Virus record (IMG/VR): IMGVR_UViG_3300020165_000007
Location: 186,001-250,000 of that record
Strand: one strand, 5' to 3'
Length of the DNA: 64,000 nucleotides
The position numbers and the translations under genes are program-made. This document shows positions 1 through 64,000 of this stretch, one piece after another. The notes beneath the pieces were generated by a model. The model did not search any database. It had not been told where the DNA came from and worked only from the letters and a program-made list of their open reading frames with translations. The first letter of the stretch is position 1; every line of letters begins with the position of its first letter.

Positions 1-331
1 AACCAAATTCACTTTTATAATACCCTTTGTTACCATCCAACGATATCTCATCATCAATCTCTTTCATTTTATTTTCTAAGTATTCACTAACATCAGATGG
101 AAGATTTTCATCGTCTATCATACCATACTTTTTCAAAGAATTTCTAATATTACTAAACTCATTTTGAATTTTGTAATGTTCCGACCATATAGAATCCGGA
201 GCGTCTGTAACTCTAAGTATTTCAGATTCAGTAAATCCGTTTTCTAAAAATAAAGACCTTAATTTTCTATATAATACGTATAGATTACTATCTAAGTCAG
301 TTTGTATAATAAATTTTAGTGATGGTGACAT
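1..331 (-). CDS. Hypothetical protein, 3' end truncated by window edge
   Basis: ATG at 331-329 (MSPSLKFIIQTDLDS...), open frame to position 1; not in ORF track. Confidence 0.6.
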   Translation of the reverse strand, partial: MSPSLKFIIQTDLDSNLYVLYRKLRSLFLENGFTESEILRVTDAPDSIWSEHYKIQNEFSNIRNSLKKYGMIDDENLPSDVSEYLENKMKEIDDEISLDGNKGYYKSEFG

Positions 332-336
332 ATTAA

Positions 337-750
337 TTATTCATTACTTAATACTACAGGTAAAATAGCCGTTAATACGGTGGTTAATATTGTGACATTA
401 CGTGTGTTTCTTAATCTTTTTATTTTATCCTCTTTAGATACAATTTCTAAAGATTGGTAAGTAGTCTTATCAATTAAACCTTGATTTATGAACATCAAAG
501 AATCTGTAGTCGTTTTAAATTTATCAATTAATATATTGTTCTGTTCTACAATACTATTCAAATCATTTACTTGAGATAAAAGGGAGTCTACTTCCATTTT
601 ACACAAATCATACTTAATTAAATCACTAGCGATTTGTTTGGCTTGGATTGTTGGAATGCAAACTAAGTCTTCACTCACTGTATCGCTTTGCGAAAAAATC
701 GGAAAGCTCATTATGAGACATATTGTCGATACCATTAAGTGTCTTATCAT
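337..750 (-). CDS. Signal-peptide/coiled-coil protein with C-terminal hydrophobic tail (possible spanin-like lysis accessory)
   Basis: N-terminal signal-like segment, central heptad-rich helix, C-terminal hydrophobic stretch; overlaps upstream TM-coiled-coil gene. Confidence 0.45.
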   Translation of the reverse strand: MIRHLMVSTICLIMSFPIFSQSDTVSEDLVCIPTIQAKQIASDLIKYDLCKMEVDSLLSQVNDLNSIVEQNNILIDKFKTTTDSLMFINQGLIDKTTYQSLEIVSKEDKIKRLRNTRNVTILTTVLTAILPVVLSNE

Positions 751-1048
751 AATCTTTTTTTAACTTATCTATCTGTTTATTCCTGTTTTGAATTGTAGTG
801 TTTAAACTATCTACCTTCGACTCGGTTTCAACTAAAGTAACCTCTAAACGTTCTTTTAATTTAGTTGCGTCATCAACTTTATCCTGTAACTTGTCTTTCT
901 CTTCTTCTAATAAAGAATCAAATCTTTCTTCAGCAGCCATAACAGCCTTATCTACAAAATTTTTAGTCATGGACCAAACCGCAACTCCGCCTAATATACC
1001 TCCTATTAGTAATCCGACTCCTAAGGAAATTAACCTAACATTTTTCAT
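671..1048 (-). CDS. N-terminal TM plus coiled-coil protein (i-spanin-like architecture)
   Basis: LISLGVGLLIGGILGGVAVW TM followed by long charged coiled coil. Confidence 0.5.
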   Translation of the reverse strand: MKNVRLISLGVGLLIGGILGGVAVWSMTKNFVDKAVMAAEERFDSLLEEEKDKLQDKVDDATKLKERLEVTLVETESKVDSLNTTIQNRNKQIDKLKKDYDKTLNGIDNMSHNELSDFFAKRYSE

Positions 1049-1063
1049 ACTTCACCATATGAT

Positions 1064-1756
1064 TTATGCCTTCATCATCGAGGATGGAAAATCGGGTTTA
1101 GATGGAAAATCAGGTTTGTTAATCTTATCTCTTGGTGGTACTTTACCTCCTTCAAAACATTGTCCTATACCAACACATTGTAGCAAACCTTTTATTTTAT
1201 CTTCATCAATACAGAAATCCTCTTTTAGTCCTCCCATAAACTTAGATATACATCCTTGTACTTTCTCACAGTCCACATTGATACCACCGTCTTTAACTGG
1301 TACAGTACCTATTTGACCACCACCTTTACACTTATCACAAATTTCTTTAGGGATACAACCTAATTCACATAATTTACCTGTAGTTTCAGGTCCGATACCA
1401 CCGTCAACTTTAAGTCCATTTTTTCCTTGAAATACTTCAACAACATCCTTAGTCATACTTCCAAAGATACCATCAACAACTAATGGTTGTAGAGGTTCGA
1501 TACCACATGCGTTTAACGCTTCTTGAAATAACTTAACCAACTCACCTTTAGCACCTCTCTTAAGTTGTCCTTTACCGACCAATACTTGACAAAATTCGTC
1601 AGCAATTGGTAAGTATTTTTTTACAGGTACTTCTTTTTTTGGTGGAGCGTCGGTCATTGGTGGAGATACGACTTTCTCTTGTTCATTTAATAAACCCTTA
1701 TATAGACTCTGTATACTCAGTTTTTCATTTTCGGATAGTATGATTCTTTTTCCCAT
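1064..1756 (-). CDS. Peptidoglycan-binding (PG_binding_1-like) domain protein with N-terminal leader
   Basis: LKRGAKGELVKLFQEAL...VDGIFGSMTKDVVEVFQ...LKVDGGIGPET motif; leader MGKRIILSENEK...LLNEQ; Cys-rich C-terminus. Confidence 0.8.
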   Translation of the reverse strand: MGKRIILSENEKLSIQSLYKGLLNEQEKVVSPPMTDAPPKKEVPVKKYLPIADEFCQVLVGKGQLKRGAKGELVKLFQEALNACGIEPLQPLVVDGIFGSMTKDVVEVFQGKNGLKVDGGIGPETTGKLCELGCIPKEICDKCKGGGQIGTVPVKDGGINVDCEKVQGCISKFMGGLKEDFCIDEDKIKGLLQCVGIGQCFEGGKVPPRDKINKPDFPSKPDFPSSMMKA

Positions 1757-1791
1757 AATATTAAGTTTTACTATAAATACTTTTATAAATG

Positions 1792-1817
1792 AAAAATCCC
1801 CATTAATGAGGATTTTT
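1792..1817. terminator. Intrinsic terminator-like hairpin
   Basis: AAAAATCC...GGATTTTT inverted repeat with A/T tails. Confidence 0.55.
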
Positions 1818-1831
1818 CTTAATTAAAACAT

Positions 1832-1975
1832 TTATTTTTCATTCTTAAGTTCATCTCTTACGTCCCAATAATGTTCTCTAAGTCTTCTACCGAGTTGTTG
1901 CTCATTAAGCTTTTCATCTATAATCCATTTTGTTATTACGGAAATAGGTAGGTGGTGATATTCTTTATTACTCAT
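1832..1975 (-). CDS. Small hypothetical protein (47 aa)
   Basis: ATG overlaps end of upstream gene; MSNKEYHHLPISVITKW... Confidence 0.5.
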   Translation of the reverse strand: MSNKEYHHLPISVITKWIIDEKLNEQQLGRRLREHYWDVRDELKNEK

Positions 1976-2423
1976 TTTCTACTCTATTAATAATTTGTGG
2001 ATTCTGTTTAATGGTTTGTATAGTAATTAAGTCCTTAATCTTAGTCGTAGACCAGTTATGTGAACGAGTAGTATAGATAACGTCAATAGGTAAGTGGTCA
2101 CCTGTATATCTTTTACCGATATAATCATCACCCAATATACGAATGTCAGGCTTATAAAAGGTCATCAATTCGAGGAGTTCTTCTTCCGTCTGATAGCAAA
2201 CCACCTCATCGACATATTTTATCGACATAAGGGTCTTATATCGTTCATACAAGGGTATTACAGGTTTATACTTAGTGTTCCTTGTTTCAGAGGGGTCACT
2301 TTGCAAAAATACCATAAAGTAATCACAATGTTCTTTAGCCGTTTCAAATGTATAAATGTAACCAGGGTGTAATAAATCAAAATTACCCGCAGTAAATCCT
2401 ATTTTTCCTTTTTTACTATCCAT
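1968..2423 (-). CDS. Cytidylyltransferase family protein (TagD/RfaE-II-like)
   Basis: GFTAGNFDLLHPGY (HxGH-type), KPDIRILGDDY, RSHNWSTT motifs. Confidence 0.85.
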   Translation of the reverse strand: MDSKKGKIGFTAGNFDLLHPGYIYTFETAKEHCDYFMVFLQSDPSETRNTKYKPVIPLYERYKTLMSIKYVDEVVCYQTEEELLELMTFYKPDIRILGDDYIGKRYTGDHLPIDVIYTTRSHNWSTTKIKDLITIQTIKQNPQIINRVENE

Positions 2424-2459
2424 GTGGTAATAGTATTACATATAAAATATATTGTAAAT

Positions 2460-2488
2460 AAAAAACCCCTCAACAATAAGGGGTTTTT
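2460..2488. terminator. Intrinsic terminator (bidirectional)
   Basis: AAAAAACCCCT-N7-AGGGGTTTTT. Confidence 0.7.
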
Positions 2489-2511
2489 GTAATCACAAAA
2501 GGAATTATTGA

Positions 2512-2688
2512 TTATCCACAGCAGGACATATCACAACAATTTCCTTCACACTTTGTTTCATCACAGTGGTCCATTTGACAACATGTTGTCTCCTTAACAC
2601 ACTCTGACTCGGATTCACAACAGGACATTTCTGATGACGTTGCACAACTAAACAATCCGACAGATAACAGAATAAATAAATGTTTCAT
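2512..2688 (-). CDS. Cys-rich metallothionein-like lipoprotein, copy 1 (58 aa)
   Basis: Manual translation MKHLFILLSVGLFSCATSSEMSCCESESECVKETTCCQMDHCDETKCEGNCCDMSCCG; lipobox LFSC; paralog at 7051-7227. Confidence 0.85.
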   Translation of the reverse strand: MKHLFILLSVGLFSCATSSEMSCCESESECVKETTCCQMDHCDETKCEGNCCDMSCCG

Positions 2689-3233
2689 GTTGTTTTGTTA
2701 TTATTATTACAGAATCCCTTAACAGGTACACCTGAACTGGATATAAAATTATCGATAGCTTTAGCCAATTCATCACCCCTATCGTAAGAGACTCTTAATT
2801 CTTCGAGGACACCGTCTTTTAATTCCTTAGACATCTCAAAACTTCTACCCTTATTTACTGCTCTAATTATATCATCGATGAGGTTCACCAACTTACTATC
2901 TAATTTATCTAACAATAAACCGATAGCTTCGTCAGGTGTGTTTACCTTTTCACCCACCTGAACTTTTTTAATTACATTTTTAATTGCAAATACACACTGA
3001 GCAACAGCACCTTCGACGTTATCACAAAGACTGTCAGAATCTGCAAGACCATTTAAAGTTTTAAACAAGCTCATCATAACATTTTTATACTTAGTGACCA
3101 ACTCAAGGGCAGTAATTTTAGGGGGTCTGTTCTGAACTTTATCCTTTACCTTATCAATAATATTTTCATCGACTGAATACATGTTAAGAATGTCGTGTTT
3201 TTCAGACTCAGATATAATAATTCTTTTACTCAT
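2685..3233 (-). CDS. Hypothetical protein with N-terminal leader
   Basis: MSKRIIISESEKHDILNMYSVDE leader; TATTTAT upstream (3248-3254). Confidence 0.75.
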   Translation of the reverse strand: MSKRIIISESEKHDILNMYSVDENIIDKVKDKVQNRPPKITALELVTKYKNVMMSLFKTLNGLADSDSLCDNVEGAVAQCVFAIKNVIKKVQVGEKVNTPDEAIGLLLDKLDSKLVNLIDDIIRAVNKGRSFEMSKELKDGVLEELRVSYDRGDELAKAIDNFISSSGVPVKGFCNNNNKTT

Positions 3234-3452
3234 AATATTCTTTTATTATAAATATCACAAGAAAGAAAAAAGTTAACCCACATTATCTTAAAGAGTCACT
3301 ACAGGAGTTCCCATAAGAAGTCGAAAAAAACACGTCCGAAAGGACGAAAAAAAATTTTTCGGTAATCCGGCATCAGAGAGATTTACAAACAAATAAGCAA
3401 AATAAAACCCCCAAACCGAAGAAAGGGGGTTAAATTTACAAACGTAATAGGA

Positions 3453-3818
3453 TTACGCTCTACGGAGATAAGTTTCATCACGAAGGATATAACCAATAAA
3501 GGCAAATGAACCCAACATAATAGGTGCCATAACTCCTGAACCCCCCATCATAGAGAGATGCATGACCACAGCTCCCGTCATAATGGAACCCAAAAGAACG
3601 GAACCATATAATGAAGTACGGGGGTATACAAACAAAATAACACCAAGAACTTCAAGAATACCCACCATAGTAAGGTAAGGGGTTAAGTTCATAAATGTAA
3701 AATTGTTTATCATCTCTTCTGTACCGAAGATTTTAGAGAATCCTCCCATTCCCAACATAACAGCAACAAACGCCGTAAATAACCAACCTAAGTTGGCAAG
3801 TGTTAAATACTTTTTCAT
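3453..3818 (-). CDS. DoxX family membrane protein
   Basis: 4 TM helices, GILEVLG and GAVVMH motifs. Confidence 0.8.
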   Translation of the reverse strand: MKKYLTLANLGWLFTAFVAVMLGMGGFSKIFGTEEMINNFTFMNLTPYLTMVGILEVLGVILFVYPRTSLYGSVLLGSIMTGAVVMHLSMMGGSGVMAPIMLGSFAFIGYILRDETYLRRA

Positions 3819-3890
3819 AATATATAATTTTAGTTTTATATAATATATAAAATGATAAAATACTTGTAAATAGATGATATATGAAGAAAC

Positions 3891-4046
3891 TTAACGATTA
3901 CCGTTAATAAATTCCAAATCCTCGATTTCCTTAATAATACTGTCGACACTGAAATTAACACCGTTAGTCGTAGGTATCTGAAAATGAGTGGTACCCCTTT
4001 CCTTGAGAATATATAACATGTCCTTAACTTGTGAGAGATTATTCAT
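3891..4046 (-). CDS. Small hypothetical protein (51 aa)
   Basis: Manual translation MNNLSQVKDMLYILKERG...; TATTTAT just upstream. Confidence 0.5.
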   Translation of the reverse strand: MNNLSQVKDMLYILKERGTTHFQIPTTNGVNFSVDSIIKEIEDLEFINGNR

Positions 4047-4064
4047 ACCAATAAATATATTAAA

Positions 4065-4613
4065 TTATTTAATACTAACAGTGATTTCTAAAGGAATCGT
4101 TACCTTCTTCTCATAAGGGGGACATACTTCCGTGTCGACGTCCCCGTCATAATCTATATACGTAATCTCTACTTTACCCCCGTCAAGAAGAACCTGAGAT
4201 ATAGGGGGGTAAATTCTTTTATAGTTATTTGTTGATGACCCTATGAAACCATATTCTGTAATTTGATTATTGTTTTGTGAATCACCTACTAATAGACATC
4301 CTGATGTATCCTCAGCAGTATTTCCAATATGAATTAAAATATATTCAAATCCTGGTACATCCCTAACCCATAACATCCCCTTATTAAAGTCTGTACCAAA
4401 TCGTTCATTATAATCTTGGTTCATACCTCCTTCTGTTCTAAGAGTTACGTTGTATGTTCCTGATGGTACCCGTGTCTTACCTGATACCTTTTCATCTCTA
4501 TACTCATCTTCCAAAGTATAAGATAGAAACTTACGTTTACCGTCAGTTACATCAAATAAAATCCCATTAGTTGATGTCCCCTCACTTGATATTCTTAATA
4601 CTTCTAGTTTCAT
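4065..4613 (-). CDS. DUF5675 family protein (L,D-transpeptidase-like fold; possible cell-wall hydrolase)
   Basis: YTLED...T(R)VPSGTY...ILIHIGNTAEDTSGCLLVG signature. Confidence 0.8.
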   Translation of the reverse strand: MKLEVLRISSEGTSTNGILFDVTDGKRKFLSYTLEDEYRDEKVSGKTRVPSGTYNVTLRTEGGMNQDYNERFGTDFNKGMLWVRDVPGFEYILIHIGNTAEDTSGCLLVGDSQNNNQITEYGFIGSSTNNYKRIYPPISQVLLDGGKVEITYIDYDGDVDTEVCPPYEKKVTIPLEITVSIK

Positions 4614-4620
4614 ATATTAA

Positions 4621-4974
4621 TCATTTAATAAAAGGTACCATATCTATATACCTAATATTAGCGTTTAATTTCTTATCGTTAAAAAATGTAGAATGTATTT
4701 CCGTTAACTTAGCAAAAATATCCCCCTTCACTCCCATACTGCCTATTCCTCTCATTCCTTTACAATCTTCTTTAACACTAACTTTAATTTTAGGGGTGAT
4801 ATATTCGTTAAATTTATCATTCATTCTTCTCTCAAAGTCATCTTTGGGTGGGTGTCGAACTAACGATTCACTACCAGAAACAAATCCATCAAACTCAATC
4901 TTATCAATACATTTATGTACTGAAGGTAACATGTACTTTACGAGTAAACTATATTTTTCTTCAAAGTCTTCCAT
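4621..4974 (-). CDS. Hypothetical protein
   Basis: ORF; start moved to MEDFEEK, directly after TATTTAT motif. Confidence 0.6.
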   Translation of the reverse strand: MEDFEEKYSLLVKYMLPSVHKCIDKIEFDGFVSGSESLVRHPPKDDFERRMNDKFNEYITPKIKVSVKEDCKGMRGIGSMGVKGDIFAKLTEIHSTFFNDKKLNANIRYIDMVPFIK

Positions 4975-5029
4975 ATAAATAAATATCATTATGTTTGGAT
5001 AATTGTACAGTTATCACTATATTTATAGT

Positions 5030-5539
5030 ATGAAACAATTACTAAGTATTTACCTTTCTTTTTTTTCGTTGTGTGTATATTCACAAACAGATAGTTTAGT
5101 TTATTACAGACCTAACTACTACACACAGTTTTTGTTGGATTCTTTAAATGTACCATTTATTCCATTGGATTTAAGAAATGATACATCATATAATAACAAT
5201 GAATATATTAGTGAGTTTAATAACTATTTCGGTAATGACTTAGTTTATCTCCCTAATCAAAATACTGATTACTATGATTTTTTAGAATCTGACCTTGAGG
5301 ACCTTTTTGGTAATTTAAAGTCTTTATTAAAACCCGATGGTGTAATTGGTGAAAGATTTATTGAGGACGGAGATAATTTATATCGTTTAATTGAATACTT
5401 TGATATTGTAGATAATGAAAATATTAGGGTCTATTACTTTAAAACAACTCTATATAAATTAAGTACTAATGGTGGGTGGGTCTCAATTATTGACCCTCCT
5501 TCGGATAAGTTACCAAAATTTAACAAAACTTACATGTAA
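5030..5539 (+). CDS. Secreted hypothetical protein
   Basis: Sec signal MKQLLSIYLSFFSLCVYS|Q (Bacteroidota-type Gln +1); TATTTAT at 5020-5026. Confidence 0.65.
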   Translation: MKQLLSIYLSFFSLCVYSQTDSLVYYRPNYYTQFLLDSLNVPFIPLDLRNDTSYNNNEYISEFNNYFGNDLVYLPNQNTDYYDFLESDLEDLFGNLKSLLKPDGVIGERFIEDGDNLYRLIEYFDIVDNENIRVYYFKTTLYKLSTNGGWVSIIDPPSDKLPKFNKTYM

Positions 5540-5540
5540 T

Positions 5541-5566
5541 AAAAAAGGGTCAACTGACCCTTTTTT
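5541..5566. terminator. Bidirectional terminator between convergent genes
   Basis: AAAAAAGGGTCA-AC-TGACCCTTTTTT perfect inverted repeat. Confidence 0.8.
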
Positions 5567-5585
5567 ATTTAATATATGTAATGAC

Positions 5586-6203
5586 TTATAAAGAATTTGA
5601 TAATTCACCAAATCTCTCACTGATTTTATTACCAAACAATTTAATAACTTCTTCTTTATTTGATATAGTACTTAATGCGTTTTTAAAACTATCAAATGCG
5701 CTTTTCTTATTATGTTCAAAATTAATTCTAAACCATGAAGGATTATCTGGATATGTCTCAACATTAAGGCCATTCATGTCTTTTCTAATAACTACATATA
5801 CTCCTCCATAAGTATCAGATTCAGAATCTGATATATAAGGATAACCGTCCTTCGAATAAAGAGGTTTATATACATTCCATTTTAGATTATGTATATCTCC
5901 TGCAATATCCTTTTCTTCATTATTTTCACCATAATTTTTTAATTTAAAAATGTATCCGTTAAAAAAAAACGGAGTTTCCTTGTTTTGACTAGCAACCGAT
6001 AAGAAATTATTAAAGTTTCCATTATCTAATCCAAAGTCGGCATCGAACTTACTATATTTAATGTTTTCATATAGGTCAACCTGACCCAATTGTTTGTTGA
6101 CCATTTGCTGGAACTTCTCGTTCATCAGCTTCATACCACCTGAATGTTGTTCCCTTATAGAGTTTTTTTCTTCCTCCGATATGTTATTTAGTAAATGTTT
6201 CAT
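5586..6203 (-). CDS. Hypothetical protein with N-terminal leader
   Basis: MKHLLNNISEEEKNSIREQH...LMNE; TATTTAT 6221-6227. Confidence 0.75.
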   Translation of the reverse strand: MKHLLNNISEEEKNSIREQHSGGMKLMNEKFQQMVNKQLGQVDLYENIKYSKFDADFGLDNGNFNNFLSVASQNKETPFFFNGYIFKLKNYGENNEEKDIAGDIHNLKWNVYKPLYSKDGYPYISDSESDTYGGVYVVIRKDMNGLNVETYPDNPSWFRINFEHNKKSAFDSFKNALSTISNKEEVIKLFGNKISERFGELSNSL

Positions 6204-6253
6204 ATTAATATCATTTTATTATAAATACTCAGTAACATTAAAAAATTACAATT

Positions 6254-6439
6254 TTATATACCTAATTCAGTTACCCTACCCATAATATACGATTTCTTCT
6301 TTTCCAATAAGGTAATTTGTTTAGTTTCACTTTCGTCTAAATCAAATTTATTCATTTTAATTGAATTAATTTGATTCTCCAATCGATGGTATTCATTCAA
6401 ATAGTCATCATATAACTTAGCCTTTGCATTATCATTCAT
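6254..6439 (-). CDS. Small coiled-coil hypothetical protein
   Basis: ORF in co-oriented run. Confidence 0.6.
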   Translation of the reverse strand: MNDNAKAKLYDDYLNEYHRLENQINSIKMNKFDLDESETKQITLLEKKKSYIMGRVTELGI

Positions 6440-6480
6440 ACTTAAAATTTAACAAATTAAATAATATAGTATATGGTAAA

Positions 6481-6687
6481 TTACTTTTTACTGTATTTTA
6501 CTTTTTTCTTATCATTTGGGAATCTACTGAAATTACCCATACCGTCGATATCCATTTCATCAGCCTCATTGGATAAACTCTTAAATTCTTTTTCTTGTTC
6601 TTTATGAGAACGATTAATCATTGTTAATAACCCCAACATATATAGGATGAAAATAATTGACCCGACAGTAAACATAATAATTTGCAT
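6481..6687 (-). CDS. Small membrane protein
   Basis: N-terminal TM; C-terminal DxDGMGNFSRF. Confidence 0.6.
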   Translation of the reverse strand: MQIIMFTVGSIIFILYMLGLLTMINRSHKEQEKEFKSLSNEADEMDIDGMGNFSRFPNDKKKVKYSKK

Positions 6688-6692
6688 GATAA

Positions 6693-6893
6693 TCAGTTTT
6701 TGTTTTTGTAGTAATCATTTCGACGTTGACGAATAGTTGTCGACATACTCAAGATTGAAGGAACCCAAATCCCAACAAAGATACCCTCAAGTTGATATCC
6801 CATAAACCATAGTGTAACCGAATACAGGAATGAGATGAAAGCAAGAATAACGGGATAATAAATTTCCCAAAATGTAATTAGTTTGTTTTTCAT
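6693..6893 (-). CDS. Small two-TM membrane protein
   Basis: FLYSVTLWF...GIFVGIWVPSIL; ATG at 6893 preferred. Confidence 0.65.
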   Translation of the reverse strand: MKNKLITFWEIYYPVILAFISFLYSVTLWFMGYQLEGIFVGIWVPSILSMSTTIRQRRNDYYKNKN

Positions 6894-6997
6894 ACCAAAA
6901 AGATAATAATAACTTTCCAATTTCTCAAGTTTTTTCTGGAAATTTTCAGAGAGGTTTTTACCCCTTTTTCAGAAAGAGGGTCTTGTTTCTATATAAT

Positions 6998-7027
6998 AAA
7001 AAACCCCTCCGAGTTGGAGAGGTTTTT
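6998..7027 (-). terminator. Terminator hairpin, third member of repeated CCCCTCCG..TGGAGAGG family
   Basis: AAAAAACCCCTCCGAGTTGGAGAGGTTTTT. Confidence 0.7.
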
Positions 7028-7050
7028 AAAATCAGATAAGGATTGTTGGA

Positions 7051-7227
7051 TTATCCACAGCAGGACACATCACAACAATTACCTTCACACTTGTCGGTAT
7101 TACAGTGGTCCATTTCACAACATACAACATCTTTTGTACAATCTGTTTTAGATTCACAACAAGCCATCTCTGTTGATGCCGAACAACTGAATAATCCTAA
7201 CGTTAAGATTACTAATAAATTTTTCAT
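7051..7227 (-). CDS. Cys-rich metallothionein-like lipoprotein, copy 2 (58 aa)
   Basis: MKNLLVILTLGLFSCSASTEMACCESKTDCTKDVVCCEMDHCNTDKCEGNCCDVSCCG; identical Cys spacing to copy 1. Confidence 0.85.
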   Translation of the reverse strand: MKNLLVILTLGLFSCSASTEMACCESKTDCTKDVVCCEMDHCNTDKCEGNCCDVSCCG

Positions 7228-7264
7228 GATAATTAATTTATAATTGTTTATACCAATATGTATG

Positions 7265-7324
7265 CCAATTTTCCCAAAAATTTTAATCAATAAAAAACCC
7301 CTCCGTATTGGAGAGGTTCTTATT
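7265..7324. repeat. ~60-bp direct repeat copy A (contains terminator hairpin)
   Basis: CCAATTTT.CCAAAAATTTTAATCAATAAAAAACCCCTCCGTATTGGAGAGG.TCTTATT, near-identical to 8006-8066. Confidence 0.9.
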
Positions 7325-7335
7325 TTTTATTTTGG

Positions 7336-7980
7336 TCATAGAGGTGGTTTTGTCCCTGTTGGTTTTGGTACTGTACCTCCAATATGCGCAATCGAGTCTA
7401 AATAACGTAATGCTTTAGACAACTCTTCAACCCTATACTTTAAATCAGGAGGAGTCATACTCATTAGTTTTCCCTTTGAAGTTCCACTATTCCTAACTTC
7501 TTCTACAAAATCTGGTAGTCTAGATTTTTTAACACGGTTTATAAAATCTTTGAATTCAGTTTTACTTAAATACAACATGTCTTTTAACCATTTTAAGGGA
7601 AGATAGTCACCATCAATTTTTTGAGTTTGTATTAAATCACTTACGATATCAAAAGGTTCTTCGTATTGGTCTTCATATCCAGTACCTTTGACAGTACTAT
7701 TCCAAAAACCACCTATGTTATTCAATATACTACGATTTGTTTCATTAGTATTCATAACTTGATTCACCATTTCCTTATTACGAATATCAAGTAACTCTTC
7801 CCTAGTTTTATTTAAGATAGGTAAAACTTCAGATAATGATTGTTGAACAGTTTTCATTTTTGATAGTTGGTCTAATTGGTCACCCACTTTAAACTCATCA
7901 TTAGATTGTTCATCAATCAAACCATACATCTCTTGTATGTTTCTTTTTTCTTCTTCGGATAATAATATTTGTCGTCCCAT
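7336..7980 (-). CDS. Hypothetical protein with N-terminal leader, flanked by 60-bp direct repeats
   Basis: MGRQILLSEEEKRNIQEMYGLIDEQ; TATTTAT 7998-8004. Confidence 0.75.
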   Translation of the reverse strand: MGRQILLSEEEKRNIQEMYGLIDEQSNDEFKVGDQLDQLSKMKTVQQSLSEVLPILNKTREELLDIRNKEMVNQVMNTNETNRSILNNIGGFWNSTVKGTGYEDQYEEPFDIVSDLIQTQKIDGDYLPLKWLKDMLYLSKTEFKDFINRVKKSRLPDFVEEVRNSGTSKGKLMSMTPPDLKYRVEELSKALRYLDSIAHIGGTVPKPTGTKPPL

Positions 7981-8005
7981 AGTATTATTGTTTACCAATA
8001 AATAT

Positions 8006-8066
8006 CCAATTTTTCCAAAAAATTTTAATCAATAAAAAACCCCTCCGTATTGGAGAGGGTCTTATT
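8006..8066. repeat. ~60-bp direct repeat copy B
   Basis: Near-identical to 7265-7324; overlaps the last codons of the 8025-8660 gene. Confidence 0.9.
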
Positions 8067-8660
8067 CCAACCTTCATACGCAATGGCTGTAGTACGTTCA
8101 AGTACTTCTGCAAAGTATTCTTCATTATCGTTAATTAAATCAACCATTACTGCCCTTTCATCTTCCCACCAATTATCAGTCTTTAAATTATTTCTCATCC
8201 ACTCGTTTTCAGACAGTGTTATTAAATAACGAGTTAAGTGTAATGATTCATGAGCCAAAATTCTGTTAATATATCCTGGTGATGATGCTCTTTGCACATT
8301 TATAAATTCAAATAGTTGGTCCCTATAAAAATTGGTTAAACCACCAATATATGCATCATCCATTTCCGTCCTTCCTTCAGATTCCATTTTGGTTATGTGT
8401 TCCTCAGCACCTTCTCTAGTTAGACCTGCAATTTCATTAGTACCAAAAGCATCAAAAATAGATAAACTACTATCCCCAAAAATTAAATGATAAGGTTGTA
8501 ATTTAATGTCCTTTTTATCTATAACATCAAATACACCAACGGTAACTAATTCATGTAGTAAAACACCTGTTTTTTTGGGTAAAGAAATGGACTTACTGAT
8601 AGATTTTTGTTCTCTATCTTCCAACTCTTCTTTTAATACTTTTCGGATTAATTCTTTCAT
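8025..8660 (-). CDS. HExxH (zincin-like) putative metallopeptidase with N-terminal leader
   Basis: ILAHESLHLT...NEEYFAE; leader MKELIRKVLKEE; TATTTAT 8665-8671. Confidence 0.65.
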   Translation of the reverse strand: MKELIRKVLKEELEDREQKSISKSISLPKKTGVLLHELVTVGVFDVIDKKDIKLQPYHLIFGDSSLSIFDAFGTNEIAGLTREGAEEHITKMESEGRTEMDDAYIGGLTNFYRDQLFEFINVQRASSPGYINRILAHESLHLTRYLITLSENEWMRNNLKTDNWWEDERAVMVDLINDNEEYFAEVLERTTAIAYEGWNKTLSNTEGFFID

Positions 8661-9259
8661 ACAAATAAATACCAAATTTTCTCAAAAATTTTATAAACAA
8701 TTTTTTCAGGATTCCCATACAAATTTCATTTAGGCTATTGAACCCCCTTTTGACCCCCAAAACCCCCCAGGGGGAGGGGGGATACGGGACCCCATACAGG
8801 AGGGGGGGACCCCATAGGGGGGTATATAGGGGGGTTCTTAGGTAAACTCCATATGGGTCCCCCCTTAGTGTATGTTTTTCTATGGGAGTCATGTCAGGAC
8901 AACTACATATACAAATATAATAGGGGGAAGTTATGAACAGACAATATGTCAGGTGTTAATAACTATAGGGGGAATTGTTTGGTATTGTCAAATATTATTC
9001 GTATCTTTATGTTGACGCTCTGGAGTTTGGTAGGGGGAAAGTATAAGGCAGGTTGGAGTATACTCGGTCCCCCTCGAACTTGTGATGGTTACACCACGAA
9101 GTTACAACAATCTTTTTTAATACACAACTTGTTTCTTAATTATTTTTGCCGTATATTTGTATTGACGCTTCAGATTTAGATAGGGGGAAAAATAAAGCAT
9201 CAACCTAAGTTACGGCGAATTAAACTAATATCCAAATATTTATTGTTAAATTATTCTAT

Positions 9260-9649
9260 ATGGAACAAGATTATTTCAAGACTCTCCCCTCAGGTTACCT
9301 TGAGTATATTGATAAGTTGATGAACAACTTGGTTGTGGGTAATCACATGAGAGCTAATTGGAGTACTGAATGGGAAATACGTTTGGATGATAAGAATGGT
9401 AATCCCGTATTTTCTATCTACGGTGATGTAGGTAGTGACTCCCCCATATATAGAATCATTTATTCCCCTCCAGCTTTCTTATTTAATATGGTTCCCATGG
9501 GGGGTGAAGGTCATCAGTTAGAATTCATGACTCAACTATATGAGAAGTATAATATTGAAGAGTTTGTTAATAACTTCTTTGAAAAGAGGAATGAAGATAT
9601 AGATATCATTGGTCACCATAGGGGGTTTGTCAAGAGGTCCGTCTTTTAA
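9260..9649 (+). CDS. Hypothetical protein, paralog of 10455-10856
   Basis: Shared LP..YLEYIDK, FLF.MVPM, N.DID motifs. Confidence 0.75.
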   Translation: MEQDYFKTLPSGYLEYIDKLMNNLVVGNHMRANWSTEWEIRLDDKNGNPVFSIYGDVGSDSPIYRIIYSPPAFLFNMVPMGGEGHQLEFMTQLYEKYNIEEFVNNFFEKRNEDIDIIGHHRGFVKRSVF

Positions 9650-10060
9650 TAGGGTTTTATTTTATAACTTGTTCATAACTAATTCCTCCTGTTGATATCA
9701 TTAGGGGGAATTGTTGATAACTTTTTATGTCATTTTATTTGGTTTTGTCAAAATGTCATGTGGACTTTGCTCACAGCACAATCCCTTTGGAGGGTTTTGT
9801 ATTAGTATCCCCCCTCATATTTTCCAGCTAATAATAAATAAATCGATGATTTCATCGGCAGAATCCCCGATTTTCTTTAGTTCCCCCTTTTCTAAATGTC
9901 CATTCTGAGTGTATTAAAAGGGGTATATAATTTCCAGATAAAAAGGTGCATTATAAAGGGGGTGTGGGTGAGACGAAGTCCTATAATCCCCTCCAACGTT
10001 TCCCTATCCCCAATTCCTTTAGAAACCTGACAAAATGTCCATGTAAATAGACTTTCTTAA

Positions 10061-10090
10061 GTGGTAAAATGTGGTAGAAAGTGGTGTAAA
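10061..10090 (+). promoter_or_regulatory. Three 10-bp tandem GTGGT repeats (MraZ-box-like)
   Basis: GTGGTAAAAT-GTGGTAGAAA-GTGGTGTAAA. Confidence 0.5.
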
Positions 10091-10404
10091 AATCCGAAGG
10101 ATTATGTATTACTTATGAATACATTTTCGTATATGGTTTTCCTTTTATAAAACCTCTTAGTAAGTATGTCTTTAAAGTCTCTGAGGGGGAAGACTTCTTC
10201 GGTTATTATGGGGGGAATGTAACTATGAACGAAACATAACGACCCGTGTAACGGGGAGTGGTTCACGAAGTGAAATGTATAGTGAGTAGTTACATTTACT
10301 CCATAATAATATCATTCTATATAAGTTATAGAAAAGTTTTATTGGTATCATCACACTAATTCTAATAGTTATTAGTTTCTTGGTATCTTAGAATCGTCCA
10401 CGTA

Positions 10405-10433
10405 GTGGCTAGTTGTAATCCCCTACCCCTTTT
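10405..10433 (+). repeat. Dispersed motif GTGGCTRGTT-N-AATYCCCTACCCCTTTT copy 1
   Basis: Also at 11810-11839 and 13019-13050. Confidence 0.85.
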
Positions 10434-10454
10434 GTTTTTATTAGTGAGTCTAAG

Positions 10455-10856
10455 TTAATAGTTAAGGGCTGCCCTTACTACAGGAGTCTTAAATGGTAGG
10501 TCTATATCTGCGTTCTGTCTTTCGTAGACATCATCAATAGGTTTCATAAAATGTTTTAAGAATATCTGTGTAGTAAAGACTGTTTGTTGTTCCTTACTCA
10601 TGGGTACCATATGGAATAGAAATATTTTGGAACCGTAGAATACAAAATACGTTTCTTGACTAACATTTCCCTGAACACCGAAGACCAAATCATTACCATG
10701 GACTATTTGACAATCAAAAGAATCATCCCATGTGGGTATCTCATTAACCTTTACCTCACATTCACTAACCATTTTATCTATATATTCTAAATAAGATGGT
10801 GGGAGAACAGTTAATGGTTCAAAATCATACTCACTTCTACCTAACCAATTACCCAT
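10455..10856 (-). CDS. Hypothetical protein, paralog of 9260-9649
   Basis: LPPSYLEYIDKM, FLFHMVPM, NADIDL. Confidence 0.75.
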   Translation of the reverse strand: MGNWLGRSEYDFEPLTVLPPSYLEYIDKMVSECEVKVNEIPTWDDSFDCQIVHGNDLVFGVQGNVSQETYFVFYGSKIFLFHMVPMSKEQQTVFTTQIFLKHFMKPIDDVYERQNADIDLPFKTPVVRAALNY

Positions 10857-10977
10857 AGTTTAATTTATTTAATAATAAGTATTTGGTATCCCCTAATTAT
10901 TTTAGTTAGTCCCCATTTTATGACATATATCAGCTATAAATTATGACTGATGTATTCTTTCACCGATATTTATTAGT

Positions 10978-11148
10978 ATGAGTGATTTATTATTTTATGT
11001 GTTGGTTTCTTTGGGTATTATAATATCCCTTGTATTGGTAATTAAGTTAACAATGAATCTTTTATTTAAAGTGGAGTATTACCACGATTGGAAAGATAGA
11101 GACGAGAATATGGAACCTAAGATTAAGAAACGTTACGTAAAACGTTAA
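10978..11148 (+). CDS. Small membrane protein (56 aa)
   Basis: MSDLLFYVLVSLGIIISLVLVIKL...; TATTTAT just upstream. Confidence 0.55.
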   Translation: MSDLLFYVLVSLGIIISLVLVIKLTMNLLFKVEYYHDWKDRDENMEPKIKKRYVKR

Positions 11149-11789
11149 TTCCCCTGCTTCTTACACAGTTTGTTATCTATTACTACTGTGTTTTCGGTAA
11201 TATTGTATTTGGATAGTATTTCGAATACAACCCTTTCCATATCTTCTCTTGGTATCTCTAAATCACTACAAAGAGAACTATTTGATTCTATATACACTGT
11301 AAGTTTCCCCTCTGATTCCCATGCTACGGGATATATTCCGAAATTATATAAACCGTAAAAGTAATCTGATGTCATATCTAAGTTATATTCAGATATAATC
11401 TTTTGTACAATCTCTTCTGTTATTGATTGGAACTTTACACTCATCTCCGTCCATTTCTTTCCGTCTATAGAATCCCAGTCATAGTATGTTTCGATAATTA
11501 AGTTTGGTGCCCCTAAGTATTTTTTGATATCTTCTATATTGGCCGATTTCCATATTGTATCTACATACTGTGGGTCAAAATTTGGTGATAATGGATTTAG
11601 TTTATCTAAGTCAGGTTTGATTTCTATTGTTACGAGTGTGGCTCGCTTATTTTCTCTCCCCGAAAAGTACGCGTTATTGTGACCTAAGTATGCTTCGTAA
11701 TCTAAAATCCCTTTCGCATATAATGTACCGAACAGTTTCTTTACTGTTTCGAATAGTTGTACTTCCTCTTTAGAATATCCTATTTCCAT
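11145..11789 (-). CDS. Hypothetical protein, paralogous family with 13075 and 15530 genes
   Basis: DLDKLNPLSPNFDPQY...KKYLG. Confidence 0.7.
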   Translation of the reverse strand: MEIGYSKEEVQLFETVKKLFGTLYAKGILDYEAYLGHNNAYFSGRENKRATLVTIEIKPDLDKLNPLSPNFDPQYVDTIWKSANIEDIKKYLGAPNLIIETYYDWDSIDGKKWTEMSVKFQSITEEIVQKIISEYNLDMTSDYFYGLYNFGIYPVAWESEGKLTVYIESNSSLCSDLEIPREDMERVVFEILSKYNITENTVVIDNKLCKKQGN

Positions 11790-11809
11790 TGATTAATATC
11801 TTTCATTGT

Positions 11810-11839
11810 GTGGCTGGTTTAAAATCCCCTACCCCTTTT
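11810..11839 (+). repeat. Dispersed GTGGCT...CCCCTACCCC motif copy 2
   Basis: GTGGCTGGTTTAAAATCCCCTACCCCTTTT. Confidence 0.85.
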
Positions 11840-11906
11840 TTTAATAATCCTAATTATAAATATACTTTTATTTGATTATCTTTAACTTATCATTATATTA
11901 GTTAAT

Positions 11907-12482
11907 ATGATTTTTACTGAGTTATCACACGCACATATCACCTTTGTAATAGGTTTACCAGGTAGTGGTAAAAGTTACCTATTAAATTACCTAAAAGAAA
12001 ACCCTTTTATCGAACCTGTCGTTTATGATGATTGGTTAATAGTATACGAAAATGATTGTGGTAATGAAAATTTTAATTGTGACAGTAGATATCCTGAATT
12101 AATAGAAAACTTGAATAATAAGATACCTTGTATTATTTCTTCTATTAAGTTTTTGGAGCCTGAATTTTTAAATAGTTCCATAACCACATTAATTGAAGAA
12201 ATTAATGATTTAAAAATAGAATATTTATACTTTGATAATGACATAGAATCATGTAAGTTTAATGTGAAATGTAGAGATATTGAGTTGGGTGGTTATTGGA
12301 AACCTAATAATGAAGGAATTTTATGGTATTATGGTACTATATATAATAATAAACCTTTATATCTATCTGAGTTATCTAATATTGAGAATCTGTCATCCAC
12401 TTATGAAATTCCTACAAAATATACTCCGATAAAGATTGAACGTAATAAGAATATAACGAAATTACCTTTTGGATATGAATAA
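11907..12482 (+). CDS. P-loop NTPase/kinase (AAA_33-like)
   Basis: VIGLPGSGKS Walker A, VYDD. Confidence 0.65.
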   Translation: MIFTELSHAHITFVIGLPGSGKSYLLNYLKENPFIEPVVYDDWLIVYENDCGNENFNCDSRYPELIENLNNKIPCIISSIKFLEPEFLNSSITTLIEEINDLKIEYLYFDNDIESCKFNVKCRDIELGGYWKPNNEGILWYYGTIYNNKPLYLSELSNIENLSSTYEIPTKYTPIKIERNKNITKLPFGYE

Positions 12483-12846
12483 AATAAAATCTCTAACTTT
12501 ATTAACTTTTCTTTTAATTTGTAATCTATCTTATTCCCAATATTGGTTGGATAGTTTAGATATAAAACCTATTTATGTCCCTAACGCGATTACCTTAGAT
12601 AATGATAACATTAATGATGGGTGGAGAGCTGAAAGTTGTGTAGAGTGGGATGATTATGAGGTTATGATATTTAACTGTTGGGGTGAATGTATTTGGTATA
12701 GTAAAGATATAGAGGAGTGGTGGATTGGTGATAAGGTTAAGAGTGGTACCCACTTTTCAAAAGACGGGTTATATACATATAAAATACAGGCTCGTAAAGG
12801 TTTTGAAACCACGGTTAAGGAAGGAGTAATTTATGTAATAAGATAA
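12475..12846 (+). CDS. Signal peptide plus stand-alone T9SS type-B C-terminal sorting domain (CHU_C/gliding-motility CTD)
   Basis: YVPNAITLDNDNINDGW...IFNCWGECIW...WWIG...GLYTYKI...G.I..IR. Confidence 0.8.
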   Translation: MNKIKSLTLLTFLLICNLSYSQYWLDSLDIKPIYVPNAITLDNDNINDGWRAESCVEWDDYEVMIFNCWGECIWYSKDIEEWWIGDKVKSGTHFSKDGLYTYKIQARKGFETTVKEGVIYVIR

Positions 12847-13016
12847 TGGATTTATACGAAACAATACAAGACTCATTTACATTATCTTTAATAGTATGTT
12901 CCTCTTCGATTTCACTAGCAGCAGTTGTCTTATTAATGGTGTGGTTATTTGTTAGAAATAAAGATGAATATTACAAAGACGGTGTAAAAGTAGAGTTATT
13001 TGAGGATTCTCATTAA
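12846..13016 (+). CDS. Small membrane protein (56 aa)
   Basis: TAATG coupled to upstream stop; central TM. Confidence 0.55.
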   Translation: MDLYETIQDSFTLSLIVCSSSISLAAVVLLMVWLFVRNKDEYYKDGVKVELFEDSH

Positions 13017-13018
13017 TC

Positions 13019-13050
13019 GTGGCTGGTTCAAATTCCCCTACCCCCTTTTT
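13019..13050 (+). repeat. Dispersed GTGGCT...CCCCTACCCC motif copy 3
   Basis: GTGGCTGGTTCAAATTCCCCTACCCCCTTTTT. Confidence 0.85.
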
Positions 13051-13074
13051 TTACTTCTTTAATATTTATCACTA

Positions 13075-13701
13075 ATGGAAGATAATCTATCAGAGAAGTA
13101 TAACGAGTCACAAAGGATTAAACTGTTGTTTGACGGTTTGTTCTTTAACAAGATGGGATTGCCTTGTGATGTAGTGTATCTACCATCCATTTTTCAACAT
13201 TTGGTTGTTGTAAATATTGATTTATCTAAGATGTATCCATCTCTTGGTGGGAACCCTGATACGATTGAAGAACTCAAGAAAGGTAGGTTTCATAGGGACT
13301 TAACTAATTCTTTGAGATATATTGATGTTCTACCTATGGATGTTTATCCATATCCTGTGTTCTCTCTCGATAAAAAAGGTTTTGATGATTTGGATAATAT
13401 TAGAGATGGTGTGTTGAAATCTTATGAAGAAGTGAAAGATGAGATTGGTCATTGTCTAACTGAGGTCGATGTTGAATGGGTTCCTGATTTGGATACTATT
13501 TTAGGTAGGGACACAGTGGATGCAATCGATGAGTATATACTTAGTTTAGATGATGATATATCATTAGCCTTCAAACCATATTTATATTTCATGTATGGTC
13601 AGGGTAAGTGTGATGATATGAGTTTACCGTCAGCATATAAAGTATTTGACGATATCAACCCTGATATAAAATACATGAGACCTGAAAGAATTAAGAAATG
13701 A
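13075..13701 (+). CDS. Hypothetical protein, paralogous family with 11145 and 15530 genes
   Basis: VNIDLSKMYP...LRYID; TATTTAT 13063-13069. Confidence 0.7.
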   Translation: MEDNLSEKYNESQRIKLLFDGLFFNKMGLPCDVVYLPSIFQHLVVVNIDLSKMYPSLGGNPDTIEELKKGRFHRDLTNSLRYIDVLPMDVYPYPVFSLDKKGFDDLDNIRDGVLKSYEEVKDEIGHCLTEVDVEWVPDLDTILGRDTVDAIDEYILSLDDDISLAFKPYLYFMYGQGKCDDMSLPSAYKVFDDINPDIKYMRPERIKK

Positions 13702-14183
13702 GAGATTTAATTAAGAAAGTGTTAAGAGAAGAGTCCGAGTCTATGGACCTGATGCATTTTTGGAGTAACTCACCTAAGGTTACTGATGCAGATAACACAG
13801 AACAAATGGATGATTTCATGTGGCACATCATCAACTATGTGAATTTTCCATCTGACGGTAACTACAGAAGAATTAAAACTTTTATCAAATCTTTAATTAG
13901 GTATGGTTTGATAGATGTTGAATTCTATACCAACATGTATAGATGGTTGAATCGTAAGTTAAGGGAGATATCAACAATTGAAGAAGAATTTCAACTATCT
14001 TTGGATTATGTAGGTGGTGACGACTCATATAACGATTGGAAATGGTATGTTCTGTCTTTTGGTAAAGGTAATTTTGAAAGATTAAAGGAAGGTTATGATG
14101 ATAATATTACATTTGTTGAGTCACTAAACCCTGTAGAATCATTTCAGTATGCATGGCCTCATCCATATGATTTTAGAGACTGA
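13698..14183 (+). CDS. Leader-bearing hypothetical protein, DUF4240-like
   Basis: MRDLIKKVLREE leader; GGDDSYNDWKWYVLSFGK resembles DUF4240 motif. Confidence 0.55.
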   Translation: MRDLIKKVLREESESMDLMHFWSNSPKVTDADNTEQMDDFMWHIINYVNFPSDGNYRRIKTFIKSLIRYGLIDVEFYTNMYRWLNRKLREISTIEEEFQLSLDYVGGDDSYNDWKWYVLSFGKGNFERLKEGYDDNITFVESLNPVESFQYAWPHPYDFRD

Positions 14184-14339
14184 TTAATTATCCGAAGTTA
14201 TTCTAAAAGTACATGCAGGTCTACCATTAATTAACGGCATTCCGTGTTCATCATAAGTAATCGTCTTTACCTTTGTCTTCTTATTCTTAAATCTCCCTGT
14301 TAGTATTGTATCACCAACCTTTATGTCTAACTTAATCAT
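14184..14339 (-). CDS. Small SH3/KOW-like phage protein (51 aa)
   Basis: MIKLDIKVGDTILTGRFKNKKTKVKTITYDEHGMPLINGRPACTFRI. Confidence 0.65.
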   Translation of the reverse strand: MIKLDIKVGDTILTGRFKNKKTKVKTITYDEHGMPLINGRPACTFRITSDN

Positions 14340-14494
14340 TTGGACATGGTTGGTCGTGGTATTGAGTTTAACAGTTCTTCCCTATCTTTTATCCATTCAC
14401 TAACAAAGTTAGGATTATTCACATAAGTTTTCCATATGTAAAAGTCTTTTAAGTCTTTGAGTAGTAACCCTACATCTATAATATTTTCGTCCAT
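14336..14494 (-). CDS. Small hypothetical protein (52 aa)
   Basis: ATGA-coupled to downstream gene. Confidence 0.5.
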   Translation of the reverse strand: MDENIIDVGLLLKDLKDFYIWKTYVNNPNFVSEWIKDREELLNSIPRPTMSK

Positions 14495-14636
14495 TTTTTG
14501 ATATTAAGTCTTTTTTATTTTAAAAATATTTCTTATATTTGCTTTATGGATAAATCAACACGACAATCGAATATTTTAGTCACTACCTTTTTTATTATTA
14601 TGTTAACAATTGCATTTTTAGTTAGTTAGATAATAA

Positions 14637-14942
14637 TTAATCGTTATATAACCATTCTTCTAAAACATTTAAACTAATTTCTGTAAATGTTTTTTTAACT
14701 GTAGATATGTCTTTTTCGTCTAAACTCATATATAACTTTAAACTATCTATTACTTGGTACATATCTGCATCTCCAACTAAGTAGGTATTTTGACTTAATG
14801 GTTTATTATTCCACCCTTTTTTAGCAGGTCTAAAAGTTATATAACCTTCCTGACCTCCAATCCCCTGAAATGTTACTTGATAGTTTTCATCAATTTTAGT
14901 GACGAATGTTTTAAAGTTTTTATCTAAGAATTCTTTAATCAT
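14637..14942 (-). CDS. Hypothetical protein
   Basis: ORF in co-oriented run. Confidence 0.6.
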   Translation of the reverse strand: MIKEFLDKNFKTFVTKIDENYQVTFQGIGGQEGYITFRPAKKGWNNKPLSQNTYLVGDADMYQVIDSLKLYMSLDEKDISTVKKTFTEISLNVLEEWLYND

Positions 14943-14943
14943 T

Positions 14944-15105
14944 TTACCAATTTTTAATTATATTTACTACGATGAATAAGTTAGCTATAAATGCCTGTAA
15001 CACAATTAAAGTCCTAATAATTGCAACTTTATCACTATACCAATTATCTTCTTTATTAACTTTAGAACCTAAAGATTTAGCCCATATTTCCCATACTCTT
15101 CTCAT
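14944..15105 (-). CDS. Small phage membrane protein (53 aa)
   Basis: MRRVWEIWAKSLGSK...SDKVAIIRT motif typical of T4-like aquatic phages. Confidence 0.65.
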   Translation of the reverse strand: MRRVWEIWAKSLGSKVNKEDNWYSDKVAIIRTLIVLQAFIANLFIVVNIIKNW

Positions 15106-15155
15106 AAAAAAGTTTTTATAAACAATAATAATTAATTATTATTATTAAATCAACT

Positions 15156-15530
15156 TTATAATTTTACTACATCCCCCTTTTCTAATGAGGATTTAAAAGA
15201 AGTTTCAATAAAATTTATGATTCTTTTATTCTTTACGTAATCATCTTTTAACTTTATATCGCTAGATATTCCCATGTTCGGAATAACAATATTGTTGTAA
15301 AAGTATTTTATATCTTCTATACTATTTATCCCAAGATAATCTATAATAAAAAAATATTCGTAGTTGGGTACAAAATTCTTAATCTTTGTGGAGTAGTATC
15401 CTGCCAATTTTTCTTTTAATGGGTCGTAAAATATAATTACTTCTTCACCTACTAAGTATTTATCTAACCCTTTACCTAAATCTTTAATTTGATTTAACAA
15501 TGGTTCTGGTATGTTATTTAACTGTTCCAT
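15156..15530 (-). CDS. Hypothetical protein
   Basis: ORF, translationally coupled. Confidence 0.6.
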   Translation of the reverse strand: MEQLNNIPEPLLNQIKDLGKGLDKYLVGEEVIIFYDPLKEKLAGYYSTKIKNFVPNYEYFFIIDYLGINSIEDIKYFYNNIVIPNMGISSDIKLKDDYVKNKRIINFIETSFKSSLEKGDVVKL

Positions 15531-16171
15531 TATCTCATACCTTTTTCACACATGAAATTATGATATGGAAATCCACTTTCTTTAACTCCGTTAGTTTCAA
15601 ACACACTGTCGGTAATCTCAATAAGTTTATCACAATCTACACCTCTATCCATAAACCTACTATCAGTACCTAATCCACTTTTACCTAATGAGTGTGAGTA
15701 AGCTAATATGTTAGTATCGCTTGGATAATCAGGGTTTTCTTGTAGTTGAACTAAAATATCATACTCTTGTATTAAGTCATACGGTATTTTGTATTCATGG
15801 GTTAAGATATTAATTATATCATCATTACAATTCTTAGCAACTTCTTGTACGTATTCATCATTTATGTACGTGTAATGTTGTAATACATCCGGACCTATTG
15901 GTGAAAGTCCTATATATTTTAAAATATCGTTTACCTTGTGTTCAATTTCATCAACTGTTTTTTGATAGTTTTCGTCATAGGTGGGTGAACCTTTGAATTG
16001 TTTGTCAATGTCGATATAAAATTGTAACAATACATAGGGACGTATGGAAGTTTTGGCTACGTGAAAATCATGCTTTACTTCGACATCTTTGAAAAGTACT
16101 TTGTCTACTATTTTGTCGAGTATATTAACTGACTGTTGCAAGTCCTCTATTCGTTTTTCCTCTTCCATCAT
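15530..16171 (-). CDS. Hypothetical protein, paralogous family with 11145 and 13075 genes
   Basis: YIDIDKQFKGSPTYDENY...LKYIG. Confidence 0.7.
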   Translation of the reverse strand: MMEEEKRIEDLQQSVNILDKIVDKVLFKDVEVKHDFHVAKTSIRPYVLLQFYIDIDKQFKGSPTYDENYQKTVDEIEHKVNDILKYIGLSPIGPDVLQHYTYINDEYVQEVAKNCNDDIINILTHEYKIPYDLIQEYDILVQLQENPDYPSDTNILAYSHSLGKSGLGTDSRFMDRGVDCDKLIEITDSVFETNGVKESGFPYHNFMCEKGMR

Positions 16172-17067
16172 CCTATCTCTTGGTTAAAATATTCATGGAA
16201 TAACTCCTCAACTCTTCTATGGTCAGGATAAAAATTGTCAAGATACATTGTTTCAAGATTATGATAACTATCATCATAGTTTCTCATTTCAGCCAAGAAA
16301 CAAACAAAATTACTACATTCTGAAAATACATCAAAATCTTCATACGTACCATTTGTGTAATAATCGTGAACTATGTCGTTTAAGAAGTTGTCTACGTTTA
16401 TTGATAACAGTTTACCATTTTTGTTCTCATCAAACTTTATGTCGTCAGTTTTAAAATAAGTTTTAATATCACTCATTACCCTTTCAAATACCTCATCTTC
16501 TGAAGCCTGTCTATAAGCCCAAGTATATATGTTTTTAAGCTCATCAATAATATCACTATCTTCTAAATCATCAAAATCAAAGGATTCTTTACCCATTATT
16601 TTAGATAGAGTATTCTTTTCTTCATCATTTAAGGCATTCTCAATTTCATCATTTTCAAATTCAGGGAACCAGTCTTCGAACAATCCAGAATCATCTAAAA
16701 TACCAGCCAAGTAATCAGGTCTAATAAGATTAGCCAAATCTTGTTTATCTAAAAGAAGTCTGTTATCATCTACTATATCATACCTAAAAAGTTCTTTAAT
16801 ATCGTTAACGATATAATCAGCATCTTCGTAATATATTAACTTCATACCAACGTGTTCACAACCTACAGACTTTGATAACTCTAAAAACTCAGACTTATCT
16901 TCCGATAATTTATTATCTATAATATATTGTAAGTATGACTCACAGTCTTCATTAAAATAGTTTTGAAAAAACTCTATATCGAAAACATTATTACTGTAAC
17001 TTTCGAGCAGTTTTTTCCTATCAGTCAGTAAGACTTTTATTAGACCTTTTTTTCCTCCGTTTTTCAC
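16168..17067 (-). CDS. Acidic hypothetical protein
   Basis: 299-aa ORF; TATTTAT 17087-17093. Confidence 0.7.
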   Translation of the reverse strand: MKNGGKKGLIKVLLTDRKKLLESYSNNVFDIEFFQNYFNEDCESYLQYIIDNKLSEDKSEFLELSKSVGCEHVGMKLIYYEDADYIVNDIKELFRYDIVDDNRLLLDKQDLANLIRPDYLAGILDDSGLFEDWFPEFENDEIENALNDEEKNTLSKIMGKESFDFDDLEDSDIIDELKNIYTWAYRQASEDEVFERVMSDIKTYFKTDDIKFDENKNGKLLSINVDNFLNDIVHDYYTNGTYEDFDVFSECSNFVCFLAEMRNYDDSYHNLETMYLDNFYPDHRRVEELFHEYFNQEIG

Positions 17068-17103
17068 TTATCTTTAAGTATATGTAATAAATACTTATAA
17101 GAT

Positions 17104-17307
17104 ATGATTATCACCTCTAACTATGAATTAATTTGTTTATATCTACTTGTTGGTACGATTATTGGTTTCTTAATGGAAAAGATGTTTCGTTGGGTTGATG
17201 AAGACGTTTCAGGTATTGAGCGTTTTTGGTTAGTAACACTTTGGCCTCTTATGATATTAATTTTTATATACTACTTATTAGTAGGAATATTTGATTCAAA
17301 TGATTAA
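17104..17307 (+). CDS. Small two-TM membrane protein
   Basis: Two hydrophobic helices, LWP motif. Confidence 0.6.
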   Translation: MIITSNYELICLYLLVGTIIGFLMEKMFRWVDEDVSGIERFWLVTLWPLMILIFIYYLLVGIFDSND

Positions 17308-18058
17308 ATTTTATACAACTATATTATTATTATTCTCTCCATTACTTTTGTTAAGTCAGAGTGAAAGAGATGAAAAGATAAGGAAGAGAAGTGAACGTAA
17401 CGCTCCTACAACTAATTATGTGGAGTCTACACCTGTGTTTGTACCAACTCCTGTACAATCACCTGTTTTCTATCCTAATAATTATTATTCCTCTTGGAAT
17501 CCGTATGTACCTTACAGAACAAGAAATGATAATGGTATTTTTAATAGACGTAACTCAAATAGTCAAACTGAAAGAAATTCAAAACCTCTTAAAGTAAATT
17601 TAGGGTTTACTTTTAGTCCTAACAAACCATCGTCAGTTGGTTTATATGGAACTATAGGTCGTGAAACATTTATTTATTTATCATATGAAGGTAGTAGTAA
17701 GTCTGAATATGAGCACTACTATAATATCACGTTTGAAGAAGTGATGAGCTGGGGAGATGAACAAATAGACACTTTTGAGGAGTATAGTTCTTTCTCTATC
17801 GGTGTTGGTGGTAAAGTATTTAATTCATTATCCCATTTTGCAGGTATAAATCTAAGTACAAAAAAAACCGATTTAGTATTCTATGATGAGTTTTCAGTTC
17901 TTTCTTCAAATGGAGAATATAGTATCACAGATAAGGTTGAAGAGGACTTTAATCTTATGTATGGTTTACTATATAACTATGAGAAGGTTACTTTCGGTTC
18001 TTCTGTGTATTTTTTAGGAGACACTCGTTTTAATTTAAGTATTGGTTTTAACTTTTAA
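17300..18058 (+). CDS. Putative outer-membrane beta-barrel protein
   Basis: Sec signal, Pro/Tyr-rich linker, alternating beta-strands, C-terminal BAM signal LSIGFNF. Confidence 0.65.
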   Translation: MIKFYTTILLLFSPLLLLSQSERDEKIRKRSERNAPTTNYVESTPVFVPTPVQSPVFYPNNYYSSWNPYVPYRTRNDNGIFNRRNSNSQTERNSKPLKVNLGFTFSPNKPSSVGLYGTIGRETFIYLSYEGSSKSEYEHYYNITFEEVMSWGDEQIDTFEEYSSFSIGVGGKVFNSLSHFAGINLSTKKTDLVFYDEFSVLSSNGEYSITDKVEEDFNLMYGLLYNYEKVTFGSSVYFLGDTRFNLSIGFNF

Positions 18059-18432
18059 AAATAATAATTAAAAATCTTACAGTTAGGATTCATTTTACTT
18101 AAGTTAGGGAATGTTACATTTCCAATTTCGTTATTATCTATGTGTGATATATGTAATTCGGTAAAAGAATTACAGAATTTTTCATAGGTTTTTTTCCCTC
18201 CGATACACCAATCAACATCGTAATAATGATTTTCTGAGTGTTCTATCCTATCCACAACTATTAACTTTCTATTCCTTAAAGGTGGAAGTGCTTGTGCGGT
18301 TCTATAACCAACTAAAAGAGATGAATGTTCTGTGAGTTTTTTAAAGTGTAATAAATCCTCTTTATTGTACCAAAGTAATTTGTCATTCAGACCAATAAAC
18401 CCTAAATTATTTACCGCCACTATAGCTTTCAT
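18055..18432 (-). CDS. folA: Dihydrofolate reductase (compact)
   Basis: IVAV...IG..DKLLW..KEDLLHFKKLT...VGYRT...PLRNR...IGG. Confidence 0.85.
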   Translation of the reverse strand: MKAIVAVNNLGFIGLNDKLLWYNKEDLLHFKKLTEHSSLLVGYRTAQALPPLRNRKLIVVDRIEHSENHYYDVDWCIGGKKTYEKFCNSFTELHISHIDNNEIGNVTFPNLSKMNPNCKIFNYYF

Positions 18433-18785
18433 ATCTCTTCTATTCTTTTGGCTTTGTCATCTATAACCAAATCAAAATGTGGTTTAGGGTTTGGGCTCAT
18501 CCCTGTTACTAAGTCATGAAACTTACATCCCCAGCCTGTCAGTTGGTCCCATGTGTAATCGGTATAATCTTTTTTAGATACTGAACCTCTCGCAGTCCAA
18601 TACACTATTTTCCAACCTTCGTCGTATAATTTATTTATCTTATCAATATTCTCTTCAATAGGTATTGATAAATCATACCTACGGTTGTTATTATCTTCGT
18701 AATAACAAATAGTCTCGTCAATATCTACGAGTACTACTTTTTGATTACCTTCTTCGGTAAGTCTTTTTGCGTTGTGAAATTTCAT
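18429..18785 (-). CDS. HAD-superfamily phosphatase
   Basis: LVDIDETIC, YWTARG, KP..DLVIDDKA. Confidence 0.85.
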   Translation of the reverse strand: MKFHNAKRLTEEGNQKVVLVDIDETICYYEDNNNRRYDLSIPIEENIDKINKLYDEGWKIVYWTARGSVSKKDYTDYTWDQLTGWGCKFHDLVTGMSPNPKPHFDLVIDDKAKRIEEI

Positions 18786-18804
18786 TTATTTCAGATTTTA
18801 AAAT

Positions 18805-19812
18805 TTATATCTCATAAGGTGACTCACTAAAGGTTACTTCTTTCAAAGTTGGACATTCTTTAACTAAGTGTTGTATGATAAACCCTTTAAATAACCTTTT
18901 ATCATTGAAGGTTAATAAGTTTCCATTTTCTTTTAGTTTAAAGGTCTTCACTTTCTCTAGTACGTCAATCTTATTCATAATTAGTTTATTAACACCGTTA
19001 ATCTTAATTCCTTTTTTTAAATCGTCTAAATCTAACCATCCAATTTGTCTAGGTCTACCTGTGGTTGCACCAAACTCATTACCAACTTGCCTAATTAAAT
19101 CAAAGGTTCTTGATGGTTCTTCAAATTTTTTATTACCAACATAAGTTCTATAGGCTTTAGCGATTCCATGTACATCCCTTACGGTTTGATATGGTATTCC
19201 GTTTTGTAATGCGCCGGCAACTGTACAATGAGATGAGGTCACGTATGGGTAATCTCCCCAATCTATATCCAACTCAAACCCTTGAGCACCCTCAAAAAGT
19301 ATCTTAACCTCATCTTCTCCATGTAGTTCATCAAAAATATCAACCACATAATCAAATATCTCTTCACAATCCTCTGCTCGTAATCCTGTTCTGTTATACT
19401 TTTCTCTGTATGTAGGTCCGTTACCTGTTTTAGTTGTACCTATCTTTATATCTTTAGAGTCTTCTTCCACATACTCATCTTTAGTTATGTGAACTCTTCT
19501 ATCTATTAGTAGATTTTCTCTTACCTTGAATCCTCCTTTTTCTAATGTCCTTATCTCTTCTTCAAGTTTTGATGGGTTTACTATACATCCAGGTCCAATT
19601 ATAGACTTAATACCATATAAGACCCCAACAGGTATATAGTGAGTCACAAATTTAGTACCGTCATGGTAAATAGTATGTCCTGCATTTCCACCTCCATTAT
19701 ATCTTATTATGTGTGTATATTCATCTTTTGTTGAAGCCAATGCATGGGCTACTTTTCCTTTTCCTGTGTCACCGGCTTGTAAATCGACGATGATGTCTGT
19801 GTATTTAATCAT
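18805..19812 (-). CDS. purA: Adenylosuccinate synthetase (short form)
   Basis: GDTGKGK, GGGNAGHT, EGAQGFELDIDWGDYPYVTSS, EFGATTGRPRQIGWLD. Confidence 0.95.
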   Translation of the reverse strand: MIKYTDIIVDLQAGDTGKGKVAHALASTKDEYTHIIRYNGGGNAGHTIYHDGTKFVTHYIPVGVLYGIKSIIGPGCIVNPSKLEEEIRTLEKGGFKVRENLLIDRRVHITKDEYVEEDSKDIKIGTTKTGNGPTYREKYNRTGLRAEDCEEIFDYVVDIFDELHGEDEVKILFEGAQGFELDIDWGDYPYVTSSHCTVAGALQNGIPYQTVRDVHGIAKAYRTYVGNKKFEEPSRTFDLIRQVGNEFGATTGRPRQIGWLDLDDLKKGIKINGVNKLIMNKIDVLEKVKTFKLKENGNLLTFNDKRLFKGFIIQHLVKECPTLKEVTFSESPYEI

Positions 19813-19861
19813 TTCTTTTCATTAACACTTAATTATAATATTTATAAACAATTAATCAAGT

Positions 19862-20215
19862 ATGTCACACCCATTATTACACGCAAAATCATCAGTAAAA
19901 AAGTTCGGAGGAAAGGTCGAAGATTACATTGGTATTCACAATTGGTTCGATGAAACTAAATCGTGGATTGGACATAGTTACCACAGAGCCTTCAGACACC
20001 ATTCAGAGGGTATATTTGAGTGTGAAAAGGTCTTCGGTGAGTCATTTATCAACTCGGACGGAAAAGTCGTTTATACACGATATGTGGGAGAACAACACGT
20101 AAAAGAAGACTGTTATAATACAATACCTTCTGCTAAGGATTGGATAGACGCATTTAATAATAAAGAAAAACCTGCATGGATGACCCGTACTGTGAATTTA
20201 AAGTTTGATGACTGA
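19862..20215 (+). CDS. DUF6915 family protein (His-rich)
   Basis: MSHPLLHAKSSVKKFGG..EDY..IH.WFDETK...HRAFRHHSEGIF...GEQHVKED. Confidence 0.75.
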   Translation: MSHPLLHAKSSVKKFGGKVEDYIGIHNWFDETKSWIGHSYHRAFRHHSEGIFECEKVFGESFINSDGKVVYTRYVGEQHVKEDCYNTIPSAKDWIDAFNNKEKPAWMTRTVNLKFDD

Positions 20216-20226
20216 TATTTATTGAC

Positions 20227-20919
20227 ATGGAAAAAGAACTTAAACAATTAAAAGTGGTACTAAATATGTTCCAAAAGTTTATGGAACTTAATAAGTGTAG
20301 TGTTGCGAGTTTTGACGTAGATGCTTATAACTTGCAATTACAATCAGGAAATAAATTTTATTGCAATAGTCAGTGGACAAATTCACCCATACCTATTGAT
20401 AAATTTATTGAAGATTTTATGGACGTTTTAAAAGGTAATAATGAATTAGATACTTGGGTTAACCTTCCTGGAGGTGGTGACGCCGAGATATATAACTATA
20501 CTTTTGAGATTAATCCTGAGGAGCGTATGGTAAGAATATATGGGGATTATAGTTACTATACCGAGGGTGAACAAAACAATAATGTATATGATGCTGACGT
20601 ATTACCTGAAGAAATTATTGAATTTTTAAATAAATTAAGTGAGGAAGGTCACGGTGAATTGGAGGTAGATTTCCAAGGTTCAGGTGATAGTGGTTGGCTA
20701 GAGGAAGATGGTAGAACAAGGAGAGATGACCATTATAAAATACCTGAGGTCGTAGAAAACTATTGTTATGAACTTTTAAAACAATATCCAGGTTGGGAAA
20801 TTAATGAAGGTTCTCAAGGTAATTTTTATTTTGATTCCTCAAAAATGATAGTTTCTTTTGAATTCCAATATAATGAAGAGGTTAGTGAGAGAGAATTAAT
20901 GTATCAGTTCAAATATTAA
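20227..20919 (+). CDS. DUF6878-like protein
   Basis: VDFQGSGDSG and GWEINEGSQG motifs. Confidence 0.6.
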   Translation: MEKELKQLKVVLNMFQKFMELNKCSVASFDVDAYNLQLQSGNKFYCNSQWTNSPIPIDKFIEDFMDVLKGNNELDTWVNLPGGGDAEIYNYTFEINPEERMVRIYGDYSYYTEGEQNNNVYDADVLPEEIIEFLNKLSEEGHGELEVDFQGSGDSGWLEEDGRTRRDDHYKIPEVVENYCYELLKQYPGWEINEGSQGNFYFDSSKMIVSFEFQYNEEVSERELMYQFKY

Positions 20920-21953
20920 TTACTTAATGGTGCCTTAATCGTTGGGTGTGATTCGTAGTTAATGATTTTATAATCAAACTCACCATTTAAAATGTCTTGT
21001 TCAATAAGATGAATCTTAGGTAATTTAAAAGGTTTTCTTTTAATTTGTTCTTTAGCCTGTTCTATATGGTTATTATATAAATGAACATCACCTAAGTTAC
21101 CAATCAAATCACCAGGGACCATACCAACTTCATCGGCAATAATTTCTAATAACATCGCATAAGACGCGATATTGAAAGGTAATCCTAAAAAGGTATCCAC
21201 ACTCCTTTGGTTCCACATAAGTGAAATCTCACGTCTTGGAATACCGTATACGTCCATATGTTCATGGAAGTAGTCATTAGAACGACTCATAGGATTTACC
21301 CCTTCATTATAAATGTCAATTCTCTCATCTAAATTCAATTCTCTTGTGTATACTTGAAAACCATAATGACATGGAGGTAATACCATTTTATCAATATCAC
21401 CTGGATTCCATGCGTTAACCATAAGTCTTCTTGAATCAGGATTATCTTTAACCTGCTCTATCAAATTCCTTATTTGGTCAACAGAAGACTTAACGTTTGG
21501 GAATCCCTCTTTATCGGTTAGTTGGTGGTCGTACTTATCCCACTTCTTCCATTGTTTACCGTAAACAGGGCCTAACTCCCCATACAAATCCGCAAAACTA
21601 TCATCAGTTTTAATGTTTTCTATAAATTCTTCCATAGACACATAATCGACATCCGTTACTAATAAGTTCATGAGTTTATAATTCTTATAAGCATCTCCGT
21701 TCCATATCTTACAATTATTTTCAACTAAGTAACGAATATTTGTATCTCCTTTTAAAAACCATTTAAGTTCTGTCATAAGTGATTTAATCGCCATCTTCTT
21801 AGTTGTAAGAAGAGGAAACCCATCTCTCATTTTATGACGTATAGAATAACCGAAGATTGACTTAGTACCTGTACCTGTTCTATCTTTTTTTTCTACACCA
21901 TATTCCAATATGGTCATCAAAAGTTCTTGATATTGTTTATCTAATTTATTCAT
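20916..21953 (-). CDS. thyA: Thymidylate synthase
   Basis: DRTGTGT, FPLLTTKK, LGPVYGKQW, LPPCH, QRSVDTFLGLPFNIASY, GDVHLY. Confidence 0.97.
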   Translation of the reverse strand: MNKLDKQYQELLMTILEYGVEKKDRTGTGTKSIFGYSIRHKMRDGFPLLTTKKMAIKSLMTELKWFLKGDTNIRYLVENNCKIWNGDAYKNYKLMNLLVTDVDYVSMEEFIENIKTDDSFADLYGELGPVYGKQWKKWDKYDHQLTDKEGFPNVKSSVDQIRNLIEQVKDNPDSRRLMVNAWNPGDIDKMVLPPCHYGFQVYTRELNLDERIDIYNEGVNPMSRSNDYFHEHMDVYGIPRREISLMWNQRSVDTFLGLPFNIASYAMLLEIIADEVGMVPGDLIGNLGDVHLYNNHIEQAKEQIKRKPFKLPKIHLIEQDILNGEFDYKIINYESHPTIKAPLSN

Positions 21954-22186
21954 AAGATAGTATTATTAAAATCTTCTTTATTAATCATAACGTACTCACC
22001 TCGATATTTTCCATACATTTCATAATCATATTCTTTGATTGATTCGAAATATTTTAAATTAAATTCTTTAACCAAAACGTAGTCGCTTTCATTACTAAAT
22101 CTCATCCTAACTGTTTGTAATTCACTAATAGCGTGGTTTAACACTCTATCCAATGCGTCTTCCTCATCAAATTCTATTTCATCCAT
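21950..22186 (-). CDS. Hypothetical protein
   Basis: ORF coupled to thyA. Confidence 0.6.
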   Translation of the reverse strand: MDEIEFDEEDALDRVLNHAISELQTVRMRFSNESDYVLVKEFNLKYFESIKEYDYEMYGKYRGEYVMINKEDFNNTIL

Positions 22187-22204
22187 AATGATGTATGTTA
22201 AAAT

Positions 22205-22408
22205 TTATTCATGATTAAATTCCAAAATAGTGTTACTAATCGGAACCCTTAGTAGAGGAGCGTTTTTTTCTGTTATATTTTGTTTTTGTAAAACTTCGTA
22301 ATAATTTTCATGAGTTTTTATAGTCATTACATTTTCAAATGTACGAGTAATATGGTCATACGTGTATTCTAACGAATGATTTAATGTATCAAATTTTAGT
22401 TCAATCAT
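22205..22408 (-). CDS. Hypothetical protein
   Basis: ATG at 22408 preferred (upstream extension crosses a terminator). Confidence 0.6.
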   Translation of the reverse strand: MIELKFDTLNHSLEYTYDHITRTFENVMTIKTHENYYEVLQKQNITEKNAPLLRVPISNTILEFNHE

Positions 22409-22493
22409 AATTGTATTGTTATTTTTTAGGGTATAAAAAACCTTTCCCCTAAACATAAGGAAAAGGTTTTAATTTTTCAAGTTTATAATTATT

Positions 22494-22790
22494 TTAGTTG
22501 CCTATAACTAAATCATTAAAATCTAATTTATCCATTCCTCCTACCTCACCCTCTATCTCATCGTACATAAAAGCCTTAACAACCGCAACTATAGATTGTT
22601 CTGACTGTGCAATTTTAGACTCCATCCAATCCTCTAACTGTTCACCGTCTTCCATCGTTTCCCACATCTTATAAGCTAAAGTTGCTATGGTAAACATTTG
22701 TTGTTTGGCCATATACGACCCATCTTTATTCTCTTTGAGGTTCTCTTTTAATTTTTTAAGTTGTTGTTCTGTAATAACTATATTACTCAT
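22494..22790 (-). CDS. Leader-bearing conserved phage protein
   Basis: MSNIVITEQQLKKLKENLKE; SYMAKQQM...LEDWMESKIAQ. Confidence 0.7.
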   Translation of the reverse strand: MSNIVITEQQLKKLKENLKENKDGSYMAKQQMFTIATLAYKMWETMEDGEQLEDWMESKIAQSEQSIVAVVKAFMYDEIEGEVGGMDKLDFNDLVIGN

Positions 22791-22912
22791 GTCTTATTGT
22801 TTTATATTTTATAAGTATCCCGTATAACGGGTTATTCTATTATACCTACCGTTATTCTTTGTATTTCTTCTTCCATAATAGTATAAATATTATTATTTTT
22901 TTAATCCTTAAA

Positions 22913-23122
22913 CTATTTAATTTTTGACTTATTTTCAATTGATTTAACCCACTTACCCAGTTTAGTTATCTCTTTATTAAATTCAATGAATGTTCTTTTT
23001 ACTTCATTAATATAGTTGACATTTTTTTTAACTTCCGTTTTAACCACACCAACAATATAACCTATTAAAAATATAGATATTGCGATTAAAATAAAACCAA
23101 GAATTTTTAAAATTAGAATCAT
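22913..23122 (-). CDS. Small membrane protein
   Basis: N-terminal TM. Confidence 0.55.
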   Translation of the reverse strand: MILILKILGFILIAISIFLIGYIVGVVKTEVKKNVNYINEVKRTFIEFNKEITKLGKWVKSIENKSKIK

Positions 23123-23141
23123 GTTTTAAAATTATAGATGT

Positions 23142-23549
23142 TTATTCAATATTCTCATATTGTTCACAATATTTGTACTTACCGTTATTACTTCTAACCC
23201 TTATTTTAATATAATAATCGCGGTTTTCTTTTGTTTCCCCAATTAATTTTAATACTCCATTTGGTATTATATGTGCCTCCCACCACCCTGGGTCTATGTT
23301 ATAATAAAACCATAAATCATCACAACTAATATACTCTTTATCAGTGTTTAAATACATAGTAATATCTAATAATTTACTCATGTCAGGTGATGACCACCTA
23401 TCTTTAGTCTCTGTACTTTTCGATATTTCTTTCAATTCCACATTAAACCTATCAATATCAGAATCTCCTTCTTTATTTTTACCTAAGTAATTTAAATACG
23501 TTGGTGTATTTAATATTTTTTCAACTAATTGAGCTTTTTCTACCTCCAT
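23142..23549 (-). CDS. Hypothetical protein
   Basis: Start reassigned to MEVEKAQ after TATTTAT 23554-23560. Confidence 0.65.
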   Translation of the reverse strand: MEVEKAQLVEKILNTPTYLNYLGKNKEGDSDIDRFNVELKEISKSTETKDRWSSPDMSKLLDITMYLNTDKEYISCDDLWFYYNIDPGWWEAHIIPNGVLKLIGETKENRDYYIKIRVRSNNGKYKYCEQYENIE

Positions 23550-23587
23550 AATAATAAATATAACATGTTGATAAATATAAGTTAAAT

Positions 23588-23663
23588 AAAAAAGGTGGAG
23601 AGTTTCCTCCCCACCTGTAAGGCCGACTTGGATGTCGAACTCCACCACTCGTTTCACAACGAG
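23588..23663 (-). terminator. Three-hairpin structured element ending in a terminator with a possible antiterminator
   Basis: Minus strand: CUCGUU-GUGA-AACGAG; CGAC-N6-GUCG; GGUGGGGAG-GAAA-CUCUCCACC-U6. Confidence 0.65.
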
Positions 23664-23664
23664 A

Positions 23665-23928
23665 TTAACTAACCCCCTCTTTCATTTTAGTAACTGCGTA
23701 CTGTCCGAGAGTCATGGAAGATGTGTTTCCTACAATCACACATTCCTTTAGAATATCATAAGGGATGTGAATAAGATTGTCAACCCCGTTGAACATAGAA
23801 AGTGGATTTTTCAGAGCCAAAGCTGAGTGAACCGCATTAAGATAGATTTTGTGTTGGTTTTGTTCGTTATCAAACTCTTGATTCAACAACTGTCCAAACT
23901 GTGGGTGAATAATGACTACGTTTTTCAT
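23665..23928 (-). CDS. Hypothetical protein
   Basis: ORF preceded by host-type TATATTTG (23933-23940). Confidence 0.7.
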   Translation of the reverse strand: MKNVVIIHPQFGQLLNQEFDNEQNQHKIYLNAVHSALALKNPLSMFNGVDNLIHIPYDILKECVIVGNTSSMTLGQYAVTKMKEGVS

Positions 23929-23946
23929 ATCACAAATATAAGAAAA

Positions 23947-24201
23947 TTAATTCATACAAACAAGTAATTCGTCCCTAATATCTGTTAATTCTTCGATAGT
24001 ACAGTCTTCAAACAAATATTCATATTCTTCAGGTACCTCATCCACAAACAACTCATGTATTGGGTTATGTTTGATGTAATTGTTTAGGTGATGTAGAAAA
24101 AATGTATTGTCTTTTAAGTCACATTCGATTGATTGCCACCTCATAGGTTCGTTATGAATCATATTATCAAATAGGTTGAATGAGATTTCGTTATTTTCCA
24201 T
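23947..24201 (-). CDS. Hypothetical protein
   Basis: ORF preceded by TATATTTG (24206-24213). Confidence 0.6.
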   Translation of the reverse strand: MENNEISFNLFDNMIHNEPMRWQSIECDLKDNTFFLHHLNNYIKHNPIHELFVDEVPEEYEYLFEDCTIEELTDIRDELLVCMN

Positions 24202-24257
24202 ATGTCAAATATATACATTTATTACGATGTATCCTATTTTTTTAAAAAAAAAGTTAC

Positions 24258-25190
24258 ATGAGAATTATAGTTACAGGAGGATTAGGTTTTATAGGTTCTA
24301 ATTTTGTTAATCTATTGAATGAGAGATTACCAAAAATCGAAGTAGTAATTTTAGATAAGATGACCTACGCAGCAGACCCAAATAGTATTATTAAGAATAA
24401 TAAATTAATTAAAAAAGATATTTGTGATGTCACACCTGAAGATTTAGGTGTATATGATTATATTGTTCATTTTGCCGCTGAAAGTCATGTAGATAATTCA
24501 ATATCAGATGGTAGACCTTTTATGAACACGAACATTATTGGAACATTTAACTTAGTTGAATGTGCAAAACAAAATAAATCTTTGAAAAAGTTTATTCACA
24601 TATCCACTGATGAGGTATACGGTGATATGGCAGATTCTGAATGGTTAAGTTCGAATGAGGACCACAACTTATCCCCAAGTTCTTATTACTCATCATCTAA
24701 AGCATCTTCAGACATGATTGTGTTGTCGTCTCACAGAACATTTGGTTTACCTTACCTTTTGACAAGAACTTGTAACAACTATGGTGAAAACCAAAATAAA
24801 GAGAAGTTTTTACCTAAAATTTTTGATTCTATAATTAACGAAAAAACAGTTCCTGTTTACGGTGATGGAAAACAGATTAGAGAGTGGATGTATGTTAAAG
24901 ATAATGTTGAAGTAATCTTTGACTTGATGATGGATGATAAAGTCGTAAATGAAGTATACAATATTGGTACTGACAATACTTTCTATAATTTAGAATTAGT
25001 TAAAAAGATATCTGAAATTATCGGTAAAGACGTAACATTTGAATTTGTTACTGACCGTTTAGGTCACGATAGAAAATACAATTTAGATTGTACGAAACTT
25101 AAAGAATACTACAAGTCAAAGGGTAAAGAGTACCAACCAAAAGATATTATTGATTGGATGAATCAGTTCCTCCTTGAAGAAGTGGTATAA
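24258..25190 (+). CDS. rfbB: dTDP-glucose 4,6-dehydratase
   Basis: TGGLGFIGSNF, HFAAESHVDNS, HISTDEVYG, YSSSK, CNNYG, DRLGHDRKY. Confidence 0.93.
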   Translation: MRIIVTGGLGFIGSNFVNLLNERLPKIEVVILDKMTYAADPNSIIKNNKLIKKDICDVTPEDLGVYDYIVHFAAESHVDNSISDGRPFMNTNIIGTFNLVECAKQNKSLKKFIHISTDEVYGDMADSEWLSSNEDHNLSPSSYYSSSKASSDMIVLSSHRTFGLPYLLTRTCNNYGENQNKEKFLPKIFDSIINEKTVPVYGDGKQIREWMYVKDNVEVIFDLMMDDKVVNEVYNIGTDNTFYNLELVKKISEIIGKDVTFEFVTDRLGHDRKYNLDCTKLKEYYKSKGKEYQPKDIIDWMNQFLLEEVV

Positions 25191-25527
25191 GTATATTTAA
25201 GTACTTCTTTTCTTCTGTTCTATTCAATACATAGGACATGTCAAAGTCTATACCTAGTCTTTCTTTTATACTGTTTTCTAAGTACTCCTGCATTTCAGGT
25301 GATTGTTCATAACCATAAAGAATAAGATTAGAAACTGATGGGAGTACTTTTAAATCAATAAAATCCAGTATATTTCTAACAATTATAAAGTAAGGTTTAC
25401 CATTCTTATGTAATACCGCAGTATCGTAGAGAAAACCTGGTAGGGTTCTATCTTCTAACTCTTGAAATTTGAGTCCATCGACAATATTGTCTATTTGTTT
25501 CTTTAATACATCAGGTAGAGTACTCAT
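25147..25527 (-). CDS. Hypothetical protein
   Basis: ORF coupled to upstream gene. Confidence 0.6.
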   Translation of the reverse strand: MSTLPDVLKKQIDNIVDGLKFQELEDRTLPGFLYDTAVLHKNGKPYFIIVRNILDFIDLKVLPSVSNLILYGYEQSPEMQEYLENSIKERLGIDFDMSYVLNRTEEKKYLNILIPLLQGGTDSSNQ

Positions 25528-26438
25528 TTTTTTAATTTTTTTAAGTTAATAGGTACTACATTTCCTTTATCTAAATACATTAATATATCCACTGATTTAT
25601 AACTACCATTCAAATATCTTTTAATGAAATCTTCTTTTTGACCTACACCAGTTTTTACCTGTACAGTATATAGTTTTCCTTTAAATTCTACTATTAAGTC
25701 GATACCTAATTTCATATCTATAAAATCACCATCCCCGCCTTGTCTTACAACTGTACCTCCCCACTTATCACTTTCAATCCACTTTACCGCTTTATTTTCA
25801 GTCGCTAAACCTATTCTATCCGTAACCCCTAATTTTTTATCTGCTATATCTATTAAGTTATGCCCATCAAACATATTACCAAACTCATCTTGGATATCAT
25901 TTTTATATTTTTTTAAGATGTCTTTTAATCGGGTCGGGTTATTTTCCTCAGAAATTTGTTGTAAGATATCATTTCTACCTTGTTCAAATAAAATGTCAGT
26001 AACCAACTCAGAAAGTAAGGTATAATTTGTGTTTATCTTATTTGAGTGGTGCCACCTTCCGTTAACTTCAACTCTTTTAAAATTTTCTAACTCTTCTAAG
26101 AGTTTATTGTAATACCAAGAATTTATTTTATTAGCATTTTTTAACTTAAGTAACCATTCTTTTGAGTTTTCCTTTTCCTCGTTACTCATAGGTGATTTTA
26201 TTTCATCCTGAATGTCGTTAACCAATTTTTTAAGACCTAATCCATTATCACTATGTAAAAATGCTCTTAAATTATTAATTTTTTTTCGTATCTCTGACTT
26301 ATTAAAACTCACGGGCTCGTTATTGGGTATACCGTCCATATTTGGTATACCGTCATAGTTGTCCCCCCGCGGGTGCATTGGGTCATTGGGTCCGATAAGG
26401 TCTTGTTCTCTTAATATTTTACGTATAAGTTCTTTCAT
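25524..26438 (-). CDS. Leader-bearing protein with C-terminal PD-(D/E)XK-like nuclease motif
   Basis: MKELIRKILREQ; G..TEN.A...GIDLIV...TVQVKT. Confidence 0.6.
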   Translation of the reverse strand: MKELIRKILREQDLIGPNDPMHPRGDNYDGIPNMDGIPNNEPVSFNKSEIRKKINNLRAFLHSDNGLGLKKLVNDIQDEIKSPMSNEEKENSKEWLLKLKNANKINSWYYNKLLEELENFKRVEVNGRWHHSNKINTNYTLLSELVTDILFEQGRNDILQQISEENNPTRLKDILKKYKNDIQDEFGNMFDGHNLIDIADKKLGVTDRIGLATENKAVKWIESDKWGGTVVRQGGDGDFIDMKLGIDLIVEFKGKLYTVQVKTGVGQKEDFIKRYLNGSYKSVDILMYLDKGNVVPINLKKLKK

Positions 26439-26476
26439 ACTTCAGGTAATTTCATGTTATTGTTTTTATCTATTAC

Positions 26477-27148
26477 TTATGACCCATATAATCTCCATGC
26501 ATTTCTATAGTTGTGGTCCATACCAGTCATATACAATCCGTACTTATCGATTATATCTAAAAAAGATTCTTTTGCTGCCATCCCTATTTCAGTAGTTACT
26601 TCATACAAATCATCTTGATGAATATCGTGGTCAATCATAAATAGTTCGTCAAAGTCCCATCTAGTATCATCATCTCTATCTAAAAATTGTACTGAACCGT
26701 TAGTTATGCGGACCTTCATACCTAATTCAGTACCATATGGATTTTCATCAGGGTTACCTTCCGTCCTACTGATAATCCCAATAGATAAAGGTGTCACATC
26801 CATTTCATATCCTCCTGAAGATATATGTCTTTTTTTACCTATACCTATTTCTTTTTTGGCTAATTCAAGTGCTTTATCATATCCACCATAGAATTTTATT
26901 TTCAGTTTGTCAATCTCCTCTTCGTATTCTAAACAATTTATACCAATATATCTACAGGGTGTTAGTTCTGTACCATTTTTACTCCAATAGTCAAATAAGA
27001 ATTCTTCTACTTGAGGACTTAGTTCCTTTTTTTTAGGTGCTCCTTGCCAACCTTCACTCATTTCATACTCATCACTTTTAGGTGAAGCGTCAGTAACATG
27101 TGAATACTCTAAGTCTTCTCTCAATATTTTACGTATAAGTTCTTTCAT
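26477..27148 (-). CDS. Leader-bearing hypothetical protein
   Basis: MKELIRKILRED; TATTTAT 27158-27164. Confidence 0.75.
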   Translation of the reverse strand: MKELIRKILREDLEYSHVTDASPKSDEYEMSEGWQGAPKKKELSPQVEEFLFDYWSKNGTELTPCRYIGINCLEYEEEIDKLKIKFYGGYDKALELAKKEIGIGKKRHISSGGYEMDVTPLSIGIISRTEGNPDENPYGTELGMKVRITNGSVQFLDRDDDTRWDFDELFMIDHDIHQDDLYEVTTEIGMAAKESFLDIIDKYGLYMTGMDHNYRNAWRLYGS

Positions 27149-27174
27149 AGTATGTTAATAAATATCGTTAAAGT

Positions 27175-27208
27175 AAAAAAACCTCAGTCGACTAAGACTG
27201 AGGTTTTT
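27175..27208 (-). terminator. Intrinsic terminator downstream of large ncRNA
   Basis: Minus strand AAAAACCTCAGTC-TTAGTC-GACTGAGGTTTTTTT. Confidence 0.85.
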
Positions 27209-27238
27209 AATGTTATATATATTGGGGTAGGGAATTAA

Positions 27239-28060
27239 AGGACGCTGAGATTACACGTTTGAATGACTCGTCTTTTGTGGGATTATTATTACTTTTTCCC
27301 CACTTATCCACCCCATTGACAGGGGTATCGAATCAGTGTCGGTTACTATCGGTAACCACTCGTATCGTTGATAACTACTCAACCGTTACTAAAATCTCTT
27401 AAGACTTGCGGTCTCATAAAGGGTCGGCCAACCCACGAGTTGTTTCACAATCGACATCCTTAGACTTGCGGTCTGAAGGAAAACTTCGTTGACAAAGGTC
27501 CGAAGTATTAGACACCTTTCGTCATCAACGCTCGAAGACTCTTGCTTTTCTAATTGATTTTAGATAAACAACATGGATTTATGAAAGATGCGCTTCGAGA
27601 GAAGTTCTATACCTTTGGAGTACAGAATGCTTCACACCTCTCTGTAAGTCTGTCAACTTACGGTAAGTTAGGACCACGTCGACTTGTCGTCTCGGAGACC
27701 CCTCATACTGGTACTCAGCCCTACAACACCTGACAGGGTGTGTCGAACCGTCACCTGTAGCTTTTCCTATTGATATCACTATCTCAACTCTGATATTCCA
27801 CGGACTCAGAGTGGTTTCATCCCTTTAGCAGTTGCCCTTAGGGTTTTGACCGTAGCCACTTTGTTTAGTTGTCAGAGTAAACTCTGCGGATATCTGAGAG
27901 TTGCTCAACACTCTTCAATCCCTTTAGTCCTGTTACCAGGGTTATCTAACGACGCTAAACCGCCGATGACTAATAACTCACTGTGATTTTAAAAAAAGGG
28001 GGTTAATCTTTTTTGATATAAACTCGATTCAGTGAGTGTTCGTCATTATTATTTCAAAGA
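27239..28060 (-). ncRNA. Large (~820 nt) structured non-coding RNA, GOLLD-like
   Basis: GC-elevated, no credible ORF, dense hairpins with GNRA loops on minus strand, duplicated AGACCGCAAGUCU, 3' end GUGUAAUCUCAGCG; host-type promoter upstream, terminator downstream. Family call is from recalled size and motifs. Confidence 0.75.
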
Positions 28061-28067
28061 ACTTCTA

Positions 28068-28075
28068 CAAAGATA
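28068..28075 (-). promoter_or_regulatory. Bacteroidota-type -7 promoter element (TAnnTTTG) for the ncRNA
   Basis: TATCTTTG on minus strand; second TATATTTG at 28162-28169. Confidence 0.6.
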
Positions 28076-28205
28076 AGAAACTTTTTTCTTAATCTCCAAT
28101 TTTTTTTTACTTTTTTTTAAAAGGTAATATATAAATATACTGTTTTGTCTAAAAGGTTGTACAAATATATAAAAAATCTTTCATATATCAATCAAAAACA
28201 CCATA

Positions 28206-28418
28206 TTATTTAGAATACTGTTTATAATTACTATTTAATGTATCTAAATTACCCTCAGCAGTAGCAAGTTTTTCTATTAATTTATCCATTTCTTCAATAA
28301 TACCTGGATGTTCTCCAATACCCGTGGGATTGTTAAAGTAAATTTCTAATGTAGCTAAACACTCTAACTTGTCAGCCTCATACTTAGACTTTAATGCTTT
28401 GTAAATATAGTTTTTCAT
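28206..28418 (-). CDS. Conserved T4-like phage hypothetical protein
   Basis: YFNNPTGIGEHP..IEEMDKL motif. Confidence 0.7.
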   Translation of the reverse strand: MKNYIYKALKSKYEADKLECLATLEIYFNNPTGIGEHPGIIEEMDKLIEKLATAEGNLDTLNSNYKQYSK

Positions 28419-28822
28419 TTTAAAATTATGTTTAATAGTTTATTAAGTTGTTTCGTCATTGGTTCCGGTAATTCGTCTTTACCGAAGTATCCACATTCAC
28501 TGTGTTCATCACCATCTATAGCGTTATCCAAGTCAGGATATATAGGTTCTTCTGTATCTAAAAGATGACAATACATCACTCCCTTTAAAATTTCTCCGTC
28601 TCTTGTGTACCTTTTTATTGCACCAATAAATTCGACATTACCGTAGATAGGTAAATCTGTTTCTTCAATAAATTCCCTAACCGCAGCTTCTCTCGGTGTC
28701 TCTCCTTGCTCCATTTTCCCGCCAGGACAAGACCAAAAACCTGGTAATGTTCCTTCATTGTTTCTTTTACATAGTAAAACTTTATTTTCATGTCTCACTA
28801 TTATTCCAGCATATTTCTTCAT
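28415..28822 (-). CDS. NUDIX hydrolase
   Basis: PGGKMEQGETPREAAVREFIEETDL Nudix box. Confidence 0.92.
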   Translation of the reverse strand: MKKYAGIIVRHENKVLLCKRNNEGTLPGFWSCPGGKMEQGETPREAAVREFIEETDLPIYGNVEFIGAIKRYTRDGEILKGVMYCHLLDTEEPIYPDLDNAIDGDEHSECGYFGKDELPEPMTKQLNKLLNIILK

Positions 28823-28839
28823 GTATAATATTTATGTAT

Positions 28840-29196
28840 ATGAAGGTAATGATAAATAATAACATTTTTAAAGTCAAATTATGTACGAGACAAAAATCGA
28901 TAGAGGAGGGAATGCAAAATAAAAACTTTAACGAATCTTTTAATGGAATGTTATTTATGATGCCAAAAACTACCGAACAAAGTTTTTGGACGTATAACTG
29001 TATTATTCCTTTAGATATATTAATGATTAATAGAGGCGAAATAAATGAGGTACATCATAACTGCAAACCTTGTCACAAACAATCACAATGTGATTCATAT
29101 AAAGGTTACGGTGGTGAAGTATTAGAATTACCTGGAGGTACTTGTAAAAGTTTAGACATTAAAAAAGGAGACTCAGTCTCCTTTTCTTTAGTTTGA
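28840..29196 (+). CDS. DUF192 family protein
   Basis: GMLF...SFWTYNCIIPLDILMI...VLELPGG...IKKGD; start reassigned to 28840. Confidence 0.85.
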   Translation: MKVMINNNIFKVKLCTRQKSIEEGMQNKNFNESFNGMLFMMPKTTEQSFWTYNCIIPLDILMINRGEINEVHHNCKPCHKQSQCDSYKGYGGEVLELPGGTCKSLDIKKGDSVSFSLV

Positions 29197-30603
29197 TTTA
29201 CTTTCGTTAATCTTTTCTTTTAGAACTTCAACGAATCTTCGTTGAATCATCTTTACAAACTTAACGTATGGAGTGTCTCCCTCTTTTTTACCATACTTCT
29301 TCTTACCTGAAGGAGGTCTCTTACTTCTACCAAAATAATTTAGTGCTGAAATATTTGTAATACATTTATGTCCTCCTGAATTTGCTTGAATCATCTCCCA
29401 AGCAGGAACACCTAACTTATCAAGTATTGCCCATTCACCATCCGTTAAATCATTATATGGTTTGTTCATTATTGTCTTTAATCTATCCATATACTCTTCA
29501 CCACCGTCTATAGACCTAACTTTATCTCCATAAAACGCTTCTAAATCGGCGTTAGTAAACCCTACAGACTCTTGGTCAAAACTTTTACCTGATTCTGATA
29601 TCCACTTAATAGTTGATAATGGTATTATTTTATCTCTGAGTTGTGGTTCCCATTTCGCTAAGACTTCTTGAGCAATCTCACCTAAGTTTACACCTTTAAG
29701 TTCTCTCTCACCCTTAAATGGATTACAACTTGCCTGAACTAATCCCATGGGCCAAGCGATAACTAAAAAATCTGCGTCAGGATTGTTTTTAAATGGTGTA
29801 TATCTATCATATGAACCCGGTTTAAACATAGAACCTCCACCATATTGAACGATTATTCCGTCATCTACTTTTACTTTATCACTACTATCTTGTTTTTTCA
29901 CATAACCTTGTTGATTTAAAACCATTTCCTCAGGTGATGCATATCCTTCTTCTTGTGCAATTCTATTAATATTTTGAAATATATTTAATAGTGATGGTGA
30001 TGAAGACATAACTAATTTTTCTAAGAACTTAGGTTTGTTTTTATAAGCCAGTAGTAGTTTATTCGTGGCCAACCCTAAAGCCATTTTATTTTTTTGTAAT
30101 GATTTATCCTTTTGTAATTTAAATATAAAGTTCATTATATCTTGAGGTTCAAGACCAAATCTAGCGAAATCTGCCGAATCAACTGTTGATATTAGTGTAA
30201 TATCATCTGATGGGAATATGTCTGATGGTGACATAATATCAGAAAGTGTTGCCACATTTGAACGAGATGACCTAAAGGATGTTGAAGTATCTCCCTCAAC
30301 ACCCGTCTGACTATCGTGGTGGTCTGTATGAACCACAAACATAGGTTTACCATGTGCAAAATCTACAAGAACTGGCATTGTGTCTCCTTGAGCGTCCTGT
30401 TTTTTGACTGCAAACTCTTTATCTCCGTATTGAATTATCTCAGAGTCTACTACTTCTATTCCGTTATTTTCCAAATAGTTTTTCATCGCTAAGGCGGTAG
30501 TTACACCGTCTAAGTCTTGGTGGAAATATATCTTAGCCTTCTTGTACCTATCTGCAAGTGCCTTAATATTTCTTAATCCTGTCTCGTTTAATATTTTTTT
30601 CAT
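29188..30603 (-). CDS. DHH/DHHA1-like phosphoesterase
   Basis: YFHQDLDGVTTA, VDFAH, TDHHD, C-terminal GGH. Confidence 0.7.
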   Translation of the reverse strand: MKKILNETGLRNIKALADRYKKAKIYFHQDLDGVTTALAMKNYLENNGIEVVDSEIIQYGDKEFAVKKQDAQGDTMPVLVDFAHGKPMFVVHTDHHDSQTGVEGDTSTSFRSSRSNVATLSDIMSPSDIFPSDDITLISTVDSADFARFGLEPQDIMNFIFKLQKDKSLQKNKMALGLATNKLLLAYKNKPKFLEKLVMSSSPSLLNIFQNINRIAQEEGYASPEEMVLNQQGYVKKQDSSDKVKVDDGIIVQYGGGSMFKPGSYDRYTPFKNNPDADFLVIAWPMGLVQASCNPFKGERELKGVNLGEIAQEVLAKWEPQLRDKIIPLSTIKWISESGKSFDQESVGFTNADLEAFYGDKVRSIDGGEEYMDRLKTIMNKPYNDLTDGEWAILDKLGVPAWEMIQANSGGHKCITNISALNYFGRSKRPPSGKKKYGKKEGDTPYVKFVKMIQRRFVEVLKEKINESKSN

Positions 30604-30917
30604 TACGCTCCTATACTTCCAATGTTTAAGTCACCATCCAAAGCGAATGATGCCACTTTTAAATCAGGGTTCTCTTCAACTCTAAACCTATACTGAGTTC
30701 CGTATCCACCATGACAAACTTCACTTAATTTATCACCTCCCAACTCTATTAACCAATTTAGTTTGTTTTTATCTTTTACGACTTCTTCAATACCTTCTAC
30801 TTGATTTATTGGTATACATTTACCTTCTTGCTCATTCAAATATTGTCTTTTTGTTGCTGACTCGTGAAGGTTTAATATTCTATCTTTTTCCGAGTTATCA
30901 ATTCTGAATTGTCTCAT
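30603..30917 (-). CDS. Leader-bearing hypothetical protein
   Basis: MRQFRIDNSEKDRILNLHESATKRQYLNEQ; TATTTAT 30934-30940. Confidence 0.7.
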   Translation of the reverse strand: MRQFRIDNSEKDRILNLHESATKRQYLNEQEGKCIPINQVEGIEEVVKDKNKLNWLIELGGDKLSEVCHGGYGTQYRFRVEENPDLKVASFALDGDLNIGSIGA

Positions 30918-30951
30918 AGTAACTTATTTTAATATAAATATCACGTATAAC

Positions 30952-30978
30952 AAAAAACCCCTCACAAGGAGGGGTTTT
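30952..30978. terminator. Intrinsic terminator
   Basis: AAAAAACCCCTC-ACAAG-GAGGGGTTTT. Confidence 0.75.
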
Positions 30979-31001
30979 AAGTTAATTTAAATATTTTAAT
31001 C

Positions 31002-32060
31002 TTACTCTTGAGTCATAATATACTTCTTACCATTATAGATATATAAACTACCAAATGGAAGGTCTAATAAATTATCGATTCTCTGACCCATAACATTATA
31101 ATAGTTATTATCTAGTGGTCGTTGAGTATTTTGAATCTCACCTACACTGTTAGTAGTGTTGTCTAACAAGACCGCATCAATTGCATGTACTACACCATTT
31201 TGAGCTTCTAAATCAGCTAAGACGACTGTAGCAGTGCCGTTAATTGTTACTGTTTCACCGACACCGACTGTCAAAGTACCACCACCAACTGTGGTCGCTT
31301 CCAGTCCATCATATAAATCAGTACTCATAACAGTAGTACCTAATACGTGATACAAAAGAATGTCAGTCAAATTAGGAAGAACTAAAAGGTCAGTAACCTC
31401 AACACCCAACGTAGTTGCCAATGCGACGAACGCATCGTCAGTCGGTGCGAATACTGTAAAGGTACCTTCACCTTCTAAAGTACTTTGTAGACCTCCGGCA
31501 ATAACAGCTGCTTCGAGGTAGTTATGGACATCACTTCCTTCAATCCAGTCCCATACTGTTGCCACTGCAGGTGTACCCGGTGGAAAAACAACCGCATCGA
31601 TAACGTGGACTACACCATTGTCAGTAATAAGGTCTGCCACAGTTACTGAAGCTACACCATTTATTGTAATAGTCATACCATCTGATTGTATGTACATTGG
31701 TTCTTCAGGGAGTAAAGTGCCTAACATAGAATTAATTGACGGTGGAAGAAGCACCTCTCCTAAATATACTTCCGGAAGTACGTGGTATAAAAGAATATCA
31801 GTAAGATTAGGTAGTGCAAGTAAATCTTCTACCTCAACATTCAATTCATATGCTAACGCAATAAATGCATCATCAGTTGGTGCAAATACGGTAAAAGTGC
31901 CCGATGTGTCACTTAATGCATCGACAAGACCAGCAGATACAACAGCGGCTTCCAACAATGTATGGTCTTCACTATTAACGATTACATCTACTACTGTAGA
32001 TTGAGAAAAACTAATTAGGGATGTTAAGGCCAACCCAAAGGCCATTAGTACTTTTTTCAT
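31002..32060 (-). CDS. Secreted double-fasciclin (FAS1) protein with T9SS-like C-terminal domain
   Basis: 2x FTVFAPTDDAF...ILLYHV...NGVVHxIDAV; signal peptide; tail YYNVMGQRI...GSLYIYNGKKYI. Confidence 0.9.
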   Translation of the reverse strand: MKKVLMAFGLALTSLISFSQSTVVDVIVNSEDHTLLEAAVVSAGLVDALSDTSGTFTVFAPTDDAFIALAYELNVEVEDLLALPNLTDILLYHVLPEVYLGEVLLPPSINSMLGTLLPEEPMYIQSDGMTITINGVASVTVADLITDNGVVHVIDAVVFPPGTPAVATVWDWIEGSDVHNYLEAAVIAGGLQSTLEGEGTFTVFAPTDDAFVALATTLGVEVTDLLVLPNLTDILLYHVLGTTVMSTDLYDGLEATTVGGGTLTVGVGETVTINGTATVVLADLEAQNGVVHAIDAVLLDNTTNSVGEIQNTQRPLDNNYYNVMGQRIDNLLDLPFGSLYIYNGKKYIMTQE

Positions 32061-32174
32061 TTTTTTTGAAATTTGTTTTTTATTGTTCCTTTAGTATAGT
32101 GTGTAGAGTTTTATTAGTCAATTGTTTTTTTGTGAAAGTTTTATTAAAAATATTTAAACAAAAAAGACTCCTCA

Positions 32175-33647
32175 TTATAAGGAGTCTTTTAACATAGTAA
32201 AAAATTTATCTTGTCTATTATTATCAGGTTTTTCAAAAACTTTTTCCATATTGTACTTACCTATTCTTTTTGGAATTTTTAATTCATTGTATTCTATGTA
32301 ATCATCTTCATAATCTCTTTCAATAACCCCATTAATAACTCCACGGGTTTGTGATAATGAGAATCTTTTATAATTTTTATCAAAACCTGTATTCACTAAC
32401 CACACTTTTACTTTGTGGTTATTCTCAACCCTATTTCTAAACATATTGGTGTAATCAGATATTTTCCTTGGTAGGAATGGGTCCCCAAAACAAGGTGAGA
32501 ACGTTGTGGTAGGTTCAGTAACTCCAACTTCAGTACCCGCAACTTTTGAAGTATACCCTAACTTAAAGTACTCAACTGCTTGTTCTGTATTTAATAATGA
32601 TATAGGTGGTAATACACCAAAAGCGTCAAAAGATAGAAAAAATATATTCTCAACCCCTAAACCTCTACCTGGCATACTTACCTTAACCTCACGTCTTATT
32701 TGGTCCAATGGATAAGAAACCCTAATGTTCTCTGTTATACTACTATCACTAAAATCAACATCACCTTCCTCATCAACTATAACATTCTCTAATAATGAGG
32801 TATTTGTTTTAGTGAATTTACTATGTATTGCGTCCCATATTACAGGTTCTTTATACTCATCTAAATCTATGAGTTTAGCGTAACATCCTCCTTCAAAGTT
32901 ATATATATAATCATCATACCATCCGTGTTCATCATCACCAATAAAATACTTTAAAGGGTCAGAAGATAGGGTAGTCTTACCAGTACCTGATAGTCCAAAA
33001 AATAAATTAACACCTCTACCGTCTTTAGTATTAGAATTAGCAGAACAATGCATCGGTAAGACTCCTCTATCAACTAAAAGAGTATTCATAACGGTAAAGA
33101 CACTTTTCTTTATCTCACCCGTATAACTCGTACCAGCTATTAAGATTTTTCTATCATCAAAATCTAATATTACAAAATTTTCATTTTTAACATCTTCAGG
33201 TCTATTTTTACTTACAAAATCAGGGCAATGTAATATTTCCCATTCAGTAAATGTAGTTGAGAATGTTGTGACAAAACTTTGTGGGTCAATTAACATATTA
33301 TTAAAGAATATGATAGCCCATGGTTCTGTACTTTCTATATTAAAAGTTGCACTGTGTTCATAATTGTAACCTGCAACTTGTCTAGCTCTGAAAGTTTTTG
33401 CGTTTTCTATATATTCTTTAATTTCATTTTTTAATGAAATATAACTATCTCTACTAACTCGTTGGTTTATGATTCTTTCAAAATCGATAGTCTTATCTGT
33501 ATATTTCCCCTCAGAAAAGTATCTATCTTTAGGTGACCTACCCGTAAATTTACCAGTATTAAAATGTAATAAACCCTCTTTGGTGGTCTTCATTCCTCTC
33601 TCCTTAGCAAGGGTCATTAATTGCTCAGTAGTTTCGTAATAAACCAT
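32175..33647 (-). CDS. pckA: Phosphoenolpyruvate carboxykinase (ATP)
   Basis: TGRSPKDR, YTGEIKK, MHCSAN, FFGLSGTGKTTLS, IGDDEHGW, NFEGGCYAK, WLVNTG. Confidence 0.96.
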   Translation of the reverse strand: MVYYETTEQLMTLAKERGMKTTKEGLLHFNTGKFTGRSPKDRYFSEGKYTDKTIDFERIINQRVSRDSYISLKNEIKEYIENAKTFRARQVAGYNYEHSATFNIESTEPWAIIFFNNMLIDPQSFVTTFSTTFTEWEILHCPDFVSKNRPEDVKNENFVILDFDDRKILIAGTSYTGEIKKSVFTVMNTLLVDRGVLPMHCSANSNTKDGRGVNLFFGLSGTGKTTLSSDPLKYFIGDDEHGWYDDYIYNFEGGCYAKLIDLDEYKEPVIWDAIHSKFTKTNTSLLENVIVDEEGDVDFSDSSITENIRVSYPLDQIRREVKVSMPGRGLGVENIFFLSFDAFGVLPPISLLNTEQAVEYFKLGYTSKVAGTEVGVTEPTTTFSPCFGDPFLPRKISDYTNMFRNRVENNHKVKVWLVNTGFDKNYKRFSLSQTRGVINGVIERDYEDDYIEYNELKIPKRIGKYNMEKVFEKPDNNRQDKFFTMLKDSL

Positions 33648-33652
33648 TTTTT

Positions 33653-34528
33653 TTAATTTGTTAATTCATCAACCTGTATTTTAAGTTGTTGTTGTTCCAA
33701 CTGATAATCTTTAATTCTTTTTTTGGCGACTTCACAATAGTTTTTTGAGATATCAATTCCTATCCATTTTCTACCTAACATTTCGGCGGCTAAGCAAGTT
33801 GTTCCTGAACCGTTGAATGGGTCGAGTATTATATCTTCTTTATATGAAAGTATTTTAATCGCTCTGTACGGTATATCTAAAGAGAATGTCGCCTTTGTTT
33901 TTTGTTTGGTATCTGCAAAGTAATTCCATTGACCGAAAACTAGTGACATGAAATCTTTCTTATCTTTATCTTCATAAACAAGTTTCTTTCTCATCCCACC
34001 TTTTTTAGTGTCTTCAACCATTTGGTGTTCACCTTTCCATTGTGGAGTACCTTTTACCTTTTTCTTATGTAAGTTTTTATAAGCCAAAATGACACATTCC
34101 TTAGGGTTATAAATATACGGTGAAGAAGGACTCATCCAACTTCCCCAAGCAGTGGTCTTACTTCTATGAGGTGAACTTTCCTCTAAATCAACAATACCGA
34201 AGAATCCAAAACCAATCTCTTTCATTATCATCCACATCTCTGCAGAAAAATAAATTCTACCACCTTTGTCCTGTCGGTTTATTTCATAAGGTATGTTGAT
34301 AGCAATCCTACCATCATCTTTAAGTACTCTGTAAGCCTGTGTTAACCAATCTTTCGCAAAGACTTTATACTCTTCGAAATATTTGTCGTCATCCCAACTA
34401 TCATAATCAATACCAACACCATAAGGTGGTGATGTAACAATAAGGTCAATCGACCCCTCCTCCATCACCTCCATTTTCTTTATAGAGTCTGACGTATAAA
34501 TCGTGTTTGTTTCCATCTTCATTTTCAA
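33653..34528 (-). CDS. Beta-class N4-cytosine/N6-adenine DNA methyltransferase (orphan)
   Basis: VTSPPY precedes ILDPFNGSGTT. Confidence 0.92.
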   Translation of the reverse strand: MKMKMETNTIYTSDSIKKMEVMEEGSIDLIVTSPPYGVGIDYDSWDDDKYFEEYKVFAKDWLTQAYRVLKDDGRIAINIPYEINRQDKGGRIYFSAEMWMIMKEIGFGFFGIVDLEESSPHRSKTTAWGSWMSPSSPYIYNPKECVILAYKNLHKKKVKGTPQWKGEHQMVEDTKKGGMRKKLVYEDKDKKDFMSLVFGQWNYFADTKQKTKATFSLDIPYRAIKILSYKEDIILDPFNGSGTTCLAAEMLGRKWIGIDISKNYCEVAKKRIKDYQLEQQQLKIQVDELTN

Positions 34529-34739
34529 TTGTTTTTATTCTTCTTTCCAAATACCATAAAGCTTTCTTTAAGTCTTGTAAAGGGGGGTTATCATCTTTTT
34601 TTCCACTACGTCCAATATATTTTAAAACATTAAATAGATAGGCGTCTTTATCTATACCCCAAGCTTCCGCTACTTTTACAACCTCATATGGGTTATCCTC
34701 ACCACCGTAATGTGAAGGATGATTTACCTGTTCTTTCAT
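34446..34739 (-). CDS. DUF3310 family protein
   Basis: VNHPSHY...NVLKYIGR.GKK...QDLKKALWYL. Confidence 0.88.
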   Translation of the reverse strand: MKEQVNHPSHYGGEDNPYEVVKVAEAWGIDKDAYLFNVLKYIGRSGKKDDNPPLQDLKKALWYLERRIKTIENEDGNKHDLYVRLYKENGGDGGGVD

Positions 34740-34900
34740 TCTTCTAATAGTTTTTTTATCTTTTCTTCTGTTAAAACAGCCTGACTGTAGTATTCATCAG
34801 ATTTTTTTCTGTCAATATTTCCGTATTTATGAGAAAGTTCAAAAAATTTATCTTTTTTACTATTTAATCTCTTTAGTTTTATGTTTTTAAAAATACCCAT
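34736..34900 (-). CDS. Small protein resembling flavobacterial Lacal_2735/DUF6435 family (54 aa)
   Basis: Manual translation ...FFELSHKYGNIDRKKSDEYYSQA...I..L. Confidence 0.5.
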   Translation of the reverse strand: MGIFKNIKLKRLNSKKDKFFELSHKYGNIDRKKSDEYYSQAVLTEEKIKKLLEE

Positions 34901-34901
34901 A

Positions 34902-35123
34902 TTACTTTGATTCGTATTTCTTCTTTTTATTTTCTTTCCTCATTTTTCTCTTTTTCTTATCTGACATATTGTCAGATTCATACTCTAATTCCTGTACAGG
35001 TTTTTTCTTACTACCTTCTTTCCATAGGTTCTTTGGGCAATATTCCCATCCAAATTTAACCATATTAATAGCCTCTTTATCTGAGACTCTTTTTACTTCT
35101 ACACCTCTTTTAATTGTTTTCAT
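34902..35123 (-). CDS. Small basic protein
   Basis: KRVSDKEA..MV..GWEYCPK..WK. Confidence 0.65.
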   Translation of the reverse strand: MKTIKRGVEVKRVSDKEAINMVKFGWEYCPKNLWKEGSKKKPVQELEYESDNMSDKKKRKMRKENKKKKYESK

Positions 35124-35301
35124 AGTTTTTGAGTTTTTCTTTTATTTCATTTATTGGTTTGTTTTCCGAAAACATTTTATAAAAATCGTGTGACCAATCA
35201 TCACCAAAAATTAACGCATCTGAATTGAAGAGGTTATCTATGTAGTTATCCTCAGTCATTTCAATTATTTCTTTAGTTATAAATCTTTTATTGAAACCCA
35301 T
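35110..35301 (-). CDS. Hypothetical protein
   Basis: MGFNKRFI N-terminus. Confidence 0.6.
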   Translation of the reverse strand: MGFNKRFITKEIIEMTEDNYIDNLFNSDALIFGDDWSHDFYKMFSENKPINEIKEKLKNYENN

Positions 35302-35696
35302 TTTAGTTCTGAATTTAATTTTACCGATACAATATGTTCTTGTTCTTTATCCCATTCATCTGGTGATATTAATGATAAGAATTTTTTTCCATTATTTCCA
35401 TAGTATAAGTGATAGATATAACCTACCACAGGCTCGAAAGAATAAGTCGAATTGTAAATCATATTATTTAGGTTAACTTCTTCTATTAATTTATTGTATT
35501 TGTCGACAATTTGTTCAAACTCAGATTTAAATATTTTTTGTATTTTATGAGTCCCTTTTTGTCTAAATAAATCAATGTCCTCTACTTCAATTTTAGGTCC
35601 TGATAAATTAGAAGCGTATGGTAATATATTAGCGTGGAATTTTTCATTCTCTTCGTCCCATACGATATTATCAGGGTATCTAGATTTTTTACTCAT
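35277..35696 (-). CDS. DUF2452 family protein
   Basis: YSFEPVVGYIYHLY...FLSLISPDEW. Confidence 0.8.
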   Translation of the reverse strand: MSKKSRYPDNIVWDEENEKFHANILPYASNLSGPKIEVEDIDLFRQKGTHKIQKIFKSEFEQIVDKYNKLIEEVNLNNMIYNSTYSFEPVVGYIYHLYYGNNGKKFLSLISPDEWDKEQEHIVSVKLNSELKWVSIKDL

Positions 35697-36403
35697 TTTA
35701 TATTACTTTCTTTGAGTTCATCTAATTTTATTGTTTGAGTAATGTAATTAATTACCTTTCTTTTAATTATCGAAAGTAGACACCCGTCAATAGGAAATTC
35801 ACTATCGAATTTTGCCTCGAAAATTATGTGATTCTTTTTAAATTTATGTGTGATTAATTCTCCCCTTTCTTTTAATATAAAATCACACTTCTTTTCGTCA
35901 TATCTTCTATGAATTTTTTTTATACGATATTCATATAAAAATTTTTCGTCATTATAGTCAAATATTAAATAACCTTTATTCGCATTTTTATTATTTAATT
36001 TAACTTCTCTGTTAGTAGGCTTTACTAATACAGATTCAAATACGATAGACCATATTGACTTGGCAATTAAAAAGTAATCTTTTAATTGTTCATTAGCCTT
36101 TTTAGATATTTTTACAATTTCTATTAAGTTATCGTCACTAATACCTGTTAATTTTTTATGGGATAAATGAGCTAAAAGTATTTCATCGTCAACATTTTCA
36201 GGTTCTTTTTTTAATACTATTCTAGTTAAGTTTTTACTTATAGAATTAAGATTGGCTAAATGTAAAGAAAGTTCTTGAAATGTTGGGTATAGTTTAAAGT
36301 TTTCTAAGTCTTTATCTATTTTAGAAATATAGTCTAATAGAACATACTCTTTATGTTCCATATCTATAGGTTCTTGTAAAATCCAATCTAAAGGTAATCT
36401 CAT
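35693..36403 (-). CDS. Hypothetical protein
   Basis: W..EPIDxEHKEYVLLDY...LYP. Confidence 0.7.
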   Translation of the reverse strand: MRLPLDWILQEPIDMEHKEYVLLDYISKIDKDLENFKLYPTFQELSLHLANLNSISKNLTRIVLKKEPENVDDEILLAHLSHKKLTGISDDNLIEIVKISKKANEQLKDYFLIAKSIWSIVFESVLVKPTNREVKLNNKNANKGYLIFDYNDEKFLYEYRIKKIHRRYDEKKCDFILKERGELITHKFKKNHIIFEAKFDSEFPIDGCLLSIIKRKVINYITQTIKLDELKESNIK

Positions 36404-36450
36404 AATTAATTATTATACCTTAAGAATAAAAAAAACTTTTAATTAATCAA

Positions 36451-38082
36451 TTAATCTACCCTAAATACATAATAATCGTGACCATCAATTCTAATATCAT
36501 ATTCTACACCATCATAATGTGATATATTGTGACCAACACCATCCGTATCCACCGCATCCTCAATTATCTCATCTTTATTTAAGAATTCCTCAAGGTCTAA
36601 ATCGTAATCTTTAATATAATTTTGTGGGTTAGACCTAACGTCACTTAAATACTCATCCACCTTTTTTTCTATCATTTCCTCAGTGGGTTCTCCCTCAGGA
36701 CTTAATGTTAAATCATCTCTCTCCTCTTCTAACTCATCTATTTTATCATATACTTCACCCCTTTCATCACTACTATAAGGTAACGAGTCAGTATCTCTTG
36801 TCTTTCTATAAAGTTCTTCAATCTCTTGGTCTAATTCTTCGTGTCTTTCCTTTTGTTCTGTAGATAACGGTAGTTCATCTTCATCGAATATAGATTCCCA
36901 ATCATCTCTAACATAATCATAATACCAACTCTCAAAATAACTGACAATAGAATCTATGTCTATGTAATTCATCAAATAGTCTTCGTTAAATGACTCCATT
37001 AACCCTACGTCATTAACCAAGTCGTTTAATCTAGATTTTGCGAGTTCGTAAACATCATCCCATTCACCCACAATATATTCACTATCTGTTTCATTTTCAC
37101 CCATCCATTTAAATGCTAAAATTTCTCCAGGATAAAAATTATTAGTCTCAGGTATTAAATTATATATGTCCTCATCTTCACCAACTTCATTCACTAACCA
37201 CTCATTTCTTAAACCACTCATCACAGCATTTGCCTTTCTTCCTACCTCATCTAATTCGTTGTTTTCAGGATTCCACGCATCTCTTTCTCTTATATCGTCC
37301 ATCCTCCTTAGTAATCTTTCTCTTCTTATTCTATCATCTCTTTGGGTTCGTCTTTGTAACTCTTGTTTCGCTTTAATTTCGTCTTTAAATAATTCGATAT
37401 CACTAGCGTAATTTGTTGACATGTATCTTTGTATAACATTATCAATCTTTTCAAACTCAGGTGTCCCTAAAATCCACCCCACTTTAAATGAATCATCAGG
37501 CGCATCATAGAAAATTTGTTTTCCATCATATTTTTGTAACATTGCAACTTTATAAAACTTACTACCTGATTTAGCTTTTTTATCTAAAAAATAAAATAAT
37601 TTACCGTCTCTATTGTAGGACATAAAGTGACTATCACTACTTTTAGCTGCTGTACACCATTTACTGCCCGCTCCGTAATAACAACTAGCCTCATGTGTCT
37701 TTGGTGTTATTACAGTAAACCTGTCGTCTTCATACACTATGTCGGCCCCATCTATTTTTTTAACGTCCCTCCTTACCTTATTTTCGTGTTTTTCAATCGC
37801 ATCTGTAATATCTTTTAAAGTATTGTATTGATTAATATCTTTTATTTCTAAATTTTTTTGAAATTTTATAAACTTCTCTACCGCAATTTTCGCTTTAACT
37901 AAATCATCATTTACATTTTCAGATGAAATGACCTTACCTAAAAAGTTTAAAAACTTTTGGTTGGATGATAGTTCTATAGATAATAAAAATATTTTTTTTA
38001 TATCCTCAGGTTTGAACTTATCTTTATATCTTAATAAAAACTCGTCTTTTCTTCCTTCTAATAATACTTTACTAAGATTCAT
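36451..38082 (-). CDS. Leader-bearing protein with PcfJ-like (CYYG..WCT) domain and acidic C-terminus
   Basis: PKTHEASCYYGAGSKWCTA...F..Y...GKLFY; TATTTAT 38100-38106. Confidence 0.65.
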   Translation of the reverse strand: MNLSKVLLEGRKDEFLLRYKDKFKPEDIKKIFLLSIELSSNQKFLNFLGKVISSENVNDDLVKAKIAVEKFIKFQKNLEIKDINQYNTLKDITDAIEKHENKVRRDVKKIDGADIVYEDDRFTVITPKTHEASCYYGAGSKWCTAAKSSDSHFMSYNRDGKLFYFLDKKAKSGSKFYKVAMLQKYDGKQIFYDAPDDSFKVGWILGTPEFEKIDNVIQRYMSTNYASDIELFKDEIKAKQELQRRTQRDDRIRRERLLRRMDDIRERDAWNPENNELDEVGRKANAVMSGLRNEWLVNEVGEDEDIYNLIPETNNFYPGEILAFKWMGENETDSEYIVGEWDDVYELAKSRLNDLVNDVGLMESFNEDYLMNYIDIDSIVSYFESWYYDYVRDDWESIFDEDELPLSTEQKERHEELDQEIEELYRKTRDTDSLPYSSDERGEVYDKIDELEEERDDLTLSPEGEPTEEMIEKKVDEYLSDVRSNPQNYIKDYDLDLEEFLNKDEIIEDAVDTDGVGHNISHYDGVEYDIRIDGHDYYVFRVD

Positions 38083-38182
38083 CTTATAATACTTTTATGA
38101 TAAATATTAGTAGTTTATAAAATAAACTTTTTAAAGACTATTTATATATTAAATAAACTCTCACTATTAAAAAATTAAACTC

Positions 38183-38314
38183 ATGGGATGTGGATGTAAA
38201 AAAAAGGCTCAACAAGCTCAACAACAAGCACAAGTTCAGCAACAAGATAATACTAAGTCTGTACAAGAAGCGGTAAATAAAACTGTGGAAAAGTATTATA
38301 AGAAAAAAGACTAA
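38183..38314 (+). CDS. Small MGCGC-motif protein (43 aa)
   Basis: MGCGCKKKAQQAQQQAQVQQQ...; TATTTAT upstream, hairpin 38337-38361 downstream. Confidence 0.7.
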   Translation: MGCGCKKKAQQAQQQAQVQQQDNTKSVQEAVNKTVEKYYKKKD

Positions 38315-38409
38315 GTAAAATCCGCCATAAACTTAAAAAGGGGTGTAATACATCCCTTTTTCTATTTATAGTATTTTTATTTATTGGTATATTTCATAAA
38401 AAGTATAAT

Positions 38410-39240
38410 ATGGAGACAATTTTTTTTGGGGAGAATTTAGGGAATTTATTTTTAAATGAAATAATAAAGGAGTACGATAATATTGACACTTCTCATAAAA
38501 CCAATTTAGAGTTAATTGATGTTACTCAATTTATTATATTAAAAGGTAAAACTTCAATATCTAACCCTATAAATTATTCTAAATTATTTAGAAATTATAT
38601 GGAAAGTAAGATAGGTGTTGAGAATAACTATAGTATTATAGACTTAATTGAGTACGGGTCTTCAATTAATTACAAAGATGTAATAGTAAAAAGTGTTTTC
38701 GATAGTAATTCGTTATACCCTAATCGTCTTTTTTTAGATTCACATCAACAAGGAGAGTATGTGATTGACGACATTCAAAATATAATATACACTACAAGTG
38801 AGTCGTTATATTCTAAAATATTATTAGAAGGTGATTATTCTCAATATATAAATAAGAGGTTAAAAAACAATAAGTCATTTATTTGTGATAAATTTTATGG
38901 AATGAGCTTATCCCCACTCAAAATATATGAAACATATTTAAAATATATTTCACATAATCTTTTTGAAAAACAACTGTGTAAAGACATATCTTATAATCTA
39001 TACTACGAAGGTGATATAAATAAATTAAATTGGGAGACCATGTCTTTTGTAATTGATAGTAATTCTTTAGTTGTTAATAAAGAATGGGTGAAGTCATTAA
39101 TATTGGACTTATTTGACTTTAACATTAATCATGTGAAAAAACATTTATCTTTGGATAAATATGACTTTGAGAATGACATTACTGGTGTATCTCCTTGTTG
39201 GAAGGTTAGAGATAGAACTTCAGAAATGGTTCTACTATAA
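38410..39240 (+). CDS. Hypothetical protein, weak similarity to a degenerate SAM synthetase (MetK) fold
   Basis: C-terminus LFDFN..HVKKHL.L...PCWKVRD parallels MetK FDLRP..II..LDL...PWEKTD; catalytic motifs absent. Confidence 0.4.
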   Translation: METIFFGENLGNLFLNEIIKEYDNIDTSHKTNLELIDVTQFIILKGKTSISNPINYSKLFRNYMESKIGVENNYSIIDLIEYGSSINYKDVIVKSVFDSNSLYPNRLFLDSHQQGEYVIDDIQNIIYTTSESLYSKILLEGDYSQYINKRLKNNKSFICDKFYGMSLSPLKIYETYLKYISHNLFEKQLCKDISYNLYYEGDINKLNWETMSFVIDSNSLVVNKEWVKSLILDLFDFNINHVKKHLSLDKYDFENDITGVSPCWKVRDRTSEMVLL

Positions 39241-39516
39241 TAGGAATTCTTTGACCTTGTGAATTGCTTCATTTAAGTCTTTGAACGATAGGTCTGGAGC
39301 TAACAATTGTATATCAGGTTTTTCCCCTTCTTTAATCTCTACTAATGTTAGAGCGGGTAGATATTCATTTTTAGTTACATCAACAAATTGTTTATATTCT
39401 TTTTCATGTTCATCGACATTTCTTTCAATATACTCTAAATTTTCTTCTTTAAACATTTTTTTTAAAGAATAACAGTGAGGACACCCTTCCATACTATATA
39501 AGATTACTGTTTTCAT
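39235..39516 (-). CDS. Glutaredoxin-like protein
   Basis: YSMEGCPHC. Confidence 0.85.
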   Translation of the reverse strand: MKTVILYSMEGCPHCYSLKKMFKEENLEYIERNVDEHEKEYKQFVDVTKNEYLPALTLVEIKEGEKPDIQLLAPDLSFKDLNEAIHKVKEFLL

Positions 39517-39833
39517 TATAATACGTTTTTAACCATTTCTAATATTTGATTTTCACTAACTAAACCAACTTTATTACCCACATTTTCTCCTCCACTAAAA
39601 ATTTTAATATAGGGAATAGAACGTACCCCTAGTTGAGTAGCCATTTGTTGGTCTTCTTCAATGTTAAATTTATAAACTTTCATTTCACTTCCTTCTTCCT
39701 CCAATTTTTTAGCAACACTTTCGATAATCGGACTTAACATTCTGCAAGGTCCGCACCAATCCGCGTACAAATCTACTATAAATTTTTCACCTGAATTTAT
39801 TTTTTCTTGCAATTCCTGTGCATTTATTTTCAT
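39516..39833 (-). CDS. trxA: Thioredoxin
   Basis: DLYADWCGPCR, GVRSIP. Confidence 0.93.
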   Translation of the reverse strand: MKINAQELQEKINSGEKFIVDLYADWCGPCRMLSPIIESVAKKLEEEGSEMKVYKFNIEEDQQMATQLGVRSIPYIKIFSGGENVGNKVGLVSENQILEMVKNVL

Positions 39834-40180
39834 ATTGTTTTATATTTTTTAAGTTGATTTAAGTAGAAGATTATACTATCAGAAGAATCTTCATTACATA
39901 AGTAATAAAATTTATATGTATTTTCATATTCATTTTTAGTAAAGTATAATAATGTTTTAGTATCTAAAAACTGTATTAATCCTTTATTGTAAATAGTGAC
40001 TTGACCATCAAAATATTTTTTTGACCATATAATTTTATTTTTTTTTAAAGTTATTCTTAACGCGTCAATAGTATAAAAATCAGTCTCAATAATAGAAGGT
40101 AAACTTCCAATTATATTCTCAGATAAGATTGATACTTTATTTGGTATACCATAATTGTTATGTTTTTCTTTATCTTTCAT
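39830..40180 (-). CDS. Hypothetical protein
   Basis: ORF coupled on both sides. Confidence 0.6.
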   Translation of the reverse strand: MKDKEKHNNYGIPNKVSILSENIIGSLPSIIETDFYTIDALRITLKKNKIIWSKKYFDGQVTIYNKGLIQFLDTKTLLYFTKNEYENTYKFYYLCNEDSSDSIIFYLNQLKKYKTI

Positions 40181-41250
40181 TAAACTTCAAGTAATTCTTT
40201 TTCTATACTTTTTGAGTTTTTTACATAATCAATACTATCACTAATTACTTTAGTTATTTTATATGGGTCAGCGTTAGACGCAGGTCTTCTATCTTCTAGA
40301 TACCCCTTCCACGTTTTACTCGTTTGTAGTGGAACTCGTATAGACGCCCCTCTATCAGAAACACCCCAACTAAATTTAGTAATATTCTGGGTTTCATGTA
40401 ACCCTGTTAGTCTCATCTCATTACTTGAACCATAATTATTAATGTGTATATCATGTCTATCCTTGAAAGATTTAAATATATTTTGATAGTACTCTTCATC
40501 TCCGTCTTCCCTCATTTTTTTATTAGAGAAGTTACAGTGAAGTCCTGAACCGTTCCAATCACCTGTAACAGGTTTAGGATGAAATTCGATATCATAACCG
40601 TAATCCTCAGACATCTGATGTAAAATATATCTAGTAATCCATAGGTCATCTCCAGCCTTAATTTTACCCTTACTGAATACTTGGTATTCCCACTGACCTA
40701 GCATGACCTCAGCGTTCGTTCCAGTGATGTCTATACCGGCCATTATACAGTTTTCCATATGTTTATCAACAAACTCCCTACCTGTTACTTGTCCGTTACC
40801 TACACCGCAATAGTACTTTCCTTGTGGTTCAGGAAATCCATTTTTAGGAAAACCTATAGGTTTGCCGTCTTTCATTAGAGTATATTCTTGTTCAAATCCA
40901 AACCATAAATCCTCATCATCTTCATTAAATAATCCCCTACTATTACTTTCGTGTAATGTACCATCAGGGTTTAAAACTTCACATAGAACTAAATAACTTT
41001 CTAATAATCCATTATTCAGTGGATTTGGATAAAGTGTTACAGGTTTTAGTATACAATCGGAAAAATGTCCCTCAGCTTGTTCAGTGGACGACCCATCGAA
41101 TGACCATTCAGGGCAATCAGTTAACCCTACACCATGAACCGTTTTACCATGAATAGTGTGTGTAGGTGGGTTGATTACTTTTACTTTACTTCTGAGATTA
41201 GGTTCAGGATTATACCCATCTAACCATATGTATTCTAATTTAATTTTCAT
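40180..41250 (-). CDS. glnII: Glutamine synthetase type II
   Basis: EYIWLDG, WSFDGSST.QA, WFGFEQEY, NAEVM.GQWEYQ, GDWNGSGLHCNFS, RLTGLHET, DRGASIRVP, YLEDRRPASN. Confidence 0.95.
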   Translation of the reverse strand: MKIKLEYIWLDGYNPEPNLRSKVKVINPPTHTIHGKTVHGVGLTDCPEWSFDGSSTEQAEGHFSDCILKPVTLYPNPLNNGLLESYLVLCEVLNPDGTLHESNSRGLFNEDDEDLWFGFEQEYTLMKDGKPIGFPKNGFPEPQGKYYCGVGNGQVTGREFVDKHMENCIMAGIDITGTNAEVMLGQWEYQVFSKGKIKAGDDLWITRYILHQMSEDYGYDIEFHPKPVTGDWNGSGLHCNFSNKKMREDGDEEYYQNIFKSFKDRHDIHINNYGSSNEMRLTGLHETQNITKFSWGVSDRGASIRVPLQTSKTWKGYLEDRRPASNADPYKITKVISDSIDYVKNSKSIEKELLEV

Positions 41251-41279
41251 TTTTTATTTAATTAAAGTTTTATGTAAAT

Positions 41280-41936
41280 TTATTTAACCGGAATTGGAGT
41301 ACCAACGGGATATGGTGACCCTTCTTTCGCAGCAGTGACAGAAGTCATACCTGAATCTACAGGAATAGCAAATCTTAATGGAATTGCCGCCTCATTTAAA
41401 GGACCATAACATTTGGATAATATTATACCATTGTCAAGTGTGTCTATTATGTCACATGGCATTGCGAACATATTACTCATACTGGTACTTGGTGAATTTG
41501 TGTCAACAATAAACTTACGATTAGTTGGTGGTAACCATTCCCATCCGTTAGTTTCAGGATTAAATTGTGGTACTGTATCACTTGATGTAAAGAACCAAAA
41601 GAATGACCATGTTGTTCCGTCTGTCCCATCAGGAGTTTGTTGATTTTCTTTTACATTAAACTCTCCCCAAGTTTCACTTTTACCTTCCATAGCCAAGTTG
41701 GAAATTGATAGTCCGTTCATAACAGGACAAATTGCACAACCTTCGTCGAACTCAGTTCCTTGTACAGTTATTTTTTTACCTGTAGGTACAGCACCTGACG
41801 CCCCACAGAATGAGAAAGAACCTTCATGTAGTACAACCACTTCTTCAGGTTCAGGAGCGCATGTATCCACTTCCGTTTGTTGTCCACAACTTAGTAGTAA
41901 GAAGGATGACAACAATGTTAATAATGTTTTTTTCAT
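41280..41936 (-). CDS. Putative lipoprotein (Cys-containing)
   Basis: Lipobox LLSC; several Cys in mature part. Confidence 0.7.
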   Translation of the reverse strand: MKKTLLTLLSSFLLLSCGQQTEVDTCAPEPEEVVVLHEGSFSFCGASGAVPTGKKITVQGTEFDEGCAICPVMNGLSISNLAMEGKSETWGEFNVKENQQTPDGTDGTTWSFFWFFTSSDTVPQFNPETNGWEWLPPTNRKFIVDTNSPSTSMSNMFAMPCDIIDTLDNGIILSKCYGPLNEAAIPLRFAIPVDSGMTSVTAAKEGSPYPVGTPIPVK

Positions 41937-42019
41937 TGTTTATGTTTTTTAATGAGTTTATTTGATATTAATAATATCAAATTATAAGTATTAGTATACC
42001 TAATATTTTAAATTTTTTT

Positions 42020-42055
42020 AAAAAAAAAAGGGGTTCAAAAACTGAACCCCTCTTT
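42020..42055 (-). terminator. Terminator after TonB-dependent receptor gene
   Basis: A10-GGGGTTCA-AAAAC-TGAACCCC. Confidence 0.75.
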
Positions 42056-42081
42056 CATATATTTTATAATATTATCGTAAA

Positions 42082-44835
42082 TTAGAAGTTATATCTTAAA
42101 GATGCATTCCAAGTTCTACCAAATCCAAACCACACTGAGTTACGTGTGTCAATACCGTTCCACGTATCTGATGTTTCAGATGCGTGAATATTAGTGTTTG
42201 ACTCCGCAATGTATGTAGTGTCGAATAAGTTATTTACGTTAACTCTAAACGTTGCATTGTTACCTAACAAGTCAAAACGAGTGGTAACACCCAAATCAAC
42301 TAAATTGTATGACGGTAACTTCAACGCCCCTTGGTTATCGGGTGTGAAGAAGTCAGAACCTGTGATTGAGTAGTCAGCGTAAAGTCCGTCAACATATCTC
42401 ATACCTAAGTCTACATTCACACCTCTAGTTACTCTGTAGTCAACACCTAAGTTTCCAACAACTTGTGCTGCGTCACCAACTTTAGCCCCTTCAGTATAAA
42501 GAACTCCTGTACCAATCTCTTCTTGATTCTCATCAAACAAGGTGGTTTCAAAATCCTTTGTATACTTCCAATCTCCCAATGATAACATACCTGTAAGTTT
42601 TAGGTTGTTAGTAGGTCTATATGTAGACTCTAACTCGATACCATTGTGTTGAACGTCAATATCTCTAAACTGTGCAAATCCATCGACACCTTGAGCATTA
42701 GTCAATGAAAGTGCTCTAAATCTATTACCCCATGTTGTTGCATATGCATTAACATTAACAGTAAGCTCGTCACCTAAGTATCCGTAACCTAACTCAAATG
42801 AAGTAATTTCTTCATTTTGTAAGTCGTCATTAATGTCATTACCATAACTTGGGAATACCGCTGAGAAGTTTGGTTGACGTGAGATGAATCCCGCGTTAGC
42901 AAAAACATTAGACTTTTCATCGATATTATAGTTAGCACCACCTTTAATGTATCCACCACCTAAATTAGCCGTTTCTGAAATTGGATTACCTGGTTGGTCA
43001 AAGTAATCTTCTCTTTGGAATGATTGGTTCGATAACCCCGCTTGTACAACCGCGTTTATTCTTCCATCATCATTATATTCAATAAGTCCGTTTACACCGG
43101 CCCATCCAACGTTTCCTACATTATAGTAGTCAATTTTTGGACCGTTAAGACCTGTGTTATTAAACGGACTAGCGTTTACAGTTGTGTTAACAAACTGACC
43201 TACACTATTATCATTACCTGTTGAGTAGTATGCGTCAAAACCCATTAGGTTATTTACTGTACGATAGTGATAACCTTTGTACTTTCTGAGGTCAATACCT
43301 ACAGAAGCCCTAATCTTGTCTTTATCGTACTCTAAATTAGAGATTGCACCTACCCAGTCGTGTGAGTTCATAGACGCTCTACGAATCATCCCACTTCTAT
43401 TAACACCACCTTCATCATATCCATTTGAACCGATGAGTTGTCCGAAAAAAGGACTGTCCATTAAGGTTGAGTCAGGAATTGTTCCGTCAGCATCAATACC
43501 ATAAGTCTGTGCCCCTGATTGGTTATCAGCGACAATAGCGTCAAAATCAATTGTACCATCATCGTTACGAAATTGTGTTGTACTGTCTTCATACATGAAT
43601 TCATACAAATCCTTTCTATAAGGATGGACATCGTAGTTTCTACCACGAGGACCTGTTCCTCCACCTCGACCAGCAGAACCATAGACTGAAGTATTCAATG
43701 TTAAATCTTCGTTGATGTCCCAATCCCAGTTAAAGGTTGCAAGTGGTTTGTTATAAAAGTTTCTTCTCATAGAGAACTCTTCCCCATTTAAAGTACCTCC
43801 GTTTGTGTTCCAACGAGCGTTGATACCATCGTCATTCTGTTCACCAAATGTTTGAAAGTCTCTAATAGAAACCCAAACGTCTCTTTGGTGGTGCCATTGA
43901 CCCGCACCTAAAATAGATAGGTTCAATGCGTGTTTTGAACCTTCAGGTTGGTAACCTACAGCTCCGAAGTATGTCCAACCTTCACCACTGGTGTTGTCGA
44001 CATATCCATTACCTGCCCATCTACTCATTAAGAACGATGACGCCCATCCATTCTCATTTTTACCGGTATTGTAGTTAACACTTGTCTTAGTGTAACCATC
44101 ATTACCAATAGTTTCAGATACTGAACCACCTTGTTCTTTCTCCGCCGCTTTAGTAGAAATAGAAACGGTACCACCAACAGATGGAACCGCAAGACGAGTA
44201 GCACCCAATCCTCTCTGGATTTGAATACCTGAAGCAACGTCAGTAAGACCTTGCCAATTAGACCAATATACCCATCCATTTTCCATATCATTAACAGGTT
44301 GACCGTTAATTAGGAATGATGTGTTACGTTGGTCGAAACCTCTAAGAGATATTCTTGAGTCACCATAACCACCACCTTGTTTCGTAGCATAGACACCAGG
44401 TGTTCTATTCATGATTTCAGGGAATTCTTGGTTTCCGACTTTCAAAGCAATCTCTGACGGACCAATGGTTGATACCGCAACTGGTGTTTCTCTCACTTTC
44501 GCAAAGTCAACAACGTTAACGATTACGGATGCCTCATCCAAACCCAACGCAGTAGCGGTTAATGATATGGTACCCATATCTTTTAGTGCCGGTGTAGTTA
44601 TTGTTTCATACCCGATAAAACGTACAACTAGGTTTCCTGTGGCCTCACTGTTGAGAGTGAATTCACCTGATACATTAGTTGATGTTCCTCGTGTGTTACC
44701 TTCAAGATAGACATTCGCTCCGATGAGCTCATTACCTGTCTTAGAGTCAACAACTTTACCTGTAATTTGGGAGAATAGACTCGTAGTTGAGACCATCATT
44801 ACTCCTAAGATAAACAATCGATTAATTAATTTCAT
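42082..44835 (-). CDS. TonB-dependent outer-membrane receptor (Bacteroidota type, N-terminal carboxypeptidase-regulatory-like domain)
   Basis: Signal, GKVVD..LIGANV...FIGY; plug ISLRGF...LINGQPVND; C-terminal NVNNLFD..Y...GRTWNASLRYNF. Confidence 0.93.
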   Translation of the reverse strand: MKLINRLFILGVMMVSTTSLFSQITGKVVDSKTGNELIGANVYLEGNTRGTSTNVSGEFTLNSEATGNLVVRFIGYETITTPALKDMGTISLTATALGLDEASVIVNVVDFAKVRETPVAVSTIGPSEIALKVGNQEFPEIMNRTPGVYATKQGGGYGDSRISLRGFDQRNTSFLINGQPVNDMENGWVYWSNWQGLTDVASGIQIQRGLGATRLAVPSVGGTVSISTKAAEKEQGGSVSETIGNDGYTKTSVNYNTGKNENGWASSFLMSRWAGNGYVDNTSGEGWTYFGAVGYQPEGSKHALNLSILGAGQWHHQRDVWVSIRDFQTFGEQNDDGINARWNTNGGTLNGEEFSMRRNFYNKPLATFNWDWDINEDLTLNTSVYGSAGRGGGTGPRGRNYDVHPYRKDLYEFMYEDSTTQFRNDDGTIDFDAIVADNQSGAQTYGIDADGTIPDSTLMDSPFFGQLIGSNGYDEGGVNRSGMIRRASMNSHDWVGAISNLEYDKDKIRASVGIDLRKYKGYHYRTVNNLMGFDAYYSTGNDNSVGQFVNTTVNASPFNNTGLNGPKIDYYNVGNVGWAGVNGLIEYNDDGRINAVVQAGLSNQSFQREDYFDQPGNPISETANLGGGYIKGGANYNIDEKSNVFANAGFISRQPNFSAVFPSYGNDINDDLQNEEITSFELGYGYLGDELTVNVNAYATTWGNRFRALSLTNAQGVDGFAQFRDIDVQHNGIELESTYRPTNNLKLTGMLSLGDWKYTKDFETTLFDENQEEIGTGVLYTEGAKVGDAAQVVGNLGVDYRVTRGVNVDLGMRYVDGLYADYSITGSDFFTPDNQGALKLPSYNLVDLGVTTRFDLLGNNATFRVNVNNLFDTTYIAESNTNIHASETSDTWNGIDTRNSVWFGFGRTWNASLRYNF

Positions 44836-44913
44836 TAGTTTTTTTTTAAGTGTTTATTGGTTGTTTATATAATAAAAAACTACCCCCACTCTGAGGGTAG
44901 TTCTAAATTCAAT

Positions 44914-45510
44914 TTATGTGGTTTTTTCGGTTTCCGTTTCCGTAAACACGAAGGGGTCACCTTCCCCATCATTAATAAATGCGTAACCTCTTTCTATAAA
45001 AGCGTCCTGTGTCATACCAACACTATCATAAAGTTCCATCATCGCATCTTCATACGCCTCTTCATTTTCCATATCATCCTCATCAGGATATTCGAAGTCC
45101 TCATCCTCATCTGCGAATATTTGATTTTTATAAACCAATATACCACCGACTGGGTCGTATCCTTCATCTTCATATCTGTTCTCAACAGCCACATCGGGGT
45201 CTAACTCAACAAGTAAATTGTAAAGGTGCATCGTAAATTCTTTAACCGGATGCCATGCCGATGTAACTTTAATTTCGTTATCATCTATAGTGTGTTCAAA
45301 ATATGCCCATTTAGCTCCTAAATTTTCACCAGCCCATGAGTTGAATGTTCCTCCATTTTCACTTATGTGTGGGTTTTTATAAAAGATTTTTGCGAAACCT
45401 CCTGTGTCTGAGTATTCTAAAGAATCAAGTAAATCGATGTACTCATTCATCTTATTAGTTACTTTTTCATTTCCAACAACTCTAATGTTGTTACTTACGT
45501 GATTTGCCAT
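44914..45510 (-). CDS. YubB/DUF1281-like ferredoxin-fold protein
   Basis: MANHV.N, W..ENLGAKW, TSAWHP, Y.DEG. Confidence 0.55.
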   Translation of the reverse strand: MANHVSNNIRVVGNEKVTNKMNEYIDLLDSLEYSDTGGFAKIFYKNPHISENGGTFNSWAGENLGAKWAYFEHTIDDNEIKVTSAWHPVKEFTMHLYNLLVELDPDVAVENRYEDEGYDPVGGILVYKNQIFADEDEDFEYPDEDDMENEEAYEDAMMELYDSVGMTQDAFIERGYAFINDGEGDPFVFTETETEKTT

Positions 45511-45587
45511 TATTTTAATTTTTTTATTTTAAACTTGTTAAAGTTAATTGAACTAAACCATAAGGAAAGTCTTAATATTAAATAATA

Positions 45588-45719
45588 TTATCGACCTTGA
45601 CCTCTATAAGATTTACGATAATTTTTAGAATTTTTATTCTTAGATGATTTTGTTTTGGAGTGAACTCCTGGTCGATTTACTTTGTTTTTACTTTCGTAAC
45701 CTCCTGCAATTTTTGCCAT
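45588..45719 (-). CDS. Small highly basic protein ending YRGQGR (43 aa)
   Basis: MAKIAGGYESKNKVNRPGVHSKTKSSKNKNSKNYRKSYRGQGR; TATATTTG at 45751-45758. Confidence 0.75.
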   Translation of the reverse strand: MAKIAGGYESKNKVNRPGVHSKTKSSKNKNSKNYRKSYRGQGR

Positions 45720-45777
45720 AATTTTTTATTATTTAAAATGTTTTACTAATCAAATATACAACATTTTTTTTAATAAA

Positions 45778-47469
45778 TCAAAAAGGTAAATCGAAATCTA
45801 CGAATTCATCTATATTTCCAATATTATCTTCCCATACCAAAAAATCAAAACTATTATTAAGTTTTTTATTTTTATGGAAATATGATTTGGTTTTCATTAC
45901 TTTACCATTACTAAACTCTTTAATCATTTTAGGTAAATCAAAATTATTACTATTAAACAATAATTCAATTTTATTATCTAAAACTTCTAAAGGAACGTTC
46001 CACGTATCATCTAAATTACTATTAAATTTTCCTCTACTCTGAACTCGTTTTAAACTACTTTTTAATATTCTATATTCTACTGTTGCCCTGTCTTTATTCA
46101 ATATATCATTTTTTCTTAATGATATAATTAAAGATTCAGGTTTTTCAATATAGGTCCTAACACAATTGGACTGTACTTGAGACTCCTCATTATATTCTCC
46201 TGAACTTGTTAAAACTACAGGGTAATAATTTTCATTTGGCAGTACTTCTATCGGTATTTCTATAACCTGAAGGGTATGGTCGTTATATATTCTCTTTATT
46301 TTACCTTTCTTGTATGTTTCAACTAATTCACTTATGATATAATGTTCATCATTAAATTGAGTTATGTTAGTAAATTTCATCTTGAAGTCTTCTCCATACT
46401 TTTTTAAAGATTTTATAATATGTAGATGGTCTTTTATGATTGACCAATTCATATCTTTATTTTCGTTAATTAAATTAACTATTCTTTTTTTATCGATATT
46501 ACTAAGGTCGAAGTAAGACCTTCTATTAAAATCAACGAAATTGAACCATGTGGAATACATATCCACACTATTTTTACTAAAAAAACTTTCTCTTATTTTA
46601 TTAAAATAGTCTACCCCTAAATTGTGAAATACTTCGAATAAAATAAAAAAGTCAATATCTCTACCTTGGTTTAGTATCTTTCTGACTTTCTTACCCTTTA
46701 ATCTATTTTTATCCATAAAAAACTGTGTTAGGTTTCCCTTTTTAATAAGTTCTCTTTTTGGGAGTTGTAGGACTCTATACTCTAATACCGAATCAGGGTA
46801 AGACACTTTGTTAACTTTTAAGTATAGTTTATACATTTCACCCTCTAAGTGGTTTGACGTATATTCCATTAAAATATTGGTTTGCTTATGTAGTTGATTA
46901 ATAAATATTTTTATTGATTGTAGAGCAATTTCATCTCCTACCGTATTAAAGTTATTAGTTGTGGAAATCATATCTTTCCATTCCTTATTTTTACTTACTA
47001 CATGATTAAAGTTTCTTCTTACAGCAAGTTTTATTTCTGTTAAAAATGGTAACTGAAATCCATTACATCTTACTTTTTTGGAAATTATCTTTTTACGTTT
47101 CTTAGATATGTGTCCGTGGTAAAAATTTTTACTTTTAGTATTATAAGTAACAAAACTAATTTCTTTATTGACTTTAAAGTATTGACTACCAACCAATCTT
47201 TTAAAAATATTATGATAAAACCTAATACTGATTTTATCGCCTGATTGTACAACTTTAACCTTTATTTTAATAAGATGTAGTTGTTTAGTCTTATCAGAAT
47301 AAAACTTTTTTACATCTTCGTCTTTAATTATCTCATCTTTTTCAAAAAAAAATTTTCCGTATTTTAGAGTTGATTTTTCGGACTGTACGTAACTTATTTC
47401 ACAACTATTTTTAAAATATTCTAATATGTTAATTGTCCCTTCTTTTTCATACAGTATAGTTTCACCCAT
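45778..47469 (-). CDS. PcfJ-like domain protein
   Basis: EH..I...EESQVQSNCVRTY...IISLR...RATVEY...Q.RGKFN. Confidence 0.7.
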   Translation of the reverse strand: MGETILYEKEGTINILEYFKNSCEISYVQSEKSTLKYGKFFFEKDEIIKDEDVKKFYSDKTKQLHLIKIKVKVVQSGDKISIRFYHNIFKRLVGSQYFKVNKEISFVTYNTKSKNFYHGHISKKRKKIISKKVRCNGFQLPFLTEIKLAVRRNFNHVVSKNKEWKDMISTTNNFNTVGDEIALQSIKIFINQLHKQTNILMEYTSNHLEGEMYKLYLKVNKVSYPDSVLEYRVLQLPKRELIKKGNLTQFFMDKNRLKGKKVRKILNQGRDIDFFILFEVFHNLGVDYFNKIRESFFSKNSVDMYSTWFNFVDFNRRSYFDLSNIDKKRIVNLINENKDMNWSIIKDHLHIIKSLKKYGEDFKMKFTNITQFNDEHYIISELVETYKKGKIKRIYNDHTLQVIEIPIEVLPNENYYPVVLTSSGEYNEESQVQSNCVRTYIEKPESLIISLRKNDILNKDRATVEYRILKSSLKRVQSRGKFNSNLDDTWNVPLEVLDNKIELLFNSNNFDLPKMIKEFSNGKVMKTKSYFHKNKKLNNSFDFLVWEDNIGNIDEFVDFDLPF

Positions 47470-47518
47470 AGTAAGTTTAATTTACTAAAGAATAAAATAC
47501 AATATCTGAACTTTCAAC

Positions 47519-47794
47519 TCAATTTAAATATATTTTACCAAACTTACCTTCCATAGTTACTTTATATTCTTTCTTACTTTCAACTACATTCAACTTTAAA
47601 ATAACCTCTATCATTTGTTTTTGGGTAAGTTGTATGTCATTACCTTCTTTATGGTTAATTAACGCTTTCTTATATATTGCATCAAAAAAATTATCAATAG
47701 GTGAGTCACCGATTAAACTATACAATTCTTTTGGATTTTCTTTAAAGAATGTTTTAATCTGTGAAAGATATATTTGCACGTCAACATCACTCAT
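47519..47794 (-). CDS. Hypothetical protein
   Basis: ORF. Confidence 0.65.
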   Translation of the reverse strand: MSDVDVQIYLSQIKTFFKENPKELYSLIGDSPIDNFFDAIYKKALINHKEGNDIQLTQKQMIEVILKLNVVESKKEYKVTMEGKFGKIYLN

Positions 47795-47857
47795 TTAATT
47801 ATTTTTTAAAAAACTATGTAAAATGAAAATAACCGATTTAACGGTTATTTTCAAGTA

Positions 47858-49186
47858 TTACCTAAAGATATGTAATTTTTTATTATTCTCAATCTCGTCA
47901 GGTATTTTAACGTTTGGACTATTCTTTAAGTTAATTACCTGTAGGTTTTTCAAGTTACTTATCCCCTTAGGTATCGTTGTAAGATTATTATTGTTCGGTA
48001 AGGATAGGAATACTAAATCTTTCAACTCTTCGATTTCTTTAGGTAGTTCTTTAATAATACCTTCCAAGTGAAGGGCATTTAGATTTTTAAATCTACCTAG
48101 CGTTTTTGGGATAGTAAGTGCGACTTCATCTGAAGATTCCCCGTATCTATTATTCGACTTAACAAAATCAAATCTTTCAAGATTATCAGGTAGAGTTTCA
48201 AAAAACTCATCAAACCCATATAATGATATAAACTTAGAAGCGGAATCTTTTGGATATTCAACAGATATCGAAGTTCCTTCTCTATTAGTTAAACTTTTCA
48301 TAAATTCCGGTTTAAATACTTCTTTAAGTTCTTCGTTTTTATTCAAAAATTCTATTAGATTAATTTGTCTATCATTTGCCCCCATATACTGATTAGATGG
48401 GAAATGAAACTGATACCTATTTGCAGGTAATCCACTTTTTTCTCCTGTAGTCACACCTCCATCTCGGAAAGATTCAGGTTTGTTTGGAATTACCACATAT
48501 AAAGGACCATCTTTAATATAAGTATTAAAGTAGTTACTTCTTCCAGGTGCAGATGTACACCAACCACTTTCACCTTTTGCAATATCTAAACCATATCCAC
48601 CGTAAAAACAAGCCGCATCGTGCCCTAACTTTCCAGTGTCTTCGATTTTTACAACGGTCCACTTACTACCTTTAAAAATTACTTCACCACCTGGATGTTC
48701 ATAAGTTTTAGCGGCTTCTTCTTTTTCTGATTTAGAAGCTTTAGTTTTATCCAAACTAAAATCTACAGTAATATCTGCTAATTTTTCAATATTAAGTTTA
48801 TTAATATCTCTAAGTTCTTGGTCAAGTTGACCTTTGAACCTGTCGAACTTTTGTAAAGACTCTGTAGTTTTATATAAATCCTCAAAAAATAGTTCTTGTA
48901 ACCTACTCATTTCACTTTTAAATTCTGAAGTACCATACTCCGATTCAGGCTCAAGTCTAAGAAATTGTTTTACCAACCACGGTGTATATGTACCGGCCTT
49001 TTTAATTTCGTCTCCGTCTCTACGAGTCGTAGGGTCAGCTAATACTATTTTATTCAAATCCTCTAAAGACATTCTAGCAGGTTTTACTTTGTCACCTTTT
49101 TTCTTAGGTTCAGTATAAGTCTTCCTAAGAATTTCATAACGACCCTGTTCTAAAATTATATGTCTAATAATACCACTAAATTTCAT
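47858..49186 (-). CDS. Leader plus PcfJ-like (CFYG..WCT) domain plus C-terminal leucine-rich repeats
   Basis: MKFSGIIRHIILEQ; AACFYGG...WCTSAPG...YIKDGPLYV; LKNLNALHL..IKELP.EI..LKDL..LSL..N..L..IP..I..LKNL. Confidence 0.75.
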   Translation of the reverse strand: MKFSGIIRHIILEQGRYEILRKTYTEPKKKGDKVKPARMSLEDLNKIVLADPTTRRDGDEIKKAGTYTPWLVKQFLRLEPESEYGTSEFKSEMSRLQELFFEDLYKTTESLQKFDRFKGQLDQELRDINKLNIEKLADITVDFSLDKTKASKSEKEEAAKTYEHPGGEVIFKGSKWTVVKIEDTGKLGHDAACFYGGYGLDIAKGESGWCTSAPGRSNYFNTYIKDGPLYVVIPNKPESFRDGGVTTGEKSGLPANRYQFHFPSNQYMGANDRQINLIEFLNKNEELKEVFKPEFMKSLTNREGTSISVEYPKDSASKFISLYGFDEFFETLPDNLERFDFVKSNNRYGESSDEVALTIPKTLGRFKNLNALHLEGIIKELPKEIEELKDLVFLSLPNNNNLTTIPKGISNLKNLQVINLKNSPNVKIPDEIENNKKLHIFR

Positions 49187-49226
49187 ATTATTCTTTTTCA
49201 TATAAATATATAGTTAACTTAAAAGA

Positions 49227-50072
49227 TTACGAATTATAATTCAAAATTAATAGTTCGGTTCCTTTATTTTGTGTTTTTCCTTTTTTAGCTGACGCCGCTT
49301 TGACGAAGTCTTTCTGTTCCCAAAGATAATCATTTTTTGGAAACCACCCATTTAAAAGTTCAAAATCATAGTAAGATAATGAAAACTTTCCTTTGATATT
49401 GTTTAGAATTTTTGCCAACCTTTCGTGGTCATTCCTATCAAAGTCGTGATTAGAATAGTAGTTCTCTGTTTTCCAGTACGGTGGGTCTAAGTAAAAGTAT
49501 GTCTTATCTCCATCATATTTGTTAATGAGTTCTTCAAAGTCCATATTTTCAACAAAGTTAATTTTTGAGAATTTGTCTATCCACTTTTCGTTTTTCAGTT
49601 TATCTCTAAAAGTAAGGTATTTTGATTTGTACTTACCCTTTAAGTCGATGTAATTTGATGACTCTGGTTTACTGCCGCTGAATACCTGTGTAAGAATGTA
49701 AGCATACTTAGCAGCAACATCATAGTCAGGGTAATTTATTTCAAAGTCATCTGCAAATATCTCAGACTGGAACTCTTTGAATAGGTCTTTATATTCTGTA
49801 GGTGTGTTCTCCACTCCTCGTTGTTGACAAGGGATAGACTCAACAGATTTAAGAAGTTCTGTAGGGTTTTGCACACACATAAAGAGATTGTAGTTCAACG
49901 GATTGAAATCGTTATAAACAATGTTCTTTAGATTTGGGTACTCATCCAAATCCATATTGTAGTAACACCAAAACATACCTCCGAATGGTTCAACATATGT
50001 CTCCATATCTTTAGGGTAATATGGGACTATCCATTTACCTATCCTACTTTTTCCTCCTATATAACTAAGCAT
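49227..50072 (-). CDS. Dam-like (D12 class) DNA adenine methyltransferase (orphan)
   Basis: SYIGGKS, YVEPFGG, YNDFN, YLDPPY. Confidence 0.9.
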   Translation of the reverse strand: MLSYIGGKSRIGKWIVPYYPKDMETYVEPFGGMFWCYYNMDLDEYPNLKNIVYNDFNPLNYNLFMCVQNPTELLKSVESIPCQQRGVENTPTEYKDLFKEFQSEIFADDFEINYPDYDVAAKYAYILTQVFSGSKPESSNYIDLKGKYKSKYLTFRDKLKNEKWIDKFSKINFVENMDFEELINKYDGDKTYFYLDPPYWKTENYYSNHDFDRNDHERLAKILNNIKGKFSLSYYDFELLNGWFPKNDYLWEQKDFVKAASAKKGKTQNKGTELLILNYNS

Positions 50073-50223
50073 ACTTATTAATTTTACTACAAATATAGTA
50101 AAGAAAATTCAAAAAGAAAATTAATCTTGATTTTTGAATTTTTCAATCAATACAGATATAACGGATATAGTTATTATTGAGATTGAAAGGATTAAAAAAA
50201 GTATGTCGAATATTGGGAAACCT

Positions 50224-51159
50224 TTATACATAATGTATTAATAATACTATAGCTACTGAAACAAGTAGACCAACTAATAACTTTAAGAAATCTTTAGCTA
50301 CTATAGGAAATACTTGTTTTAAATTACCTTTCTTAGTTAGGTATGTGTTTAAAGCAAGTTCTCTACCACACAACAATCCAACAAATACCCATGTAGTTGA
50401 CATAGGGACGTTATTTAATTGTTTAAAATACAATAGTAGGAAAGCATACACTAAGTCAATTAAAGTCGCTGAGCGAACGTATTTTGTATTTTGTTTGTCA
50501 AGAACTATCTGTTGTATCTTACCACCTTGTTGATAAAATATCCATCCCAATCCTATAGTAAAAAAGGTTATAACACCTGACAGTTCAACAACTGAAAGTT
50601 GTCTTGGTAAGAACACTGCGATGTTTGCGATATCGTGTGAAAGCCACGTAAACCACAAAAAACTTGTGGTTAACCATTGTCCTATTCTCCAATATTTTTT
50701 ATTACTTTCTTTTATGTCGTTATCTTCGTTGAATACTCCTGATATTAAGAACCATAATCCGTACGCCGCCACAGCTGCCAGACCATATCCTACAATACTT
50801 TTCATTAACATCTTCTCTAATACAAATGTTGACGCAAAAGCCGATAATACCAAAAATGATGTAGACACAGGAATACCTTTTCTTGTTAGTGCAACTAAAG
50901 CAAGAGGTGCAAGTGCGTGATACCACTGTACTTCTTGGAAGGGTATCTTATCTAATCTACCAAAGGATATGTCACCGTCATATACATTCCATCCATATAT
51001 TAATGTGAAAGCCATTACGACTGAAGCTGCTAACCATAATACATACCATTTAAATTTTTCTTTATTTGATGCAATCCATGTGCCGAGCGTTTGTACACTA
51101 TCATTGGCAATTACTGAGTAACCCGCCAATGTAAATCCTATTAACGAAAGTAATGTCAT
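50224..51159 (-). CDS. PiT/PHO4-like inorganic phosphate transporter
   Basis: Multi-TM; two-fold repeat signatures IANDSVQ...PVSTS and SHDIAN...PMSTT. Confidence 0.6.
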   Translation of the reverse strand: MTLLSLIGFTLAGYSVIANDSVQTLGTWIASNKEKFKWYVLWLAASVVMAFTLIYGWNVYDGDISFGRLDKIPFQEVQWYHALAPLALVALTRKGIPVSTSFLVLSAFASTFVLEKMLMKSIVGYGLAAVAAYGLWFLISGVFNEDNDIKESNKKYWRIGQWLTTSFLWFTWLSHDIANIAVFLPRQLSVVELSGVITFFTIGLGWIFYQQGGKIQQIVLDKQNTKYVRSATLIDLVYAFLLLYFKQLNNVPMSTTWVFVGLLCGRELALNTYLTKKGNLKQVFPIVAKDFLKLLVGLLVSVAIVLLIHYV

Positions 51160-51163
51160 ATTT

Positions 51164-51610
51164 TTAAATTTTTATAGAAAATCTGAATCTTATGGTTTTA
51201 GAATTATCCCATCCAATTCTGTAAACAAATTTATTATTTTTATATGGTATGTCAACAGCTACTGCCAAATTATATAATTTATCATACCAAAATTCTTGTT
51301 GTACCCAAAGTTTGAACTTTTCAAATTTGTAAATTAATCTAGGTTCAAACGTTGGTTGGTTATTTTCAATCTTATAATGTAGTGGTACACTAAATACTAT
51401 CGGTGATTCTGCAAAATTAAAGTTGTGTCTGTATGTGACTCTATTCTCATCCAACTTTGTTTTGTGTCTGAGTTCAAGTCCTCCCTTCTCAGTAATTTTG
51501 TGACTAAATGTTATGTAGGATTTTCCGTTGGTTCTCATCTCATAACCTATTTTTTGGGATAGGAGACTACAACTGATTAATAACATTAAAAATGTTAGTG
51601 TTAGTTTCAT
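51164..51610 (-). CDS. Small outer-membrane beta-barrel-like protein
   Basis: Signal peptide, alternating beta-strands, C-terminal FRFSIKI. Confidence 0.55.
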   Translation of the reverse strand: MKLTLTFLMLLISCSLLSQKIGYEMRTNGKSYITFSHKITEKGGLELRHKTKLDENRVTYRHNFNFAESPIVFSVPLHYKIENNQPTFEPRLIYKFEKFKLWVQQEFWYDKLYNLAVAVDIPYKNNKFVYRIGWDNSKTIRFRFSIKI

Positions 51611-51670
51611 AATAATCTATTTCTAACCATATATAGAAATAGATTATTTAAAATTTCACATTATCTAATA

Positions 51671-51688
51671 TGTTAACCTTGTGTTAAC
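51671..51688. promoter_or_regulatory. 11-bp-period direct repeat (Pho-box-like) upstream of porin/transporter pair
   Basis: TGTTAAC at 51671 and 51682. Confidence 0.4.
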
Positions 51689-51703
51689 AATTAAGAAACA
51701 ATA

Positions 51704-51874
51704 TTACTTATAGCAATTCTTATAAGGTCTACACGAAGCTTTCTGTGAGAACCCCATATCTTTACAAAGCGTTTTTTCACAATAAGATTTACTCATCTTA
51801 CGAGTTCCCTTATCATTACTTTGTTCTTTCTCCTCTAAGTAGGATTTAATAACACGTTTAATAATACTATTCAT
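51704..51874 (-). CDS. Small leader-bearing 4-Cys protein (56 aa)
   Basis: MNSIIKRVIKSYLEE...YCEKTLCKDMGFSQKASCRPYKNCYK; TATTTAT 51880-51886. Confidence 0.75.
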   Translation of the reverse strand: MNSIIKRVIKSYLEEKEQSNDKGTRKMSKSYCEKTLCKDMGFSQKASCRPYKNCYK

Positions 51875-51888
51875 TAAAAATAAATATC

Positions 51889-52038
51889 ATGAAAGAAAAA
51901 AAAGAAGAAGGTTGTAGTAGTTGTAAAAAAGGATTAGACATTAAACAAAAGTCTATGGTAGTATTATCAGTTTATATATTTATTACCTCTATATATGGAA
52001 CCTATAAAATAATACAGAATGTAGTTTCACACTTTTAA
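51889..52038 (+). CDS. Small CxxC plus TM protein (49 aa)
   Basis: MKEKKEEGCSSCKKG...TM. Confidence 0.6.
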   Translation: MKEKKEEGCSSCKKGLDIKQKSMVVLSVYIFITSIYGTYKIIQNVVSHF

Positions 52039-53001
52039 TTTTTCTATAATATTATTTTTCATCTCTGCATCCATAATTTCGTTAACTACACTCATTTTAA
52101 CGTAAAAATCACCTACCCCACCATTAGTTTTATATCCTTTACCTTTTAACCTTAATGGTTTACCCGTCTCAGTATTTTTAGGGATACTTATTAATACTTC
52201 ACCGTCAGGGTGAGGGAGACTAATTTCATTTTCCATAATTAAATCATATAATTTAACCGATTTAGTATAAACTAAATCATGATTAATTTTTTCAAAGTTA
52301 TCACTATTAATTACCTCTATTTGTAATATTAAATCACCAAAACCTAAATTAGGTGTAAAATCACCCTTACCTTTAACTCTTAAATATTCACCCGTATTTA
52401 CATTTGGTGGAATATCTACAGTTATGTTCTCTATTTTTTGTTTAATCCCCTTACCCTGACAATTAAAACATGGGTCTATCATAATACTACCCACTCCATT
52501 ACAACTACTACACGGAGTATCTATTATATGGTTAACAAACCCTGAACCCATCTTTCTTCTTATGTTACCACTTCCTTTACAAGTTTGACATACATTCTTT
52601 TTACCTCCACTTCCAGCACAGGTACCACAAGTATTATTGGTTTGATAGGTTATCGCTTTACTAACACCTTTAAATGATTCGATAGGGTTAATTTGTATAT
52701 TTATTTTTTTGTCAGGTCTTCTTCTATTTTTTTGATTTTGACTCCTAAACTGATTCATAAAATTAGAAAAAGGGTCAAATCCATTACTTCTTTGATTATT
52801 GAATAGATTAGGATTATCGTATTTCGCTTTTTTATCATCATCCGTCAATGTTTCATATGCCTCAACAATCTCTTTGAACTTGTCTCCCCCATTGGGGTTA
52901 ACATCAGGGTGATACTTTTTAGATAACTTTCGATAAGATTTCTTAATCTCATCTTTGGTTGATTTTTTATTAACACCTAGTATTTTATAGTAATCCTTCA
53001 T
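52027..53001 (-). CDS. dnaJ: DnaJ chaperone (J domain, zinc finger, C-terminal domain)
   Basis: DYYKILGV...YHPD; four CxxCxGxG; GDL/GDF C-terminal motifs. Confidence 0.93.
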   Translation of the reverse strand: MKDYYKILGVNKKSTKDEIKKSYRKLSKKYHPDVNPNGGDKFKEIVEAYETLTDDDKKAKYDNPNLFNNQRSNGFDPFSNFMNQFRSQNQKNRRRPDKKINIQINPIESFKGVSKAITYQTNNTCGTCAGSGGKKNVCQTCKGSGNIRRKMGSGFVNHIIDTPCSSCNGVGSIMIDPCFNCQGKGIKQKIENITVDIPPNVNTGEYLRVKGKGDFTPNLGFGDLILQIEVINSDNFEKINHDLVYTKSVKLYDLIMENEISLPHPDGEVLISIPKNTETGKPLRLKGKGYKTNGGVGDFYVKMSVVNEIMDAEMKNNIIEKLKV

Positions 53002-53003
53002 TT

Positions 53004-53648
53004 ATGGAAAATTTTATAATAGTATTATTTAAGAATAAGAAAAAGAAAAAAATTATCAAAGGTTATTCTACAGAGAAAAACGCTTTATCTAAATTTAATT
53101 CTTTATTAAAAAGTAATAACGTTTTATTTGATACTAAATATGAAAATTCGGAAAAGGTTAAGTACGAGTTAGCACTACTCTCTAAGATAGACGACTATCA
53201 ATTACCCTTATATAAAATGGATGAGATTGGTCGAAATAATCGAGTTTTTATGGATGACCAATCAGGTTATATAATTAAAAATATATCAGACTATAAGTTA
53301 GAAGAATTAGTGTATGACTGGCAGTCATCTTCTCGTATTTCTTTTAATCAATTAATATCAAAATATTGTAAGAAAAAAGACTTTAAAGTTATATCTAAAT
53401 TAAATAATAAAATTGTTATTCAAATAGACGAAATTTTTAGTTTATTTTCTCTAAAAAACACAGAAGACTCTGAACGTCTAATCGACACTCTAGAGTCTTC
53501 ATTTAGAGAGTTAGGAAGGAGTGACGCCATGTTTATTAAAGATAGTACTCAAACTCAACGTAAATGGTTATATAACGTATTAGAAAAAAATGGATTTGAT
53601 AAGAAAAAACTTTATAGACAAAAGACTACTTTTTCAAAACGAACTTAA
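53004..53648 (+). CDS. Hypothetical protein
   Basis: 214-aa ORF. Confidence 0.7.
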   Translation: MENFIIVLFKNKKKKKIIKGYSTEKNALSKFNSLLKSNNVLFDTKYENSEKVKYELALLSKIDDYQLPLYKMDEIGRNNRVFMDDQSGYIIKNISDYKLEELVYDWQSSSRISFNQLISKYCKKKDFKVISKLNNKIVIQIDEIFSLFSLKNTEDSERLIDTLESSFRELGRSDAMFIKDSTQTQRKWLYNVLEKNGFDKKKLYRQKTTFSKRT

Positions 53649-53856
53649 AACTAACCTTACCAAAAGTAATAAAAAACTTTTCTGAATTCCAATCAATCTC
53701 TCTAAAGTGTTTTAATATCTTATCGTATTTAGGTTTTTCTAAATTAAGTTTTATCTGTACTTCTTCATCCTTTAATAAAGAATTTTTCTCAATTAAATCT
53801 GCAATTTCCGCAAATGATTTTATGTTATCCCCAAAGTTTTCTTGATTCTTTTCCAT
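53626..53856 (-). CDS. Hypothetical protein
   Basis: ORF in overlapping run. Confidence 0.6.
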   Translation of the reverse strand: MEKNQENFGDNIKSFAEIADLIEKNSLLKDEEVQIKLNLEKPKYDKILKHFREIDWNSEKFFITFGKVSFKFVLKK

Positions 53857-54023
53857 AATGAATATTTTTCTTCTTCGTTAACTTTAGTCTCTACTATGAG
53901 TTTTTGAGTACTTTTTATTTCTTTAATAAGAACTTGTTTATGTTGTTTTAGGTTCTGTTGATTTTTCTCTATCTGTAGTTTCAACTTCTCCACTTCCTTC
54001 TGAACTTTGTCCATTTTCTTCAA
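53820..54023 (-). CDS. Small coiled-coil protein
   Basis: ORF; C-terminal SLWKRIKKTLG. Confidence 0.55.
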   Translation of the reverse strand: MKKMDKVQKEVEKLKLQIEKNQQNLKQHKQVLIKEIKSTQKLIVETKVNEEEKYSLWKRIKKTLGIT

Positions 54024-54408
54024 TGTTATTAGTTAATAGGGTAAACTCATCAATATCAAACTTAAGATTCTTTAGTATATCCAGATTTTTATCTTCAAAA
54101 ATACTCTTTAATTCTTGAACTTTATTTTTAAACAGTCTTTCTTTCTCCTCTTTTTCGATATTGAATTTAATTATAGAGTTAATAGTATTTTCTATTTTAT
54201 TAATTGACTCTTCTTTAAAAGGAGTTACGAAGGATATTATAATTCTTCCAGTCTCACCTTTATTTTTAATTATTTCAATTCCTTCTGAATGTTCTTTTAG
54301 AATTACCCATTTATCAGGAAATGACATATCAAAACTTATATAGTCTTTTATAACCCTAACCGACTTAAGGTAGTCTTTAGTAGAATTTATGAAATTATAG
54401 TACGACAT
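53938..54408 (-). CDS. Hypothetical protein
   Basis: ORF. Confidence 0.7.
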   Translation of the reverse strand: MSYYNFINSTKDYLKSVRVIKDYISFDMSFPDKWVILKEHSEGIEIIKNKGETGRIIISFVTPFKEESINKIENTINSIIKFNIEKEEKERLFKNKVQELKSIFEDKNLDILKNLKFDIDEFTLLTNNIEENGQSSEGSGEVETTDREKSTEPKTT

Positions 54409-54614
54409 TATGTTATAATATTAAATAAAACTGTAATTAAAAAAGATAAACATATCCCATAGTAAATTAGTGCGTTATTACCCATTACAAACTTTTCTGG
54501 TGGTGTGGACAACAACGCACTAATAAATTTAAACAACAACCTAAATAATGAAATTATTGCAAAAACAAATAAAAAAGTGATAATATATCCCAGTATAGGT
54601 ATTTCTATATTCAT
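54408..54614 (-). CDS. Small two-TM membrane protein
   Basis: Two hydrophobic helices. Confidence 0.65.
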   Translation of the reverse strand: MNIEIPILGYIITFLFVFAIISLFRLLFKFISALLSTPPEKFVMGNNALIYYGICLSFLITVLFNIIT

Positions 54615-54615
54615 A

Positions 54616-54786
54616 TTATTTACTTCTCTCTTCTAAAATTTCTTTTCTTAAGTCTTGAAGTAAAGCTTTTAGTTCCTGTGCTGACTTTCTAGCTCTAGTA
54701 CCCGCTGATTTATTACCTCCGTAAAATTTAACAGTATCTACTGATAGTGTTTCAACAAGTGTCTTAATGTTTTCTAAAGTTTCCAT
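54616..54786 (-). CDS. Histone H1-like (Hc1-family, Bacteroidota-type) protein (56 aa)
   Basis: Manual translation ...KFYGGNKSAGTRARKSAQELKALLQDLRKEI; GNKxAGTRARK signature. Confidence 0.8.
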   Translation of the reverse strand: METLENIKTLVETLSVDTVKFYGGNKSAGTRARKSAQELKALLQDLRKEILEERSK

Positions 54787-54863
54787 TTGTGTATTTTTTT
54801 TATTTTTATTATTCTATAAAAAAGTAATTTTTTTACATTTATAGTAAATAGATAACCACTTTT

Positions 54864-55349
54864 TTAAATATGTAAAGACCTTTCAAGTGTTTTGTAAACA
54901 TCAGTAAACATCTCTAAGTCGGACTTACTGGTTGGTCTTTTTCTATTGAACATCTGTTTTAAGAAATCGTTAAGAGCCTCTCTCATTTCCTTATCTTCTT
55001 GGTCATAAAATACTTCGAAAAAAAAGTCTTTAAAGTACTCTTCGTCTTTTTCACTAAATTTAAAGATTATATTTTCTTTTTTAAAGCTGTCTATTGTTTT
55101 ATTCCAACACCACTGATAGTGTTTGACTTTATCTACTGTCGTCATACCTATTTTAGTCTCTTTAGAATCATTATAACTGTCTCCTAAATATGTACCCCTA
55201 ACTAAGTAATAAAAAGAGAAACAGAAGTCTTTAAATAACTCTGTCAGTTCTGGCATTATATTATGAGCCATATTCCATGTATGTATGTCTTCCTTTCTCA
55301 TAGGTTCAGATAACCACTTAAAGAATTGGTCCGGATTATATCTCTTCAT
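54864..55349 (-). CDS. Hypothetical protein
   Basis: 161-aa ORF. Confidence 0.7.
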   Translation of the reverse strand: MKRYNPDQFFKWLSEPMRKEDIHTWNMAHNIMPELTELFKDFCFSFYYLVRGTYLGDSYNDSKETKIGMTTVDKVKHYQWCWNKTIDSFKKENIIFKFSEKDEEYFKDFFFEVFYDQEDKEMREALNDFLKQMFNRKRPTSKSDLEMFTDVYKTLERSLHI

Positions 55350-55395
55350 ATAAGAAATATAACACGGACCAATAAAAAATGAATAATAAGTTTTA

Positions 55396-57396
55396 TTATT
55401 GTGACTTATAATTGTGTGAGAATAATTTTTTCATTCTGTCAACATTCTCATTAATTTTTAATTTATTTTTATCTTCTTTTTTAGATTCAGGTAACGTAAT
55501 ACCTGCCATCTTACTATTATGTCTTTTTTTACCTGGGTAATCAGTTATAGGTTGGGTTGCCTTATTATAAGCCATATTTTTAAGTTGAGCTAAGACATTC
55601 TTTTCCATTCTTTGTTTAACTTCGTCTCCGACATCAGTAGCCACAGCATTTCCCCACTCAGGATTATTACCTGTATCAGATGAACCCATAATGTTTTTAT
55701 CTAACCATTCCTCATCTGGCTTAATTTGGTCGTATTCTAAGTTTTCTTGTCCTCCTGAACGTGCAATTTGTTCTATATACTCCTCAACACCATCCGAAGC
55801 CGTATACATCATCTTATCATCTTTTATGTCTCCATTACCTGATGGAAATTTTTTGGGGTTAGTTTCATACTTCGCGTTGGAACCTTTTAAAAAGTTTGAT
55901 AGTTTGGACGCTAAATCTTTCATATAACTTTCGGTGTCTTTTTTGCTCTGTTTAAGAGCTTTGTTTTGAGAAGTTATTCCCTCTATCTTTTGTTCTTCAA
56001 TTATTTTTTCAATCAAGTCTATCATATCCTCCTCACTTAACTGTAAACTCTTTTTACCTTCATGAAAATCTAAAGGTGCATTAAAAGAACCTGAAGATGA
56101 CGCACCAGTGGCTTCTTTAGTCTCTTTCTTTTTCTTTTTCTTATCTTTAGCAGCTTTTTTCATAGATTCTTTTTTGTTTCCATCACCATCTAAATCTAAA
56201 AAGTCAGGTTTTTCATCTTCCTTCATTTCATCTTGTTTTTTAATGTTAGAATCAACACCAATAACTTCTCCTGGTCTACCATCAAATTCATCTCTGTCTT
56301 CAGGAGCCTTACCCATATCTTCTTTGGTGACCATTCTTTCCTGTTTTCTCTGTTTAGCAATCTCATAGAATTCAGTCATATCATCAATTTCTTCTGAGAC
56401 AGACTCTGTTATATGTTTGGCTTTTTTATTAATCTCTTCAGACAGTACTTTGTCTACTATCCCATCAATCATATTTTCAATTTCTTTATTCATTTCGGTA
56501 CTTTTATAATAAATATTAGTGTTTTCTAAAATAACACCTTTTATGTAATCTTGATTTAATTTATATCTTGTTGATATGTTTTTTATTGCTTCGTTTACTA
56601 AATTATTTTCAAAAAACTCTAAAGCTTTTATATCTCCCTGATTACAATATGGGAAAGTTTTACATTTATTTTTTATCTTAACGAACTTACCTCCCGGTCC
56701 TCCATACTTTGGGAAGTTCTTGTCTTTCACAGACCTTAAATCTTTATAAACAGTATCAGGGTTGGAAAGTTTCAGTGGGTCTTTCTTTGGTCCCCCAAAT
56801 GGTGCGTCATAAGGTCCTGATGATGATGCTGTTGTCGCTTCTTTGGCTTCTTCCTTATGTGATTTAGATTCCATATCTTCTAATTTATCGTAATAATATA
56901 AATCTTCATATATATGGTCCATAGCAATTTCAATAGCTATGGATTTATCATTAGTGTGTTCCATTTCAACATTAACACCCTTTTCCATTTTATCTAAAAG
57001 TTGTGTAATATCGACCTCATGTTTATTAGCTAAATCACTAACAGTCATTCCGTCAGCTAATCCTCCAGGTATTTCATCTTCATTCACAGATTTAGATAGT
57101 TTTGTTTCAGTGTCAGGTTGAAATAATGTATTTTTAACGGGTTCGGTAAACATCGGCTTTTCGAAAGACCCTGATGAAGATGAGCCAGTCGCTTCTTTAG
57201 CCTCAACTTTAGTAATCTCCTCGAAAAACTCATCATAATCCTCTTCCTTTATCTCTTTTTCCGCTTTACTCAAACTAGTCATCATTTTTCCATAATTTTT
57301 TATCGGTATTGGGTTTTTGCCTGTGGTAATCTGTGTAGCGGCGTCTCTAAACTCACCGCTTAAGGCTTTTTTAAATTGTTGGTTAACTGAACTCAT
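55396..57396 (-). CDS. Large charged mosaic protein (DUF5661-like segment, 3x KEAT..SSSG repeat); probable head-internal/scaffold protein
   Basis: IPGGLADG...GVNVEMEHT...EIAMDH..ED..YYDKL; KPDFLDLDGDGNKKESMKKA; internal repeats. Confidence 0.65.
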   Translation of the reverse strand: MSSVNQQFKKALSGEFRDAATQITTGKNPIPIKNYGKMMTSLSKAEKEIKEEDYDEFFEEITKVEAKEATGSSSSGSFEKPMFTEPVKNTLFQPDTETKLSKSVNEDEIPGGLADGMTVSDLANKHEVDITQLLDKMEKGVNVEMEHTNDKSIAIEIAMDHIYEDLYYYDKLEDMESKSHKEEAKEATTASSSGPYDAPFGGPKKDPLKLSNPDTVYKDLRSVKDKNFPKYGGPGGKFVKIKNKCKTFPYCNQGDIKALEFFENNLVNEAIKNISTRYKLNQDYIKGVILENTNIYYKSTEMNKEIENMIDGIVDKVLSEEINKKAKHITESVSEEIDDMTEFYEIAKQRKQERMVTKEDMGKAPEDRDEFDGRPGEVIGVDSNIKKQDEMKEDEKPDFLDLDGDGNKKESMKKAAKDKKKKKKETKEATGASSSGSFNAPLDFHEGKKSLQLSEEDMIDLIEKIIEEQKIEGITSQNKALKQSKKDTESYMKDLASKLSNFLKGSNAKYETNPKKFPSGNGDIKDDKMMYTASDGVEEYIEQIARSGGQENLEYDQIKPDEEWLDKNIMGSSDTGNNPEWGNAVATDVGDEVKQRMEKNVLAQLKNMAYNKATQPITDYPGKKRHNSKMAGITLPESKKEDKNKLKINENVDRMKKLFSHNYKSQ

Positions 57397-57644
57397 TACT
57401 TAACATTTTTTAAAGATGGTTCCCAAAAACTTCTTCTAGTCCACATAATCTTATAGAACTCTTTCATGATTTTAGTCACTATTTCGTTTATATCACCACG
57501 TATCTTTCCGTTATTAATTTCTTTTTGAATATTATCTACAATTTTTTTTTCGAATTGTTGAATCGTATTAGAGTTAAGAAAGTCTTTAATCTCTTTCCTA
57601 ACTATCACTTCAATATCCTTTTTATCTGTATTACTTAGTGCCAT
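57396..57644 (-). CDS. Hypothetical protein
   Basis: ORF; TATTTAT 57650-57656. Confidence 0.65.
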   Translation of the reverse strand: MALSNTDKKDIEVIVRKEIKDFLNSNTIQQFEKKIVDNIQKEINNGKIRGDINEIVTKIMKEFYKIMWTRRSFWEPSLKNVK

Positions 57645-57656
57645 CACATATAAATA

Positions 57657-58283
57657 TCACTCATTCTTTAATTTCCAATGAATACCTCCTCCAATTGATA
57701 AATTATTTTCTATATCTGTTCCTAAACCTAAAATAAATAGATTTCCTTTTCTACTCTTTACCGCACCTTCTAAACCCATCCAATTAATTTTTTTCATATT
57801 ATATCTTGTCCCAAAACCCACGTATAATTCTAACTTATTAATATCTTCTATTCTGTTAATAGTTTTTATTGGTATTTCTATATCTTGAATATAACTTCTT
57901 GATAAGATATTATTATTATATATGGTGTCAATCACCTCTACATAACCTATACTATCAATCTGTAATGTATCAATATATACGTTTCTTTGGTGGTATCTTT
58001 GAATAATATTTAATGTATCTACTTCTATAGGTACATTAACAATTACAGTATCATATATAAACTTTGTATTTGTTTTCCATAGTGTCTTAATCTTAACAGT
58101 CTCTATGGTGTCGATTAGAGTTTCAGTCTCAATAATAGTTATAGGCTCAGATATTGTAAGTTTATTATCCTCTTCACACTTAATTAAAAAAAGAATTACA
58201 ACAATTAAAGTAAAAATTGTTATGTTTTTTACTCTTCCCCTGCGGGCATAGTTTTCTTTCTTTGTGCTAACGTTTTGGCCCAT
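57657..58283 (-). CDS. Membrane-anchored/lipoprotein-like protein (DT-rich), possible lysis accessory
   Basis: TM ending LIKC; repeated (I/V)DT; C-terminal beta-strands. Confidence 0.55.
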   Translation of the reverse strand: MGQNVSTKKENYARRGRVKNITIFTLIVVILFLIKCEEDNKLTISEPITIIETETLIDTIETVKIKTLWKTNTKFIYDTVIVNVPIEVDTLNIIQRYHQRNVYIDTLQIDSIGYVEVIDTIYNNNILSRSYIQDIEIPIKTINRIEDINKLELYVGFGTRYNMKKINWMGLEGAVKSRKGNLFILGLGTDIENNLSIGGGIHWKLKNE

Positions 58284-58810
58284 TTTGATTTAAATTTTTC
58301 ATAAAAAGATGTTAATTTATTTATTAACTCAACTAACTCTGTATCTAATTTAATCATATCTCCATTAATATATACGCCGTTATTTTCTCCTATAGTAAAA
58401 TAAAATTCTAAATCAAAGTCAATTACTTTACCTGACCAATCAACATTATTAGGGTAAATATTTAACGTACCAAAGTCAGATAGGTCAGAGACTTCATTAA
58501 CAAAATCATCCATAGTCTCTTGGTAGGATAGCTTCTCATCTGTAGATAGTTCTAAGTCTTGCTTATTCTTTCCATGAAGTGTTATTAAACCTCCAGATAC
58601 CCTATATGTCTTTTGCTTATCTTCTTTAGGTCTTGTATCTAATTCAATCTCCTCCTCACTATCAGCGGCTAAATTATCTGGTTTAATGTCCATTTCTTTT
58701 AAGAGTCCACTTTTAATTAAAGTTTTTTTAGACTCCTCTAATCCACTAACACCCATTAAGTTTCTACTACTTTTTAGTAGATTTTTGATTTCGTCGTATT
58801 GGTTACTCAT
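58229..58810 (-). CDS. Leader-bearing hypothetical protein
   Basis: MSNQYDEIKNLLK...GLLKE; TATTTAT 58825-58831. Confidence 0.7.
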   Translation of the reverse strand: MSNQYDEIKNLLKSSRNLMGVSGLEESKKTLIKSGLLKEMDIKPDNLAADSEEEIELDTRPKEDKQKTYRVSGGLITLHGKNKQDLELSTDEKLSYQETMDDFVNEVSDLSDFGTLNIYPNNVDWSGKVIDFDLEFYFTIGENNGVYINGDMIKLDTELVELINKLTSFYEKFKSKWAKTLAQRKKTMPAGEE

Positions 58811-59399
58811 CTTTTATTTTATTTATAAATATATCGAAATCAAAAGCAGGATTCAAATCAGTATTAATTATATCATAATTACTATTACTAGATATACCTT
58901 TAAATCTTTCTATTTTGTCTACCTTAACATTATGTCCTACACTCATTTTAGGTATTTCGTAATCCTCACATAGTTTATTCACTACATTAATCAGTGATTC
59001 CATTTGGTTATCTGTGTATGGTTGCCAAAAGTGATGACCTCTCCATTTTCTACTATATATTTCATCTTCATGTATATCACCTATCCAATTAATAAAATTA
59101 TGAGTTAAAGGGTTTTTTCTCAACCACCCTAAATTTTCCAAACAAACGATTATAGACTGTTTGTTACTCTTGTTAGTTTCCATATAATAACTGTACGTGT
59201 CCGTTGGTATTATACTATATATGTCCCCTTCTCTTCCGATAATAAAATGTGGTAATTTTTTATTATCTCCATTATACCTGTACTTTAATGAGGAAATATA
59301 ATCTTTTAGATTTCTAGAAGTATGAGTGAGAATTATTTGTTTTTTTTTCTTATATCTTCCTACAGGTTTAAAACCATCAATAATATTAACTTTTATCAT
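58803..59399 (-). CDS. N-acetylmuramoyl-L-alanine amidase-like (Amidase_2) protein
   Basis: IILTHT, PHFIIGREGDIY, SIIVCLEN, YTDNQMESL..L. Confidence 0.7.
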   Translation of the reverse strand: MIKVNIIDGFKPVGRYKKKKQIILTHTSRNLKDYISSLKYRYNGDNKKLPHFIIGREGDIYSIIPTDTYSYYMETNKSNKQSIIVCLENLGWLRKNPLTHNFINWIGDIHEDEIYSRKWRGHHFWQPYTDNQMESLINVVNKLCEDYEIPKMSVGHNVKVDKIERFKGISSNSNYDIINTDLNPAFDFDIFINKIKDE

Positions 59400-60420
59400 T
59401 ACGTTTTTTATAAACTAACCTTTTATTGTTTTGAACTTTTTCCATTGTAATCGGTTCTTCTATAATCTCTTCTTTAGGTTCTTCTATAATCTCTTCTTTA
59501 GGTTCTTCTATAATCTCTTCTTTAGGTTCTTCTTTAGGTTCTTCTATAATCTCTTCTATAATAATAGTATTATTTTTTTGTGATAAGTCATTATTATTTT
59601 CTTTTTTTCTTATAGTTTTAAATAAGAAGTTAGCCGCAATTACAAGTGCAATAGCGAGTGGGTCAAATACAAAAATTATAACTAAGAGTAAGTAATTAAT
59701 AATTTTATTCATCGGTAGCCCTGTTAATTCACTTAAGTATTTTAACGGTCCTAATTCAGCTGCTACATCAGAATTAGATTCTATATTTAATATTTTAATA
59801 TCTAAAGATGTTATAGAATCTGTAACTGATTCTAGTTTTACTGATAAATTATTTTTATTATCTATTGCCTCGTCTAACTGTGATTGTAAAGCTCGTCTAT
59901 TAGAAGATGAAGTTGTTGTGATTATTTGACCTGTCTCTTGGTCTTTATATTGAATTACATTGTTGGAGATACCGTCCCTAAGTGATGATATACTTTCTTC
60001 AACAATTTTCTTTTCTTCTATAATATATTCTCGATTTTCAATGAAACGACTACGTTTAACATCTAATAAATTAATTTCTTTATCAATTATTCCTGATTTT
60101 GAGGCGGTTTCTTGATATGCCGCAGATAAAAATCCATATATACCCATAGAGGTAATAATAACTAATGTAGTTGCCGCTACGGTTAAATAGAATCGTAACA
60201 CTTTATTTAATTCATCCCAATATTGATACAGTAATGAGGCGATAATAAGTTTAGAAACTTCTAATGAAGAAGCCATAATTATTACTTCAAAACTTGCACC
60301 GGCAAACAATTTACTTAATCCAGTTATTGAATAAAATGCCGCGGAAGCACTAACTGACAACGCAGATAGTGCAACCATGGTTGGGAATAATATTTCTTTT
60401 AATCTTTGTATAAATCTCAT
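59386..60420 (-). CDS. Multi-TM coiled-coil membrane protein conserved in T4-like phages
   Basis: AAFYSITGL...LEVSKL...GIYGFLS; ELGPLKYLS; IIFVFDPLAIAL. Confidence 0.75.
   Translation of the reverse strand: MRFIQRLKEILFPTMVALSALSVSASAAFYSITGLSKLFAGASFEVIIMASSLEVSKLIIASLLYQYWDELNKVLRFYLTVAATTLVIITSMGIYGFLSAAYQETASKSGIIDKEINLLDVKRSRFIENREYIIEEKKIVEESISSLRDGISNNVIQYKDQETGQIITTTSSSNRRALQSQLDEAIDNKNNLSVKLESVTDSITSLDIKILNIESNSDVAAELGPLKYLSELTGLPMNKIINYLLLVIIFVFDPLAIALVIAANFLFKTIRKKENNNDLSQKNNTIIIEEIIEEPKEEPKEEIIEEPKEEIIEEPKEEIIEEPITMEKVQNNKRLVYKKRNDKS
59453..59560. repeat. 24-bp coding tandem repeat (EEIIEEPK)
   Basis: GGTTCTTCTATAATCTCTTCTTTA, about 4 copies plus a 12-bp half unit. Confidence 0.9.
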
Positions 60421-60458
60421 TTGATTATTTTTAGTCTACCTATAAATAGACTAAGTTA

Positions 60459-61274
60459 TTACAAATAATCAAAAAGTATACTACTCTCGTTTCTTAGTTT
60501 TCTTAAAGCCTTTTCTTTAATTTGTCTAACTCTTTCCTTTGTTAGGTTAAAATCTTTACCTATTTCTTCTAAAGTTTTAGGTGTTCCGCTTATTCCGTAA
60601 TAATCTTTAACTATTACTTGCTCTCTTTTATCTAAAGTTTTCATAATCGCAAATAATTTACCTTTTAAAGCCTTATCATCATTAAAAGTTGCGTCAGGAC
60701 TGCTAGAGTTTTCATTCTCAATTAAATCAAGTAACGTATCACCTTCCTCATTGATGTGATTATCTAAACCTGTAACTTTCGGTAAAGAAGTGAATTTTGC
60801 ATCCATCTCTTTATTTGTCTTTTGACACTCTTTTTTAGCCTTATAAAGGTCTTGGACTACATTTACCGGTAGACGGATTGTACGAGAGTTCTCATTTAAT
60901 GATTGCAAAATTGATTGCTTAATCCACCAAACCGCGTAAGATATAAATCTTAGGTTCTTAGTCCAATCAAAGTTTTTTATCGCCTTCATGAGTCCGTAAT
61001 TACCCTCAGCGATTAAATCACTTAAGTCTAACCCCTGATTTTGGTATTGTTTGGCCACTGTAATAACAAACCTTAGATTACCTTGTAAAAGTTCTTGGTG
61101 AATTTCTTCTTTTTGTTTTTCAGTACATTCGACTGAACATATGATTTTTGCCAATTCTTTTTCTCTTTCTGGCGTCATAACTTTAATCTTACGGATATCT
61201 TTAAGATACATTTGTATCTCATCTTGATTGATAGGATTGTGATTGTTCATTAAATTAAGTTTTTGAGTATTCAT
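60459..61274 (-). CDS. RNA polymerase sigma factor, RpoD/SigA family (Bacteroidota type, no region 1.1)
   Basis: NLRFVITVAKQYQNQG, DLIAEGN.GL.KA, RFISYAVWWIKQSI, RTIRLP, LTKERVRQIKEKALRKLR. Confidence 0.93.
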   Translation of the reverse strand: MNTQKLNLMNNHNPINQDEIQMYLKDIRKIKVMTPEREKELAKIICSVECTEKQKEEIHQELLQGNLRFVITVAKQYQNQGLDLSDLIAEGNYGLMKAIKNFDWTKNLRFISYAVWWIKQSILQSLNENSRTIRLPVNVVQDLYKAKKECQKTNKEMDAKFTSLPKVTGLDNHINEEGDTLLDLIENENSSSPDATFNDDKALKGKLFAIMKTLDKREQVIVKDYYGISGTPKTLEEIGKDFNLTKERVRQIKEKALRKLRNESSILFDYL

Positions 61275-61836
61275 CTAAAATTTGTTTTTCTATTTTGGTT
61301 AGTGAGGTCATACCTTCCTCTTTTATTTTTTCAAGGATGTCGTCCATACTTGGTTTTTCTTCATTTACTTTAGCCATAATATTCTCAAACATCTCATTCA
61401 TTTTTTCCTCTGGTAAAACGTTTTCAGGTAATATAGTAGATGCCGCATTTAATAAAAAGTTGTCTATAATATCTGTCATATCTTTAAAATTAAAATCTTT
61501 TTGTTCAACATTATCATTCTCTTCATTTAAATCAAATAGATTTAACTTTAATTCAGGAGGCATAAAAGCATACATATGTTGTGGTCTCTCTATGAGAAAG
61601 TATTGTGGAGCCACCTTTTCTAAAACCAAATGAATATAATCCCTAATCTCATAAAAAGGTAGAAGACTTTCTAAATTCATTACGATACCATAATCACCAT
61701 AATTATATTTTAGATATGAGTCTTTATTAGTAAAAGGAGATATTTGAGTCGCTATTAATCTGACTAACTCGTCGTCGTTTTTGAAGTTTCCAAAAATGAA
61801 TATCATGTATTGGAATTTCTCGGTTTTATTATCCAT
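61255..61836 (-). CDS. Hypothetical protein with C-terminal DUF6576-like helix pair
   Basis: MDDILEKIKEEGMTSLTKIEKQIL. Confidence 0.6.
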   Translation of the reverse strand: MDNKTEKFQYMIFIFGNFKNDDELVRLIATQISPFTNKDSYLKYNYGDYGIVMNLESLLPFYEIRDYIHLVLEKVAPQYFLIERPQHMYAFMPPELKLNLFDLNEENDNVEQKDFNFKDMTDIIDNFLLNAASTILPENVLPEEKMNEMFENIMAKVNEEKPSMDDILEKIKEEGMTSLTKIEKQILDEYSKT

Positions 61837-61889
61837 ATGTTGTGTTTTATATTTATATATACTTATCTTAATATGTAAAAATTTACGTA

Positions 61890-62279
61890 TTAAAGTTGTA
61901 TTTCAAATCTGTTCTTCATTCTCTCAATAGATTCTGAAGGAACTCCATGAATATTATCACCACTATGACGATTTTCCACAATCAAAGAGAATACCAAATA
62001 ACCTTTTTCTTCAGACATATCTATATATGGTTTCATCTCCCACTCTTGTGTTGAAGTGTTAGATACTACGATTCTCTCAACCTCTTCGTCCATCCATTCA
62101 TTAACCATATTCTGACACCACTTGTGTGCGATAGGTAGACTCGTAGGGTCAAAGTTATATTCTCCATCATCATTAGTAAAATACATGTCGGCTTCGATGT
62201 GATATCCACCAAGAGATTCTGCAAGAGTGGACTTACCACTACCGGGAAGTCCTCGAAGGATATAAAGTTCTTTTTTCAT
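61890..62279 (-). CDS. AAA_33-type P-loop kinase
   Basis: LRGLPGSGKST, EADMYF, VVSNT, HGVP. Confidence 0.85.
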   Translation of the reverse strand: MKKELYILRGLPGSGKSTLAESLGGYHIEADMYFTNDDGEYNFDPTSLPIAHKWCQNMVNEWMDEEVERIVVSNTSTQEWEMKPYIDMSEEKGYLVFSLIVENRHSGDNIHGVPSESIERMKNRFEIQL

Positions 62280-62578
62280 TATGCAAATTTTACTTCAGTA
62301 TTAACAACTTTAACCACATTCACAACACTATCGTTATTAATCATCTCAATAACACGGTAAGTGAACCCTTCTTTGGTTTCACCCGGTAGATTCTCTACCG
62401 GAAGTTTGTTACCTTTACGGTATCCAACCTGCATGTTACTCAACGCAAATGCAGTACCACTACTACTATGACCTCCATAAAAGCTATACTTAAGGCTACC
62501 ATCGACCAAGTTACACACAAGTGTTTTCTTGTTCTTCATACCATCTTCAAGATGGAAATGGAATATTTTTTCTGACAT
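62279..62578 (-). CDS. Hypothetical protein
   Basis: ORF preceded by TATATTTG (62598-62605). Confidence 0.65.
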   Translation of the reverse strand: MSEKIFHFHLEDGMKNKKTLVCNLVDGSLKYSFYGGHSSSGTAFALSNMQVGYRKGNKLPVENLPGETKEGFTYRVIEMINNDSVVNVVKVVNTEVKFA

Positions 62579-62616
62579 GTTTATTTTGTTTGTGGTACAA
62601 ATATAGGTATAAAGTT

Positions 62617-63549
62617 TTAACTGACCAAAAAAGTATCACTAATTGAACGATTTTCTACTAAACAATGTAATGTGGTTGCAAAAAGTTCGTTAGTTGGGAT
62701 TACTTTTATCTTACCGTTAGTCTTGGTTTTGTCAATAGGTATTGTGTCTGTGACAATAAGTTCTGTTAGAACACTTTCTTCAATTCTCTGATATGCGGGT
62801 CCACTAAGAACTGCATGTGTACATAGAGCTCTAACGGATTTTGCTCCGTTATCCATCATTAGTGATGCGGCCTTAGTTAAAGTACCCGCAGTGTCACATA
62901 TATCGTCAACCAACACCACATCCTTACCACTAACGTCACCGATTACTGTCATACTGTCAACTTGATTAGCGACCTTACGTTGTTTGTAACAAATAGCCAT
63001 ATCAACACCCAAAAATTTTGAGTAAGAATTAGCTCTCTTAGTTCCGCCAGTGTCAGGGGTTGCAATACATAGGTTATTAATATTCATTTTTTGAAGATGT
63101 GGTACAAATAGTGTATTAGCATATAGGTGGTCTACAGGTACTTCAAAAAACCCTTGTATTTGGTCTGCATGTAAGTCCATAGTCACTACTCTATCAACAC
63201 CTGAAGCAGTTAAAAGGTTAGCCACAAGTTTTGCTCCGATGGGTACTCGTGGTTTATCTTTTCTATCTTGCCTTGCATATCCGAAATAGGGGATAACTGC
63301 GATGATTCTTTTCGCACTAGCTCTTTTCGCTGCGTCAACCAATAATAATAATTCCATAAGGTTATCAGTTGGTGGGAAGGTTGATTGAATAATTGCCACC
63401 TCATCTCCTCTAATAGTTTCTTCAATACTAACTGAGAATTCACCATCACTAAACCGATGTGTCTTAACAGGAACCAATTTAGTTCCAAACGATTTTGCCA
63501 CTTTTTGGGCATACTCTTTTGATGCCGAGCCAGCCATAATTTTTAACAT
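62617..63549 (-). CDS. prs: Ribose-phosphate pyrophosphokinase (PRPP synthetase)
   Basis: FSDGE, PYFGYARQDRK, DLHADQIQGFF, VDDICDTAGTL. Confidence 0.97.
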   Translation of the reverse strand: MLKIMAGSASKEYAQKVAKSFGTKLVPVKTHRFSDGEFSVSIEETIRGDEVAIIQSTFPPTDNLMELLLLVDAAKRASAKRIIAVIPYFGYARQDRKDKPRVPIGAKLVANLLTASGVDRVVTMDLHADQIQGFFEVPVDHLYANTLFVPHLQKMNINNLCIATPDTGGTKRANSYSKFLGVDMAICYKQRKVANQVDSMTVIGDVSGKDVVLVDDICDTAGTLTKAASLMMDNGAKSVRALCTHAVLSGPAYQRIEESVLTELIVTDTIPIDKTKTNGKIKVIPTNELFATTLHCLVENRSISDTFLVS

Positions 63550-63551
63550 TT

Positions 63552-64000
63552 TTAAACTCTTTTTGAATATCCAACTACTTGATAAAAATCCTTTTTTCCT
63601 TCTGTATACTCTTTAACAAGACCCAAAAGGTTTCTAAACATAAACGCCCCCTCTGTCTGTTTCTCACATTTAGTGAATAACTCAATAAATGTTGTGAGTG
63701 TACTTACAGTGTAATAACCACTTTTAGATAAACTACCGTATTTTTCTTGTAGTTGGTTATTAACGTATTGTAATTCGTAACCATTTCTCTCATCGATACT
63801 ATTGAATGGTTGTATGGTATCATACATACCAATCATATCATTAATGTAATTTTTTACAGTATCTTTTTGTGTTTCACATTTAACCAATAGGTCCACAATC
63901 CAGTGAGTGTGGGAAGGCGTCCGAAGACGCCCTCCTTCCTCTTTATATTTGACGATGAAATCTAACTCAGGATTCCCGCCACGGAACCCCTGATAGATAG
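63552..64000 (-). CDS. Hypothetical protein, 5' end outside window
   Basis: Frame stays open past 63896 to the window edge (IYQGFRGGNPELDFIVKYKEEGGRLRTPSHTHWIVDLLVK). Confidence 0.7.
   Translation of the reverse strand, partial: IYQGFRGGNPELDFIVKYKEEGGRLRTPSHTHWIVDLLVKCETQKDTVKNYINDMIGMYDTIQPFNSIDERNGYELQYVNNQLQEKYGSLSKSGYYTVSTLTTFIELFTKCEKQTEGAFMFRNLLGLVKEYTEGKKDFYQVVGYSKRV

What the first reader, a model, noticed from the sequence alone, without database searches (positions are those of the whole stretch)
1064..58810. Shared N-terminal leaders ending in (I/L/V)-X-E on at least 13 unrelated proteins: candidate capsid-targeting cargo system
Seen: two leader types sit on proteins whose bodies are unrelated. 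Type A, xxI(I/L)SE.EK..I...(Y/H)...E, occurs at 1756 (PG-binding), 3233, 6203, 7980 and 30917, with a variant at 22790. Type B, M(K/R)(E/D)LI(R/K)K(V/I)L(K/R)E, occurs at 8660 (HExxH peptidase), 13698, 26438 (PD-(D/E)XK-like) and 27148, with looser variants at 30603 (DHH), 38082, 49186 (PcfJ-like plus LRR) and 51874. Most have TATTTAT 5-25 nt upstream. Known: T4 internal proteins carry a ~10-aa capsid-targeting sequence removed by prohead protease gp21 after (I/L)-X-E. Inference: this phage uses portable leaders to package a variable enzyme toolkit (peptidase, nuclease, phosphoesterase, cell-wall binder) into the head for co-injection.
Basis: partly seen in the sequence, partly recalled or inferred. 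Interest (0 to 1): 0.85.

Follow-up and report, generated by a model that had tools for sequence, protein, structure and literature searches.

The report
Shared N-terminal address tags on phage proteins
A giant uncultured T4-like phage puts the same short N-terminal peptides on many unrelated proteins. These peptides look like the tags phage T4 uses to load proteins into its head for injection, so the injected protein set may be readable from sequence, but no one has yet shown packaging or cleavage.

Summary
Nine window proteins carry one of two strictly N-terminal peptides: Type A at 1756, 3233, 6203, 7980 and 30917, and Type B at 8660, 13698, 26438 and 27148. One more is marginal (51874). 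One is a decayed copy (30603). Three are unsupported or only generic (22790, 49186, 38082). The protein bodies are unrelated to each other.

The tags are widespread. The Type B pattern hit at least 120 stretches of public viral contigs, on at least 39 unrelated protein families, including a complete superoxide dismutase. It never occurred internally.

Orthologues swap tag types, and conservation collapses right after the terminal (L/I)-x-E.

Tag-bearing phages are T4-like. Relatives, including a roughly 318 kb jumbo phage, encode a portal, a gp21-type prohead protease (Peptidase_S77), a scaffold and a gp23 capsid protein. The capsid protein has L-I-N-E|A where T4 gp23 is cut.

TATTTAT is the promoter motif of the head genes and also precedes the tagged genes. 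Tagged genes sit inside head modules. Type B matches the functional positions of the T4 capsid-targeting sequence.

Best reading (about 0.55): these are capsid-targeting propeptides removed by the prohead protease. This is unproven. There is no virion proteomics, and I did not retrieve the window phage's own head module.

The parts
1064..1756 (-). Type A tagged protein, 230 aa. The tag is residues 1-26 (nt 1679-1756) and ends in L-N-E-Q. A variable Pro/Lys linker follows, then a PG_binding_1 body with no signal peptide.
   Evidence: In 28 orthologues the tag is 80-100% identical, the linker 20-50%, and the body is conserved again.
2685..3233 (-). Type A tagged protein, 182 aa. The tag is residues 1-23 (nt 3165-3233) and ends in V-D-E. 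The body has no family match.
   Evidence: HMM E=1.2e-12.
5586..6203 (-). Long Type A variant, 205 aa. The tag is about residues 1-46 (nt 6066-6203) and ends in L-Y-E. Elsewhere the same long tag sits on the PG-binding body (P0048-P0050).
7336..7980 (-). Type A tagged protein, 214 aa from the ATG at 7980. The tag is residues 1-24 (nt 7909-7980) and ends in I-D-E.
30603..30917 (-). Divergent Type A tag on a 104-aa protein. The tag is about residues 1-29 (nt 30831-30917) and ends in L-N-E.
   Evidence: HMM A gives E=0.0015, and this protein was not in the training set.
8025..8660 (-). Type B tagged protein, 211 aa. The tag is residues 1-11 (nt 8628-8660). The body has an invariant HESLH motif. 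In the predicted structure the tag is a separate low-confidence helix.
13698..14183 (+). Type B tagged protein, 161 aa. The tag is nt 13698-13730. The gene lies downstream of 13075-13701 in a TATTTAT-driven unit.
25524..26438 (-). Type B tagged protein, 304 aa. The tag is nt 26406-26438. The gene is the second in a unit headed by 26477-27148.
26477..27148 (-). Type B tagged protein, 223 aa. The tag is nt 27116-27148.
51704..51874 (-). Marginal tag (MNSIIKRVIK...) on a 56-aa protein.
   Evidence: HMM C gives E=0.013. TATTTAT lies 6 nt upstream.
29188..30603 (-). DHH-type protein with a decayed Type B remnant (MKKILNE). One orthologue carries the full tag. Another is fused to an M15 peptidase plus a PG-binding domain.
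36451..38082 (-). Generic N-terminus only (MNLSKVLLE). The body shares a domain with 47858-49186 and with a conserved roughly 252-aa head-module gene of relatives.
47858..49186 (-). The C-terminal part is LRR.
22494..22790 (-). Not supported.
1773..1779 (-). TATTTAT promoter-like site. The other six sites ahead of core tagged genes are at 3248-3254, 6221-6227, 7998-8004, 8665-8671, 27158-27164 and 30934-30940.
   Evidence: In relatives the same motif precedes the portal, protease and scaffold genes.

Best explanation
The tags are capsid-targeting propeptides of the T4 kind.

Proposed mechanism:
1. Each tagged gene is transcribed late, from the same TATTTAT promoter type as the head genes.
2. 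The N-terminal amphipathic peptide docks the new protein onto the scaffolding core of the assembling prohead.
3. The gp21-family prohead protease (Peptidase_S77) cuts after the terminal (L/I)-x-E.
4. The mature protein stays in the head and enters the host with the DNA.

The cargo may include cell-wall binders and hydrolases, an HExxH protein, phosphoesterases, nuclease-like proteins and a superoxide dismutase.

Shown here:
- The tags exist, are strictly N-terminal, are under peptide-level selection, and are modular.
- The lineage has T4-type head genes.
- The tagged genes share a promoter motif and a neighbourhood with the head genes.

Inferred, not shown: docking, cleavage, packaging and injection.
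For: 1. The tags are modular and under peptide-level selection.
- The Type B DNA pattern hit at least 120 stretches of viral contigs. 135 of 140 matches start an ORF of 50 aa or more.
- These ORFs fall into 39 BLAST-unrelated body clusters.
- In 1.36 Mb of fetched loci, scanned in six frames, there were 104 distinct N-terminal hits and no internal one in a substantial ORF. The two classed as internal use GTG starts.
- Several synonymous codons, and K/R and D/E exchanges, occur at each tag position.
- One tagged protein is a full Fe/Mn superoxide dismutase plus a 19-aa add-on.
- Orthologues of the HExxH protein carry Type B, decayed B, MI(K/R)LKDLLxE, a C-like tag, or a signal peptide.
- The PG-binding body carries either of two Type A tags.

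2. The boundary falls at the protease motif. In 28 orthologues identity is 80-100% through ...L-x-E-Q, then drops to 20-50% in a variable linker. AlphaFold2 places the tag as a separate helix (pLDDT 50-62) ahead of a body with pLDDT above 90.

3. The lineage is T4-like.
- gp17, gp18, gp20 and gp23 homologues occur in tag-bearing loci.
- L152 holds Terminase_6N, Portal_T4, Peptidase_S77, a scaffold and Gp23.
- The protease matches phrog_207 at E=2.6e-44. The residues aligned with T4 His85 and Ser140 are invariant.
- The roughly 318 kb jumbo phage of L089 has S77, a scaffold and Gp23, with at least five tagged genes within 21 kb. One of them overlaps the protease stop codon.
- The capsid protein has L-I-N-E|A in 70 of 70 cases. 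This aligns with T4 gp23 L-T-E65|A.

4. The tags match the T4 determinants. T4 IPs start MKTYQEFIAE, Alt MELITELFDE, gp24 MAKINELLRE and gp67 MEGLIEAIKS. In IPIII, residues 4 and 7 target and residues 8 and 10 direct processing. Aligned from the Glu, Type B has its invariant I5, I8, L9 and E11 at exactly those positions.

5. Expression. TATTTAT precedes portal 22/25, protease 43/43 and scaffold 35/37. It is enriched before tagged genes (p=1.2e-4 in the window, 6e-10 in the fetched loci).

6. Cargo. Cell-wall-active proteins without signal peptides carry tags. Annotated metabolic and structural genes in the window lack the tags.
Against: - There is no proteomic or experimental evidence of packaging or cleavage for any member.
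- No cultured relative was found.
- The window genome's own protease and capsid genes were not retrieved. About 57 kb of flanks hold only accessory genes. Its link to the lineage rests on shared genes.
- The similarity to the T4 CTS is a short pattern, not demonstrable homology.
- About 10-15% of genes in this region are tagged. That is many more cargo species than T4 carries.
- Some cargo, such as superoxide dismutase, has no obvious role inside a virion.
- The lineage also encodes ClpP, a ClpC-like ATPase, HSP70 and DnaJ. Any of these could recognise N-terminal basic-hydrophobic peptides.
- In the close relatives of L152 only about 3% of genes near the head module are tagged.
Confidence: 0.55

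Rival explanations
1. The tags dock proteins to another phage-encoded machine rather than to the prohead. One candidate is the ClpC-like ATPase with ClpP, giving timed degradation. Another is HSP70/DnaJ/FKBP, giving assisted folding.
For: - ClpP lies about 9 kb to the left of the window.
- A ClpC-like ATPase occurs in 12 tag-bearing loci, directly upstream of the commonest Type B protein.
- HSP70, FKBP and DnaJ are present in this genome.
- A hydrophobic core flanked by basic residues is the classic DnaK-binding preference. This point comes from my own knowledge, not a tool result.
Against: - Chaperone and degron motifs are usually loose. These tags are near-invariant and positioned to the residue.
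- This reading does not explain the (L/I)-x-E end, the conservation boundary, the match to the T4 CTS positions, or the placement of tagged genes in head modules.
Confidence: 0.12
2. The tags are general amphipathic helices for membrane association or self-assembly in the infected cell, unrelated to the capsid.
For: - Type B puts L4, I5, I8 and L9 on one face, flanked by lysines.
- The tag is predicted to be a free helix.
Against: - There are three or four distinct tag sequences, all ending in (L/I)-x-E.
- The cargo is soluble enzymes.
- The tagged genes share the head-gene promoter motif and neighbourhood.
Confidence: 0.12
3. What is conserved is a nucleic-acid feature: a translation-start or recombination cassette for near-leaderless late mRNAs. 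The peptide is a by-product.
For: - The tag codons are A/T-rich.
- The ATG lies 5-18 nt from the promoter-like motif.
- ATA at position 8 and TTA at position 9 exceed background usage.
- Conserved gene starts could mediate cassette shuffling, as at the T-even internal-protein loci. This last point comes from my own knowledge.
Against: - Leu4 uses TTA, CTA, CTT, CTC, CTG and TTG.
- Position 6 uses AAA, AAG, AGA and CGT.
- Changes are conservative at the amino-acid level.
- Hydrophobic periodicity is kept across tag types that differ at the DNA level.
Confidence: 0.08
4. The similarity is chance, or ordinary paralogy of whole proteins.
For: 38082 and 49186 do share a body domain.
Against: Searches exclude this for the nine core proteins.
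Confidence: 0.01

Closest known systems
T4 capsid-targeting sequences: the N-terminal propeptides of IPI, IPII, IPIII, Alt and gp24, removed by prohead protease gp21
   Same: - They are 10-20 residue peptides at the extreme N-terminus of otherwise unrelated proteins.
- They end in hydrophobic-hydrophobic-x-Glu.
- Hydrophobic residues sit at the positions mapped as targeting and processing determinants.
- The host lineage has gp20, gp21, gp22-like and gp23 genes.
- The cargo is variable and arms-race-like.
   Different: - The sequences differ. Type B is basic (MKDLIKKILKE). Types A and C are 21-26 aa and carry an S/T-E-x-E/D capping box.
- There are at least three or four tag classes.
- There are dozens of cargo families, and about 10-15% of genes in this region are tagged, against about half a dozen proteins in T4.
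- The hosts are uncultured and probably Bacteroidota.
- No experimental evidence exists.
Processed head and ejection proteins of giant phages phiKZ, 201phi2-1 and SPN3US
   Same: - They are jumbo myoviruses with a gp21-type protease.
- Many packaged proteins have N-terminal propeptides cut after x-E.
- The paralogues gp53 and gp54 share an identical 15-residue N-terminus.
   Different: - Their propeptides are mostly longer than 100 aa, and the cleavage motif is S/A/G-x-E.
- They have no family of short tags shared across unrelated proteins.
Encapsulation peptides of bacterial microcompartments and cargo-loading peptides of encapsulins (comparison drawn from my own knowledge)
   Same: A short amphipathic helix and a poorly conserved linker are placed on unrelated enzymes to load them into a protein shell. 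The architecture is the same as.
   Different: - They are cellular organelles.
- The peptide is not removed.
- Encapsulin peptides are C-terminal.
- No protease step is involved.
Phage P1 Dar (defence against restriction) proteins packaged in the head
   Same: Anti-defence proteins are loaded into capsids and injected (abstracts only).
   Different: Loading depends on specific protein partners (DarA, Hdf). No common short tag is known from the abstracts I read. The paper itself was not examined.

Membership tests
T4-type capsid-targeting propeptide (CTS) | Short peptide (10-20 aa) at the extreme N-terminus | tested here: met
   Type B is 11 aa. Types A and C are 21-26 aa (one Type A variant is about 46 aa). 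All sit at a fixed offset from the Met and are never internal.
T4-type capsid-targeting propeptide (CTS) | Ends in the gp21 cleavage motif (L/I)-x-E | tested here: met
   All core tags end in I/L/V-x-E. Conservation stops there. Caveat: for Type B outside the window, the search pattern itself required the Glu.
T4-type capsid-targeting propeptide (CTS) | Hydrophobic residues at the positions equivalent to IPIII residues 4, 7 and 8, plus Glu10 | tested here: met
   Alignment from the Glu places I5, I8, L9 and E11 on Y4, F7, I8 and E10. This is pattern agreement, not homology.
T4-type capsid-targeting propeptide (CTS) | Carried by proteins of unrelated sequence | tested here: met
T4-type capsid-targeting propeptide (CTS) | The same genome encodes a gp21-family protease, a scaffold and a gp23 capsid protein | tested here: inconclusive
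   Met in tag-bearing relatives L152 and L238. For the window's own 270 kb contig these genes were not reached.
T4-type capsid-targeting propeptide (CTS) | Expressed together with the head assembly genes | tested here: inconclusive
   The tagged genes share the TATTTAT motif with the portal, protease and scaffold genes. Timing is inferred from the motif only. No transcript data exist.
T4-type capsid-targeting propeptide (CTS) | Protein found in the virion with the peptide removed, and the tag sufficient to package a foreign protein | not testable with these tools
   Needs virion mass spectrometry and a tag-reporter packaging assay.
Peptidase_S77 (T4 gp21 prohead protease), for the protease of relatives | Profile match, conserved catalytic His and Ser, and position between the portal and scaffold genes | tested here: met
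   PF03420. phrog_207 at E=2.6e-44. The columns aligned with T4 His85 and Ser140 are invariant. The catalytic role of these two residues is from my own knowledge.
Sec or lipoprotein signal peptide | Hydrophobic core of 10 or more residues after a basic N-terminus | tested here: not met
   The tags are charged amphipathic helices. True signal peptides in the window look different. One distant orthologue has a signal peptide in place of the tag.

The most novel reading that the evidence does not exclude
A very large uncultured lineage of T4-like phages may carry a sequence-readable 'injectome'. The lineage has at least 8000 distinct capsid-protein clusters. In this reading, three or four interchangeable address peptides load dozens of unrelated enzymes into the head, amounting to up to a tenth or more of a jumbo phage's genes. 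The different tag classes might specify different sites in the head or a different order of ejection. The tags would then be a direct way to find new counter-defence and host-takeover proteins in metagenomes.
Probability: 0.3. Interest if true: 0.85.

Novelty: new variant of a known kind. Interest (0 to 1): 0.7.

Why it matters
If the tags are capsid addresses, the packaged and injected proteins of thousands of uncultured phages could be predicted from sequence alone. No other phage group offers this.

It would show that the T4 strategy of a conserved address on variable cargo has been greatly expanded in abundant aquatic phages. It would flag dozens of proteins of unknown function as likely first-minute effectors, such as counter-defence proteins, cell-wall penetration proteins and host-takeover proteins.

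The short tags could also serve as tools for loading foreign proteins into capsids.

If the tags turn out to serve something else, a near-invariant 11-residue N-terminus on 39 or more unrelated protein families is still an unexplained and testable signal.

Tried and rejected
- **Cultured relatives.** Megablast and tblastn against isolated phages found none for the window or for tagged proteins. The only hit was a DUF5661 segment in Flavobacterium phage immuto. The first 50 kb of that phage holds no tags.
- **Other T4-like phages.** 100 kb of cyanophage S-PM2 holds no tags.
- **Literature.** Exact-peptide searches for Type B found nothing.
- **The window phage's own head module.** I walked outward with four look-ups, covering about 37 kb to the left and 10 kb to the right, and found only accessory genes. 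A capsid-protein profile search of viral contigs, and then of the protein database, was saturated by closer relatives and did not return the 270 kb contig.
- **Read-through at the DHH gene.** I considered a stop-codon read-through because an orthologue is 711 aa. The window gene simply ends at TAA and lacks the extra domains.
- **Fold of the HExxH body.** The fold search found no PDB neighbour.
- **Whole-protein paralogy and chance.** Both were rejected.
- **Pfam and PHROG scans.** They gave nothing for most cargo bodies.
Full report
**What the window is.** The window is 31% G+C. It matches positions of about 186,000-250,000 of IMGVR_UViG_3300020165_000007, a 270,383-bp viral contig. Most genes are on the minus strand. 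Annotated genes include thymidylate synthase-like and other metabolic genes, a sigma-70 factor, DnaJ, an Hc1-like protein, an Amidase_2 protein, a TonB-dependent receptor and PRPP synthetase. No isolated phage is close.

- The strict Type A and Type B motifs occur only at N-termini, at a fixed distance from the Met, in all six frames of the window.
- A motif-free comparison of residues 2-19 of 90 proteins gave nine pairs scoring 35 or more, against none in five internal controls. All nine pairs are Type A or Type B.
- BLASTP similarity among these proteins stops after 12-60 residues.
- Profile HMMs confirm 1756, 3233, 6203 and 7980 (Type A) and 8660, 13698, 26438 and 27148 (Type B). These proteins were in the training sets, so the result is partly circular.
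- The HMMs support 30917, which was not in the training set. They make 51874 marginal. They reject 22790, 30603, 38082 and 49186.
- 30603 is nevertheless a decayed tag, because its orthologue in L075 has the full Type B.
- 38082 fits only a generic pattern. It shares a body domain with 49186.

**Selection acts on the peptide, not the DNA.** The Type B genes differ at synonymous sites. Among 103 distinct Type B genes from other contigs, each position uses several codons. Leu4 uses six codons. Position 6 alternates Lys and Arg through AAA, AAG, AGA and CGT. A mild excess of ATA at position 8 and TTA at position 9 remains unexplained.

**How widespread is it?**
- 135 of 140 matches start an ORF of 50 aa or more. 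The median ORF length is 174 aa.
- The bodies fall into 39 BLAST-unrelated clusters.
- In 1.36 Mb of fetched DNA, scanned in six frames without requiring a Met, there were 104 distinct N-terminal hits. The two hits classed as internal use GTG starts.
- A Type A pattern without an ATG found 12 N-terminal cases. It also found five chance matches inside a T4-like portal protein.
- A third tag, Type C, looks like a Type A-like half joined to a Type B-like half. An example is MKKIIKLKESDLENIVKRVLAEQ. It occurs just left of the window and in many relatives.

**The tags are modular.**
- One tagged protein is a complete Fe/Mn superoxide dismutase. Its residues 20-214 align to residues 4-202 of solved dismutases, so the tag and linker are a 19-residue add-on.
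- Orthologues of the HExxH protein at 8025-8660 carry Type B, decayed B, a fourth tag MI(K/R)LKDLLxE, a C-like tag, or in one case a signal peptide.
- The PG-binding body of 1064-1756 occurs with the short Type A tag or with the long 6203-type tag.
- In 28 orthologues the tag is 80-100% identical through L-x-E-Q. Identity then falls to 20-50% in a linker of variable length and recovers in the body.
- AlphaFold2 (mean pLDDT 89.9) models the tag of the HExxH protein as a detached helix with pLDDT 50-62.

**What kind of phage carries the tags?**
- Tag-bearing loci contain homologues of cyanophage S-PM2 gp17, gp18, gp20 and gp23.
- The phage of L016, which carries a Type B protein, has a head module of terminase, Portal_T4, two small genes, Peptidase_S77, a 507-aa acidic scaffold and Gp23.
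- The protease matches phrog_207 at E=2.6e-44. It is invariant at the columns aligned with T4 His85 and Ser140.
- The capsid-protein family is very large: at least 599 viral stretches and at least 8000 protein clusters.
- One capsid-protein cluster belongs to the roughly 318 kb jumbo phage that gave locus L089. Its head module has S77, a scaffold and Gp23.
- That 21 kb head module also holds at least five tagged genes. One Type C gene overlaps the protease stop codon. One tagged protein is a PolyA_pol-family protein.
- In L125 and L050 a Type B gene directly follows the capsid gene.
- The window's phage shares several genes with these loci: a 1153-aa virion structural protein 36% identical to S-PM2 p175, a glutamine-synthetase-like gene, the TonB receptor, and the 38082 body domain.

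**Cleavage logic.**
- T4 gp21 removes 65 residues from gp23, 10 residues from gp24, and short N-terminal peptides from the internal proteins and Alt.
- From the T4 record, gp23 is cut after L-T-E65. gp24 starts MAKINELLRE, Alt starts MELITELFDE, and gp67 starts MEGLIEAIKS.
- The CTS of the internal proteins is MKTYQEFIAE. Its residues 4 and 7 direct targeting, and residues 8 and 10 direct processing.
- Aligned from the Glu, Type B places its invariant I5, I8, L9 and E11 on those positions.
- All 70 full-length capsid proteins of the lineage have L-I-N-E|A. MAFFT aligns this with the T4 gp23 cleavage site.
- Type A tags end in the same kind of motif: L-N-E, I-D-E or V-D-E.

**Expression.**
- TATTTAT sits 5-18 nt upstream of 22 gene starts in the window.
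- It is enriched before tagged genes: 7 of 9 against 11 of 81 (p=1.2e-4) in the window, and 50 of 103 against 261 of 1309 (p=6e-10) in the fetched loci.
- In 80 loci chosen only for their capsid gene, it precedes portal 22/25, the gene after the portal 32/32, protease 43/43, scaffold 35/37 and a conserved post-capsid gene 45/51. It never precedes the terminase or capsid genes themselves.
- I therefore read it as the promoter motif of the head module. This is an inference. No transcript data exist.

**Cargo.**
- Tagged proteins that act on the cell wall but lack signal peptides include the PG_binding_1 protein and an M23 peptidase just left of the window with an MKIKLIDILLEE start.
- In L081, a DHH protein is fused to an M15 peptidase and a PG-binding domain.
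- Weak hits suggest an Acb1-like 2H phosphoesterase and an Mrr-like nuclease.
- Annotated metabolic and structural genes in the window lack the tags.

**Conclusion.** The best-supported reading is a T4-type capsid-targeting and processing system, greatly expanded. I put it at about 0.55, because docking, cleavage and packaging are all inferred and the window genome's own protease was not seen.

The rivals are a docking tag for the phage's Clp or HSP70 machines, a membrane or self-assembly helix, and an mRNA or recombination cassette. None of them explains the (L/I)-x-E boundary, the match to the T4 determinants, or the head-module context.

Noticed in passing
window 27242-27642 (-), with non-coding DNA up to about 28200: A GOLLD RNA (RF02032, 299.8 bits against a gathering score of 150) lies directly upstream of the Type B gene 26477-27148. 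The small ORFs called in this stretch are probably spurious.
   Followed up: partly
window 42082-44835 (-): A full-length TonB-dependent receptor (CarboxypepD_reg, Plug and beta-barrel domains) is encoded by the phage. Homologues at 36-37% identity over 932 aa occur in two capsid-selected loci, L180 and L190.
   Followed up: partly
window 9650-10450: An 800-nt stretch has no convincing ORF and a different base skew. It lies between two divergently oriented paralogues, 9260-9649(+) and 10455-10856(-), which are 33% identical. Rfam gave no match at E<=0.01.
   Followed up: partly
L145:9243-9914; L235:18414-20741; window 52027-53001; L116:6466-8934: The phage lineage encodes its own proteostasis set: ClpP, HSP70, FKBP, DnaJ and, in 12 relatives, a ClpC-like AAA+ ATPase next to a Type B gene.
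   Followed up: partly
L009:12270-12946; L125:5077-5499; L238:6566-6955; many capsid-selected loci: A third tag (Type C) sits on a conserved protein of about 155 aa with a basic Cys-containing C-terminus. The gene lies 2-5 kb from the capsid gene. Two orthologues have a different N-terminal extension of about 95 aa instead.
   Followed up: partly
P0005-P0016, P0021 (orthologues of window 8025-8660): A fourth tag, MI(K/R)LKDLLxE, is 10 residues long and resembles the T4 gp24 propeptide MAKINELLRE.
   Followed up: no
Type B proteins in L012, L030, L034, L055, L078, L238:3397-5706 and others: 14 of 103 Type B proteins have a second motif, (D/E)-F-x-W-(V/I), a few residues after the tag. Its meaning is unknown.
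   Followed up: no
window 2512-2688 (-) and 7051-7290 (-): Two small Cys-rich predicted lipoproteins are 62% identical. Each sits next to a Type A gene.
   Followed up: no
L081:4707-6842 compared with window 29188-30603: The DHH protein is 711 aa in a 91%-identical relative, with an added M15 peptidase and a PG-binding domain. The window copy ends at TAA after 471 aa.
   Followed up: yes
L126: One Type B contig is labelled in IMG/VR as a giant-virus MAG (GVMAG-S-3300010160-96). It may be a mis-binned phage.
   Followed up: no
L062, L073, L026, L053, L119, L123: Tandem arrays of 3-4 Type B paralogues occur, including small LRR-like proteins. In L026 the array lies just upstream of the tail-sheath gene.
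   Followed up: no

Follow-up and report, generated by a model that had tools for sequence, protein, structure and literature searches.

Paralogous cysteine-rich mini-lipoproteins of a previously undescribed, phage-restricted family in a marine phage genome

Two cysteine-rich genes and their surroundings

The window, a stretch of 64,000 nucleotides, belongs to a 270-kb marine phage genome that is 88% complete. Close to its start lie two minus-strand genes of equal length, with 4,539 nt between their start codons (Table 1). Their products align without gaps, and 36 of the 58 residues (62%) are identical (BLASTP, E = 1e-28); the pair of 58-codon ORFs claimed in an earlier note on this DNA is thus present as ungapped paralogues. 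Each protein starts with M-K-x-L, followed by a hydrophobic stretch and then by G-L-F-S-C, with this Cys at residue 15. Further along, both copies carry Cys at positions 23, 24, 30, 36, 37, 42, 47, 51, 52, 56, and 57 and His at position 41. The spacing given in the earlier note, C-x7-CC-x5-C-x5-CC-x4-C-x4-C-x3-CC-x3-CC-G, matches both translations exactly, and its description of an acidic 43-aa mature part with 11 Cys and one His is borne out by the composition of residues 16-58 in both copies: 26% Cys, 9-10 Asp/Glu, 2-3 Lys, no Phe, Trp, or Tyr, no Pro, almost no aliphatic residues, and a pI of about 4.1. Within the 270-kb genome, these are the only ORFs with more than 10% Cys and the only members of their family.

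Table 1. Features of the two mini-lipoprotein genes and their flanks (window coordinates)
Feature	Position	Strand	Evidence
Copy 1 ("type A") CDS, prolipoprotein P0001; 58 codons + stop	2512..2688	-	ORF list, translation
Signal peptide and lipobox, copy 1 (residues 1-15, ending L-F-S-C)	2644..2688	-	Read from translation
Cys-rich core, copy 1 (residues 23-58): CC-x5-C-x5-CC-x4-C-x4-C-x3-CC-x3-CC-G; invariant M39, H41, N50, D53, S55	2515..2622	-	Translation, family alignment
Hairpin and T-run terminator, 30 nt past the copy 1 stop	2466..2482	-	Terminator scan, sequence
182-aa ORF; stop overlaps copy 1 start (ATGA)	2685..3233	-	ORF list, sequence
Copy 2 ("type B") CDS, prolipoprotein P0002; 58 codons + stop	7051..7227	-	Translation, BLASTP
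Signal peptide and lipobox, copy 2 (residues 1-15)	7183..7227	-	Translation, family alignment
Cys-rich core, copy 2 (residues 23-58)	7054..7161	-	Translation, family alignment
12-bp-stem terminator directly 3' of copy 2	6999..7027	-	Terminator scan; one of only three copies of the hairpin genome-wide
Copy 2 intergenic leader/promoter region; degenerate form of the phage's common upstream motif	7228..7292	-	Upstream alignment, genome-wide motif
Near-identical terminator; ends the preceding gene (7336-7998) and sets copy 2 apart as its own transcription unit	7293..7321	-	Terminator scan, genome hairpin search

The two genes differ in their transcriptional setting. Because the start of copy 1 overlaps the stop of the 182-aa ORF, and because a TATTTAT promoter-like motif precedes that ORF (at about 3248-3254), copy 1 is probably co-transcribed with it. 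RNA-library contigs run across the junction between the two (X15, 2307-3442; X16, 2516-2984; X18, 2590-3211). Overall, contigs from four metatranscriptome runs (two studies) cover copy 1 and two of them cover copy 2; these are assembled contigs, in which DNA carry-over is possible. Copy 2, with its own promoter and terminator, forms a self-contained cassette that one phage may carry and a near-identical one lack. Its leader contains a sigma-70-like match at 7268-7240, and its orthologue in the related locus L009 has the exact form of the common upstream motif. L009 and L015 are 97-98% identical on both flanks, and the 280-bp type-B cassette of L009 (7938-8218) gives way in L015 to 1.46 kb of other, unrelated genes. 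The neighbours of the type-A gene also vary between lineages. No tail-fibre or receptor-binding gene was recognised near either copy, the large ORFs scanned matching only PHROGs of unknown function. A gene for a DoxX_2/MauE-like membrane protein (3453-3818; Pfam 6.3e-10 and 1.4e-4) lies 0.8 kb away and recurs in related loci.

The phage, which is found in estuarine and coastal samples, encodes two CHU_C sorting domains of type IX secretion (one at 12574-12837 of the window), and another occurs in L009; from these domains, the host is a Bacteroidota bacterium.

A conserved family on phage contigs

The family comprises three clusters among 1.84 billion (1.84e9) representative proteins, and a word search returned four. 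All members reside on phage-like contigs of marine or estuarine origin, and the same Cys pattern recurs in relatives on other phage contigs. Two copies are found in the 270-kb phage and in L009, one in an 82%-complete 241-kb relative, and at least one in every sufficiently long relative contig. An orthologue of copy 1 (P0003, 84% identical) occupies the same place upstream of a cytidylyltransferase gene in other phage contigs. No family match was found in 185,579 prokaryote species genomes or, by tblastn, in 50,697 phage records. Searches of Pfam, NCBIfam, PHROG, PADLOC, and PDB likewise gave no match, the PDB profile search being empty save for one chance match (E = 1.8). The profile search for homologs that the earlier note called for thus returned no known family, and no metallothionein family even at E <= 10 in Pfam and NCBIfam. 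Copies 1 and 2 are paralogues of a previously undescribed, phage-restricted mini-lipoprotein family, and we hold with high confidence that this is a real family of phage lipoproteins.

Both genes are real, far beyond what chance could produce, and under purifying selection. Across the family, pairwise dN/dS ranges from 0.06 to 0.37, with dS from 0.7 to saturated; copies 1 and 2 are separated by a dS of 0.82 and a dN of 0.24 (omega = 0.29), and copy 2 and its orthologue P0004 by a dS of 0.18 and a dN of 0.029. Among 16 members, 10 of the 11 mature Cys positions are invariant, compared with 5 of the 32 others (Fisher p = 1.5e-5). The selection on the Cys pattern suggested earlier is indeed strong, but it does not act on Cys alone: Met39, His41, Asn50, Asp53, and Ser55 never vary either, and hardly any change is seen in the C-terminal half. 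Met39 and His41 belong to a CC-x-M-D/E-H-C block; two additional His are present in the divergent lineages. Cys24 is the sole Cys ever lost in the family; the P0008 lineage, seen on two independent contigs, lacks only this residue and so retains 10 Cys.

Predicted export, anchoring, and a possible part in lysis

Bacterial lipoproteins conform to a PROSITE-type rule: a positive residue near the N-terminus, an uncharged hydrophobic stretch, and a lipobox of the form [LVI..][ASTVI..][GAS]-C with the Cys within positions 15-35. Both copies follow it (K2, uncharged hydrophobic residues 4-13, and G-L-F-S-C15), and the LFSC lipobox reported earlier is present in each. Every family member has L-F-[SG]-C, and K2, L4, L8, L12, F13, and C15 of the signal peptide are invariant. 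In a regex scan, only 7 of 302 genome ORFs carried a lipobox of the same kind. The chain would be exported by the host Sec machinery, and Lgt and LspA would then lipidate it and cut at Cys15, leaving a 44-residue lipopeptide in which a Ser/Thr tether of 7-8 residues would carry the 36-residue acidic core.

Surface lipoproteins of Bacteroidota bear experimentally defined export motifs, namely K-(D/E)2, SDDDD, and SDDFE (PMC5080379). The mini-lipoproteins were examined for a K-(D/E)2, Q-A-(D/E)2, SDDDD, or SDDFE signal just after Cys+1, in which two or more neighbouring acidic residues would fall within +3 to +5. None was found in the two copies (+2 to +6, ATSSE and SASTE) or in other family members (STSAD, TTSSE, and GSLKS), which argues for retention on the periplasm-facing leaflet, to judge from sequence probably the inner leaflet of the outer membrane.

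A rival reading takes the protein for an Rz1-like outer-membrane spanin, or another lysis component, that would connect to a partner in the inner membrane and contribute to breaking the outer membrane at lysis. Like lambda Rz1-type o-spanins, the protein is a tiny phage lipoprotein with Cys; Rz1 sits in the outer membrane and has a functionally important Cys that can form intermolecular disulfides, which the odd Cys count of the mini-lipoprotein would also allow. The presence of the family in each sufficiently long relative contig and the overlap of copy 1 with the upstream ORF are in keeping with such a role, as are the nearby genes for small membrane proteins (6481-6687 and 6693-6920), a DUF5675 protein (4065-4613), and a peptidoglycan-binding protein (1064-1756), and a 63-aa two-helix membrane protein encoded directly upstream in L023 and L024. 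However, Rz1-type proteins are Pro-rich, have one Cys, and come in every case with an i-spanin gene next to or enclosing their own, whereas the mini-lipoprotein has no Pro and 11 Cys. The ORFs upstream of copies 1 and 2 (2685-3233 and 7336-7980) contain no transmembrane-like segment (maximum 19-residue hydropathy, 0.95 and 0.37), and hence neither has an adjacent i-spanin as a membrane-anchored partner. Moreover, neighbours change between lineages, type B is dispensable between near-identical phages, and a knotted core 36 residues long could not reach far enough to help bridge the periplasm. Better lysis candidates are encoded about 20 kb away (G000:162-171 kb): a signal-anchored SLT-domain protein, a 112-aa protein with a transmembrane segment and coiled coil, and a 74-aa lipoprotein. 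We therefore consider a spanin or other lysis function very unlikely.

A possibly disulfide-stapled or metal-bound core

Two AlphaFold runs gave no confident fold (pLDDT 51 and 55) and no helices. Without a hydrophobic core, the 36-residue segment would have to rely on its 11 thiols for cohesion. Sec would deliver the chain unfolded into the compartment in which disulfides form in aerobic bacteria, a route more in line with a disulfide knot than with metal chelation; on balance, we lean slightly towards a disulfide-stapled rather than metal-clustered core. Under the oxidising conditions of an aerobic marine host's periplasm, about five disulfides and one spare thiol, probably that of Cys24, would yield a rigid knob on which Met39, His41, Asn50, Asp53, and Ser55 could form a binding surface or one small metal site. 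The heat-stable enterotoxin STa of E. coli and the conotoxin/knottin frameworks are similarly Sec-exported, with CC doublets and a fold held only by disulfides (predicted here). They are not homologous, however, being secreted soluble toxins with an even number of Cys, whereas the mini-lipoprotein is lipid-anchored and phage-encoded and has 11 Cys. Binding of Zn and Fe by STa has also been reported (PMC7113584).

Eleven thiols in 43 residues at the periplasm, with an odd count that leaves one reactive, could alternatively serve as a sacrificial redox decoy, the tethered thiols soaking up oxidants or competing for host periplasmic thiol-disulfide oxidoreductases and thereby disturbing envelope-protein folding. 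The DoxX_2/MauE-like neighbour favours this idea; yet the disulfide-forming activity of MauE needs a CXC motif (bioRxiv 10.64898/2026.03.05.709764), and the phage protein has no Cys at all and hence neither a CXC nor a CxxC active site. No periplasmic thioredoxin-fold or VKOR gene was found in the phage genome, and its one thioredoxin lacks a signal peptide. Spacing that is exact and never varies, together with non-Cys residues that are fixed as well, points to a defined fold instead of a bulk thiol sink. We consider a decoy very unlikely.

Our preferred, if tentative, reading is that of an accessory lipoprotein, stapled by disulfides and facing the periplasm, that alters the host envelope as T5 Llp does. 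Llp, a phage lipoprotein of 61 residues in the periplasm, carries an intramolecular disulfide and blocks FhuA from within; Llp and the Cor family are superinfection-exclusion lipoproteins, expressed from accessory genes in the course of infection and directed at an outer-membrane protein of the host, and phage lipoproteins of this sort are said to be common (PMC9586334). The mini-lipoprotein resembles them in being phage-encoded, very small (mature Llp has 61 residues), lipid-anchored, periplasm-facing, and disulfide-stabilised (predicted here). It would be made during infection and bind a host envelope protein from the periplasmic side; by analogy with Llp jamming a TonB-dependent transporter, the likeliest outcome would be superinfection exclusion, and two diverged paralogues could fit two targets. 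Such "receptor blocking", as the earlier note had it, fits the cassette-like presence and absence of type B, and a role in exclusion or envelope-protein binding is possible, although doubtful.

Several observations count against this accessory-lipoprotein reading. The sequence does not resemble Llp or Cor (no Pfam or PHROG match, and no tblastn match in 50,697 phage records), nor is there any fold similarity: Llp folds around a normal hydrophobic core and has one disulfide, whereas the phage family has 11 Cys and no such core. In T5, llp adjoins the receptor-binding protein gene pb5, and no neighbour of this kind is recognisable at either copy; Llp and Cor act in Enterobacteria, whereas the host here belongs to the Bacteroidota. 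Exclusion proteins usually evolve fast, yet here the C-terminal half has hardly changed even where dS is saturated. Exported proteins that are fully oxidised do not typically have an odd number of free Cys, and the phage encodes no periplasmic Dsb-like helper. Furthermore, an invariant Met and His beside Cys, amid many Asp/Glu, have the look of a metal site, and the low pLDDT values are also expected of a metal-dependent fold.

These last features lead to the main rival, a lipid-anchored extracytoplasmic metallothionein-like protein in which the 11 thiols, His41, Met39, and carboxylates would wrap a soft-metal cluster (Zn, Cu(I), or Cd) at the membrane surface, buffering toxic copper or hoarding zinc for the infected cell. 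The metal-chelating claim of the earlier note holds as far as composition goes: low mass, 26% Cys (within the 20-30% or so expected of metallothioneins), no Phe/Trp/Tyr, few aliphatics, strong acidity, and no hydrophobic core are metallothionein-like. Four CC doublets, the conserved Met and His with extra His in divergent lineages, the tolerated loss of a single Cys in P0008, and the absence of predicted structure without ligand agree with this reading; 11 is likewise the number of Cys ligands in the four-metal cluster of the vertebrate metallothionein alpha domain, and metal stress is plausible in estuarine and coastal waters.

No sequence relationship to metallothioneins accompanies this composition: no profile matched, and none was found in PDB. 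The sequence contains neither CxC nor CxxC, the usual motifs of metallothioneins and zinc sites; apart from the CC doublets, all Cys gaps are 3-5 residues. Known bacterial metallothioneins (SmtA/BmtA and MymT) are cytoplasmic, as the earlier note correctly stated, have CxC/CxxC motifs, and lack a signal peptide. The mini-lipoprotein shares their small size, Cys richness, scarcity of aromatics, and conserved His, but it is lipid-anchored, Sec-exported (predicted), and strongly acidic. Disulfides are the normal fate of a thiol-rich chain that Sec releases unfolded into an oxidising periplasm, and known periplasmic metal proteins mostly use Met and His. The copper storage protein Csp1 of methanotrophs, the only thiolate store known to be exported, is likewise extracytoplasmic and stores a soft metal on many Cys thiolates, some in CxxxC; however, it is a four-helix bundle of roughly 120 residues exported folded by Tat, in contrast to a 43-residue chain with no predicted helices, predicted Sec/SPII export, and no sequence match. 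In addition, no metal-transport or HMA-type gene was found in the phage, and the benefit to a lytic phage is hard to see. A metallothionein-like protein is thus unlikely, and so is a virus-encoded, lipid-anchored "periplasmic metallothionein" whose 11 thiols, His, and Met would hold a small Zn, Cu(I), or Cd cluster at the membrane. If true, it would be the first virus-encoded, lipid-anchored, extracytoplasmic metal-thiolate protein, and it would mean that a phage directly manipulates trace-metal handling in infected marine Bacteroidota.

Two cysteine-rich lipoprotein genes and their family

The window spans bases 186,001-250,000 of a linear IMG/VR record (270,383 bp, estimated 88% complete, 33% G+C). 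The record contains just two copies of a gene encoding a 58-residue prolipoprotein, here termed copy 1 and copy 2. The earlier note had described two such genes with a lipobox and a shared cysteine/histidine spacing, and every detail was borne out by the ORF list, translation and alignment. The proteins are 62% identical and align without gaps over their full length (E = 1e-28). Each begins with a Lys-containing n-region and an uncharged hydrophobic stretch, followed by G-L-F-S-Cys15; the spacing behind Cys15 is x7-CC-x5-C-x5-CC-x4-C-x4-C-x3-CC-x3-CC-G, with His at position 41. The 43-residue mature part comprises 11 Cys, 1 His, 9-10 acidic and 2-3 basic residues, has no aromatic and at most three aliphatic residues, and has a pI of ~4.1. 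Approximately one-quarter of the mature chain is cysteine, whereas every other ORF of the phage is at or below 10% Cys.

Both ORFs are real genes, as indicated by relatives of the same architecture in other contigs, low dN/dS, cysteine invariance and metatranscriptome contigs. Pairwise dN/dS, calculated on eight distinct coding sequences of the family, ranged from 0.06 to 0.37, with dS between 0.7 and saturation; copy 1 versus copy 2 gave dS = 0.82, dN = 0.24 and omega = 0.29. In a 16-member alignment, 10 of the 11 mature cysteines are invariant, compared with 5 of 32 other positions (Fisher p = 1.5e-5). Selection on the cysteine pattern, as previously proposed, is thus supported, but the cysteines are not the sole target: Met39, His41, Asn50, Asp53 and Ser55 are invariant as well, and almost nothing varies across the family between Cys36 and the C-terminus. 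Metatranscriptome contigs from four libraries of two studies cover copy 1 and its upstream ORF (2307-3442, 2516-2984 and 2590-3211), and copy 2 has depth in two of the four libraries; this evidence consists of assembled contigs rather than reads, may include DNA carry-over, and gives neither level nor strand. Phage DNA was detected in runs of 11 marine or estuarine studies.

The family is a very narrow sequence orphan. The profile search for homologues called for in the earlier note did find relatives, amounting to three clusters among 1.84 billion representative proteins. Word searches returned four 90% clusters for copy 1, whereas the most divergent member retrieved only itself. (A 794-aa glycoside-hydrolase-like protein, P0009, is listed in the 90% cluster of the 52-aa P0007, evidently a clustering artefact.) No family member turned up when 185,579 prokaryote species genomes were scanned for the pattern in all six frames, megablast and tblastn found nothing among GenBank phages, and scans against Pfam, NCBIfam, PHROGs and PADLOC gave no meaningful match; sub-threshold hits to LSR, the VirB7 signal peptide and keratin B2 were rejected as reflecting composition or signal peptide only. 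A PDB profile search produced one chance match (E = 1.8), and an ESM Atlas feature search peaked at scores of 0.85 to unnamed clusters, under the useful range. Literature searches on periplasmic or lipoprotein metallothioneins, phage metallothioneins and the present family yielded nothing relevant. All fetched contexts are phage-like, with dense small ORFs and almost no Pfam matches, and several contigs span 36-241 kb.

Lineages, cassettes and neighbouring genes

Copies 1 and 2 represent two old lineages, type A and type B, respectively; copy 2 and its orthologue P0004 are separated by a dS of 0.18. Copy 2 is a stand-alone unit consisting of a terminator, a 65-nt leader, the gene and a near-identical terminator. 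The 270-kb genome has just three copies of this G+C-rich terminator hairpin, behind three consecutive genes, an arrangement that suggests cassette insertion or duplication through recombination at the terminator. The start codon of copy 1, in turn, shares ATGA with the stop codon of a 182-aa ORF, and copy 1 seems to be read from the promoter-like motif of that ORF.

The family gene behaves as an accessory, exchangeable gene, as judged from a cassette swap, varying neighbours, a single-copy relative and frameshifted alleles. Types A and B co-occur 3.7 kb apart in the related contig L009; a second contig, L015, is 97-98% identical to it on either side, with 1.46 kb of unrelated genes in place of the 280-bp type-B cassette. 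What precedes type A elsewhere varies: in seven loci it is the gene for a 209-aa lipoprotein, 30-40 nt away, in L023 and L024 that for a 63-aa membrane protein, and in others a different gene. The homologue of the 209-aa protein is encoded 38 kb from type A in this phage, so that adjacency is not conserved. An 82%-complete 241-kb relative has one family copy, and all long relative contigs seen retain at least one. In three metagenomic type-A alleles (P0011-P0013), the last Cys is lost through out-of-frame deletions; these may be null alleles that exist in nature or errors of assembly. The alleles come from JGI metagenome contigs of 2.4-3.0 kb; the three deletions are distinct, lie in the repetitive Cys-codon 3' end, and each reads through to a different tail.

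Several features of the surroundings were also recorded (see table). The promoter-like motif (A/G)TATTTAT(A/T) with an A-rich stretch, located 17-24 nt before the start codon of at least 60 of ~300 genes, is 8.9-fold enriched upstream of genes genome-wide; examples lie at ~3248-3254 (-) and upstream of 1064-1756, 5586-6203 and 7336-7980, and the motif is exact at the type-B gene of L009 and degenerate at copy 2. Otherwise unrelated proteins have in common an N-terminal leader of ~23 residues, M-x-K-R-I-I-L-S-E-x-E-K-x-x-I in this phage and M-K-K-I-V-R-L-T-E-S-D-L-x-x-I-V-K-R-V-I in relatives. In three diverged lineages of phages, the genes for these proteins are clustered around those for the Cys-rich lipoproteins, and the proteins have no match in Pfam or PHROG; by analogy with the T4 capsid-targeting sequence, the leader might signal targeting or processing. 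In one of them, a 230-aa protein (1064-1756), the leader is accompanied by a PG_binding_1 domain (6.8e-14) and a C-terminal region with 11 Cys, but no catalytic domain is recognisable. Related phages again have the DoxX_2/MauE-like and DUF5675 genes close to the Cys-rich gene, and an H-x-G...S-G-C motif in the DUF5675 protein recalls YkuD-type peptidoglycan enzymes. The 209-218-aa Cys-containing lipoprotein is conserved and has no family match.

Coordinates of the genes and elements discussed (window positions unless a record or locus is named; G000, whole record; L-numbers, loci of related phages, except L027, in G000)
Feature	Location	Strand	Remark
Copy 1, 58 codons	2512-2688	-	ORF list and translation
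Copy 2, 58 codons	7051-7227	-	ORF list and translation
Terminator ending the gene preceding copy 2	7293-7321	-	12-bp stem; terminator scan
Near-identical terminator after copy 2	6999-7027	-	terminator scan
G+C-rich terminator hairpin copies	7004-7022, 7298-7316, 8040-8058	-	
Shared-leader proteins	1064-1756, 2685-3233, 5586-6203, 7336-7980	-	relative of 1064-1756 at L005:7020-7769
Shared-leader proteins outside window	G000:184811-185487, 110015-110269; L023:6260-7887; L024:647-3352; L026:2351-2743		
DoxX_2/MauE-like membrane protein	3453-3818	-	four-helix, Cys-less
DUF5675 protein	4065-4613	-	3e-23
CHU_C protein	12469-12846	+	domain at 12574-12837
CHU_C domain in 1002-aa ORF	G000:140373-140636		
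CHU_C protein of relative	L009:2335-2700		
Phage thioredoxin	39516-39833	-	WCGPC, 1.3e-23
218-aa lipoprotein	41280-41936	-	homologues L006:5705-6334, L015:9340-9969 and five more loci
SLT-domain candidate	G000:162302-162790 (L027)		signal-anchored; borderline, 21.4 bits vs cut-off 21.3
112-aa protein	G000:167879-168217 (L027)		N-terminal TM helix and coiled coil
74-aa lipoprotein, then 45-aa membrane protein	G000:170397-170765 (L027)		

Host, membrane orientation and cysteine chemistry

The phage encodes two CHU_C domains (type IX secretion C-terminal sorting), one of them in the window. Type IX secretion is known only from Bacteroidota; the host is therefore placed in this phylum, in agreement with the L-F-S/G-C lipobox style. 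Apparently, the phage sends its own cargo through the type IX secretion system of the host; a search for close homologues of the CHU_C protein in bacteria found none. In Bacteroidota, the experimentally defined surface-lipoprotein signal is K-(D/E)2, SDDDD or SDDFE right behind the lipidated Cys (PMC5080379). Family members carry Ser, Thr or Ala there and one acidic residue at +5 or +6; because the surface-export signal is absent, the lipid anchor is predicted to face the periplasm, with the protein in the outer membrane.

This predicted location bears on whether the cysteines bind metal or each other. A viral, lipid-anchored periplasmic metallothionein would fit the composition, with an invariant Met and His beside the cysteines and many carboxylates; the number of free thiols is odd, and a metallothionein cluster of four metals likewise has 11 Cys ligands. 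AlphaFold2, too, shows no fold, with pLDDT values of 51.1 for the full-length alignment (16 sequences) and 54.7 for the mature-domain alignment (8 sequences), the latter model being devoid of secondary structure. We nevertheless consider this reading less likely than disulfides. The Sec/lipoprotein route would deliver an unfolded chain to the periplasm of an aerobic marine host, a setting that favours disulfides; CxC and CxxC motifs are absent from the family, as is similarity to any metallothionein model; and the ligands of periplasmic metal proteins are mostly Met and His. Moreover, the sole natural loss of a cysteine, that of Cys24 in the P0008 lineage (two independent contigs), leaves an even 10, as would be expected if Cys24 were the unpaired residue. 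Roughly speaking, we place somewhat more than half of our confidence in disulfides and a minor share in metal, with the remainder on mixed or other chemistry.

The phage supplies neither a periplasmic thiol oxidase nor a metal-handling gene: DsbA-like, VKOR and HMA genes were sought in it and none was found, and its only thioredoxin is cytoplasmic. The latter lacks a signal peptide, adjoins a glutaredoxin-like ORF and presumably belongs to nucleotide metabolism. The DoxX_2/MauE-like neighbour was considered as a phage-supplied disulfide oxidase and ruled out: MauE oxidases are CXC-dependent (bioRxiv 10.64898/2026.03.05.709764), and this protein, having no Cys, is therefore not of that type. 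A complex prediction for the mature forms of the peptide and the 218-aa lipoprotein gave no answer (score 0.00) and is neutral as to their pairing.

Possible function and significance

A spanin role is unlikely. No membrane-anchored partner lies next to either copy, the sequence contains no proline, the neighbours vary, and stronger candidate lysis genes are located ~20 kb off, outside the window, namely those for the SLT-domain, 112-aa and 74-aa/45-aa proteins. The best-supported analogy is instead with small periplasmic phage lipoproteins that block further infection by binding a host outer-membrane protein from the inside. T5 Llp, with 61 residues and one disulfide, jams the TonB-dependent transporter FhuA in this way (PMC9586334). 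The Cys-rich family resembles Llp in size, lipid anchor, predicted periplasmic orientation and phage-only distribution, and its presence/absence polymorphism and paralogue divergence also count for the analogy, which does not draw on homology.

Small phage lipoproteins acting on the envelope from the periplasmic side, such as T5 Llp and Cor, are an emerging theme drawn almost entirely from coliphages. The present family comes from large, widespread marine Bacteroidota phages and is extreme in its chemistry. It probably works like a small phage envelope lipoprotein, which is a known kind; the chemistry and host group are new. Bacteroidota surfaces are dominated by TonB-dependent transporters. 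If a disulfide-bonded knob jams such a transporter or a secretion component, lipoprotein-mediated exclusion would reach Bacteroidota, and the knob could be put to use as a stable scaffold for binders of very small size; at 43 residues, the peptide is within reach of chemical synthesis. If it instead holds metal, exported metallothioneins would gain a new class, and viruses would have an auxiliary function of a new kind in the cycling of trace metals in the sea.

What the first reader, a model, noticed from the sequence alone, without database searches (positions are those of the whole stretch)
8921..9721. Iteron-like TAGGGGGAA x5 interleaved with DnaA-box-like GTTATNAACA sites
Seen: exact TAGGGGGAA at 8921, 8966, 9031, 9181 and 9702, all on the plus strand. 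GTTATNAACA or its complement at 8930, 8954, 9565, 9670 and 9712, twice abutting the 9-mer. Known: the DnaA box is TTATNCACA (one mismatch), and the T5 injection-stop region also holds DnaA boxes and palindromes. Inference: a host-DnaA-assisted origin, a DnaA-titrating decoy, or an injection/terminal control region.
Basis: partly seen in the sequence, partly recalled or inferred. Interest (0 to 1): 0.65.

Follow-up and report, generated by a model that had tools for sequence, protein, structure and literature searches.

The report
DnaA-box control locus in jumbo phage
The repeated G-rich 9-mers and DnaA-box-like 10-mers are real and mark a conserved, nearly gene-free control region of a marine T4-like jumbo phage, most likely a hub of early promoters carrying host-DnaA-type binding sites, not a classical iteron origin.

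Summary
TAGGGGGAA occurs 5 times on the + strand in 8921-9710, against 0.65 expected and one other copy in the 270-kb genome. GTTATNAACA has 14 genome copies, 5 of them here.

The motifs lie in a 1.65-kb gene-poor locus (about 8664-10310). In relatives from about 20 metagenomes its DNA is about 90% identical, while its only ORF is 60-66% identical in protein and the genes on both sides are swapped.

The 9-mer is not an iteron. Relatives carry 1-5 copies at irregular spacing, and 4 of the 5 copies here belong to two duplicated promoter-like modules.

Two composite sites are conserved:
- Site 1 (8921-8939) is 9-mer plus TTATNAACA, present in 20 of 21 loci, varying mainly at N. It sits in the spacer of a predicted leftward Bacteroidetes-type promoter.
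- Site 2 (9670-9721) lies upstream of a rightward promoter-like module that leads into a covariation-supported structured RNA (10175-10309).

In 10 of 18 relatives site 2 carries canonical DnaA boxes (TTATCCACA). The DnaA link is therefore partly supported. An origin function is unproven, and a terminal or injection role is not supported.

Best reading: a DnaA-box-governed early transcription hub. Main rival: a transcription-primed or DnaA-assisted origin.

The parts
8664..8740 (-). Conserved leader or translation-start region in front of the leftward gene (8025-8660). The gene behind it differs between relatives.
   Evidence: Largely invariant in 21 distinct loci (about 50 of 77 columns unchanged), while the gene to its left is replaced.
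8740..8865 (.). Block of G5-7 and C5-6 runs separated by short A/T steps. It is probably part of a long 5' leader of the leftward transcript.
   Evidence: Run positions are conserved in all relatives, in two allelic forms. RNA-library contigs cover 8713-8876, including one from a DNase-treated library. The fold energy is no better than shuffles, z = -0.2.
8912..8919 (-). Predicted -7 box (TATATTTG on the minus strand) of a leftward Bacteroidetes-type promoter, P_left.
   Evidence: Exact match to TAnnTTTG, with a TTG 22 nt upstream. The TTTG is conserved in relatives. The transcription start is not mapped.
8921..8939 (+). Site 1: 9-mer copy 1 abutting box A (GTTATGAACA). It lies in the spacer of P_left.
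   Evidence: Present in 20 of 21 distinct loci. Box A varies at N (G 11, C 8, T 1) and, in 4 loci, at its last base.
8954..9011 (+). Promoter-like module P_R1: box B (8954-8963), 9-mer copy 2 (8966-8974), TTTG (8978-8981), TTGTCAAA, and a -7-like TATCTTTA (9002-9009).
   Evidence: Paralogous to the module at 9690-9772 (repeats D6 and D12). Box B and copy 2 are variable or deleted in relatives.
9012..9150 (+). A 150-bp unit holding 9-mer copy 3 (9031-9039). Its G-run can pair with CCCCC at 9069-9073.
   Evidence: Present in only about half of the relatives. It is bounded by the 41-nt repeat 9000-9040 / 9150-9190. The hairpin was predicted, with weak z.
9152..9189 (+). P_R2: perfect -7 box TATATTTG (9152-9159), then a leader with 9-mer copy 4 (9181-9189) at about +15 to +25.
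   Evidence: Copy 4 is allele-specific; other relatives have an unrelated A/T-rich leader there. An RNA contig starts at 9186.
9260..9649 (+). ORF of 129 aa, an orphan family present as 1-3 tandem paralogues in relatives.
   Evidence: It has 36 homologues, all from this lineage, at 60-99% identity. No Pfam or PHROG hit. Model pLDDT is 84 with no convincing fold match, best Z 5.5.
9670..9721 (+). Site 2: three direct TGTTNATA(A/T)C 10-mers (9670, 9690, 9712; 20 and 22 nt apart), with 9-mer copy 5 (9702-9710) between the last two.
   Evidence: Box E (TGTTNATAA) is present in 18 of 18 distinct segments, and a G4-5 run in 16 of 18. In 10 of 18 the left part is replaced by two canonical DnaA boxes in direct orientation.
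9722..9772 (+). A/T-rich stretch (about 77% A+T) with a promoter-like module P_R3: TTTG 9738-9741, TTGTCAAA, and a -7-like GGACTTTG 9762-9769.
   Evidence: Conserved in nearly all relatives and paralogous to P_R1. It could equally serve as an unwinding element. Neither role has been tested.
9977..10174 (+). Conserved non-coding stretch that may pair with the hairpin at 10181-10202 to close a larger RNA domain.
   Evidence: 91% mean identity in 17 loci. The consensus fold pairs 9977-9994 with 10183-10197, but these columns hardly vary.
10175..10309 (+). Structured RNA element: a hairpin followed by a long branched stem. It is single-copy and specific to this phage lineage.
   Evidence: MFE -52 kcal/mol, z = -5.8. 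In 19 sequences, 47 pairs are 99.9% paired, with a covariation score of 0.101 against 0.056 in shuffles (0 of 500 as high) and at most 0.046 when slid. No Rfam match. One copy in the genome. Not found in 151 Flavobacteriaceae genomes.

Best explanation
The motifs are cis-elements of a conserved, almost gene-free control locus (about 8664-10310) in a lineage of T4-like jumbo phages of marine Bacteroidota. The locus is a hub of divergent, host-RNA-polymerase-type early promoters. One promoter fires leftward through a G/C-run leader into an exchangeable gene. Two duplicated promoters fire rightward into a fast-evolving small ORF family. One more leads rightward into a conserved structured RNA. 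The 10-mer is a DnaA-box variant (TTATNAACA), and each conserved copy is paired with a G4-5 run. Host DnaA, or a protein of the same specificity, most likely binds at site 1, inside the leftward promoter, and at site 2, 40-110 bp upstream of the RNA promoter. This would tie early phage transcription to the host's initiator. The five exact 9-mers in this genome arose by duplication of promoter modules and are not an iteron array. Shown: the enrichment, the conservation pattern, the canonical boxes in relatives, the module duplications and the RNA structure. Inferred: the promoters and their start sites, DnaA as the binding protein, and the regulatory outcome.
For: Enrichment and uniqueness of both motifs. 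The non-coding DNA is about 90% identical where the ORF is 64% identical in protein and the flanking genes differ. Site 1 is kept in 20 of 21 loci with variation mainly at N; box E is kept in 18 of 18; canonical TTATNCACA boxes occur in 10 of 18 at the homologous place, against 0.13 per kb background, in two different arrangements. Exact TAnnTTTG boxes are placed so that site 1 falls in the promoter spacer and copies 3 and 4 fall at about +15. P_R1 and P_R3 are paralogous box, G-run, TTTGG and TTGTCAAA modules. The phage has no RNA-polymerase-independent signature: it is T4-like with its own sigma-family gene, so early genes should use host-type promoters. RNA-library contigs cover the locus. 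No Rep-like protein lies nearby.
Against: No transcription start site is mapped. The RNA evidence is contigs only and cannot exclude DNA carry-over. The window's own locus has no canonical DnaA box. Whether TTATNAACA binds any DnaA is unknown, and my attempt to define a flavobacterial oriC box set was inconclusive. The -7 elements of P_R1 and P_R3 are imperfect. The role of the G-run is unexplained. DnaA boxes next to an A/T-rich stretch fit an origin equally well.
Confidence: 0.4

Rival explanations
1. The locus is a phage replication origin. DnaA-type boxes next to the A/T-rich 9722-9760 stretch open the duplex. Alternatively or additionally, transcripts from the early promoters form R-loops at the G-runs and prime synthesis, as at T4 oriF, oriG and oriE or in ColE1. 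The 3' structured element would serve as primer or priming signal.
For: The locus combines canonical DnaA boxes in relatives, three direct 10-mers about two helical turns apart, an adjacent A/T-rich stretch and local transcriptional divergence. G-clusters lie just downstream of promoters. The non-coding DNA is single-copy and strongly conserved. T4 oriE likewise combines an early promoter, short direct repeats and small ORFs (PMC3016281), and this phage is T4-like.
Against: There is no skew step at the locus after correcting for gene strand. The helicase, PolB and terminase genes lie 75-160 kb away. No initiator-like protein was found. This genome has no canonical box. A T4-type replisome does not need DnaA. 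No DnaA-trio or 13-mer pattern was seen by eye.
Confidence: 0.27
2. The 9-mer and 10-mer are operators for a phage-encoded or other host DNA-binding protein, not DnaA. The resemblance to DnaA boxes in this A/T-rich DNA is partial.
For: The window's boxes all carry A instead of the conserved C at position 6. The G-run always accompanies the box, which suggests a composite site.
Against: Perfect TTATCCACA recurs at the same place in several lineages and in two arrangements. The known Bacteroidetes SOS motifs do not fit (PMC8565304). No candidate binding protein was identified next to the locus.
Confidence: 0.15
3. The G-runs act at the RNA level, as stems with nearby C-runs in leaders, hairpins or terminators, and the DNA motifs are by-products.
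For: Copy 3 pairs with CCCCC at 9069. Copy 5 is the right arm of a 32-nt palindrome that follows the ORF. A G-run forms the hairpin at 10181-10202.
Against: Copies 1, 2 and 4 have no conserved C-run partner. The folds of 8735-8880 and 9012-9125 are no better than shuffles. Box conservation with variation mainly at N argues for DNA recognition.
Confidence: 0.1
4. The locus is a terminal, injection-stop or packaging (pac) control region.
For: Several metagenome contigs end within 0-160 nt after the RNA element.
Against: The locus lies at different internal positions in contigs of 164-304 kb. The contig ends coincide with the boundary between conserved and variable DNA, which is an assembly effect. 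The terminase gene is 74 kb away.
Confidence: 0.03

Closest known systems
DnaA-box-regulated promoters (dnaA, nrd, mioC; lambda pR stimulation by DnaA)
   Same: Short DnaA-type boxes are placed within or just upstream of promoters, and a phage precedent exists in lambda (from established knowledge; lambda replication papers are listed).
   Different: The host here is Bacteroidota and the phage is a T4-like jumbo phage. The boxes in this genome carry A at position 6. Each box is coupled to a G4-5 run. Nothing has been tested biochemically.
[quoted passage not shown]
   Same: A T4-type phage, an early-type promoter, short direct repeats and small ORFs inside the region. The role of the T4 repeats is also undefined (PMC3016281).
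   Different: The repeats here are 9-10 nt and mostly unevenly spaced. ORF129 has no PHROG or Pfam link to RepEA or RepEB. No replication data exist.
Iteron origins with DnaA boxes (P1 oriR, F ori2, pSC101, RK2 oriV)
   Same: DnaA boxes beside short direct repeats and an A/T-rich stretch.
   Different: There is no Rep gene. The repeats are shorter than 17-22 bp. Copy number and spacing are not conserved.
PeSL promoter/stem-loop cassettes of T4-type phages
   Same: Repeated early-promoter modules border exchangeable genes, and insertions or deletions lie exactly between repeats: the 150-bp unit, 1-3 ORF copies and swapped neighbour genes (PMC2839356, PMC4122927).
   Different: This is one unique locus, not a genome-wide dispersed family; the module motifs occur nowhere else in the genome. 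It also carries DnaA-type boxes and a long structured RNA.
T5 first-step-transfer or injection-stop region
   Different: The locus is not terminal and the phage is not T5-like.

Membership tests
Iteron-type origin | Three or more direct repeats of one unit at regular, helically phased spacing | tested here: not met
   The 9-mers lie 45, 65, 150 and 521 nt apart. Only the three 10-mers of site 2 are regular, at 20 and 22 nt.
Iteron-type origin | Repeat array conserved in relatives | tested here: not met
   Relatives carry 1-5 exact 9-mers. Copies 2, 3 and 4 are lineage- or allele-specific.
Iteron-type origin | Adjacent gene for a Rep-type initiator | tested here: not met
   ORF129 and the conserved 214-aa neighbour have no Pfam or PHROG hit and no winged-helix or Rep fold match. 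The second model is of low confidence.
DnaA-box cluster (oriC / datA / DARS / DnaA-regulated promoter) | Canonical TTATNCACA boxes | tested here: inconclusive
   There are 0 in the window's locus. At least one occurs in 10 of 18 distinct relatives at the homologous site, against 0.13 per kb background.
DnaA-box cluster (oriC / datA / DARS / DnaA-regulated promoter) | Conservation of the eight specified positions, with freedom at position 5 | tested here: met
   Box A reads GTTAT[G/C/T]AAC[A/T] in 20 of 21 loci. Box E reads TGTT[G/C]ATAA in 18 of 18.
DnaA-box cluster (oriC / datA / DARS / DnaA-regulated promoter) | Binding by the host DnaA | not testable with these tools
   The host is unknown. 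The proxy search in one Flagellimonas genome gave no oriC box cluster.
Bidirectional replication origin (compositional signature) | Step in strand-corrected GC3 or AT3 skew at the site | tested here: not met
   A step at genome position 195.5 kb does not improve the fit, and the best change-points lie elsewhere. This is weak evidence, because T4-type phages need not show skew.
Bacteroidetes sigma-A promoter | -7 TAnnTTTG with a TTTG/TTG about 19-22 nt upstream | tested here: met
   Exact boxes at 8912-8919 (-) and 9152-9159 (+). The boxes at 9002 and 9762 are imperfect. Start sites are not mapped.
T5-like terminal / injection-stop region | Location in a terminal repeat at a fixed genome end | tested here: not met
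   The locus is internal and at different offsets in 164-304-kb contigs.
Known RNA families (Rfam 15) for 10175-10309 | Covariance-model match | tested here: not met
   No hit with E up to 1 in 7500-12000, and none at gathering threshold in the window apart from GOLLD elsewhere.

The most novel reading that the evidence does not exclude
The locus is the early replication origin of a T4-like jumbo phage. It recruits the host initiator DnaA through conserved boxes, and it uses a phage-specific structured RNA of about 330-560 nt, transcribed from the adjacent promoter, as primer or regulator. This would be a hybrid of oriC-type and ColE1/T4-type initiation not described for large lytic phages.
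Probability: 0.15. Interest if true: 0.75.

Novelty: new variant of a known kind. Interest (0 to 1): 0.5.

Why it matters
Almost nothing is known about how large phages of marine Bacteroidota start their programme. This locus is the most conserved non-coding DNA found here in a widespread lineage of roughly 270-306-kb phages, seen in at least 14 studies' runs. It gives concrete, testable sites: two DnaA-type composite operators, four predicted early promoters and a new structured RNA. If host DnaA binds, it would show a lytic jumbo phage reading or hijacking the host replication initiator. If it does not, the sites define a new operator and binding-protein pair. The locus also marks a hot spot where early genes are exchanged.

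Tried and rejected
- **Phage-record search.** BLAST of the locus against 50,697 phage records found no match. The helicase is at most 27% identical to any isolate.
- **RNA and tRNA scans.** Rfam and tRNA scans of the locus found nothing.
- **Sigma-70 promoter scan.** It found no more sites than shuffles do and is not suited to Bacteroidota.
- **Left-flank gene as anchor.** A 74%-identical relative (L012) has no such locus at that place, so this gene is not linked to the locus.
- **Promoter motifs genome-wide.** TTGTCAAA-type and TTGACGCT motifs do not recur elsewhere, so they are not a general phage promoter consensus.
- **9-mer as ribosome-binding site.** The mini-ORF after copy 1 is not conserved.
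- **Metatranscriptome runs.** Only contigs were available, so neither strand, transcript ends nor levels could be read.
- **ORF129 and the 214-aa neighbour.** No family or fold lead emerged for either.
- **Host proxy.** The CHU_C protein found no genome relatives. One Flagellimonas genome showed no cluster of TTATCCACA and no boxes beside dnaA. This line is inconclusive and was dropped.
- **Bacteroidetes SOS operator.** The motifs differ.
- **RNA element in bacteria.** It was not found in the 151 Flavobacteriaceae genomes searched.
- **Moraphage link.** The 'moraphage' lineage (PMC12619734) may be the same group of phages, but I could not verify this.

Full report
**Observation.** The window is bases 186001-250000 of a 270,383-bp IMG/VR virus contig (33% G+C, estimated 88% complete).
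- TAGGGGGAA occurs exactly five times, all on the + strand, at 8921, 8966, 9031, 9181 and 9702. The expectation is 0.65, and no shuffle reached five. The rest of the genome has a single further copy.
- GTTATNAACA occurs 14 times in the genome, five of them in this locus. That clustering never arose in 20,000 random placements.
- The five 9-mers are not independent events. Copies 3 and 4 sit in a 41-nt direct repeat, and copies 2 and 5 sit in a 26-nt repeat.

**Setting.** The motifs lie in a 1.8-kb stretch (8661-10454) with one ORF only, 9260-9649 of 129 aa. The stretch lies between a leftward gene (8025-8660) and another leftward gene (10455-10856).
- The stretch holds 21 of the genome's 151 runs of five or more G or C.
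- The phage has a T4-type Gp23 capsid gene, a family-B DNA polymerase, a DnaB-like helicase, a large terminase and a sigma-70-family gene. All lie far from the locus. It has no DnaA gene.
- A CHU_C type IX secretion domain next door points to a Bacteroidota host.
- No isolate is close.

**Relatives.** I reached about 35 loci in three ways: the small ORF, a repeat pattern, and a pattern from the RNA element. These include contigs of 240-304 kb.
- In all of them the same gene-poor locus is present.
- Its non-coding DNA is about 90% identical where the ORF protein is 60-66% identical.
- The genes on both sides differ from phage to phage.
- The ORF occurs in one to three tandem copies, and a 150-bp unit between the two copies of the 41-nt repeat is present in about half of the loci.
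- The locus is thus a conserved non-coding cassette inside a zone of gene exchange. It resembles the repeated promoter cassettes (PeSLs) that mediate shuffling in T4-type phages (PMC2839356, PMC4122927), although its module motifs occur nowhere else in this genome.

**What is and is not conserved.**
- The exact 9-mer count is 5 here and 1-2 in most other lineages.
- Copy 2 varies or is deleted. Copy 3 exists only where the 150-bp unit exists. Copy 4 belongs to one of two leader alleles.
- Two composites are conserved throughout.
- Site 1 is 9-mer copy 1 abutting GTTATNAACA (8921-8939). It is present in 20 of 21 distinct loci, and its variation falls mainly on the N (G, C or T), with a change of the last base in four loci.
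- Site 2 ends with a G4-5 run followed by TGTTNATAA (9702-9720). That box is present in 18 of 18 distinct segments.
- The part of site 2 to the left exists in three forms. In this genome and its near kin it is two more direct TGTTNATA(A/T)C 10-mers, spaced 20 and 22 nt. In two other forms, 10 of 18 segments together, it is a pair of canonical DnaA boxes in direct orientation, TT(A/T)TNCACA, often the perfect TTATCCACA, either 29 or 11 nt apart.
- Canonical boxes occur at 0.13 per kb in all fetched loci, so two arrangements at one spot are not chance.
- The window's own locus has none.

**Promoters (inferred).**
- Exact matches to the Bacteroidetes -7 element TAnnTTTG lie at 8912-8919 on the minus strand and at 9152-9159 on the plus strand, each with a TTG or TTTG about 20 nt upstream.
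- The first places site 1 in the promoter spacer. It would send transcripts leftward through the G/C-run block into the exchangeable gene.
- The second places 9-mer copy 4 at about +15 to +25 of the ORF leader. Its duplicate at 9002 does the same for copy 3.
- The box, 9-mer, TTTGG and TTGTCAAA module occurs twice, at 8954-9010 and 9690-9772.
- RNA-library contigs from four studies cover parts of the locus, including 8713-8876 in a DNase-treated library and a contig starting at 9186. They are contigs only and show neither strand nor ends.

**RNA element.**
- At the right end, 10175-10309 folds on the + strand at -52 kcal/mol (z = -5.8).
- In 19 distinct sequences all 47 pairs are kept (99.9% of cells). 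Three pairs show double compensatory changes and six show G-U-compatible single changes. The covariation score is 0.101, against 0.056 in shuffles (0 of 500 as high) and at most 0.046 when partners are slid.
- It has no Rfam match and is single-copy in the genome. It was not found in the 151 Flavobacteriaceae genomes searched.
- A consensus fold of 9747-10309 suggests a larger domain closed by 9977-9994 pairing with 10183-10197. Those columns barely vary, so this is unproven.

**Tests of the origin idea.**
- No step in strand-corrected GC3 or AT3 skew occurs at the locus.
- No Rep-like or winged-helix protein is encoded in or beside it. ORF129 gave a confident model without a fold match, and the conserved 214-aa neighbour gave a poor model without an informative match.
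- The 9-mer spacing is irregular.
- On the other side, DnaA-type boxes, an adjoining A/T-rich stretch (9722-9760), local divergence of transcription and G-clusters downstream of promoters resemble transcription-activated origins. T4 oriE itself combines an early promoter, short direct repeats of unknown role and small ORFs (PMC3016281).
- The origin reading therefore stays a serious rival.
- A terminal or injection role is unlikely, because the locus lies at different internal positions in long contigs. The contig ends that cluster just after the RNA element coincide with the conserved-to-variable boundary.

**Verdict.**
- 'Iteron' is the wrong label for the 9-mer.
- The DnaA-box idea gains real support from relatives.
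- I judge the most likely function to be a DnaA-box-governed hub of early promoters that also drives a new structured RNA (confidence 0.4).
- A DnaA-assisted or transcription-primed origin comes next (0.27).
- The remaining weight goes to another binding protein (0.15), RNA-level roles of the G-runs (0.10) and a terminal or packaging role (0.03).
- The decisive data would be binding assays, 5'-end mapping and replication profiling, none of which I could run.

Noticed in passing
window 27242-27642 (-): Full-length GOLLD RNA (RF02032, 299.8 bits, E 8.6e-85) inside a 1.6-kb gene-free gap. This marine Bacteroidota-type jumbo phage therefore carries a giant ornate RNA.
   Followed up: no
window 10175-10309 (+), possibly 9977-10309: A new covariation-supported structured RNA with no Rfam family. 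It is single-copy and was not found in 151 Flavobacteriaceae genomes.
   Followed up: yes
window 8740-8865: Dense block of G5-7 and C5-6 runs in a 33% G+C genome. It is conserved in two allelic forms, has G-quadruplex or i-motif potential, and its function is unknown.
   Followed up: partly
window 9260-9649; L024:8315-9151; L032:4001-5344: An orphan 129-aa ORF family evolves faster than the surrounding non-coding DNA and varies from 1 to 3 tandem paralogues (24-32% identity to ORF129). Possibly an early host-takeover or anti-defence protein.
   Followed up: partly
L038:820-984: One relative carries a tandem duplication of the 26-nt hairpin that precedes the RNA element, and a 73-nt deletion upstream.
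   Followed up: no
window 8025-8660 and 10314-11126: The genes directly left and right of the conserved locus are replaced by unrelated genes in relatives, for example a Peptidase_C92 or an epimerase. Several assemblies break just after the RNA element. This looks like a gene-exchange hot spot.
   Followed up: partly
window 60879-61088 (-): A sigma-70-family gene (Sigma70_r2, E 2e-17), with a weaker second match at genome position 103.8 kb. The phage probably redirects host RNA polymerase later in infection.
   Followed up: no
genome 165263-166448 (outside the window): Another gene-free gap of about 1.2 kb with isolated G5-6 runs. A tRNA-like T-arm sequence lies at genome position 176.4 kb.
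   Followed up: no
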